In this document: one piece after another, positions 1-41,387 of the stretch
Numbering within the stretch: the first letter of the stretch is position 1
How the letters are laid out: every line of letters starts with the position of its first letter
NCBI GenBank assembly: GCA_002633005.1
Contig: NMRA01000790.1
Span: 102,136 to 143,522, forward strand
From: Phoronis australis
Lineage: Eukaryota; Animalia; Phoronida
DNA length: 41,387 nucleotides
Direction of reading: 5' to 3'
The notes under the pieces: generated by a model
Seen by the model: the letters and a program-made list of their open reading frames with translations, nothing else
What the model was told of the DNA's origin: nothing
Databases searched by the model: none
Translations under genes and position numbers: made by a program

Positions 1-3000
1 TTTGTGGTCACGTGCCGGGTACAGGCCCATGAGACAAGTTGCAGCAACAAACTCAGTACGAATCCATAAACCCTTTTACACGCACAATTAAATGCGCAAA
101 ACTGGTCCTGTATTTCTTAAACCTTTAATTTAATGCTCAAGCTATACAACGAGTGCGTGTTGAAACACAACATTGACCTTGGACCAAAGATGGACTCCTT
201 GCATCAGGACCCTAGTAAGCGAGGGGAGGGTGAGTGCCACCCAAAAAAATTGCATGCCTCAGGGTTAAACCATGGCAACAGACAAAGGTGTGTGGCTGGG
301 AAAGACAAAAAAGAAAGACTTCGAATACTGATCAGAGAGAAAACTCAAGATAACTTTGACAACTCGGTATCAGTGTATGGTTTACCATTTGAGGGCCCTG
401 ACCAGAACAATTGTTCTTAGGGTCTACGTTTTTACAGCATAGGTCGTCCAAGCGCTCTTGAAAATGTGCACTTAATCATTCATGCATGTATTTCGAAAAT
501 TCGAGAAAATTTGTGAAGCAAAAATTTTGCGGAGTGTATTAATTCAGTCCAAGTTTTTCAGTGGTCCATACGCGTTGCACTACAGGGGGGCTGAGGGGGC
601 TTTAGCCTGCACTTTTTTCAGTGCTGCGCCCTCTATACACCTCCGACATGACACTGCCAACTACTCACGAGGGGAAGTCGAGATTCCAAATTCATCAAAA
701 ACACAAAACATTCGTGCAGAAGCTGTCTTGTAAGAAATGGCGATGCGTCACTGAACTTAGTTGAAGGCTGAAGGCTAACTTGCAAAAATTCGATCCATCA
801 TCAGACCACCATATCGCAAAGAAGGACACTAAACGATAACAGTGATATTCATGAATGTATTGAATTAAAAACTAGATTAAAGAAATTCAAAAATTTAAAA
901 ACCGTAGATCGGATCGAAAAAGAAGTTCAAGTCATTGCTCATAAATTTGGAAAGATTGTCTTTGCATTTCCTTGATAATTGTCAGTTCCCAGTAGTATTG
1001 TGCAATGAATTTAGGTTCTTCTAAACCGAATCGTTTGCTTGACATTCCCGTGCATACTGCAAAGGCTGGACACGTCATGACTCAGTGACGCACTCACGTT
1101 AAAAATAAGGTGTAGTAATGCAGTAGGCTGCTTGCGTAGAATCCGCGCACAGTGATTGACGGGAAAAGAACTTGAACTGCAGGGGTTGAAATGTGTGCAT
1201 TGTTGGGACACGCGTTCCATAGCATTTTCCCCAGCCGCCCGGCAGAAGCTGGACCAGTGGCTGTGTTTCAACAAGGAATTTTGATACAGCTCTATAGGCG
1301 AAGGATTTTGATATCATATTTTTCAAAAAAATCTTCAGGAAATGACCGTATTAAAATGAACTTTTCCCGAAACTGGGTCAAACAAAACGACCTTGGAGCC
1401 AGCTAACACGGGTATAGGTTCGAGTTAAGCCGCACGTCTCAAATGAATCATAGCGGAGCTGACCAGCGACTAGCATTAGTTCGTCGAATTGCGCATGCAT
1501 GGATCAGACTTCCCGGAGACTCGGACGCCACGACACCGGCCACCGTGGCGGGAGCAGCTAATTTCTTGACTAACACCTGCTTCTAAATGTGGATTTAAGC
1601 AAAATGACAAAGACCACGCTTACACACATGCAAGCGTATCCAAATACAATTAAATGTATTTTCATGTGAAACCATTCAATGTTCTCGCTTTGAACATTGA
1701 CTTGTGTGAGTTATTAATTTTCTTAGATCTGCCCAATCAGGTAGAACTGCGTTTCAAGTCATTCACTATAGGCACCTGAGGGTTCAGTTTGGAAGCTCGT
1801 GTCGTATGACGTCATATGACGTAGGAGATGCGAGCCTCATTTGCATATATTAGTGACACCTGTTGGTTCGAAAAAGAGGATCATGCTCGAGTACATGCCT
1901 GGGAAGAGGCATCTTTTGGAAGGGTAAAACATGTCATGTTCAAAGCATCCTAGTGCCATTAATATGCAGTCTTTGGGGACCAAAGTGGTGTCATTTTATA
2001 GCTAAAGAGTTAAGCTTTCAAACACAATGCTTGGATTTCAGACGACTACAACATTTACTTTTGAAATCACTTTTGAAAACACGTTAACATGCGCTAAAAC
2101 AGTTGTCCCTTCCTGGTTATCTCTTCCTGGTAGTAGCAATAAAAAACTGTGGCAATGTTCTTTGATACTTTACTCTTGCACTTAAGTTTAATTCAGTCGT
2201 ATTACCAGTATTTACTGGTACCCTTATGTCACTATAATAAATAAATACACACACACCAGTGTTTTTACTTGCCTCATTTAAAATTCGTCTGCCATCAAAG
2301 TCAAATCCTTTTAGGTTAGGTGTACTGCAATTTTCATATTTTGGATATTAAGGAAAAGGCATAGAATTGCAATTTTGGTTGAGTATTTGTATTCAATCTA
2401 CCATTCACAGTAACCCTTTACATACATACTGTTTAGTGTAGTATTATTTTTCTTTATCCCGAGCTCGACGCTAAACATAACGTCAACTCATCAGTTGCTA
2501 CGTAGCAAAAATCCCTGGTCACCAAATGCGAACTAAGGTGACCAAACGTCGCTGACAAGTGCTGAAAATGAAGTACCTGGAGCACAGGCTCGTCTCCTAA
2601 GGCAGACAATGTAATTCGAATCCCTCCAATTGTGCCAACTCGTTCTGAGTTCCATCTGTTTCAGGATTCTCCCTTAATGATAATTCAACTATTGCGCAAA
2701 AGCCCGCCTCGTGTTTTTGTATCCTAATTCCCTTTCTGTTAATTTGCTGAACAGGAAAATTACAATTAGTCACACATTTTTTTCATTTGCGAGGCATATC
2801 ACATGCGCGCATCCAAGGGGGCTCGAACGAGCCCCTCCATTTTGCGAAATGGGCAAAAAGTCCGAGAAAACGAGGTCCACTTCAAAAAATTATTGTACAT
2901 GTAGGCTGGGTGCACGCATGTATCACTGTCATTTCACTGCGAAATAATAAAAACCAGCACCACCATGCAATTCTATGCCAATCATTTGTCTTGTAACATT

Positions 3001-3421
3001 GCGTAATATTTCTAAACAGTGCGTAACCATGTTTGACTGCATTGATGTAGAACTGTGAATCCTGGGTAGCACTGCATCCTGGGTAACACTGTACAGCGTA
3101 ACTTAGCATCTTGACATTTTGTAGCTGAATTATACAACTCTGTGGATTTTGTACCTGTCGCAGCCTAATTAAAGATTTCTAAAATTTCAGTTGATTGAAA
3201 TCTATAATGCCCATTTTGTGGAAGTGCATAGCTTTTAACAAACGTTGAGTATGTAACACAATAACCATAAACTTTTACAAAACAGACTAGGTGGATTCAG
3301 TGTTTTTTCAAATGCTTTGCTGTCGTGCATTTGGCTCACACTAGCTACAGTAGGAACCAAGGCGCTAGCATGGCATACTTTGTGTAATTGTCAATAAGTT
3401 CCTACTCTTTTGCTCTTTCAG

Positions 3422-3787
3422 ATGTTGTTTCTGCAGGTAGTGTGCGTTCAACTGATGAAGTCATTGGTGTCAACGGTGGAAACGTTACTTTGAGGATTAG
3501 TTTTGTTGTGGAGAGTGGTCAACACCTATCATTTATCCAACTGCTTAAAATCTCAGCAAATAGTGAAATATTTAACACTTATTACATCGGTCCACAGGGT
3601 CCAAGTTTTTTTGACGGAGCTTTTAACGTTAACTATTCATCTCGTGCTTCAACTGACTATTCTGCTGGAAAAACCGACTTCACAATCACTTTGTCACAGC
3701 TTACTTCTGATGATGAAGGACAGTACAAAGTGAATGTTTTTTACGAAGCGGACATGGAATCTTCATATACCCGGCTTGTTGTAGACT
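3422..3787 (+). CDS. Exon encoding an Ig V-set-like domain lacking the canonical Cys pair (IgSF surface protein)
   Basis: Acceptor ctcttttgctctttcAG (3421) and donor GTAAGT (3788); 366 nt, phase 1-1. Translation has G-x-NVTL (B strand), FTITLSQLTSDDEGQYKVNV (E-F strand, D-x-G-x-Y motif) and TRLVV (G strand). A second in-frame acceptor exists at ctgcAG 3436. Confidence 0.88.
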
Positions 3788-3857
3788 GTAAGTAGTGTTT
3801 TGGTGGCATGGCTATGGTACTTTGTCGTTTATTTTGCGTCAAAAATAATTGCCAAGA

Positions 3858-6800
3858 TTGTCATTTTTCAATTTTGCAAAGGCTGATGAACTTGCTTTCA
3901 ATATTAGAAATAGAACCAAATATTATTTTATGACATCAGTACCGAACAAAAAGTTAATAACTGACTATGATTGGTTGATGAATTTGAGAAATTGATCTGT
4001 TTGTCTGCCATATTATGTGCGAAATAAATGAAGACTTAACGTATTCATGTTTGCTACAGAATGGAACCTCTAGTTAACTTTAAAAGCGATACCTTGCGTG
4101 TTTATTGTGGAAAAAAACATTTTAGAGACCCACCGCATAGAAATTTGTTTACTACTTTTTGAATCTCCCGCCAGGCACAGAGCAGCTCCGTATGTACCCA
4201 CAGTCCTTTCATTAACTGAGTGGCTATAATATTGGGTAGACTAGGAGTGCATGAAGCATAGAAAGATGCCGTTGAAAACGTTTAAGACAAAATTGTAGCT
4301 TTGATCCTGAGACAGTTTTTTGGGTCTGCGTGCACACGGTCGTTGAGAACGAATGCACCAAGTCCGAGTCTCCGCCCGGCAGGTTTTTTTCAAGAACATA
4401 GCAAGTTGTGAAAATAGGTATATCCTCACATAACTTCATTGATTTCATCGTTTATTTGACGTTTCTCTGCTTCCATCACGTATCCATTTCGCGTTTTCAC
4501 CACCGTCTCGATTTCTATTCTCTATTTTGTTTTTGGTTTCTAGATATCAGTCTCTATGGCGCGTGCTTCATCTGTTGCGTATCGCAATGGACTATTGACC
4601 TACTTACTGCTGACTCCGACTTTGACCTAGGTTAACTCGATTTACTGAAGTCTGACATGCAAATTATAAACGGTTTAGCAATAATTAAGTTAAGTACCCA
4701 CTTTCATTTGCATTTGACGTTGGGAGCGAATGTCGAAATAACGAACACTGTTAAGCATGTAAAGGTTATATTGACGAAAAAACATGTTTCCACTGAATGA
4801 TTATGCGAAAACCGAGAGATTTTGAAACTTGTGGCATTTTCTCGGCTTCGGCAAATCAACAAAATTTCAAATTAGGAATGCGAATTCTCGAGCACGTTTC
4901 GGTGGATTTCACTGAAACTGTCCAATTTTTGTAAATATGTATAACTCTCAAAAACACTGTTTAAACCCTTAAATTTGTTGTACTGCGCCATAGACGAATA
5001 AGACTGCTATTTTTCACAAAAATGGCCTGTGTTTTACGAGCTAATTTGACGTAGGAAACAAACTAATTGAGTACTCAAAAATTTTTAACAGCGTTTTTCT
5101 GAAGATATCGGTAACTTTTCGTTTGAAGAAGGTTTCCATTAAATCGACTATTGGATGTTTATGGCACCTTTGTTAAAAAGGAATCTTTGATTTCAAATTA
5201 GTACCCCAGATATTTCTATTTATAGATTAGAAAAAGGCTGATTAACCACAAGAGCATACATTTTCAGATCGCTCCAGTGACTTCGTTTTGTTTCATTTAT
5301 CGACAAAATATTAAAACATATAACCAGAAGACCAATTCGTCCATCCCAATGATACAATTCACATTAATATCTGACATCTGCAAAGTAGAGAAAAAAAATA
5401 ATTGACTGTCGTGTAGTTACCGGCTGACTGCACGTTTTGTTTTAGCGAGTCATCACCGTGAAATCTGTATTTGCGTGTTCAAAACATTTACGCGACGTTC
5501 CGTGCTCTTACACAACAAATACAGATAGCCAAATCTTTCCGCCGTCAATTAGTATGTTTTTCAAAGTATATTTCCAATTAGGACATACTGAAATTTTGGT
5601 ATGAAAATCTTAAATTTTCGTACTTTTGGACTGGCGTGTATCATACCACTGAAATTCATGTTGACAAAAAGCTCGTGTGATCGTCTATTCAATGCCAGAC
5701 TTTATAATTTAATGTTATTCACGGTGCGAATGCTCGGCTGAGAATATGCGGGCTAGATCTACTTGAAAACAAATATAGCGACGACATTACCGCTGTTGAT
5801 GACACTGACGATTTCTACTCCAGTGATACGGAGTGCTGAAATAGGCCTTGTGCCTTTTAAATTGTGAATTAGTATTTTGTAACTAGTGATTTTTTATCAT
5901 TTGTTAACGAAAACAATAGTACTTGAACATGAAGTTGGCGAGATGAACAAGTCATTCTGGTCTCGATACACACGGAAAATCCCCAACGGAAATCTGCATC
6001 GTGAAACACGACCCGTAGTCAATTTGAGGGGACCTTCGTGCATATTAACTCAATTCTTAACACTATTTACGCATCCTGCTTCTATTGATGATGACAAAGA
6101 AGGCTGACCAGGTACCATTGCATTTCATTTACTGACAATTAGCAGTGGCACTTACATGTATGAACCTTTCACTGTACATGTTTATATCATGCAAGAGTCC
6201 AAGTATGTGGGAAGAGGCCTAACAGTTATTCAACAGAAAGGGAATTTATTGTAGTCTGTCTTGAAACTTTTAACTCATTTCTTTTCTTATTTACAAATTG
6301 ATGACTCATATTTTGTGTTTTTGGTCAAACCTTCACTCTCGTGTATATATTTTCGAATATTTCCAGAATGACTTTATTCTTTGTGATTTTATGAAGACTA
6401 AACGCTGAAATTTCCGTGCAGTTTTATTGTACTGTTTTGCTTCTATGATTTGTTTATGTCTTGTAGTTTCGCTGGTTTTAGAACAATATTATCATGATGC
6501 AAATTTGGGAATTACGGCGTTGTCCCGTTGATCCCAACGTGTTCGAATCTATAGCCCAACAACAAGTTGGATGACCCCTGTAGCCAATATCTTACATGGC
6601 TGGTTAACTCCATTCTGGCATTTATGGTTGGAGGGCCAGCTCTGTTTTGTTCGATAATTGCTCTAATCTCCAATAAGATGGTATCTAGCTTGACTAGGCT
6701 GTGCTGTTAAAAATAGAAGTTAAGTTATAAGAAATTTGAACATAAACCAATAGCAATTCTGAATTCCTGGTCAATTGTTGATCATGTTTGCTTTTTAGAT

Positions 6801-7176
6801 CGCCTATCTACAACCGAAGTTACAACAATCTATTCTTTGGGAACTACCAATTCACTCTGGGTTTGACTTTGTTGACACGTAGTCTGTAATAAACCTGGTA
6901 GATAATTGGCCTGCCTGTTGCCATAACAGGCAAAAGACTGTGCTTGGCAGTAGATTAATTATCACCCTCTACGTCTGGCAAAGTCGCGAGAGAACGCCGC
7001 CGTGTCTGAAGCGATTCCCGATCAACATTTCAAAAATTTCCTGAAGTCTTATTGGCCAGAAAAGTGGGATGATTCTAGACATAAAACTCAATTTAAAAGT
7101 TTACACAACATTCTTTTCCTGCTTGGTTATGAGTTAATGATTAAGTAAAGACGCTTCTGGGCAAAAGTTCGTCAAT
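3858..7176 (+). repeat. Copy 1 of a 2.2-3.3 kb direct repeat (5' part of the V-C2 intron)
   Basis: Starts ttgtcatttttcaattttgcaaaggctgatgaacttgcttt, also seen at 15118 and 20348; colinear to gcttctggg..aagtt..tcaat. Segments at about 4030-4570 and 6510-7005 are absent from copies 2 and 3. Confidence 0.9.
6511..6735 (+). mobile_element. Possible tRNA-derived SINE remnant
   Basis: B-box-like GTTCGAATC at about 6541, followed by about 170 bp of body and a short repeated tail (gaagttaagttataag); segment missing from paralogous copies 2 and 3. Confidence 0.3.
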
Positions 7177-8425
7177 GGTCGCGTTGTAGGATTCTGGATT
7201 TTTTATGTTCTTATGCATAACTAGAAAAGTAATGAAGGCAGAAGTTTCATCTTTGCTGTAGCGATGGTATGGGAACGCATGGAATATTTTAGGCTTGAGG
7301 TGGTCAATGCAACGTAATTTCGTAACATTATTGTACGTCGAACTGTTTTAGAAATGACAGTAACTTTCTACGAGTCTTTGAATACTGCTTCATTATTTTC
7401 TTTTAAGCTTAAATTATCTTGCTCAACTAGATACTTTGAATTCTGAAGTTGTTATATGAACTATCTGCCTGATAGATTACCTTACAAAATGATTGCGGAT
7501 ATCGATTTCTTTGACGTCTGATGACAATACACGCATCGTACGACTGGTAACAATTAACTTGGTCCAGCGTTGTTTTCGGATTTTCATCCAGCTGGACTGT
7601 AACACTGAAACGTCTCTTGACTTGTTTGTGTAAAAGTCGCCCTAAATCTGGAGTTTGACGTCATATTTGTGTTGGTTGGCTGTAACTTTACACAATTCAT
7701 AAGTTCATTCAATTTTACCGTTATGAAATAGTCAAATGGAAGTTGATAAACCGGGGTCAAAAGTTAACTTGAAGTAGCCACTAGAGAACGACCAACAGAC
7801 AATTCTTTGTTTGTTTGGCCAAAGTTCATTTCCTAAGTCATAAAATGATGATTTCCAACTGAGGGTACACACATATATAATAATCCAAATTGGCCGTCTA
7901 AGCTTGATGATCAGTTTGACGTCCCAACAGACCACAGAGGCGACTCAACAAACGACTGCTAGCAGACTGTGACTGGCCTGCTGCTGGTCGGCTACACGAC
8001 CGGTCGTCAAACGATTTCTGACGTGTCGGAAAAAATCTTATTGTGTGTTTTTCTTCCAGAAATATTCTTTTACTGATGGATTAAAACCTATAGTTGTCGA
8101 GACATTTGACTAAATACAAAGACTTGTCGAAAAGTTCTACTATGGTTTGTCATTGCTGTGCTCACATCCTGAACCTGATGGACGGGCCACAATACATTAC
8201 TGTTTTCATGCCGTTGTGGCCCATTTTTTGTTGTGAATAGTGCGTAAAATGTGCACAAATACAGCGCGGTAAGAAATCTACTGAAACGGCACGTTTTACC
8301 ACCCGAAATTGCGTTTCAATGCATGTCAGAATTTTGTGCAAGTGTCAGGGTGACTTTAGGTATCTTCATCAGTTGTAACTAGATTAGTAGCTTGGTGATG
8401 TAATGCGCTTGTTCTCGTTTCGCAG

Positions 8426-8749
8426 TCCGTCCAAGTACACCATCTATATCTGGAGCCCCGACTGAGCCTGTTCTTGGTGGAGCAGCACCAATTGTCCTAC
8501 AGTGTGTAGCCAACTTGGGCAAACCACAGGCATCTATGGTGTGGTCACGTCGGATTGGCAGCGCTGCTTACACGAATATTACTGTGGGTACTTCCAAAAT
8601 AACCAATAACAGCGATGATGGAACCAGTAGCGGCACCAGCGAGCTGACGGTCAACTTGGATGCTGCTGATAACGGTGTACAGTTCAGATGTCAAGTGTCC
8701 AACAGGCAGGCTACTTTGTCAGCTGAAACTGGGGTCATTGAGGTGTCTG
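8426..8749 (+). CDS. Exon encoding an Ig C2/I-type domain with canonical Cys and Trp
   Basis: Acceptor cttgttctcgtttcgcAG (8425) and donor GTAAGT (8750); 324 nt, phase 1-1, in frame with the V exon. Translation RPSTPSISG...IVLQCVANLGKPQASMVW...SELTVNLDAADNGVQFRCQVSN is the CD80-like C2 pattern. Confidence 0.92.
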
Positions 8750-8789
8750 GTAAGTCACTACTTAAGTCGTGTTAAAGCACTTAGTCCTG

Positions 8790-9213
8790 TTTTCAGGCAA
8801 CAACTTGCATTATTAAAAATAAGGTAAACAATGTTCTTAAAGGGGCTGAGGATGAGTATTACGACCAAGTTATAAATGAAAACAAATCTAACAGAAAATC
8901 TCTCTGGAAAATCATGAGATCAATTTTACCTAACAAGTCCAAATCTGTCGCAAATGAATTTCTAATTGGTAACGATTTTGTTTCGGACAAAACTAAAATA
9001 GCAAATGCATTTGCTGACTTTTTTACTGGCATTGGCCAAAAACTTTCTGAAAAATTCAGTATGTCGACTATTGAGCTCCCGCCGAAGATACAGGAGGGGA
9101 TATCGTTTAAGTTTCAAGACATTCAAGTCGATTACGTCCCAGAACAAATGAAAACTCTGAATTCTAGTAGTGCCAGTGGCATCGATAGCATTGATGCCAA
9201 ACTATTCAAATTG
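8790..9213 (+). mobile_element. Non-LTR retrotransposon (CR1/L2-group) ORF2 fragment, endonuclease-RT linker
   Basis: Translates KNKVNNVLKGAEDEYY..INENKSNRKSLWKIMRSILP...IANAFADFFTGIG...FKFQDI...LNSSSASGIDSIDAKLFK, the typical pre-RT segment; truncated where the Academ sequence begins. Confidence 0.85.
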
Positions 9214-12200
9214 CGTACCTGTATTCGTCCTGTACAGATGATTGATGCGTCTGTAGCTAGTACAAGATACACGAGGGCCTATGTGCACATTCTGTATCTG
9301 CTTTGTTGTTTTTCATTACCACTAAGCTTAATTTAAAAGAAAAGTCAAAAACTAGGGCCTTGTGTTACCAAAATTCCACAACATGGAGTCATAAACAAAC
9401 ATGTATTACCAACTAAAGTAAATGTTTTCATTTCTTGACTTCTTGTTGAGTTGTTGCAATAAAATGTGTATGTACATGGATAAAGATTAAAGGAATACCA
9501 CATGTGTGAATGAGGGTTACAAGCCAAGAGGACTGACAAATGTATACTTAGTCATCATCTATATTTGGTTGTTCTTCACAGTCTTCAACGTCTGCCTGTT
9601 TGCTAGTGTACTGATTGCAGTAGATATCCCCTGTCTCACACTAGCAATACTCTGTGCAGGACAGGCCAGCGCCATTACAACTACAGTGAGTGTGTCGCTA
9701 CATGCCTTTCCTTCTGCACTGCAACTACAACCAACTACGTCCAATAGCGCCTGGGGCGCAACAGCTGGTGTTGAAACAGCTGGTGCTACTAAAGAGCCGT
9801 CTACTTTCCAGCCAAAGTTGGCAATACACTTAGTTTCCTCTGGTGGATCTCCGCGGTCAGCTCCCTTTCATAACAACATCTGAAGGTGTGCTCGGAGTAC
9901 GTGCAAGTACACATTGGCATCTGTTGGTGGAATTTTCTTCAGTGGTGGTGGCTTCTTTCTCTCTCGGTAGAACTGGGTACGGGCATCATTCATTGTTTGA
10001 GAACTCGTCTGCCCATACAAAGGTAAGAAGAATGCATATGCAGTTTCCAAAAGCTCATCGTTGGTTGCACCAGACTCTCCCAATACCTGGTCGAGGCCTG
10101 GAATGTTAGTTTCAAGTACTTTGAGGGCTGTCAGCTTTCCTTTTCCGCAATCGGACATAGCATGAATTTCTAGGAGCTGGCTGCACTTTCTGGGGTCTAA
10201 TTTCTGAACTGTTTCATTGATGTCCAAGATATCTCCATTCCATTTCTCCATTTGAATATTGGCATCAACACTCATTCGTGATGTCAAATAAATGAATAGC
10301 ACAAAGACAGCGGCGTCGTCACGGAGGATTCGGACATTGTGGACTCCTTCTTCCACCGCTTTTAACATGTAGCTACTGAGTGTGATGTCTGCTTCAGCAT
10401 GGGTAACTGTACAGTCGTTTTTGCCGACCAGCTCGATGTTATGTGGAAGAGGATGGCTACACAGAAGACTGTTGAGCAGGGATTTGCTCTTGGTATTTTG
10501 CAGAATAGTTTCTCGGCATGGAAAGGGAGTGTTTGGGGTTAGTAGATCTTCTTTAGTCTTTCCTCGTCTTGACCTCTCATGATCCTTTGCACAAGGAGTT
10601 TCATGGTCATAGCTGTCGAATAGAACTATTTTCTTTGAAGCTGGTGGATAGTGGGCTAGTCGTGTACCAAATCTTGCCGCTAAATGTCCTGTAGTCCCGT
10701 AGACTGGCCAGACTACATGATACAGAAGCTGACCAGCATCAATCAATTTCACGTCTGGAACAGAAGGGTTTGCAACAGAGACACCGAGAGACTTGGCCAG
10801 GATAGCCTTATCACCCTTCCTAAGGCAGCCGTATTCATCAATCAGGGATGTAGGTACTGGACTTAGCTCGTGCTGAAAGACATCTGCCATATCAATGTTC
10901 CGTTGCTGCCCCACAACTAACAGGCGACTAAACAGCGTCTCCATGTCGTAAATGGCCTTCCCCTTGACAGTTACAGGCTTGTTCAGCAGCTCCATTGTTT
11001 TCACTTTTTCTTGATTGTTTTATGAAAATCACTGCTTAGCGAAGCGTTGAACTGGCTACTCTGCTCACTCCCGATAGCCAATGCATCCTGGACATTCACT
11101 ATGTCTGAAGCTACTTGGCCATTGATTCTATGTTGTATAGAAACGGTTGTTGATCAGTAAGGGGGTGTCGGTGTTTTGTTAGTTCCTCTGAAATCTTTAT
11201 CCGATCTTCTTCGTCAAGTTTCCTTTCTCTCTCTCCTTCCTCCTTGTGCTTAGCCATTTCTTCATCTACTACTCTGTGTTCCTTCTGCTGTCCTCCAGTT
11301 TCATTGTACATGCACTCCATTGCAATGTTAAGGTGGGTACACACATTGAAACTGTTTACCCACACAGCCACCTGCTTGGCACTTGTTGAGATGCCCTTCA
11401 TACCTCCAGCACTTTTCCCCCGCCTGATGTATGTCTGTTCTCCAAACTGATCTGCTGGCACTGCAGTTCCTCTGTCGGAGTGTCGACAGCCGTGAGCACC
11501 TTTCAGTAAATCTGCATTGGCATTCTCAGTGTACCAATACAACCCAGGAAACTCATAAGAGTGTGCATCGTATCCGAGTGAAGTACGACGTTGCTCCAGC
11601 GGAGAGGGTCGCTCCACTGTATTAGACATGCAGTTTGCTATAACTGAAGGTCAACAGTGAGATGAATGAACTGCATTCCAAAACTGTTAAGAGTGCGCTT
11701 AAGATACCCAAGAGTTGTCATTACTGTGTTTGGGTGAGCAGGAGGCGTGTCGATCATCGGTCCGAAGATGTAAAGTGTCTTGGGCTTCTGGTTCGCACCT
11801 GTCACCACTCGGTCTTGCTTAGAATTAAAGCCTGCCCACTCAAGTGGTCTGTCATTCAGGTGGACATGTGACAACCAAGCAGCATCTCGCTGGTGACTGA
11901 ACATGACTGCCTGAGACTGAAGCTGCACCTCCTCAGCAGAGAGAAATTTCTCCGGAAGCAAAGGAGGGTTCACTTTTGAAGGTCCAGTGTAGTGTTCCAG
12001 TTGTAGACATTGTTGAGAAACACGCATAGAGGAGGCCTCGTGTTTTGTAAGTCGGGGAATATTCAGCTGTATCACCCCAATGTTTTCTAAATTGACAATG
12101 CTTAGAGGGTGCTGGGAACTCCATGACCATGGCGTGGGTGCTCTTCATCCCCTTGGGGCTTGTAATACACAAATCGTAATTGTCAACCCAGCTAAATATA

Positions 12201-14470
12201 GGACCGTTATTCACATTTAAACCAAGTTTCTTGTGGGGTTCATCCTTGTTATCTGAAACAAACTTAGCCACAGATTTTCGAAATCGTAGAACTTCGTCAT
12301 ATGAAGATGTTATGCCATAGTCATTACTTGTGGTGGAGCGTAACAGCAAGTCCAAGTGTTGTTTGATTCCGGCCTGCGCCTTCTACATGCTGTTGAATGC
12401 ATTGGGCCAGAGCCAATGACACTTTCGTAATATTGCCTCCAGAAACAAGACTAGATACTACTTTAAGAAGAGTAGCACTGGTGCTCTGGATGACCTTTTT
12501 ATGAGAGTAATTGTTAAGGTTGTAGTCGACAGGCTTAGATGTTGCATTGACTTCATTGCGAATCTTCCTCACTAGCGTCTCTATCTCATCCTCAATGCTG
12601 CCATTATTGCTCCCCTTGGTTATCTCGATAACTTTCCCAAGGGTGACTTTAAATCCAACTATGGTCTCAGAGACCTCGATGTGGATTAAAAACAAAGTGT
12701 CGCTAAAGTAGTTTGTGATTCTGGATACCAGCTGTCGTATTGTCATATTGCCTGAAGCAGCAAGGTACATAGAGTAGAGTTCCGATGTCGTCCACTTCTC
12801 TGTCTTGTTTTCAGTCAGCATCGTGATCATAGCCCTTAGGGCATCCTACTGTGACGCCATGGGGCTGTGTCTTGACAAGGGAACAGCTCGAACTTTATGG
12901 TAACACTGGACGTGGTACTGTGCGTCAGCAGCATGCAGATAAAATACGCCACAGAGTCGAACAGCTACGTCATTATCCCACTGGTCCCCTCTCTTATCAC
13001 AACTGTTCTCCAAGTGTTACTTGAACGTGATTTTAGTATCTCTGTCAAGCGTTGTGCATTGTCTCACCTGAACTCATCTTTTTGGGTTCTTCGGGTCTTT
13101 CAGCTTACATTCATTCCCACACAAGAGTCAGTCTCTCTTAAAAATAAAATTACTACACTGAGACTTCCACAACCTTTTGGTGGACCATGCTCAGTTTGCG
13201 TTGGCTTTTTTCTCTGCTCAATGGTACTACTCTTTGAAGTGTAAGAACAGTAACATTATTTGTGAGCAAGAGAGATAAAATGTTTTTGTAAAGTTCATCT
13301 TGCTTTAATTTACTGGTTGTGATAATTTTCTGCACTGCAATTGCCTTGAACATTTGTAGTTCTCCGCTGGCGTTACAGGGACTAAACGGGCACTTCCCTT
13401 CCCTCGTAGACATCTTGAACGTAAGAGAGAGTAGGGAGTCCCTACCTAAAATAAAAGAAATCACTGACAGTGTGGGCACTTGTTCAATGAATACCGACGC
13501 ATGACCAAGTCTATGAACCATAAAACATTGTAAAACACCCTTATACTTGCTAGGACTGGAAAACATTCCGTAACTTTTCGAAAACGGTTGGACACTTGCA
13601 CTGTTGATTCCACATTGATATGGTTTTTCATGGATATCCTACTTTTTAAAGAAATCAATGAAGGGCGCTTACTACAGAAGTTTTATCGGTAACGATAATA
13701 CTCAAAAATAGTTAATTATTAATCCTAATACACATTTGTGAGGCTTTCAGTCAAACAATCCACGGTATAGTATTCATGACAAACTAATATGTAGCGACCT
13801 TACCCAAACTAGTAAAACCAGACGATCCTTAAGTACACAGTCACCATCTTTTTGAACAAATTCTCAAGTGTGGTGTGAACTCAGCTTCACTGTACTTTGT
13901 AATCATTTTAAGATACAAAATTAATACAATGTATATTATAAAATTATGTCAACTAGTGAAACAAACAACAAAGTTTAGAAAACTAGATAGCTTGAAGGGA
14001 AGACAAAATCAGTTCCAATTTGCATCATAGTTTTGGTACATTGTAAACTATCAGTATCAGCCTTTTAAGAAATTACCTAAGCGTCTGTGTGTGGTAGATA
14101 ATAGGTGAAATATTGGAAAAAATGTTTACCATCGGGATTGTTAGTCATTTTTGACCTTTGACCTCTGATTTGACCTTGAAATTGACCCCGTATCAATAAG
14201 TTAATGTAAAAAATGGACTCAGCATCATAAAATATGGTAAAAATGATGTATTGCATGACCCTGTATTTCAGATATCTGAAAATTTGAAAATAGGCTGAAA
14301 TTCAAGATGGAGGATTCCGCCATCTTGAATTGCAAAAAATGCTCAAAGTTGCGCAAAGTGCAACCAAGCTAATTTTGTTCTCCTTATCACATTTACTATA
14401 TTTCAACAAAAAAGCTTTACAGTAATCAACACTGCAGGGTTTACTATGGAGGCTATTGGGCCAGCAACTA
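9214..14470 (-). mobile_element. Decayed Academ (AcademX-type) DNA transposon, only one terminus retained
   Basis: Carries the transposase-XPG-Cys-rich pseudogene. Region about 14120-14470 resembles an Academ long TIR (tgacct repeats, caagatgg...ccatcttg palindrome) and ends in ...gcaaCTA, i.e. TAG on the minus strand. No matching inverted copy near 9200-9500. Boundaries approximate. Confidence 0.75.
9548..13413 (-). pseudogene. Frameshifted Academ-type transposase fused to XPG/FEN1-like nuclease and C-terminal Cys-rich domain
   Basis: Consecutive minus-strand ORF pieces: MSTREGKC..., WVDNYD...STHAM, TVDLQL, MHTLMSFLGCIG, DQFGEQTYIRRGK, HAEAD...DDAAVFVL...HAMSDCGKGK...PPT..LHVLRAHLQ, CSCSAEGKAC...CNQYT...DDD-stop. 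Multiple stops, frameshifts and probable internal deletions. Confidence 0.85.
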
Positions 14471-14522
14471 GACAAAAACAACATGACCGCTGGACACAAA
14501 ACATGACCGCCGGTCCTCCAAA

Positions 14523-14998
14523 NNNNNNNNNNNNNNNNNNNNNNNNNNNNNNNNNNNNNNNNNNNNNNNNNNNNNNNNNNNNNNNNNNNNNNNNNNNNNN
14601 NNNNNNNNNNNNNNNNNNNNNNNNNNNNNNNNNNNNNNNNNNNNNNNNNNNNNNNNNNNNNNNNNNNNNNNNNNNNNNNNNNNNNNNNNNNNNNNNNNNN
14701 NNNNNNNNNNNNNNNNNNNNNNNNNNNNNNNNNNNNNNNNNNNNNNNNNNNNNNNNNNNNNNNNNNNNNNNNNNNNNNNNNNNNNNNNNNNNNNNNNNNN
14801 NNNNNNNNNNNNNNNNNNNNNNNNNNNNNNNNNNNNNNNNNNNNNNNNNNNNNNNNNNNNNNNNNNNNNNNNNNNNNNNNNNNNNNNNNNNNNNNNNNNN
14901 NNNNNNNNNNNNNNNNNNNNNNNNNNNNNNNNNNNNNNNNNNNNNNNNNNNNNNNNNNNNNNNNNNNNNNNNNNNNNNNNNNNNNNNNNNNNNNNNNN
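14523..14998. other. Assembly gap (476 N)
   Basis: Run of N. Left flank is a short repeat (acatgaccgc x2); right flank starts inside a tandemly duplicated unit. Confidence 1.
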
Positions 14999-17470
14999 AT
15001 TCACATATTGCTCGCTAAAAAGATCACGTTTAATAACCAAGACTATAAAATTCGTGTTTATTTGAGCTACCTATTTCCAGTTGCCATTCCTGTACGCCAC
15101 AATCCAATAATCTCTACTTGTCATTTTTCAATTTTGCAAAGGCTGATGAACTTGCTTTAAATAATTGAAACAGAAACAAATATTATTAGATGTCCTCTGT
15201 ACAAAACAAGAAAGTTAATAACTGACTATAATTGGTTGATGAATTTGAGAAATTAAGCTGCTTGTCTGCCATGTTATGTGCTAAATTCGTATGTTGTGTA
15301 TCGCAATGAACTATTGACCTACAGGTGTACTTACGGCTGACTCCGCCTTTGACTCGACTTACTGAAGTCTGACTTGCCAATTATAAACGGTTTAGCGATA
15401 ATTAAGTTAAGCTCCCACTTCTAATACAATTGGCATTGGGAGCGTGTGTCAAAATAACGAACACGGTTAAAGCATCTTAAGGTTATATTAACGGAAAAAC
15501 ATGTTTCCACCGAATGATTACGCGAAAACCGAGATATTTCGAAGACTTGTGACATTTTCTCGGCTTCGGCAAGTCAACAAAATTTGAAATTAGGAATGCG
15601 AGTTCTTCAAAACGGCTCGATGGATTTCACAGAAACTTTCCAATTTTAATAAATATGTATCATTCTCAAAAACGATGTTTAAAGTCCTAGTTTTATTGCA
15701 CTGCGCCATAGACAAAAACGATTGCTATTATTCACAAAAAATGGCTTAAGTTTTACGAGCTAATTTGGCGTAGGAAACAAACTAAATGAGTAATTGAAAA
15801 TTCTTAACAGCCTTGATTAAAGGTATCGGTAAATTTTCGTTTAAACGAGGTTTCATTGAAATCGGCAATGTGGTGTTTGGGGTACCTTTGTTAAAAATGA
15901 AATTTTGATTTAAAAATAAGTATCCCAGATATTTCTATTTATCGATTGGGCTGGTCAACCATAAAAACATACATTTTTCATATCGCTTCAGTGTCTTTGT
16001 TTTGTTTCATTTACCGACAAAATATTAAAACATATAACCATAAGACCAATTCGTCCTTTCCAATGATACAGTTCACATAGACAACTGACATCTGCAAAAT
16101 AAAGAAAAAATAATTAACTCTCGTGTACATGTAGTTTCCTGCTAACTGCGCGATTCGTCTTAGCGAGTCATCATCGCGAAATATGTAATTTGTGCGTTTT
16201 CAAAACATCGGCACATTTACGCGAAGTCCCATGTGCTCACACAACAAGCAAAGATAGCCAAGTTTTTCAGCCGTCCATTAGTATATTTTCAAAATAAATT
16301 TCCAAATAGGACATAATCAAATTTTGGTATAAAAAGTTAAATTTTCGTAGTGATATTCATGATGACGCAAAGTCCGTTTAATCGTCTTTGCAATGCAAGT
16401 CTTTGTATTTTAATGTTATTCATGGTGCGAATGCTCGGCTGAGAATGTGCTTGCTAGCTCTACTTGAAACAAAAAAGCAACAACATCATCGCTGCTGATG
16501 ACACTGACGATTTCTACTCCAATGATATCGATTGCTAACAAGGGATTTTTTGATCATTTATTAATTAATACAATAGTACTTGAACGTGAAGTTGGCGAGA
16601 TGAACAAGTCGGACTGATGTTGATACACACGGAAAAGCATCAACGGAAATATTGTTCGTGAAACAGGACCCGTAGTCAATTTCAGGAGACGGCGGTGAAG
16701 ATTAAATCAATTCTCAATAATATTTACTCATTCTGCTTCTATTGATGATGACAAACAAGGCTAACCAGGCACCCTGGTATTTCATCTAGCGACTGCTAGC
16801 GGTAGTGGAACTTATGAACTTCTCTCTGTGGCTTTTTATATCATACAGGAGTGCACATATGTGGGGATGAGCCCAAAACCTCAGTATTCAACAAAGATTA
16901 ATTTATTGTAGTATTTCTTGAAACTTTTAACTCATTTCTTTTCTGATTCATGATTTCACGGTAAATGTTTACGACTCTTGTTTTGTGTTTTTGTTCAAAC
17001 CTTCACTTTCACGTTTATGTTTTCGATTACTTGCAGAATGACTTCATTCTGTGTGATATTATCAAGACTAAACACTAACAGATGATTTCATAAAGGTGGT
17101 TTAAAGTTAAACCTGGTTTAAACTGGACTTAGACCAGGTTTAAAGATAAACTGCATTTCATAAAGATGGTTTAACTTTTAGACCAGTGGTCTAGTGAAAC
17201 CTGGTTCAACTCCAGTTTAGACCTGGTCTAGGTCAGTTTTTATTTCACCAACGAGGTCTATATTCTTTAGACCTGTATTAAGATCTCAAACCATGTTTAA
17301 CTTTAGACTTGGTCAGACCCAGGTTTAACTATTAAATATGTCAGACTTGCATCCATGGTATAGGTACAACTGAATGATGCCACGGAGAGCATTTGCAACG
17401 GTTTTAGAGCGAAAATGGACTACCGGTATTTTCAATATTCAGTTTTACTATGACACAAGATCAAACGAAG

Positions 17471-17616
17471 CTGGGGCAGATCTAAGATGGGGGGACTGTC
17501 AAGGACTTTTTGAAAGGGGGGCAAGTCAACAATTTGAAAATTATAGATTTGATATCTCTAAAATCAAGGGAAAAAATGGGACTTCGGACCCCTTGAGCCC
17601 CGTGGATCCGCTTATG
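17471..17616. mobile_element. Small degenerate MITE nested in the Harbinger element
   Basis: Ends ctggggcagatcta ... tggatccgcttatg are imperfect inverted repeats of the common caggggcggatcca type, with G-rich and C-rich subtermini. Confidence 0.4.
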
Positions 17617-17739
17617 CGTAGACCAGTATTTGCTGGAGTGTGTCCTGCGGATTTCTCAGAATACGACTGGTCGAGCAGGGCGTCATCGTCGTAAGCGCTA
17701 CGGATTTGACTACAGACAGCATCTTCTGATTCTTCTGAC

Positions 17740-18535
17740 TTATTTTTTTATGTAATATTTACAATGAGGGTAGCCCCATCAGTTCACACTGCTTTCCATG
17801 AGGGCCCTCAATAAAAATAAACAGAAAGTAAGACAAAACAGAATTACACAATGAAAGACAAATTTAAGTAATAAGCAAAGAATTAGAAATTAACATGGAA
17901 AGACTGATGAAGCAAAATAAAAATAAAATTTGATAAATAAAAGATAAAGAAATTAAGACAAGATAATTAACTAAAAAATAAAAAAATATAAATATAAATA
18001 TAAAAAATTAAAACAGACAATAAATAATTAATAAAAGTAAGACATTATATATTAAATAACAAATGAATTAACATGCAATTTAGACACTACATGGAGTTAA
18101 ATCTATTTCTTATAATCCTTTTGAAAGTTAGAAAGGATGATGTAGATTTGGCATCTGCGGGGAAAGAGTTCCATAAAAAGGGCCCGCTGTAGGAAAATGA
18201 TTTTTCCCAGTCTCGCTTCTGCGTTTAGGAAGATTGAAATCAGATGATGATGAGGACCTAGTATTGTAGCGATTAGTAGTCATCTTAAACTTAGCACATA
18301 AATAAGATGGGACAAGGCCTTTAAAACATTTGTACATACAACAAGCAGATAGGAATTGATGTCTTGTGTGAATTTTCATTATAACTGTCTCTTTATGACG
18401 GTTTTCGATACTAATATCTCTAACACCAACTCCCAGAATAATCCGGGCAGCCCAATTTTGGATAAACTGGATGGATTCCATATCCTTGCCTGATGCAACA
18501 CCCCACACCAGGAGGCAATAATCTAGGTGAGTTCC
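17740..18535 (-). mobile_element. 3' end of an L2/Crack-type LINE
   Basis: THLDYCLLVWG...IQFIQNWAARIILG...MYKCFKGLVPSYL...RYNTRS...LPK..SETGK is the ORF2 C-terminus, followed by a T-rich 3' UTR and the tail gagggcctcatggaaagcag..actgatggggctaccctc. Confidence 0.88.
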
Positions 18536-19448
18536 ACCTCCACTGTTCTCCGATATAATGTTGCCAGGAAGGGGTCTTGCCCCCCCGCTTTGGCCGCGGA
18601 AAATAAACACTAAAATGACAAGGAAATAAATTTGGGCATGTAACATGTTACATTTAATCGGGAGCGTGTTCTTTAATGTTTGTGTGTTGGTTACAGAAAT
18701 TACAGTTTTCCTCATGAGAAAAGCTTTTAGATGTTTTTTGTAAATGTCTGCACTGATTCTACTCCTGTATGCCATTGTATACCCACGTGATCAAGGTTTC
18801 ATTGAAGCACTTCAATAGTTTCTTTGTTGGGTTTACCCAGCTCGACACAGTGAGGTGCCTTTGATACTTTAAACCTGGTTTTACTGAACCAGCTCCCTGG
18901 TCTAGCAAAACCAGGCTTTCAGACTCTTAAACCAGGTTGGTGAAATGCAAGTCAGGTCTAAAATTAGTTCAGGTTTAGGAAGACCAGGTTTAAGTCTAAA
19001 ACCTGGTTTTGTTAAACCACCTTTATGAAATCGGCTGTAAAAGTTTTGTGCAGTTTTATTGTATCTTTTTACTTCTAAGATATTAAGTCTTGTAATTTTT
19101 GCTGGTTTTCAAAAAATATTATCATTATGCCAATTTGGGTCCGAAGCGATTCCAGATAAACATTTTCAAAATTTCCTGAAGTCTCATTGGTCAGAAAAAA
19201 TAGGATGATTCTAGAGGTAAAATATTCAATTTAAAATTGAACTAAAACATTTTTTCCAACTTGATTATTTATTAATGATTAATTAAAAAGATGCTTCTGG
19301 GCCGAAGTTGATCAATCGCCCATCGGTCTCGGTCGGTACGCGGAATAATGTCTCTTGGGATATTACTTCATGTACGCCACTCTCGATTGTTTTTGTCTTG
19401 ATATTTCATTGGCTATGTGCAAGGATGTCTTTTATATAACTTTTACAG

Positions 19449-19496
19449 CCAAACCTACAGCACACTCTGTGACTAGAGCAACCCGTAAAGATACGA
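19449..19496 (+). CDS. Stalk microexon A1 (48 nt): (A)KPTAHSVTRATRKDT
   Basis: ttttacAG ... GTAAGT; 48 nt, phase 1-1, open frame, Thr/Ser/Pro-rich; three paralogues keep the same length and splice sites. Confidence 0.75.
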
Positions 19497-22400
19497 GTAA
19501 GTTTGAATTACAGTTTTATTCTATCATACCGCACTCGTCCGAGTCTGTGCTCAGCTGAAAGGTGATTAGCTGAAGATGAGCGTTAATCAGGACGAGTAGG
19601 GTATAGTCACAGTGTTGACATGTTAACAGCGGCCTTCTTGTTTTACTTTATTCAGACATGCTCTTGATGTGATTTCTGATTCAACTATCTTTCTCTTTAC
19701 CAGAGAAATCTGATTGCAATTTGGGAAACAACTATGGGTTGTAAATTGCTGCCAATGCTCAGGTTTCCAATCGATCTTGTTTTTGGCAAGAGAGTTTGTG
19801 TCGGAGGATTACTGGATTAGATTACATTCCAATGCCTAAAAATTCGAATTCCATCAAGGAAACATGTCGATTTTCAGTAAAAAGTTCATTTTGTTTACCG
19901 TTTCATGTATTATACAAAGGGCACTTCTGTTATTCGTGTCCTATACAATGTCTCAACATACGCGGTTCCTAAAATAGAAAATGACATTGTCAAAATTTAT
20001 TGAATGACCTCACTCAGCTCTAGAAGATTCCATTACCTGCCTAAGCACTCAAATTTTGACAGATATCCTTCAAATCTAAACCGCTTCTCTTCATTGCAAT
20101 TGAATTTAAGGGTCCAAGTTTTAACGCCGGCTAATCTGCTGGACCGTTTATAATCATCATCATCATTTATTGTACATCGTAGGCTTTACCTACTCATACA
20201 CAAAGTATTCTTCTCTAATAAGCTCTTAAACAATTCACATATTGCTCGCTATAAAGATCACGTTCAATAAGACTATAAAATTCGTGTTTATTTGAGCTAC
20301 CTATTTCCAGTTGCCATTCCTGAACGCCACAATCCAATAATCTCTACTTGTCATTTTTCAATTTTGCAAAGGCTGATGAACTTGCTTTAAATAATTGAAA
20401 CAGAACCAAAGATTATTTTATGACATCTGTACAGAACAAGAAAGTTAATAACTGACTATAATTGGTTGATGAATTTGAGAAATTAAGCTGCTTGTCTGCC
20501 ATGTTATGTTCTAAATTCGTATTTTGTGTATCGCAATGAACTATTGACTCCGCCTTTGACTCGACTTACTGAAGTCTGACTTGCCAATTATAAACGGTTT
20601 AGCGATAATTAAGTTAAGCTCCCACTTCTAATACAATTGGCATTGGGAGCGTGTGTCAAAATAACGAACACGGTTAAAGCATCGTAAGGTTATATTAACG
20701 GAAAAACATGTTTCCACCGAATGATTACGCGAAAACCGAGATATTTCGAAGACTTGTGACATTTTCTCGGCTTCGGCAAATCAACAAAATTTGAAATTAG
20801 GAATGCGAGTTCTTCAAAACGGCTCGATGGATTTCACAGAAACTTTACAATTTTAATGAATGTGTATCATTCTCAAAAACGATGTTTAAATCCTAGTTTT
20901 ATTGTACTGCGCCATAGACAAAAAAGATTGCTATTTTTCACAAAAAAATGGCTTAGGTTTTACGAGCTACTTTGGCGTAGGAAACAAACTAAATGAGTAA
21001 TTGAAAATTCTTAACAGCCTTGATTAAAGGTATCCGATTATTATTCGGTAAATTTTCGTTTAAACGAGGTTTCATTGAAATCGGCAATGCGGTGTTTGGG
21101 GTACCTTTGTTAAAAATGAAACTTTGATTTAAAAACAAGTATCCCAGATATTTCTATTGATCGATTGGGCTGGTCAACCACAAAATCATACATTTTTCAT
21201 ATCGCTTCACTGTCTTTGTTTTGTTTCATTTACCGACAAAATATTAAAACATATAACCAGAAGACCAATTCGTCCTTTCCAATGATACAGTTCACATAGA
21301 CAACTGACATCTGCAAAATAAAGAAAAAAATAATTAACTCTCGTGTACATGTAGTTTCCTGCTAACTGCGCGATTCGTCTTAGCGAGTCATCATCGCGAA
21401 ATATGTAATTTTTGCGTTTTCAAAACATCGGCACCTTTACGCGAAGTCCCATGTGCTCACACAACAAACAAAGATAGCCAAGTTTTTCAGCCGTCCATTA
21501 GTATATTTTTCAAAATAAATTTCCAAATAGGACATAATCAAATTTTGGTATAAAAAGTTAAATTTTCGTAGTGATATTCATGATGACGCAAAGTCCGTTT
21601 AATCGTCTTTGCAATGCAAGTCTTTGTAATTTAATGTTATTCATGGTGCGAATGCTCGGCTGAGAATATGCTTGCTAGCTCTACTTGAAACAAAAAAGCA
21701 ACAACATCATCGCTGCTGATGACACTGACGATTTCTACTCCAATGATATCGATTGCTAACAAGTGATTTTTTGATCATTTATTAATGAATACAATAGTAC
21801 TTGAACGTGAAGTTGGCGAGATGAACAAGTCAGACTGATGTTGATACACACGGAAAAGCATCAACGGAAATATTTTTCGTGAAACAGGACCCGTAGTCAA
21901 TTTCAGGAGACGGCGGTGAAGATTAAATCAATTCTCAATAATATTTACTCATTCTGCTTCTATTGATGATGACAAACAAGGCTAACCAGGCACCCTGGTA
22001 TTTCATCTACCGACTGCTAGCGGAAGTGGAACTTATGACCTTCTCTCTGTGGCTTTTTATATCATACAGGAGTGCAAATATGTGGGGATGAGCCCAAAAC
22101 CTCAGTATTCAACAAAGATTAATTTATTGTACATGTAGTCTTTCTTGAAACTTTTAACTCATTTCTTTTCTGATTCATGATTTCACGGTAAATGTTTACG
22201 ACTCTTGTTTTGTGTTTTTGTTCAAACCTTCACTTTCACGTTTATGTTTTCGATTACTTGCAGAATGACTTCATTCTGTGTGATATTATAAAGACTAAAC
22301 ACTAAAAGTTTTGTGCAGTTTTACTGTACCTTTTTACTTCTAAGATTTTAAGTCTTGTAATTTTTGCTGGTTTTCAAAAAATATCATTATGCCAATTTGG

Positions 22401-22699
22401 GTCCGAAGCGATTCCAGATAAACATTTTCAAAATTTCCTGAAGTCTCATTGGTCAGAAAAAATAGGATGATTCTAGAGGTAAAATATTCAATTTAAACTT
22501 GAACAAAAACATTTTTTCCAACTTGATTATTTATTAATGATTAAGTTAAGATGCTTCTGGGCCAAAGTTGATCAATCGCCCTTCGGTCTCGGTCGGTACG
22601 CGGAATAATGTTTCTTGGGATATTACTTCATGTACGCCGCTCTCGGTTGTTTTTGCCTATTGGCTACGTGCAAGGATGTCTTTTATGTAACTTTTACAG

Positions 22700-22747
22700 C
22701 CAAACCTACAGCACACTCTGTGACTAGAGCAACCCGTAAAGATACGA
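22700..22747 (+). CDS. Stalk microexon A2 (48 nt), identical to A1
   Basis: cttttacAG ... GTAAGT; lies in a tandem duplicate of the A1 unit. Confidence 0.72.
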
Positions 22748-23411
22748 GTAAGTTTGAATTACAGTTTTATTGTATCATACCGCACTCGTCAGAGTCGGTG
22801 CTCAGCTGAAAGGTGATTAGCTGAAGATGAGCGTTAATCAGGACGAGTAGGGTATGGTCACAATGTTGACATGTTTCCAGCGGCCATCTTGTTTTACTCT
22901 ATTCAGACATGCTCTTGAAATGATTTCTGATTCAACTACCTTTCTCTTTACCAGAGAAATCTGATTGCAGTTTGGGAAACAACTATGGGTTGTAAATTGC
23001 TGCCAATGCTCAGGTTTCCAATCGATCTTGTTTTTGGTAAGAGAGTTTGTGTCGGAAGATTACTGGATTAGATTACATTCCAATGCCTAAAAATTCGAAT
23101 TCCATCAAGGAAACATGTCGATTTTCTGTAAAAATTAAATTTTGTTTACCGTTCCATGTATTATACAAAGGGCACTTCTGTTAATTATTCATGTCCTATA
23201 CAATGTCTCAACATACGCGGTTCCTAAAATAGAAAATGACATTGTCAGAATTTATTGAATGATCTCACTCAGCTCTAGCAGATTCCATTACCTGCCTAAG
23301 TACTCAAATTTTGACAGATATCCTTCAAATCTAAACCGCTTCTCTTCATTGCAATTGAGTTGAAGGGTCCAAATTTTAACGCCGGCTAATCTATCTGCCC
23401 GACCGTTTATA

Positions 23412-23957
23412 ATTATCATCATCATTTATTGTACATCGTAGGCTTTACCTACTCTAACAAAAATACATACATGAAAATTCAAATGCTACATTAATAGTAT
23501 TTACACGGAGAGCAGCTCTTCTCTTAGAGCCATAACCTTCTGAATATACAATGCAAGGCGCTGGATACTGTCATGGTAATTCTGTTGAAACAACCTAACA
23601 AGAGAATAGTTACCATTCACAAGCTCTGGTAGAAGTTTTCTTCTAAGGTCTCCAAGAACAAGGCATGAACACATGAAATGAGGCTGTTCTTCAATTTCAC
23701 CCAGACAGCATATGCCGCATATTCTCTCACTTCTAGGAATACCCATATGCCTCCCTTTCTCTATATTAAGTGAGTGACCTGAACATCGAAATTGCGCAGG
23801 TATTCTTCTCTAATAAGCGCTTAAACAATTCACATATTGCTCGCTAAAAAGATCACTTTTAATAAGACTATAAAATTCGTATTTAATTGAGCTACCTATT
23901 TCCAGTTGCCATTCCTGTACGCCACAATCCAATAACCTCTACTTGATTACCATAATA
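23412..23957 (-). mobile_element. 5'-truncated LINE with C-terminal CCHC region, (TGA)n tail and 10-bp TSD
   Basis: Minus-strand translation LLDCGVQEW...EQYVN...AQFRCSGHSLNIEKGRHMGIPRSERICGIC..EIEEQPHFMCSC; tail aataaatgatgatgat; TSD accgtttata at 23402-23411 and 23958-23967; empty site atcgtttgta at 33276-33285. Confidence 0.88.
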
Positions 23958-25399
23958 ACCGTTTATAGGATGGTCATGAAATTTTTAGAGAGAGCATAGC
24001 TACATGTAAATGTAATCTTGATAATCTGATGTATCCCACTGTTGTTGAGTTCCACTGCAACAGTGTTAATTTCCTTTGTGGGTGCTTAATAATCTTTCAA
24101 GTTCCACTATAAATCTCTACGGTGTTTGGCATATGTGTACTAATGAAAGAGAGAGTAGCACTTACCTTTGGACATCCAGAATGTACACGTACTGTAAGTC
24201 CCGGCGGCCTTCTTTACAATTGTATGCTCACACATGAATATGTAGATTCATGGGTGCACTCGGTCGTCATCACCATACATCCTGTTGGCTGGTGTCGGCA
24301 GTCTGGTTGACTGTAACTCTGACACTTTTTCATGGATTTTGGTGAATTTTGTACATATGACGGATTGGATGACACGACCCATTTTCGGACCTATTTTTCT
24401 ACCGTTAGTGTCGACTTGTATGTTATTCTGTACATTGAAGTTCCTTGACATGTGTCCTTTAAATTCGGCATATACGAATATGCGATTCTGTTATAGAGAC
24501 GACGACACCAACGTATATTGACGTAATCTGCACCGCCTGTGGCCATTTTTATTTCATTTCGTTATTCAGAGTCCGTCTCTTTCCGTCTAACTTCAAGGAT
24601 ATTTACGAAACTTTTAAGTTAAAACACCTGTACTACCATGGAGATGGTCACGACTGATGTAGGTTTTTGGACGTCTTCAACTTCTCCGGCGCCTCTAATG
24701 GAAATGTACCTCAATTTTTTGCAATACCTTTGATTTATCTACACGAATGTGTTAACTGAAAAGGATACACGTGACCTTCATTTTGGGACGTGTCCATTTA
24801 TTGTTGTACTTGAAGGATATTTGTGAAATACTGTGAACACGTGTTCCAGTTCATGTATTCTCAAGTTTGGCAAACAATCTCAAATTGTCCTTGGTTGCAA
24901 ATATTATTAACCTCTAATACATAGTGCAGGAATGTTGTGTTTTTATCCACGATTCACAATACTTGTGTCGGCAGGTGGAGTTTCACCCTTCCGAGCCGTT
25001 TACATTTGGCGGCTGCTCCTTCGCTGCGTTATCAAAGTAGCGAAACTTATCGAAAATCATTGCGGTATTCTGAGTAGGACTTTCTATGAAAAAATTTCAC
25101 AGGTTTTCGTAGATCGTCATTTGTTGACGAGTTCTTTTTCTCAGCCATGGGGCTGCTGCAGAGGCGAGCTTTCAAGATCCGGTTGCTGGTGTTGCCACCA
25201 AGTCAAACAGGTAGTCTGGCCAGCCAAGACACCTAAATTTGCTGAATGCCCTTGCACAGACGCTTAATTTCGTTTAATTTTAGCAAAGTGCACATGTTAC
25301 ACAGTAACCATTCACCGCTTGGGCTTTAATTTTCCCGCGAATCGACTTTCACTCAAGGGAAAGAATACTTAATATCCTAGAATGTACTGTGATTTACAG

Positions 25400-25435
25400 A
25401 TACCATGAAACCCACTGGAAATGAAGAAGGTGGAG
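25400..25435 (+). CDS. Stalk microexon B1 (36 nt): (N)TMKPTGNEEGG
   Basis: tgtgatttacAG ... GTATGT; 36 nt, phase 1-1, open frame; five paralogues in the window. Confidence 0.75.
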
Positions 25436-25974
25436 GTATGTCGACATTTTAAAAATAACCGATGTGATACTGTAGAGCATTAAATATACAAATGCCGCTT
25501 TCTCGGCAAGTTCTAAGACAGTCGTTTTCTTTTCAACAAACTTGTGTGGTTGCTCCAAACTACAAATCTGTTACGAATTCACTTTTTACATATGAGCTGT
25601 CCTGGGATCACATCTATGCACACATGACTTATGCAGCATTGCTTTAATCGAGTATAATTCTGCTCGAATTATTTTAGCACTTTTAGAAACATTTATTTCA
25701 AATAATTGGGAAATGGTGCAAGGAATTGGGAAACTAGAATATCGTTTAGCTGTAACTCCGACGGTACTGTGCACCGAAGAGTCTTTACTGCGAAACGCTG
25801 TTACCTTCCCTTTATGCGAACTTTGTTTTTATTGATTTTTACTCCGATATATTTATAATCCAAAAATGATAGACTTATAAGAACAGGGATACAGCATAAT
25901 ATAAAATTTTCCCGCGAATCGACTGTCGCTTAAGGAAATGAATAGTTATCGTAGGACTGTATTATGATTTACAG

Positions 25975-26010
25975 ATACCGTAAAGCCAACTGATAATGGA
26001 GAAGGTGGAG
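25975..26010 (+). CDS. Stalk microexon B2 (36 nt): (D)TVKPTDNGEGG
   Basis: atgatttacAG ... GTATGT; phase 1-1, open frame. Confidence 0.75.
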
Positions 26011-26849
26011 GTATGTCAATATTTTAAACGTAACCGATGTGATACTGCAGAGGTTAACATTAAATAGGCAAAATGCCACTTTCTTGGCACGTACATGTAC
26101 TAAGACCGTCGTTTTCTTTCCGACGAAATATGTGAGATTACTCAAAACTGCAAATCTCTTACGAATTCCCCTTTTTTCAGAGGAGCTGTCCTGTGATCAT
26201 TTCCATGTAAAACAGCAGACATAAATTGTGCTGCATCGCTTTAATCCTGTTCGAACTATTTTGGAATTTATTCCGAATGTTTTGGAAATGAACTCCCTCA
26301 ACTACTGTGGCACCCTCTTACAGCAATTTATTTTTGTAGTGCCCCGTTTTCTACCAAGTTCTTTGATTGATCTGCTGGAAATTTACTATAATATGTTCCA
26401 GTTGATAAATAAGAGTACACCTGACCTTCATTTTAATCACGCTTGAAGGAACCTTATAATATTACACAAATGTGTTTCTTTGAATTTACAAATTTGTAAA
26501 ATCCTTACGTTTGTGCTTGGTTGCAAATATCGTCATCTCCAATATATCAGAGGTTATTGTCCTGAAAACTGGCAATTGAATTCTTCTCTTTCCCCGAAGG
26601 CAGAAAGCGCGTTGTTTTCAATGACCAAATGGTTTGGGATGTCAGACTTTATTTCACAAGTCTAACTTTATTACTTTAGAAAAATTCCAGATTTCAATGG
26701 TTTAAAAATACAGGAACTGAAAAATAACTCCAAGAAAGGGCATTCTTCTCGGTTCAAAATTAAAGCGAACAACTTGTTTATTGATTCGATCCACATTTTC
26801 TTGTCTTTGACTGCTGTCGAGAATTTAAACAATTTATCATCAGAAATTA

Positions 26850-29107
26850 AACGGCCCTGGATGTGTTTCAAATCAGGAGTTTTGTTCAATTACGCAACCT
26901 ACGCACACCCGATCCACAGCCAGCATAACACCGCACGGGCGATAGCACATGCCAGTCATTACAACGTATATCCCAACACACCCCATTGTGTTATAAGGTT
27001 AGCTCATGCCTTTGTATTTCATTGGCTATTTGCGTGGATGTCTTCTATGAATTTTTAACAGGCAAACCAACAACGAAATCTGTGATTACAGCAACTCCTA
27101 AAGATTCGAGTAAGCTTAACTTCCAGTTTTATTGTATCATACCGCACACGTCCGGGTCTGTGCTCAGCTGAGTTATAAAAACGACACTACATTCAATGAG
27201 CATGTAGGCAAGGTGTCTAACTGTAAATGAGCATTAACAGGGACGAGGAGGGAATAGTCACGGATTCGACGTGTTTCCGGCAGCTTTTTTGCTTTACTCT
27301 GTTCAGACTTGCTCTTTAATTTGTGATTTAGTTGCCTTTATCTTTACCAGATCAAGCTGATTGCAATTTGAGAAACATCTGGTTATTGATTGTAATTGTT
27401 CACAATGCCCAGGTTTTCCATCGGTCTTGTTTTCTGGATGACAGATTGTGTCGCATTCCATCACGGAAAGACGTCGATGTCTGTGAAGGTTTCATTTTGT
27501 TTACCGTTTTATGTATTTTACAAAAGGCACTTCTGTTAATCGTGTCCTATACATCATCCCTACATCAGTTAACCTCTGATGCTTTTCTGTGTGTCGCATG
27601 CGTACCAAAGTAACCACTATTTACTAAGAAAATGACACTGAAACACAGTCGTCTGTCATTTTTGGTGCAAATTCTCGTTCTCGATCGCCTTCCGGTTGTT
27701 CTCGATCAAAGGTTTGTCGTAATGTCTATGTCTCGTCACCTTTTCATGTTCATTTTACTCAATATACTTACGTCATTCAGATACAAGAGTAACACATTTT
27801 ATTTCTCAAAAGTTTGCCACTGGTTTTCAAGGTCAAGAGTAAGAGAATTAGTACCACTTTTTAATACGTCATTTGCAAAAGAATATAAAGAAATTGTTGA
27901 CATTGAAAACCGTTTATCCCATACGCGTTAAATCTGTTGAGGGAAATACGGCCAAATAATGTTTTCCGTATTCACATGGCCCACTACTTCAACAGTGACC
28001 TCTGTCATTGAAAGTTCAATATTTAGGGCATTGTCGACTCGACGTCGTTAGCTGGTTAGATCACCAATCTTGCGGAAATTAGTTTAACGTTATACAATCA
28101 CTGGAGTGTAAATAGGTCTCAATCGTAATATCTGGAAGTTGATTGTTAATTATATGACGGTTCATTTGCTAAAAATTATATCGTCTGCAACTCAGGTGCA
28201 GATTCCTCGATAATTGCAATACCGAATATTGTTGTTATTTAACTTTTTTCGGGAGATGTTACACGTTCAGTGCAAAGTTACCGCTGTTTTCATCATCGTT
28301 ATCTCTTTCCAAGTAATAAATCGTTACATTTAAACCATTTCTTTTGCTAGAGAAAACTTTTAACCTAACGTGCAAGTACATACATGTAGGATGTGATCTG
28401 CCACGTGAACTGTCTGGGTGAAGAATTTTAAAAATCTGCGGGAAAAATGAAAGAAACTAAGGAATTCGAAGCATCTGGGATACATGTAAAACATCATTCC
28501 GCATATCGACCTTAACCTTCGGTCTCGGACGATACGCGGAACAATGTCTCGTGGGTCATTACTTCATGTACGCCACTCTCGGTACGTTTTGTGTGTATAC
28601 GTGTACAAAGCAATATTCAATACCGCACAATGTAACATGTGATGTAATAGCAGTAGTAATAGCAAATGTTTCTATAAAACTATAAGTATTGTAAAAAGGT
28701 CCCAAACACAAGACATGATTTCACTTACGAGATCAAATCCCGGCAGTACATATGTTGTCATGACAGGTTGAAATATTCACCTGCATGAGATGTGAGTCAT
28801 AAAAGTTAGTGCATGCACAGCCATCGTGTCTCCACATCAAGATTTGGTTTGCATGGCGCCTATCATTACAAGCTGATTACTATAAAAGGTCATTCACTGT
28901 GGTATACATACACAAAGCATACCGAGAGTGGCGAACATGAAGTAGGGTAATATCCTACGAGACATTATCCCGCGTATCGAGCGAGACCGAATTCCATATG
29001 CTTCGGATTCCTAAATGTCTTTCTTTTCTTGGGCAGAATTTTTAAATACCTCACTCAGACTGTTCACGTGTCGGATCACATCCTGTATGTATGTACGTGC
29101 ACCGCAA
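26850..29107 (+). repeat. Duplicated block Y (A3 and foldback); paralogue Y' at about 30505-32677 (A4)
   Basis: Colinear from ggccctgga.gtgtttcaaatc to gtacgtgcaccgcaa. Confidence 0.9.
27062..27109 (+). CDS. Stalk microexon A3 (48 nt): (G)KPTTKSVITATPKDS
   Basis: atttttaacAG ... GTAAGC; 48 nt, phase 1-1; diverged from A1 without indels or stops. Confidence 0.75.
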
Positions 29108-29581
29108 GTTTTCCTTAGCAAAAGAAACAGTCTTAAATATAACGACTTATTAAGTAAAAAGAGTTAACAAAGATGAAAACAACGGTAACTGTGAAAGGAA
29201 CCTGTAATATCTGGAAATAGTTAAATAACAGCAATATTTGATTTTCTGTTTGCTCAGGAATCGGCGCCTGAGTTGCAGACGAAATAATATTTAGCATTTG
29301 AAATCTGAGACGGAACTGTCATAAAATTAAAAGTCCTGTTCCAGATGTTATGATTGGGACTTGATTGCATGTCGAGTATTATTTACACTGCTGCAATATA
29401 CTTTAAACTATTCTTGGAAAGCTTGCTGACCGAACCGGCTAACGACGTCGAGTCGACATTCACCTACCATTTGAACTTTAAATTTCAGTGGTCACTGTTG
29501 AAGTAGTGCAGGAGGTGAATACGGCAAAACATTATTACGTGGCCGTATTGTACTCGACTGATTGAACGTGCGTGGGATAAA
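27913..29581. mobile_element. Foldback / long-inverted-repeat non-autonomous element, unclassified
   Basis: Arms 27913-28600 and 28902-29581 are diverged reverse complements (tttatcccatacgcgtt..aatacggcc versus ggccgtatt..aacgtgcgtgggataaa) with a roughly 300-bp spacer. Truncated second copy at 31424-32677. Confidence 0.8.
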
Positions 29582-29974
29582 TTTGTGTTAGCCAAGTGAA
29601 AATGATACCTAACTCAGGAAACAATTAAGATATAGCATATAGTTTCGTACCCTTATTGTTACTCGATGGGGAATAACAATTTTTTCCGGTCGCCGACGTG
29701 TATACCGTTGTACGGAGGAAAACGTGTTGAATGTGGTGGCATGTATTGTCACACTTGGCATCAACTAATTGAGGCCTTTCAGAAAGAGCCTGATGTCAGG
29801 ACCCTCGTTCATCCAAAGGGAAAGGTGCATGTGCCTTGTGAGCGCGGATCATTTTGGGATGAAGGGGAAATTCTACCTTCCGATCAACATCAATTGCACT
29901 ATCATCCTGTCGCAAGCCCTCATAAGCTCTGCATCAAACACGAACTTTAAAATTAGCTCGTAAGTAAATAACGA

Positions 29975-30322
29975 CATATCTAACCAACGTTTTGGTTTGT
30001 TACTCTAAATCATTCCCAAGGAAACAGTTCACAGACTCAAAACAGGCGACACGGATCAAGAAGAGATTGTACAGGTACACCTCAGGCTCCTCATAAATGA
30101 GGTTATCCATTGATGATTGAATCATGCTGAGCGTTACCTCAATAGAAACATTGGTTCATTTGAGCTCCAACTGTTTTGATTTCTGGTCTCTTTCCTCTCA
30201 CAGTGCATTTTGACGTGTACTTGTACAGTCTCTTCTCTACCTCTGCCACCTGTTTTGATCCTGTGAACAGTTTCCTTGAGAATGCTTTAGAGTAATAAAC
30301 CGAAACGTTGGATAGATACATG
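29975..30322. mobile_element. Penelope-like element remnant: inverted pseudo-LTR pair with hammerhead-like motif
   Basis: Arms at about 29975-30083 and 30211-30322 are reverse complements; motif ccTTGAGAAtgctttagagtaataaaccGAAACGTTgg at 30274-30311. Confidence 0.6.
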
Positions 30323-30686
30323 TATGTTGTATTTTATTTACGCGCTAATTTTATAGTTCGTGCTTCTGTTCTGCATCAAGTAGCCAAAAATAACATTTTG
30401 TGCACTTATGTGAGTGACAAATGATTCGAACCTGATGGGAAAATTTTCAACCTCTTCAGGAGAACTTTTGGACATCTTGAAGGAAATTTCGCATGAGGGT
30501 TTGAGGGCCCTGGAAGTGTTTCAAATCGGGAGCTTTTTAGAATTATGCAGCCTGCGTACAGTCCATGCAAAGCAAGAATAGCACTGTGTGGCACAAGTAT
30601 TGTCAATTATGACAATATATGGTCAGCTGCATGTCTTGACATTTCATTGGCTATTTGAAAGGATGTCTTCTATACAACTTTTACAG

Positions 30687-30734
30687 CACAACGTGCAGCA
30701 CATTCTGTGGATACAGCAACCCCTAAAGATACGA
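30687..30734 (+). CDS. Stalk microexon A4 (48 nt): (T)QRAAHSVDTATPKDT
   Basis: cttttacAG ... GTAAGC; 48 nt, phase 1-1, open frame. Confidence 0.72.
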
Positions 30735-33700
30735 GTAAGCTTGAATTACAGTTTTATTGCATCATACCGCTCTCGTCCGAGTCTGTGCTCAGTTGGGTTA
30801 GAAAAATGACACCGATGCATTCAATGAACATGTAGGAGAGGTGATTAGCTAAAGATGAGCGTTTATCAGGACGAGTAGGGTATAGTCAGAGTGTTGACAT
30901 GTTTCCAGCGGCGATCTTGTTTGTTTTACTCTATTCAGACATGCTCTTGAAGTAATTTGTGTCGCACTCCATCACGGAAACACGCCGATGTCTGTGAAAG
31001 TTTCATTTTGTTTACCGTTTCATGTATTTTACAAAAGTCACTTCTGTTAATCGTGTCCTATACATCATCTCTACATCAGTTAACCTCTGATGCTTTTCTG
31101 TGTGTCGCATTCGTACCAAAGTAACCACTATTTACTAAGAAAATGACACTGAAACACAGTCGTCTGTCATTTTTGGTGCAAATTCTCGTTCTTGATCGCC
31201 TTCCGGTTGTTCTCTATCAAAGGTTTGTCGTAATGTCTATGCCTTGTCACCTTTTCATGTTCATTTTACTCAATATACTTACGTCATGCAGATACAATAG
31301 TAACACATTTTATTTCTCAAAAGTTTGCCACTGGTTTTCAAGGTCAAGAGTAAGAGAATTAGTACCACTTTGAAATACGTTATTTGCAAAAGAATATAAA
31401 GAAATTGTTGACATTGAAAACCGTTTATCCCATACGCGTCAAATCTGTTGAGGGAAATACGGCCAAATAATGTTTTCCGTATTCACATCGCCCACTACTT
31501 CAACAGTGACCTCTGACATTGAAAGTTCAATATTTAGGGCAATGTCGACTCGGCGTCGTTAGCTGGTTAGATCATCAAAATTTCGGAAAATAGTTTAAAG
31601 TAATACAATTGCATTAGTGTAAATAACATTTAACATTCAATTAGGTCTCAATCGTGATATCTAGAACTTGATTGTTAATTATATGACGGTTCATTTGCTA
31701 AATATTATATCGTCTGCAACTCAGGTGCAGATTCCTCGATAATTGCAATATCGAATATTGTTGTTATTTAACATTTTCGGGAGATGTTACACGTTCAGTG
31801 CAAAGTTACCGCTGTTTTCATCATCGTTATCTCTTTCCAAGTAATAAATCGTTACATTTAAACCATTTCTTTTGCTAGAGAAAACTTTTAACCTAACGTG
31901 CAAGTACATACATGTTGGATGTGATCTGCCACGTGAACTGTCTGGATGAAGTATTTAAAAAATATGCGTGAAAAATGAAAGAAACTAAGGAATTCGAAAC
32001 ATCTGGGATACATGTAAAACGTTCCTCGACTGGCGTAGATGAAGTAATATCCCACTCGACATCATTCCGCATATCGCCCTCAACCTTCGGTCTCGGTCGA
32101 TACGCGGAACAATGTCTCGTGGGTTATATTACTTCATGTACGCCACTCTCGGTACGTTTTGTGTATATACGTGCACAAAGCAATATTCAATACCACACAA
32201 TGTAACATGTGATGTAATAGCAGTAGTAATAGCAAATGTTTCTATAAAACTATAAGTATTGTAAAAAGGTCACAAACACAAAACATGATTTCACTTACGA
32301 GATCAAATTCCGGCAGTACATATGTTGTCATGATAGGTTGAAATGTTCACCTGCATGAGATGTGAGTCATAAAAATTAGTGCATGCAAATCCATCGTGTC
32401 TCCACATCAAGATTTGGTTTGCATGGCACCTCTCATTACAAGCTGATTACTTTAAAAGATCATTCACTGTGGTATACATACACAAAGCATACCGAGAGTT
32501 GCGAACATGAAGTAGGGTGATATCCTACGAGACATTATCCCGCGTATCGAGCGAGACCGAATTCCATATGCTTCGGATTCCTAAATGTCTTTCTTTTCTT
32601 GGGTAGAGTTTTTAAATTCTTCACTCAGACTGTTCACGTGTCGGATCACATCCTGTATGTATGTACGTGCACCGCAAAGGTAGGAAAGATGATTAGCTGA
32701 AGATGAGCGTTCATCAGGACGAGTAGGGTATAGTCACGCTGTTGACATTTTTCCAGCGGCCATCTTGTTTTACTCTATTCAGACATGCTGTTGAAGTAAT
32801 TTGGGATTTAACTACCTTTCTCTTTGCAAGATAAATCTGATTGCACATTGAGACGCCAATAGGGCTTTTAAATTGTTCCCAATGCTCAGGTTCCCAATCG
32901 ATCTTGTTTTGAGGAAGAGAATTTACGTCGGATGACAGTGAATTAAATTTCATTCCAATGCCTAAAAATACGGATTAAATCAAGGAAACATGTCGATGTC
33001 TGTAAAAAGTTCATTTTGTTTACCGTTTCACGTATTATACAAAAGGCACTTCTATTAATTATTCATGTCCTATGCAATATATAAACATCCGCGGTTCCTA
33101 AAATAGAAAATGACATTGTCAAAATTTATTGAATGACCTCACTCAGCTCTAGAAGATTCCATTACCTACGTAAGCACTCAAATTTTGACAAATGTCCTTC
33201 AAATCTAAGCCGCTTCTCCTCATTGCAATTGAATTTAAGGGTCCAAGTTTTAACGCATGCTAATCTATCTGCTGGATCGTTTGTAGCATGGTCATGAAAT
33301 TTTGCCTGCTTTCATGTTAGAGAGACCATTGCTACATGTAATCTTGATTATCCGATGTATCCCACTGTTGATGTGTGCCACTGCAACAGTGTTAATTTCC
33401 TTTGTGGGTGCTTAATAATCTTTCAAGCTCCACTATAAATCTCTACGGTGTTTGGCATATGTGTACTAATGAAAGAGAGAGTAGCACTTACCTTTGGACA
33501 TCTAGAATGTACATGTAAGTCAAGGCCTTCTTTACAATTGTATGCTCACACATGTATATGTAGATTCATGGGTGCACTTAGTCGTCATCTCCATGCATCC
33601 GGTTGGCTGGTGTCGGCAGTCTGGTTGGCTGTAACTCTGTCATGGATTTTGGTGAATTTTGTACATATGACGGATTGGATGACACGACCCATTTTCGGGC

Positions 33701-34641
33701 CTATTTTTCTAACCTTGTGGCAACTTGTATAATGTTCTATACCTTGCAGTTCCTTGACATGTGTCCTTTAAATTCGGCATATAAGATTCTGTTATAGAGA
33801 CTACGACACCAACTTATACTGGCGAAATCTGCACCGCCTGCGGCCATTTTTATTTCATTTCGTTATTCAGAGTCCGTCTCTTCAACGATGTTTACGAAAA
33901 TGTTAAGTTAAAACACGTGTATTCCCATGGAGATGGTCACAACTGATGTAGCTTTTTGGACGTGTTCAACTTCAACGGCGCCTCCAATGGCAATGTACCT
34001 CAATTTTTTCCAATTTCCTTGATTTATCTATACGTATTTTGCTGTATGTGTTTTAACTGAAAAGGATACTCGTGACCTTCATTTTGGGACGTGTCCATTT
34101 ATTGTTGTACTTGAAGGATATTTGTGAAATATTGTGTGTTCATGTATTCTCAAGTTTGGCAATACATAGTGCAGGAATGTTGTGTTTTTATCCACCATTC
34201 ACAATGCTTGTGTCGGCAGGTGGAGTTTCACGCATCTGAGCCGTTTGCATTTGGCGGCTGCTCCTTTGCTTGTAATCTAAGTAGCAAAACTTATCGAATT
34301 CCATTGTGGTATTCTGAGTAGGACTTTGTATGAACAAATTTCACAGGTTTTCGTAGATCGTCTTTTGTTGACGAGTTCTTTTTCTCAGCCATGAGGCTGC
34401 TGCAGAGGCAAGCTTTCAAAATCCGGTTGCTGGCGTTGCCTCCAAGTCAAACAAGTAGTCCGGTCAGTGAAGACACCTACATTTACTGAATGCCCTTGCA
34501 AAAACGTTTAATTTCGTTTAGTTTTAACATAGTGCACATGTTACACACTAACCATTCACCACTTGGGCCTTAATTTTCCCTCGAATCGACTTTCACTCAA
34601 GGAAACGAATACTTATCCTAGAACTATACTGTGACTTACAG

Positions 34642-34677
34642 GTACCATAAAACCAACTGGAAATGGCGAAGGTGGAG
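34642..34677 (+). CDS. Stalk microexon B3 (36 nt): (S)TIKPTGNGEGG
   Basis: tgtgacttacAG ... GTATGT; phase 1-1, open frame. Confidence 0.75.
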
Positions 34678-35220
34678 GTATGTCGACATTTTAAAAATAA
34701 TCGATGTGATACTGTACAGCATTAAATAGGCAAATGCCACTTCCTCGGCAAGAACTTAGACAGTCGTTTTCTTATCGACAAACTTGTGTGGTTGCTCCAA
34801 ACTGCAAATCTCTTACGTATTCACCTTTTCCATATGAGCTGTTCTGTGATAATATCTATGCACACATGACTTGTGCTGGATTGCTTTAATCGAGTTTAAT
34901 CCTGTTCGAACTATTTTAGCACTTTTACAACCATTTATTCCAAATAATTAGGAAATGGTGGAAGGAATTGGGAAACTAGAATATTGTTTGGCTGTAACTC
35001 CGAGTGTACTGTGCACCAAAGGGTCTTTACTGTGAAACGCTGTTACCTTCCCTCTCCCTTTATGCAAACTTTGTTTTATTGATTTTACTCTGATGTATTA
35101 ATAATCCAAAAACGATAGACTTTTAAGAACGGGGATACAGCCTAATATAACATTTTCCCGCGAATCGACTGTCGCTTAAGGAAATGAATACTTATCGTAG
35201 GACTATATTGTGATTTACAG

Positions 35221-35256
35221 ATACCGTAAAGCCAACTGGTAATGGAGAAGGTGGAG
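35221..35256 (+). CDS. Stalk microexon B4 (36 nt): (D)TVKPTGNGEGG
   Basis: ttgtgatttacAG ... GTATGT; phase 1-1, open frame. Confidence 0.75.
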
Positions 35257-35624
35257 GTATGTCAATATTTTAAACGTAACCGATGTGATACTGCAGAGGT
35301 TAATATTAAATAGGCAAAATGCCCCTTTCTCGGCACGTACATGTACTAAGAGCGTCGTTTTCTTTCTGACGAAATATGTGAGGTTGCTCAAAACTGCAAA
35401 TCTCTTACGAATTCCCCTTTTTCCAGAGGAGCTGTCCTGTGATCATTTCCATGTAAAACAGCAGCCATGTATTGTGCTGCATCGCTTTGATCCTGTTCGA
35501 ACTATTTTGGAATTAATTTCGAGTGTTTCGGAAATGGACTACCTCAAAACTACTGTGGCACACTCTTACAGCATTTTATTTTTGTGGTGCCTCGTTTTCT
35601 ACCAAGTTCTTTGATTGATCTGCT

Positions 35625-37330
35625 GGAAATTTAGTATAATATGTTACAGTTGAGAAATGAGAGTACGCCTGACCTTCATTTTAATCAAGCTTGAAGCAAC
35701 TTTATAATGTTACACAATTGTGTTTCTTTGAATTTACAAATTTGTAAAATCCTTACGTTTCTGCTTGGCTGCAAATATCTTCTCCGATATATCAGAGGTT
35801 ATTGTCCTGAAGACTGGCAATAGAATTCTTCTCTCTCCCCGAAAGTAGAAAGCGCGTTGTTTTCAATGACCAAATGTTTTGGGATGTCAGACTTTATTTC
35901 ACTAGTCGAATTGTATTACTTTAGAAAAATTCCAGATTTCAACCGTTTAAAAATACAGGAACTATAAATATCTCCAAGAAAGGGCATTCTTCTCGGTTCA
36001 AAATTAAAGCGAACAACTTGTTTATTGATTCGATTCACATTTTCTTGTCTTTGACTGATGTCGAGAATTTAAACAATTTAACATCATTTATCCACGGATA
36101 TTTGGTAAGTTTATCCAACTTTCACCGGACGGAGATGCATTCCTCAGCACATAAGACATACCTCACTGAAAGTGATAGGGCGAGTTGGGTAAACATTACG
36201 ACAACAACAAACAGAACATGTGGAACTCTAAAAGCGTGAAAACGCCAGTCTACAATAGTGTTTGACGGATACTGCGGTATTATTGGGGACAAATAAAACA
36301 GCAAGAATAATATATATTTTAACTAAAATTGCATTGAGAGGCGTCATTCATTTTGGCGGCGACAGGCCGATGAATTATATACGCGACAGAAGCCGGAGGG
36401 AGTGAAATTAAGCCGACGGAGTGACGTCACCCAGGCCATTGAGCTGACCGACTGACGTCAGCAAGGCCAGTACGAAACTGGCCACGCTCCCTCCGCGTCC
36501 GCGATAAAACGGCCCGTGAGATTCCAAATAGGGGGCGGTGCAATACCTGGGGCCAAGGCGGTGCCGAAACGGGTGCAACGAAGGTCTGTAGTGGAGCGGC
36601 GGAGATGGAGTTTGTGCCAACGATGCATATTATATAATAAATACATATGTTCTAGTTGATAAATGAGAGTGCGCCTGACCTTCCTTTTAATCACGCTTGA
36701 AGAAACCTTAAGATATTAAGAATGTTTTCTTTGAATTTACAAGTTTGCAAAATCCTTACGTTTGTACTTGATTTCAAATATCACCACATCCAATATATCA
36801 TAGATTTTTGACCTGGAGACTTGCATTGGAATTCTCCTCTGACCCCGAAAGTAGAAAGCGCGTTGTTTTCATTGACCAAATGGTTTGGGATGTCAGACTT
36901 TATTTCACAAGTCGAGTTGTATTATTTGGAAATATTCCAGATTTCAACCGTTTAAAATTACCAGCATTGAAAAACATCTCCAAGAAAGGGCATTCTTCTC
37001 GGTTCCAAGTTAAGGCGAACAACTCGTTTTATCTATTCGATCCGCATTGCATTTTCTTGTCTTTGAACAAATTAACATCACTTATCCACGGATATTTGGC
37101 AAGTTTATCCAACTTTCACCGGACGGAGATGCAGACCTTAGCACATAAGAAATACCTCGTTGAAAGTGATAGGGCGAGTAAGGGAAAGGTTACGACAACA
37201 ATAAAAAGAACATGCGGAACTCTAATGGCATGAAAACGCCAGGCTACAATAGTGTTTGACGGATATTGCGATATTAATGGGGACAAATAAAACAACAAGA
37301 ATAATATATATTTTAAGTTGCATTGAGAAT
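35625..37330 (+). repeat. Tandem duplication of about 700 bp (about 35625-36338 and 36635-37328) separated by a GC-rich insert
   Basis: Both copies run from atgagagt.cgcctgacctt to gggacaaataaaaca.caagaataatatatatttt..ttgcattgaga. Confidence 0.85.
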
Positions 37331-37462
37331 TTCAGGGCTCTTCAAATAAATATTTCACAGAAAGAACCAGATGGGTTCCTTAATTACACGAGATAACACA
37401 CTTATTTACGATACCCAATGTGTAACTGAGAATCGGATACTAAGTGGCACAGGTTAGCATAG

Positions 37463-37604
37463 TACCAAATGGGTACATAATACCAAATGGGTATTGTCCG
37501 ATTGCCTACCAAGTGGGTCGAGCACAACAGCAAATTCAATAAAAACTACCAAATGGGTGCAAACTGCCAAATGGGCAAATATCATATAAAATACCAAGTA
37601 GGTA
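37463..37604 (+). repeat. Six copies of TACCAA(A/G)TGGGT with irregular spacers
   Basis: Copies at 37463, 37481, 37507, 37547, 37565 and 37592; resembles subterminal repeats of a DNA transposon. Confidence 0.7.
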
Positions 37605-38125
37605 CACCAAACAGCCTACTGGGCAATACAGCAAGATTCTGGTGTCACTGTGTAGTACGGACAGCCTTAATGCTCCGTGTTTCTCTCACACTACACGGAT
37701 TTTCATGCATCAGTGCCGTTTTCATTCCCCGCTACAATTTCATATACGTGCTATAAAAGCAGTGAAACTCATCACTGTGGTGTCCTGTGTTTGACTTCTC
37801 TGTGAACAAGTTTCATAGGTTTTGCTAGATCGTCATTTGAACGTTAATTACAGTGTTTCAGTCATTGGAGTCGCTTCGGTGGCATACGTCCAGTAGTTTC
37901 AAGAATGAACTGATGTTGTTTCTGCTAATCAAACATTTTTGAATGCCTCTAGTAACAACTTTAAACTTCACTTCTTTAAATTTAGTACAAACTAGAAAAA
38001 GTAGCCAACGCATGTCGTTTTTGTGACATGTCTGTAAACAGACAATGTAGCTTCGCCACTCGGGTCTTTATATGTCTCACTTATAGACATGAATATTTAT
38101 TGTGAATCTATGTTGTGATTTACAG

Positions 38126-38161
38126 GTGCCATAAAGCCAACTGAAAAAGGAGAAGGTGGTG
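38126..38161 (+). CDS. Stalk microexon B5 (36 nt): (G)AIKPTEKGEGG
   Basis: ttgtgatttacAG ... GTATGT; exon is well conserved although the surrounding intron copy is much more diverged. Confidence 0.78.
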
Positions 38162-39949
38162 GTATGTCGACATATTTCTCTAATTTAAAAGTAAACTTGC
38201 CCTTTGATGTGATTAGTGCTTAACATTGGGTGAAAAATAAGCTGCTTTCTCGACGTAAGCATTAACAGCATTATTTTTTATCAACTCAATTTGAGTTGTT
38301 CTAAACTGCGAATCTTCTGTTATGAATCCAATTTACCGGATGAACTTTCCTGTGATCACGTCTATATATATAAATAGCATAGGCATGTTCAAAATGGTTT
38401 TTGATAGTTTATAACACATTTTTTAAATGTTTCGGGAATATATTAAGCTGTAACTCTGCAAGACCTATGTGCTAAAGTGCGGTTTCCCCTCGAATTGTTG
38501 ATGCGAAATGTATTCTCGTTGGCCTTTACTCTGATGCCTTAGTCTTGTGTAATCCGGAACAGCTGTACTTATAAAACCGAATGCATGATGTAATGTAATA
38601 TATTAACTTAATTACTATCACGTTTTTGATCGATGATTTTTATTTTCAAAATTGGAAAGCATGGCCTATTGATTCTCGAGTTTTCTATGTTTTCTCGTCT
38701 CTTCATGTTCTCTTTCTTGCGTAGTACAATTAGGTCTCGTGGATACTCGGTCAATCCGTTTTTCTCAAAAGTTTGTGACTGGTTTCAAAGATCACACGTG
38801 CTACGCAAGAATATAAACGCAGTTGATGTTTCAGTTATTCCACTATTTGACATTTTCCATTATTCGAAACTGCCTTAGTTTCACGAGAGTCCGTGTGATG
38901 TTTTCAAAGTTTCAACCATTATGCTTTTCCACGATTCTTTTACGCTAACTTTGAAGACTTTTAGAATGGCTCATATGTTTTGGATACAAAGGTCTGATGA
39001 ATTAGTAGGCCATCTATTGTTGACTGTGGGCAATAGTCTCGAGGCACTGAGACCACGGTTAACTTATTTTCATATTTTGATATTTGAAACTTTGACATTT
39101 ACGTACTGCTAGTATGAAAAACAAAAAAGTGGGGGTCACCGCATTAGTTTTTCCGCCACAACCAAGTAAACAGAGGGACCAATGACAAAGCTGCTGCGTG
39201 GGTTACTGATAAGTCAGTTCTGATTAAATCAGACTGGATCCTTTTTAAAAACGGATTCATGATTTTATCGCGCTGAACCAGTAATAATGTCTTACACACG
39301 GTTCTCGGACGGACAAAACCTGGGCGTAGCACGCGTGCCCTGCACGTTTTCGTGCAACAATGGCGCATCCAAATAGACAATGTAATTTCCATTAAAGTAG
39401 ATACTTGAGTTTTTGTCCACACCTGGTGTCATGCAATTGTTACATCGTCAATGTATAGACTCAGGGATGCAAGTGCGTTTGAACTGAATACCTAAATTAT
39501 TGGAAACTTTTCAAAAGTAATCTAGAAAATAGTGAAAACAATTCAAATAGCACAAGTCATGGGTTTTCGATGACTTCAGATAACTCAAATGTAGAGACTT
39601 AGCCTGATAATAAATTCCTTAGGTGCTGTCTAAATCAAGTTAAGCTGATACACTGCATACACGAAATTAAATTGTGAAAGATTTATCAACATCAGCATCA
39701 AGTACGATCTACTCAAAGTAACTTCCTTTTCAACCGTTTCATAAGTCCCAGCCTCATTTATAAAGAATAAAGGTGACATTTAGATAGAGCAATGGGTTTG
39801 TTTTCATTTCCATTGAAATATTTGCACAAATAGAATCCAGTGTCAGTGTCTTTTTGAACGCATTGGATTCCATACAACATTGAACAATAAAACAAATTGG
39901 TATTACTTCTATTCTTTAAAATTGATAAGCTTGTCCTGCCACTCTCCCG

Positions 39950-40230
39950 CGTGTCTTAATTATTTGTGACATCTCTTGGTAGATTTAGCAATTCATTCTC
40001 CATATTAAATCCTAGATGCGCCAGTGTTTTCAATAGATTTCACGTATGAGATCTGAGTTTGAGGACAGGTGGGTTGGATATTGTAACAAAGAATGAACTT
40101 CCTCGTCGACTACTTCACACTGACACTGACAACATACTTTATGTTTACTGGTCATGGCAAACATATTTTCACCTATGGTCGCCGTACGTCGATTTACTGG
40201 CCCTATTTTTAAATAACACCACTTTGGGAT
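39950..40230 (-). mobile_element. Highly degraded LINE ORF2 C-terminal remnant
   Basis: KVCCQCQCEVVDEEVHSLLQYP resembles the RxCxxCxxxxEDExHFLLxCP motif seen more intact at 23501-23746. Confidence 0.45.
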
Positions 40231-40453
40231 ACACCTCAAACAGTGTTGGCTTTTTTAAGAAGACAACCCAACCCATCCTGTTTTAGACGTGCGTGATAGT
40301 GGAATTTGGGGGCTGGGAGGATGAGGTCACTTCCAGAATATTGAGCGCAGAGGGAGGTTCACCCGGCAAAATATACCTTGTGTTGGTCTAATTCAATCAA
40401 TTGCAGTCAAAATCTTTCAAGTAAGGCTGCATAATATTGAAATTTTGTTGTAG

Positions 40454-40534
40454 CGTCAGCTGGACGGGACGATACTCCAAACAAAATCGTGATCGGAGCA
40501 GCCTGTGTTGCGATGGCTATGATCTCCACCATTG
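40454..40534 (+). CDS. Juxtamembrane/hydrophobic exon: (A)SAGRDDTPNKIVIGAACVAMAMISTI
   Basis: Acceptor ttttgttgtAG (40453) and donor GTTAAG (40535); 81 nt, phase 1-1; hydrophobic run begins after K. Read-through of the donor gives G then stop TAA (40537-40539). Confidence 0.72.
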
Positions 40535-40848
40535 GTTAAGTCTTCGAAGACATTAGAGAGGGCCTCTGTGAAAACCTTCGTTTGATTTACAGCTGATTTA
40601 CAGTTGTACCACAATTGTCGAAAACAGAAAAACGAAGTTCTCCAAAGTTAAAACAGTATGTCGAGAGTGTTGAGCAAAATGTACGAATTGATAATCTAAC
40701 GTTTATTTTTATTCTTCTTCGACGGGGTTTTGCTTCTTTACTTGCCTGACATCCTTCCTTTGTATGATGTTCAATAGTTACGTGTTCGATGAACGTGTAA
40801 ATTATGATTAGAATTTAGTGTTAAGTGTTTTTTTTGTTATTCCTCTAG

Positions 40849-40880
40849 TTGCTCTGATGATACTTGAAAGTTATTGCTGA
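40849..40880 (+). CDS. Terminal coding exon: (V)ALMILESYC-stop
   Basis: Strong polypyrimidine acceptor ttttttttgttattcctctAG (40848); phase 1 join extends the hydrophobic stretch to 22 aa (IVIGAACVAMAMISTIVALMIL), then ESYC and TGA. Confidence 0.65.
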
Positions 40881-41387
40881 CTTCAGACCTGTGTACCATA
40901 CGCAAAAAATGAGGATTCGTACGGAAATCAAGCCTCCAGTACGCAAGTACGCACGACCAGGCAAAAATACGCAAATTCAAAATTGATTATTAATTCGCTT
41001 GCTTCTCACAGATTTGTAGTCTAAACAGACGAGGAAGGAGATTTTAAAGTTAGAAATGAATAAAAGATATTGTAAAATCATTATTTTAGTTAGAAAGTTG
41101 AGCTACAAACTCGGAAAACTTCCTTGTTTCATTCTTGAAATAGCCTAATAATCGGCAAATCGCGAGGCCTCTTCTATCGGCATGTGTTTCACAGGCCTAA
41201 CCTATAAGCAACGACTTCTGTGATTTGTGGATTGCTTACTTTGTCTAATTCCGGCTATTCACGGCTAAATACGTACTGTTGACAAAATGGCAAAGCACGT
41301 GTGGTCGCATGTTCCGAGCTGTCAAGAAAGTAGATTCAGAAAGAAGGGAACATCAGTTTTTGCGACGTTATTCCAAAAAATGACAAT

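Follow-up and report, generated by a model that had tools for sequence, protein, structure and literature searches.

The window, i.e. the whole stretch of DNA that was analysed, comprises 41,387 nt of Phoronis australis (assembly GCA_002633005.1, contig NMRA01000790.1, positions 102,136-143,522, forward strand). RNA evidence supports the presence of an expressed invertebrate gene for an immunoglobulin superfamily (IgSF) protein of the layout V-C2-stalk-anchor, in which the stalk is encoded by symmetric phase-1 mini-exons. The RNA reads stem from three stranded short-read libraries of one study (X1, X2 and X3), of each of which about a fifth was read. Counts separated by slashes refer to X1/X2/X3, and x>y denotes a joint from x to y. 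The features of the window are the following.

3422..3787, forward strand: V-set Ig exon, 366 nt, phase 1-1 (Pfam, Atlas, reads into C2)
8426..8749, forward strand: C2-set (CD80-like) Ig exon, 324 nt, phase 1-1 (Pfam, Cys/Trp core, RNA depth)
14523..14998, no strand: assembly gap of 476 N, directly 5' of a copy of the A unit
14999..23463, forward strand: A intron-exon unit, recently duplicated in tandem (self-BLAST)
19449..19496, forward strand: stalk exon A1, 48 nt; C2>A1 placed 11/11/0 reads, A1/A2 placement ambiguous
22700..22747, forward strand: stalk exon A2, 48 nt; C2>A2 placed 18/9/0 reads, A2>B1 6/5/0
23960..36086, forward strand: older duplication of the B-B block (self-BLAST)
25400..25435, forward strand: stalk exon B1, 36 nt; B1>B2 12/14/0 reads
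25975..26010, forward strand: stalk exon B2, 36 nt; B2>A3 8/14/2 reads
27062..27109, forward strand: stalk exon A3, 48 nt; A3>A4 4/7/1 reads
30687..30734, forward strand: stalk exon A4, 48 nt; A4>B3 15/17/1 reads
34642..34677, forward strand: stalk exon B3, 36 nt; B3>B4 22/18/2 reads, possibly including sister-gene reads
35221..35256, forward strand: stalk exon B4, 36 nt; B4>B5 20/24/1 reads, possibly including sister-gene reads
38126..38161, forward strand: stalk exon B5, 36 nt; B5>anchor 17/22/5 reads
40454..40539, forward strand: coding part of the last exon with predicted GPI-anchor signal (translation, RNA read-through)
40540..41387, forward strand: 3' UTR with AATAAA at 41059; its distal part may also draw sister-gene reads

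Between the C2 exon and the anchor exon there are nine phase 1-1 exons, four of 48 nt (A) and five of 36 nt (B), which follow each other in the order AABBAABBB and encode 124 residues. This arrangement of AG/GT-bounded segments had been proposed in an earlier note on this DNA and was confirmed by an exon scan and by RNA junctions. All nine exons are flanked by CAG at the 5' side and by GTAAG or GTATG at the 3' side. Their phase-1 frame is open; it is the sole open frame in seven of the nine, with a second one in A4 and B3. A1 does not differ from A2 in any letter. When both strands of the window were scanned with relaxed settings, no copy beyond the four A and five B full matches was detected; four weak matches agreed in 28-29 letters of 52 or in 24 of 40. 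Note that splice signals alone are not diagnostic of a real mini-exon: the stretch from the C2 to the anchor exon contains 94 AG-GT pairs of 18-120 nt, with 32/33/29 in the three length classes modulo 3, and the unrelated 36/48-nt AG-GT windows at 37142, 29037 and 32607 have no junction among the rows listed. The stalk contains 26 Thr and 6 Ser (Ser+Thr 26%). Additional exons or units may be concealed in the 476-N gap at 14523-14998.

The mapping of RNA-seq reads to the mini-exon junctions, a check suggested in the earlier note, yielded GT-AG junctions for C2>A, A>B1, B1>B2, B2>A3, A3>A4, A4>B3, B3>B4, B4>B5 and B5>anchor with 286 reads in total. The strand of these nine neighbour junctions is as expected for RNA of the forward strand. 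The junction tables list 30 joint rows, beyond which there are 43 weaker ones (30 in the 3' half and 13 in the 5' half). Among the rows listed there is no A1>A2 junction, and since A1 and A2 are identical, either eight or nine exons are used. The reads of A3>A4 were displayed as a joint to A1 with the first nine letters of A4 in between, because A4 was outside the mapped stretch. In X1, 73 reads match C2 through its final base and then enter sequence absent from the window, which could lie inside the N gap. A further library, X4 (old contigs), contained repeats only.

The segment 40454-40539 encodes S-A-G, all of them small residues, then a polar spacer of seven residues and a mostly hydrophobic end of 17, followed by TAA at 40537-40539. 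GPI signals are characterized by a small-residue site, a polar spacer, a hydrophobic C-terminus and the lack of a cytoplasmic tail. Judged on this general pattern, the translated tail and the RNA read-through correspond to such a signal, and a GPI lipid anchor is predicted to hold the protein at the cell surface. RNA depths of 27/16/7 at 40588 and 26/20/5 at 40628 show that transcripts continue beyond the TAA. This read-through leaves a GPI-type tail, and the exon 40849-40880, which had previously been taken as the last one, is therefore probably wrong. The postulated product of about 391 residues needs this exon, which is without RNA support; counted without the leader and starting at the first complete codon of V, the read-through protein has 381 residues (390 - 10 + 1). 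It is very improbable that a donor at 40535 is used instead, so that 40849-40880 forms the end of a type I transmembrane protein. An acceptor with a pyrimidine tract does precede 40849, and the joined frame lengthens the hydrophobic run. However, the donor GTTAAG is non-consensus, the depth within the supposed intron is at least as high as the B5>anchor junction count, and the joint 40534>40849 is absent from the 15 rows listed for the 3' half.

The V exon scored 29.5 bits against the Pfam V-set (PF07686, cut-off 26), and its top Atlas clusters were V-set (0.92-0.96). A canonical V domain possesses a disulfide between strands B and F and a Trp in strand C; CD2/CEACAM-type V domains lack this core. 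The V exon, with no Cys and no Trp in 121 residues, does not have it either, and retains the D-x-G-x-Y motif. A single-sequence model (pLDDT 67) contained seven strands and gave no Foldseek match at E <= 0.001. The start of the V exon likely corresponds to the end of a signal peptide. No leader exon was identified in the sequence of positions 1-3380, which gave two weak candidates. The consensus of reads running into C2 agrees with the 3' end of the V exon in 27 of 30 letters (compared by eye). The C2 exon scored 37.4 bits against C2-set_2 (PF08205, cut-off 21) and 0.97 in the Atlas, and contains the core residues Cys26, Trp39 and Cys88. Its RNA depth in X1 is 145-208, composed of mixed sequence types.

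The earlier note had further assumed that any subset of mini-exons can be skipped in frame. With respect to the frame this is correct, as every pairwise forward junction among the exons is frame-preserving and free of stops. The claimed use of up to 2^9 combinations was not found among the joint rows listed, whose locus-specific junctions join neighbours. It is rather unlikely that the nine exons are cassettes of one gene, skipped in many combinations to adjust receptor height. Besides the symmetric exons and stop-free junctions, this model could draw on an X1 count for C2>A above that of the middle junctions, on the 43 weaker joint rows, on an internal CAG in A1, A2 and A4, whose use would trim 12 nt in frame, and on the precedents of CADM1 exons 8/9/10 (PMC5385562) and the STP region of CD46 (PMC7709105). 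Yet a clear skip among the exons of the locus occurs in none of the 30 joint rows listed of 73. Rows resembling skips or back-jumps carry letters differing from the window or reflect exons outside the mapped stretch. The joints 19499>25973 and 22750>25973 were considered as skips from A1/A2 to B3 and ruled out by read arithmetic rather than by read letters; the 11 and 12 reads of the type A>B3>B fit the 9-12 expected from A4>B3>B4 alone. The junction counts of X1 are uneven (29, 12, 8, 15, 17; chi-square p 0.004), which could be caused by partial skipping, by a sister gene or by mapping loss, each being sufficient, whereas those of X2 are even (p 0.57). If rows are ranked by reads, any single unlisted joint in the 5' half has at most about 11 reads over the three runs, compared to 49 for C2>A; for the 3' half this limit is looser, at about 26 reads. 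Minor skip isoforms are possible. Since each locus-specific junction listed links neighbours and the diversity seen originates from exons outside the window, the idea of a height adjusted by skipping was not borne out; it is likely that stalk length differs between sister genes.

The same libraries contain related transcripts with a C2 domain at least 92% alike, other stalk exons and a different anchor exon. This suggests several genes of one family, with stalk arrays that differ in the DNA. The locus likely belongs to such a family. At four listed positions of C2, letters differing from the window were found in 58-77% of the reads of X1 and X2, and in 100% of those of X3. X1 contains at least four distinct C2 3' ends (by eye), some of which are joined directly to B-type exons. 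The reads also include B-type exons of 36 and 30 nt and a second anchor exon, which retains S-A-G (by eye); all of these are absent from the window stretches compared. Other arrays in the RNA reads show that the number or type of units varies among transcripts, i.e. between genes or alleles. One might regard the variants as alleles of one very polymorphic locus in pooled animals and the arrays as length polymorphism between individuals. In agreement with this explanation, the RNA departs from the window even in locus-like reads (25413, 27069, 40588, 40628), and the C2 letters of X3 are almost exclusively non-window ones. What makes it unlikely are the four or more C2 3' ends of a single library, wholly unlike over their last 13 nt, the diverged second anchor exon, and the nearly equal variant shares of X1 and X2 (63%/61% at 8463; 77%/73% at 8559), as expected of stable gene copies.

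Self-BLAST revealed that stalk exons were duplicated along with their flanking introns. The A units 14999-20204 and 20233-23463 are 94-95% alike, and a 1.15-kb block around the A exon differs by 4.2% between the copies. The B-B blocks 23960-26842 and 33278-36086 are 88% alike by BLAST (7.8% substitutions), which makes B1/B3 and B2/B4 sister pairs. Altogether, stalk units differ by 4-27%. The duplicated blocks are rich in repeat fragments. A comparison of exon and flanking-intron divergence, likewise suggested in the earlier note, showed that exons diverge about as fast as their flanks (0/48 versus 49/1153, Fisher p 0.26; 6/72 versus 216/2774, p 0.82), and sequence conservation was dropped as a proof of the exons. 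Of the contrast drawn there between exons free of stops and indels and indel-rich flanks, the open frames persist, whereas the lack of indels is a weak argument with only 0.7 expected in the compared exons (P(0)=0.48). For the A exons pN is close to pS and for the B exons it is mostly below pS, on very few sites.

An expressed gene for a V-C2 IgSF protein with a predicted GPI anchor, likely serving adhesion or recognition, with a stalk of about 124 residues spliced in genomic order and likely a member of a family, is the reading that we consider probable. All stalk exons are phase 1-1 and multiples of three, so that the frame should survive unequal crossing-over. Such events could add or remove units, so that genes or alleles would come to differ in stalk length by their DNA itself. 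Rich in Thr, Gly, Lys and Pro, the stalk may be a flexible, partly O-glycosylated spacer under little sequence constraint. Its length would set the height of the V domain above the membrane (an extended stalk would reach about 30 nm at most) and might decide whether a partner is bound on the same or on another cell, as in fly DIP-alpha (PMC12135937). Given the missing cytoplasmic tail, signalling would require a co-receptor. The steps concerning spacer constraint, height and binding, and only these, would be replaced if symmetric units duplicated unopposed and stalk length was not tuned. The fact that exons and introns diverge equally fast, and the repeat fragments in the duplicated blocks, agree with such a neutral process. 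It is nevertheless doubtful, because both splice sites are kept in all nine copies, of which at least eight are used, because sister transcripts also possess in-frame stalk exons, and because pN is below pS for most B exons, few sites as these are.

With this locus, the Ig genes of invertebrates gain an RNA-supported case, likely a whole family, where the visible variation lies in the spacer rather than in the Ig head and where the spacer consists of duplicable exon units. A far-reaching version, namely an undescribed set of GPI-anchored invertebrate Ig receptors with near-identical heads and a kit of stalk mini-exons exchanged among genes through unequal recombination, plus cell-type skipping, is improbable. 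If true, stalk length would join the binding face as a recognition code, acting as a cis/trans switch in self/non-self or neuronal recognition.

The CADM/nectin layout comprises three Ig domains together with a transmembrane segment and a cytoplasmic tail; the locus has two Ig exons, C2 is joined directly to the stalk, and the stop follows right after the hydrophobic run. As in CADM1 and CD46, short exons encode a juxtamembrane stalk under extracellular domains; both of those stalks are O-glycosylated, and that of CADM1 adjoins a C2 Ig domain (PMC5385562, PMC7709105). However, in CADM1 and CD46 the stalk exons are few, their alternative splicing is proven, and a transmembrane segment and a cytoplasmic tail follow, in contrast to nine duplicated exons, no tail and no skip among the 30 junction rows listed here.

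Muc13, SmPoMuc and BG genes already exemplify the principle of one exon per stalk repeat. In chicken Muc13, each stalk repeat has its own exon, and the authors raise recombination and splicing for length variation (PMC1552070). Muc13 is described there as a transmembrane SEA-domain mucin with near-identical 20-residue repeats, whereas the array here combines two unrelated units, of 16 and of 12 codons, between Ig domains and a predicted GPI tail. The multigene family SmPoMuc of Schistosoma mansoni contains a 27-bp exon in tandem 1-kb units (PMC2576457). Both systems share the repetition of a small exon with its introns and an assembly break in the array; unit number differs between SmPoMuc genes, as arrays differ here between genes or alleles. 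That source reports no Ig domains, units more than 93% alike and transcripts with 1 to 100 repeats, unlike the more diverged units and the listed transcripts in genomic order found here. Chicken BG genes also form a V-type Ig multigene family with short repeat exons (21 nt), copy-number change and hybrid genes, but what their repeats encode is a coiled coil on the cytoplasmic side of the transmembrane segment, in contrast to the extracellular array of this locus (PMC4046983). Schistosome MEGs resemble it in their very short symmetric exons and gene families; micro-exons make up to 75% of their coding sequence and skipping has been shown (PMC4015677), whereas the mini-exons account here for 372 of 1148 nt, or about 32%.

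The Dpr/DIP proteins of Drosophila are GPI-anchored multigene Ig families, and Dprs have two Ig domains (PMC10863630, PMC12135937). The disordered linkers of DIPs vary from 52 to 161 residues across paralogs, and linker length governs cis binding (PMC12135937). The P. australis locus resembles them as a likely invertebrate multigene Ig family with a predicted GPI anchor, and as linker length can decide between cis and trans in flies, its members would lend themselves as a series to tests of how receptor height shapes recognition. Unlike in Dpr/DIP, the C2 sequences of the placeable family reads are alike to at least 92% and V is without cysteines; no Dpr/DIP chain, and hence no sequence relationship, was found among the 47 PDB matches for V or the best 60 of 116 for C2.

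A V-C2 Ig family with a mini-exon stalk appears to be undescribed: the literature covered, in which most subscription papers are not included, contained no description. Searches of 5.8 billion proteins, of limited sensitivity, identified no relative among longer proteins for V and C2 (0 of 377 and 0 of 785 candidates), which illustrates that standard annotation loses such genes. A metagenome scan gave 597 pattern matches, none confirmed, and Rfam gave no match. Among 152 proteins checked from a search of 1.84 billion representatives, none gave a match to the V exon with E below 0.01. This search yielded 269 matches, mostly multi-Ig proteins via summed weak stretches, and the best single-domain match was 47% alike. 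UrIg2, which the search results name as a shark gene, was dropped (E 0.028 only). The best named single-domain match of C2 is from an annelid (38-40%), and its top Atlas cluster is molluscan, based on two records. For an intronic ORF, the named matches include an annelid and a fish.

The exons at 3422-3787 and 8426-8749 were assigned by Pfam to the V-set and C2-set, respectively, both exceeding the cut-off, and the Atlas look-alikes agree with these assignments. The V domain contains neither Cys nor Trp; the Cys-Trp-Cys core is present in the C2 domain. The interval between C2 and the anchor exon contains four A exons of 48 nt and five B exons of 36 nt in the order AABBAABBB.

Exons of the gene (all on the plus strand)
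3422-3787: V, V-set exon
8426-8749: C2, C2-set exon
19449-19496: A1, stalk exon
22700-22747: A2, stalk exon
25400-25435: B1, stalk exon
25975-26010: B2, stalk exon
27062-27109: A3, stalk exon
30687-30734: A4, stalk exon
34642-34677: B3, stalk exon
35221-35256: B4, stalk exon
38126-38161: B5, stalk exon
from 40454: anchor exon

All nine small exons have CAG/GT borders and an open phase 1-1 frame, and sum up to 124 codons; a relaxed scan of the window for A and B copies detected no tenth one. Due to their length of 36-48 nt, they are mini-exons if microexons are limited to 27 nt, and microexons by the looser definition of 51 nt. The stalk contains Thr (26), Gly (19), Lys (14), Pro (10) and Ser (6), and the translated 124 codons contain no N-glycan site. 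Use of a CAG located 12 nt inside A1, A2 and A4 (19461, 22712, 30699) would shorten these exons to 36 nt in frame; the joints listed for the RNA libraries include none to this site.

Reads from three raw short-read libraries of one study, labelled with the same species (X1-X3, about 19% of each), were aligned to positions 21400-41387 and 8320-28300 of the window; positions 1-8319, including the V exon, lie outside both stretches. In all junction reads the first mate maps to the minus strand, as expected for plus-strand RNA. The nine junctions between neighbouring exons are covered by 286 reads in total.

Reads across neighbour junctions (X1/X2/X3; > marks a splice junction)
C2>A: 29/20/0
A2>B1: 6/5/0 (one of two possible placements)
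B1>B2: 12/14/0
B2>A3: 8/14/2
A3>A4: 4/7/1
A4>B3: 15/17/1
B3>B4: 22/18/2
B4>B5: 20/24/1
B5>anchor: 17/22/5

These junctions confirm that the phase-1 A and B exons postulated in the earlier note are real. A1 and A2 are identical in sequence, and an A1>A2 joint has four possible placements; none is among the joints listed for X1-X3, so that eight or nine of the small exons are used. On reads entering C2, a V-like end matches the V exon of the window in 27 of 30 letters, as judged by eye.

The arguments drawn from the sequence alone proved weaker than the earlier note held, and the RNA is decisive. The exons are indeed free of indels, but this is weak evidence, as it is expected with P=0.48 at the intron rate. 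Sister copies differ about equally in exons and flanking introns. Moreover, 94 acceptor-donor pairs spaced by 18-120 nt exist between C2 and the anchor exon, and multiples of three are not favoured among them.

Whereas exons and splicing are thus backed by RNA, the proposed combinatorial skipping and the spliced end at 40880 are not. No clear skip between exons of the window was found among the best 30 of 73 joints (the best 15 per aligned stretch; 30 weaker ones belong to 21400-41387 and 13 to 8320-28300). If joints are ranked by reads, the weaker ones are capped at about 11 reads each in the 5' half, corresponding to at most 18% of C2 donors, and at about 26 each in the 3' half. Two joints resemble A>B3 skips, but their read counts (11 and 12) equal the 9-12 predicted from A4>B3>B4 for an aligned stretch that lacks A4 and B4. 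Two observations count against a reading without skipping: junction counts are uneven in X1 (p 0.004), though not in X2 (p 0.57), and 73 X1 reads run from the last base of C2 into sequence absent from the window. The latter may stem from a sister gene or lie inside the assembly gap of 476 N (14523-14998).

At the 3' end, read depth in X1/X2/X3 is 27/16/7 at 40588 and 26/20/5 at 40628, which reaches the level of the B5>anchor count, and the listed joints include none from 40534 to 40849. The last exon consequently continues to the stop codon TAA at 40537-40539. The protein of about 391 aa proposed in the earlier note is thereby replaced by a read-through form of 381 aa, counted from the first whole V codon; a leader, which was not found, would be extra. 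The stop directly follows a hydrophobic end, ahead of which lie a polar spacer and, before that, small residues. This is the layout of a GPI signal, and the C-terminus is predicted to be of this type.

The reads further point to related transcripts. C2 depth in X1 is 145-208 reads, compared to about 26 at the 3' UTR of the window's gene, and at four listed C2 positions other letters occur in 58-77% of X1 and X2 reads and in all X3 reads. In X1, four or more C2 3' ends can be told apart by eye, and some of them are spliced straight onto B-type exons. Further stalk exons in the reads are of B type: one of 36 nt that differs from B4 at six positions and one of 30 nt. B exons are also joined in B-B-B orders that differ from those of the window, and a second anchor exon occurs in which S-A-G is kept. 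These variant stalk and anchor transcripts cannot stem from skipping inside the window. They derive most simply from paralogs, or possibly from strongly diverged alleles if the animals were pooled. In X3, nearly all C2 reads are of non-window types (61/61 and 91/91 at two sites within 8426-8749), and few junctions of the window's locus occur. With paralogs as the source, expression of the family members thus differs between samples.

Self-comparison of the window indicated that the copied unit is a whole intron-exon unit. Divergence is lowest between A1 and A2 (4.2%), the most recent duplicates, and higher for the older duplication of the B-B block (7.8%); A3 and B5 stand furthest apart from the other copies, their flanks having diverged by 17-33%. 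Because 36- and 48-nt phase 1-1 exons come and go without frameshift, unequal crossing-over could change stalk length freely. From the V-C2 intron, a stretch of about 3.3 kb (3858-7176) recurs collinearly, at 77-91%, upstream of A1 (15118-19316) and A2 (20348-22576), a hint that sequence was rearranged inside the gene or exchanged among members of the family. These copies have almost no RNA reads and may be either a silent repeat or a family intron that recombination has relocated. At 32680-33285, the intron that follows the exon in the A units is present a fifth time, without an A exon ahead; this copy begins about 60-100 nt past the expected exon end, and possibly an A exon was lost.

The gene product is likely a surface adhesion or recognition protein. 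Its V domain would bind a partner, and the stalk would set the height of V; at 0.25 nm per residue, an extended stalk might reach up to about 30 nm. A neutral drift of stalk length is a less likely alternative, and a recognition code of stalk lengths, created by recombination and cell-specific skipping, is more improbable still. The stalk works like those of chicken Muc13 (PMC1552070) and SmPoMuc (PMC2576457), which have one exon per repeat, and there is also a resemblance to chicken BG (PMC4046983), where repeat exons and hybrid genes occur. The stalk exons of CADM1 (PMC5385562) and CD46 (PMC7709105) are alike in position, but differ in that their alternative splicing is proven. Membership in CADM/nectin was rejected, as was membership in MEG (PMC4015677) and, on the matches listed, in Dpr/DIP. 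Database homolog searches yielded no close protein relative, and the literature searched, which omits most subscription papers, contains no description of such a family. The best candidate from another data set for membership in the family is P0042, an unnamed ENA record of 80 aa, which is 47% alike to C2 and closely resembles it at the C-terminal end. Weak evidence points to a marine invertebrate, perhaps a lophotrochozoan, as the host.

The introns contain further elements. Inside the C2-A1 intron, broken ORFs lie in series on the minus strand (9868-13638). For the longest of them, at 383 aa, there are 199 homologs with up to 73% likeness across most of the ORF; almost none of these is named, and Pfam gave no match. 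No terminal inverted repeat was found for the run, which is probably a decayed mobile element. The ORF fragments 8785-9336, 18131-18790 and 23504-23809 gave no match in Pfam and resemble pieces of non-LTR retrotransposons. Two related repeats (27913-29581 and 31424-32672; about 70-75% alike, with reads on both strands) form a nested, inverted pair within the A3-A4 and A4-B3 introns. In the B4-B5 intron, 37273-37628 is covered by 500-900 reads on the opposite strand that have many mismatches to the window and loose ends on either side; this piece copies part of a transcript that is strongly expressed at another locus.

What the first reader, a model, noticed from the sequence alone, without database searches (positions are those of the whole stretch)
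3422..3787. Cysteine-less, tryptophan-less V domain in a CD2/CEACAM-like V+C2 layout
Seen: the exon encodes no Cys. The B strand reads NVTLRISF, the C strand FIQLLK (no W) and the F strand DEGQYKV instead of DxGxYxC, whereas the second domain is canonical. Known: disulfide-free N-terminal V domains characterise vertebrate CD2/CD58 and CEACAM N domains, and atypical V domains occur in Hydractinia Alr allorecognition proteins. Inference: a convergent, fast-evolving ligand-binding domain, possibly for self/non-self or pathogen recognition.
Basis: partly seen in the sequence, partly recalled or inferred. Interest (0 to 1): 0.7.

Follow-up and report, generated by a model that had tools for sequence, protein, structure and literature searches.

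The report
Expressed V domain lacking core pin
An expressed, spliced animal gene encodes an antibody-like V domain with no cysteine and no tryptophan at all, on what is likely a lipid-anchored cell-surface recognition protein of a small, variable gene family; this rare triple loss is described for a hydroid's self-recognition proteins, but no such role is shown here.

The parts
3422..3787 (+). Exon encoding the likely end of the signal peptide and a V-set Ig domain without Cys or Trp
   Evidence: splice sites; Pfam V-set above cut-off; RNA depth and joint
3496..3498 (+). Ile25 (ATT) at the B-strand Cys23 position
   Evidence: spacing from Gly18 as in G-x-x-x-x-L-x-C (sequence; the MAFFT run left a gap here); codon; Ile also read by hand in the X3 variant
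3532..3543 (+). C strand: Leu40 (3541-3543, my preferred register) or Phe37 (3532-3534, MAFFT register) at the Trp41 position
   Evidence: no Trp in either register
3712..3732 (+). F strand D-E-G-Q-Y-K-V: Asp98 and Tyr102 equivalents kept, Val103 (GTG) at the Cys104 position
   Evidence: aligned to Cys in 28 of 28 reference domains
3788..8425 (+). Intron, 4638 nt, GT..AG; part of it is repeated at about 15120-19320 and 20350-22580
8426..8749 (+). Exon encoding a canonical CD80-like C2-set_2 domain (Cys-Trp-Cys kept)
25400..25435 (+). 36-nt phase-1/1 stalk mini-exon 1 (12 aa, Thr/Pro/Gly/Glu-rich), predicted
   Evidence: RNA loose ends after 8749 read into this sequence family
25975..26010 (+). 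stalk mini-exon 2, predicted
34642..34677 (+). stalk mini-exon 3, predicted (duplicate of 1 in a ~9.2-kb-spaced duplication)
35221..35256 (+). stalk mini-exon 4, predicted (35 of 36 nt as mini-exon 2)
38126..38161 (+). stalk mini-exon 5, predicted
40454..40539 (+). Predicted last coding exon: small residues, polar spacer, 17-residue hydrophobic end, stop; GPI-anchor-type signal (second in-frame acceptor at 40460)
   Evidence: sequence only; not covered by any RNA lay

Best explanation
The exon encodes an expressed V-set Ig domain whose Cys-Trp-Cys core is replaced by Ile, Leu and Val, spliced to a normal C2 domain, and the protein is likely a GPI-anchored cell-surface adhesion or recognition ligand that would bind a partner protein on a facing cell through this V domain. 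Shown: exon, transcription, V-to-C2 splice, loss of the pin, retention of the other five V-set hallmarks, and the existence of divergent related transcripts. Inferred: the aliphatic residues fill the core in place of the disulfide and Trp; a stalk of up to five 12-residue units sets the reach; with no cytoplasmic tail it would signal only through a partner or co-receptor; family members keep the framework and C2 and vary the V strands and loops, giving a small code of binding specificities.
For: V-set above Pfam cut-off over the whole profile; Atlas look-alikes are V-set clusters, named e.g. nectin-2 and CD200. Gly16, Arg75, hydrophobic 89, Asp98 and Tyr102 of the eight V-set hallmarks listed in PMC9546547 map to G18, R74, I88, D97, Y101. 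Open frame, stranded expression and splice in 2 of 4 runs. A variant in X3 (317 loose-end reads, agreement 1.0) changes 7 of 9 codons just after 3482 but keeps Ile at the Cys23 place (read by hand). A variant in X1/X2 (101 and 86 reads) has a G strand differing at 10 of 30 nt, several silent, which suggests an old paralogue. Variants run from C2 into the same mini-exon family. V + C1/C2-like tandems are typical of cell-surface adhesion and immune receptors (PMC11926128).
Confidence: 0.55

Rival explanations
1. It is an Alr-like self marker: the variants are highly divergent alleles of one locus and the V domain binds only like alleles on facing cells.
For: Same triple loss as Alr domain 1. Sample X3 has 0 reads on the window's V-C2 joint and only 18 of 3860 reads at 99%+ likeness (X1 230 of 4835, X2 184 of 4180), yet expresses a variant that matches in framework patches.
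Against: X1 and X2 each carry the window's form plus at least one other form with many silent changes, which paralogues explain equally; X3 could differ in tissue, stage or strain. No transmembrane helix or tail predicted, unlike most Alr proteins. Domain 2 and stalk are unlike Alr.
Confidence: 0.15
2. It is a microbe-binding receptor or decoy, diversifying under pathogen pressure as vertebrate CEACAM N domains do.
For: Variation concentrated in the V domain and one C2 loop region; predicted GPI anchor and stalk suit an exposed decoy; CEACAMs bind microbes (PMC13262535 passage).
Against: No immune-challenge or tissue data; no dN/dS; no lectin-type or known microbe-binding motif seen.
Confidence: 0.15
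3. The first domain is a decaying or structurally drifted domain with no binding role (relaxed selection), or a spacer.
For: No homologue found; weak structure models; the gene's introns are full of duplications and a transposon-like insert.
Against: Frame intact over 122 codons, five hallmarks kept, alternate hydrophobic pattern kept in the variant, pin codons 2-3 changes from Cys/Trp, expression in 3 RNA runs of this or a related form.
Confidence: 0.08
4. It is a gamete- or tissue-restricted species-recognition protein.
For: Lineage-restricted, variable, predicted GPI-anchored Ig proteins fit that class (general knowledge, recalled).
Against: No tissue information; nothing in the calls points to gametes.
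Confidence: 0.07

Closest known systems
Hydractinia Alr domain 1 (Huene et al. 2022, PMC9546547)
   Same: V-set domain lacking both pin cysteines and (in all but two Alr) the Trp; Arg-Asp salt-bridge pair and hydrophobic 89 kept; one domain per exon; divergent gene family.
   Different: Alr has an aromatic residue at Cys23, here Ile; Tyr102 and Gly16 kept here, in a minority of Alr; Alr continues with Cys-less I-set domains, an Fn3-like domain, a transmembrane helix and a tail, here a canonical C2-set_2, mini-exon stalk and predicted GPI signal. Sequence homology to Alr was not seen in any search, and no Alr sequence was at hand for direct comparison.
Nectin / B7 / CD200-type V + CD80-like C2 (C1-like) tandem proteins; Drosophila Beat family (domain layout recalled)
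   Different: Their V domains keep Cys-Trp-Cys (recalled for most; stated for sponge SAML/RTK in PMC11926128); no orthology found.
Vertebrate CD2/CD58/CD48 and CEACAM N domains
   Same: Disulfide-free N-terminal V domain (CD58's listed disulfide is 142-187, outside its 30-121 domain; PMC13600086); GPI-anchored members exist (recalled).
   Different: Different second-domain type; no profile or chain of these families matched; they keep the core Trp (recalled). From recall SLAMF1/CD150 may lack both disulfide and Trp; I could not check this.

Membership tests
Ig V-set (PF07686) | Score above the curated cut-off over the full profile | tested here: met
   30 bits vs 26, positions 4-108 of 109
Ig V-set (PF07686) | Gly16, Arg75, hydrophobic 89, Asp98, Tyr102 | tested here: met
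   G18, R74, I88, D97, Y101 by sequence alignment; list of hallmarks
Ig V-set (PF07686) | Cys23-Cys104 disulfide and Trp41 | tested here: not met
   Ile25, Val103, Leu40 or Phe37; no Cys or Trp in the exon. Alr domain 1 is filed as V-set despite the same loss
Ig V-set (PF07686) | Nine-strand V frame with C' and C'' | tested here: inconclusive
CD2/SLAM family | Disulfide-free N-terminal V domain | tested here: met
CD2/SLAM family | CD2-type C2-set second domain | tested here: not met
   Domain 2 matches C2-set_2, Ig_3 and ig only, at E<=1; Atlas hits are C2-set_2/nephrin-like
CD2/SLAM family | Sequence similarity to family V domains | tested here: inconclusive
   None among 6 Pfam families or 58 PDB sequences at E<=10; these domains diverge fast, so absence is weak
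CEACAM family | Homology to N domain and A/B-type C2 domains | tested here: inconclusive
   No CEACAM chain among PDB sequence hits for either domain (all 58; best 60 of 116 shown); family placed in amniotes in PMC13262535
Hydractinia Alr family | Pin-less V-set domain 1 | tested here: met
Hydractinia Alr family | Aromatic residue at Cys23 | tested here: not met
   Ile in the window and in the X3 variant
Hydractinia Alr family | Cys-less I-set domain 2, Fn3-like domain, six invariant Cys, transmembrane helix and tail | tested here: not met
   Canonical C2-set_2 spliced directly to V, followed in reads by mini-exon sequence; predicted GPI end
Hydractinia Alr family | Extreme allelic polymorphism | tested here: inconclusive
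   Divergent forms differ between samples, but alleles and paralogues cannot be told apart without a genome
Hydractinia Alr family | Allele-specific homophilic binding | not testable with these tools
   needs a cell-aggregation assay
Nectin/B7-type V + C2-set_2 proteins | V-set followed by CD80-like C2 domain | tested here: met
GPI-anchored proteins | C-terminal small residues, polar spacer, hydrophobic end, no tail | tested here: inconclusive
   Pattern present at 40454-40539 (mean hydropathy 2.21 over the last 17 residues); no GPI predictor run and exon not confirmed by RNA

The most novel reading that the evidence does not exclude
A second, independently evolved invertebrate family of pin-less V domains that serves as a hypervariable self/non-self marker, convergent with Hydractinia Alr but built on a GPI-anchored nectin/B7-type frame with a stalk tunable by mini-exon splicing.
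Probability: 0.15. Interest if true: 0.8.

Novelty: new variant of a known kind. Interest (0 to 1): 0.48.

Why it matters
The authors who described Alr wrote that they knew of no other V- or I-set domain lacking both the disulfide and the Trp (PMC9546547). This is an expressed case with a different solution (aliphatic rather than aromatic filling, other hallmarks intact), on a different protein frame. It shows that the pin can be lost repeatedly, that profile searches will under-count such receptors in invertebrates, and it offers a small variable family in which a recognition role can be tested directly. It is not surprising at the level of architecture, and function is not shown.

Tried and rejected
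No whole genome is held, so paralogues, synteny and dN/dS could not be computed. Word-indexed searches for longer relatives: V 0 of 377 candidates, C2 0 of 785; these are weak negatives. Full HMMER search: 10 hits at E<=0.001, all multi-repeat proteins matching only in part by summed weak stretches, none an orthologue. Metagenome scans: 0 of 269 and 0 of 597 pattern matches confirmed. No second copy of V or C2 inside the window. No leader exon in 1-3421 by motif, scan or RNA joint. Whole-protein alignments A1-A3 were out of register and were not used for folding. No RNA holder was listed by the index; the runs came by species label. A closer look at read variation within the V exon was not obtained, which leaves the allele-or-paralogue question and the variants' F-strand residue open. 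Earlier-findings look-ups gave nothing relevant. Ten literature searches found no other description of a pin-less invertebrate V domain besides Alr, and no passage on the Trp of CD2/CD58/CEACAM; subscription papers are not covered. Rejected: sequencing error, pseudogene, CD2/CEACAM or Alr membership. The organism was not determined; 'invertebrate' is an inference from the lack of vertebrate orthologues and from Atlas neighbours.

Full report
Observation. The stretch 3422-3787 is an exon on the + strand with a strong acceptor and a GTAAGT donor. Read from 3424 it gives 121 residues with no Cys and no Trp; the split codons at either end cannot add one. Pfam V-set scores 30 bits against a cut-off of 26 over profile positions 4-108 of 109, and the next exon (8426-8749) scores 37.9 bits for CD80-like C2-set_2 with Cys-Trp-Cys intact. 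The ESM Atlas returns V-set clusters at 0.92-0.96 for the first domain, the top two being poorly annotated clusters whose few recorded members are cnidarian, and C2-set_2 clusters for the second.

Which residues were lost. Huene et al. 2022 (PMC9546547; I read passages, section 10 and the first part of the Discussion, not the supplements) list eight V-set hallmarks. Here Gly16, Arg75, hydrophobic 89, Asp98 and Tyr102 map to G18, R74, I88, D97 and Y101, and the pin maps to I25, L40 and V103. An alignment with 28 canonical domains cut from four search hits puts V103 on the F-strand Cys; it leaves a gap at the B-strand Cys and puts F37 on the Trp, so the C-strand register is uncertain, though no Trp exists in either. 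The pin codons are 2, 2 and 3 changes away from Cys or Trp codons. As a rough control, among 77 Ig repeats in 8 of the 10 search hits (the 2 non-Ig hits left out), 42 lack the F-strand Cys but 0 lack a Trp in the C-strand region; many of these look bacterial, so this shows only that Trp loss is the rarer event in that set.

Expression. Three 2026 RNA runs and one older contig set of the same species label were laid on 1-9300. Depth in bin 3411-3720 is 68, 49 and 69 on the strand expected for a + transcript, with 0-0.06 in the preceding bin. The joint 3787->8426 (GT..AG) is in 53 reads of X1 and 33 of X2, in none of X3 or X4. No joint into 3422 from the window is among the 15 of 24 joints shown, so the leader exon probably lies upstream of the window; a loose end in X3 reads as a hydrophobic leader-like segment.

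A variable family. Loose ends, translated by hand, show related transcripts. In X3 a form (317 reads) follows the window to 3482 and then reads A-E-F-N-I-S-Y-A-L where the window has V-T-L-R-I-S-F-V-V: 7 of 9 residues differ but Ile stays at the Cys23 place. In X1 and X2 a form (101 and 86 reads) enters C2 from a G strand differing at 10 of 30 bases, several silent. In the middle of C2 the window, X1/X2, X3 and X4 give four versions. These 30-base pieces are selected for divergence, so they are not a rate estimate. X3 lacks the window's own form (0 joint reads; 18 of 3860 reads at 99%+). Old paralogues explain the X1/X2 form best; the X3 form may be a paralogue expressed in another tissue or stage, or a very divergent allele. 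Without a genome this is open.

Rest of the gene. Five 36-nt phase-1/1 mini-exons with TACAG acceptors and GTATGT donors lie at 25400, 25975, 34642, 35221 and 38126, 27-35 of 36 bases alike, partly from a ~9.2-kb-spaced duplication. Loose ends after C2 run into this sequence family (160 reads at 8749 in X1, mixed consensus, agreement 0.61). An exon at 40454 gives small residues, a polar spacer, 17 hydrophobic residues and a stop, the pattern of a GPI signal. The scan of 53 acceptors (its threshold excluded the mini-exons' own acceptors) gave 2 GPI-like candidates; the other, at 33321, lies upstream of three mini-exons in duplicated intron sequence. None of the exons beyond 9300 was laid with RNA, and a 476-N gap lies between. 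The predicted product is leader - V - C2 - stalk of up to 60 residues - GPI, about 320 residues without the leader.

Relatives. No orthologue was found: 0 hits in word-indexed searches of longer proteins, 10 partial repeat-driven hits in the full HMMER search, none in metagenome contigs, and only weak PDB sequence hits such as pIgR and nectin-2. Eukaryote coverage of these libraries is uneven, so 'lineage-restricted' is an inference.

Mechanism. The most likely reading (0.55) is a tail-less surface ligand: the V domain, held out by C2 and a length-variable stalk, would bind a partner on a facing cell through its C-C'-C''-F-G face, as V + C tandem adhesion and immune receptors do (PMC11926128, passages). 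Ile, Leu and Val would pack the core in place of the disulfide and Trp, while the Arg-Asp pair and tyrosine corner hold the frame. Binding, the face used and the anchor are all inferred. Rivals are an Alr-like allelic self marker (0.15), a microbe-binding decoy (0.15), decay (0.08) and gamete recognition (0.07).

Comparison. It works like a nectin/B7-type two-domain ligand with an Alr-like V domain. It is not an Alr (Ile rather than an aromatic at Cys23; canonical C2; no Fn3-like domain, helix or tail) and shows no tie to CD2 or CEACAM beyond a disulfide-free first domain. A review (PMC13600086, passages) lists CD58's disulfide outside its first domain; that CD2, CD58 and CEACAM keep the Trp, and that SLAMF1 may lack it, are recalled and unchecked. 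PMC13262535 and PMC11999971 were seen as passages; PMC2188524 and PMC2191747 gave nothing usable. The Alr supplements, not read, could refine the residue-level comparison.

Verdict. Real and uncommon, a new variant of a known kind. The triple loss was stated in 2022 to be known only from Alr, and ten searches found no other invertebrate report, but such domains may be common and unlabelled in invertebrate genomes, as the unnamed Atlas clusters hint. Interest 0.48; 0.8 if the variants prove to be alleles with allele-specific binding (probability 0.15).

Noticed in passing
window 9868-13640, - strand: Interrupted ORFs (383, 179, 168, 149, 173 aa and others) in the intron after C2, higher in GC; the 383-aa one has no Pfam match but 198 relatives at up to about 75% identity, mostly unnamed, a few hypothetical proteins of an annelid and a fish. 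Likely a degenerate transposable element of an unnamed kind.
   Followed up: partly
window 25400-38161: Five 36-nt symmetric mini-exons could give stalks of variable length by exon skipping or copy-number change; pairs 1-2 and 3-4 arose by a ~9.2-kb-spaced duplication.
   Followed up: partly
window 3860-7180, 15120-19320, 20350-22580: Part of the V-C2 intron recurs twice downstream at 77-91% identity without any V or C2 coding remnant.
   Followed up: partly
window 1-2170 and 6511-7130: Covered by RNA reads on both strands with many differences, as for dispersed repeats.
   Followed up: no
window 8785-9336 (+), 18128-18790 (-), 23501-23809 (-): Fragments resembling decayed non-LTR retrotransposon reading frames (by eye; no Pfam match for the first two).
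   Followed up: no
window 14523-14998: Assembly gap of 476 N inside the gene's second intron; it could hide further mini-exons.
   Followed up: no
P0001, P0004, P0009, P0010: Large, probably bacterial surface proteins with tandem I-set-like repeats that all lack the F-strand Cys but keep the Trp (41 of 41 repeats).
   Followed up: no
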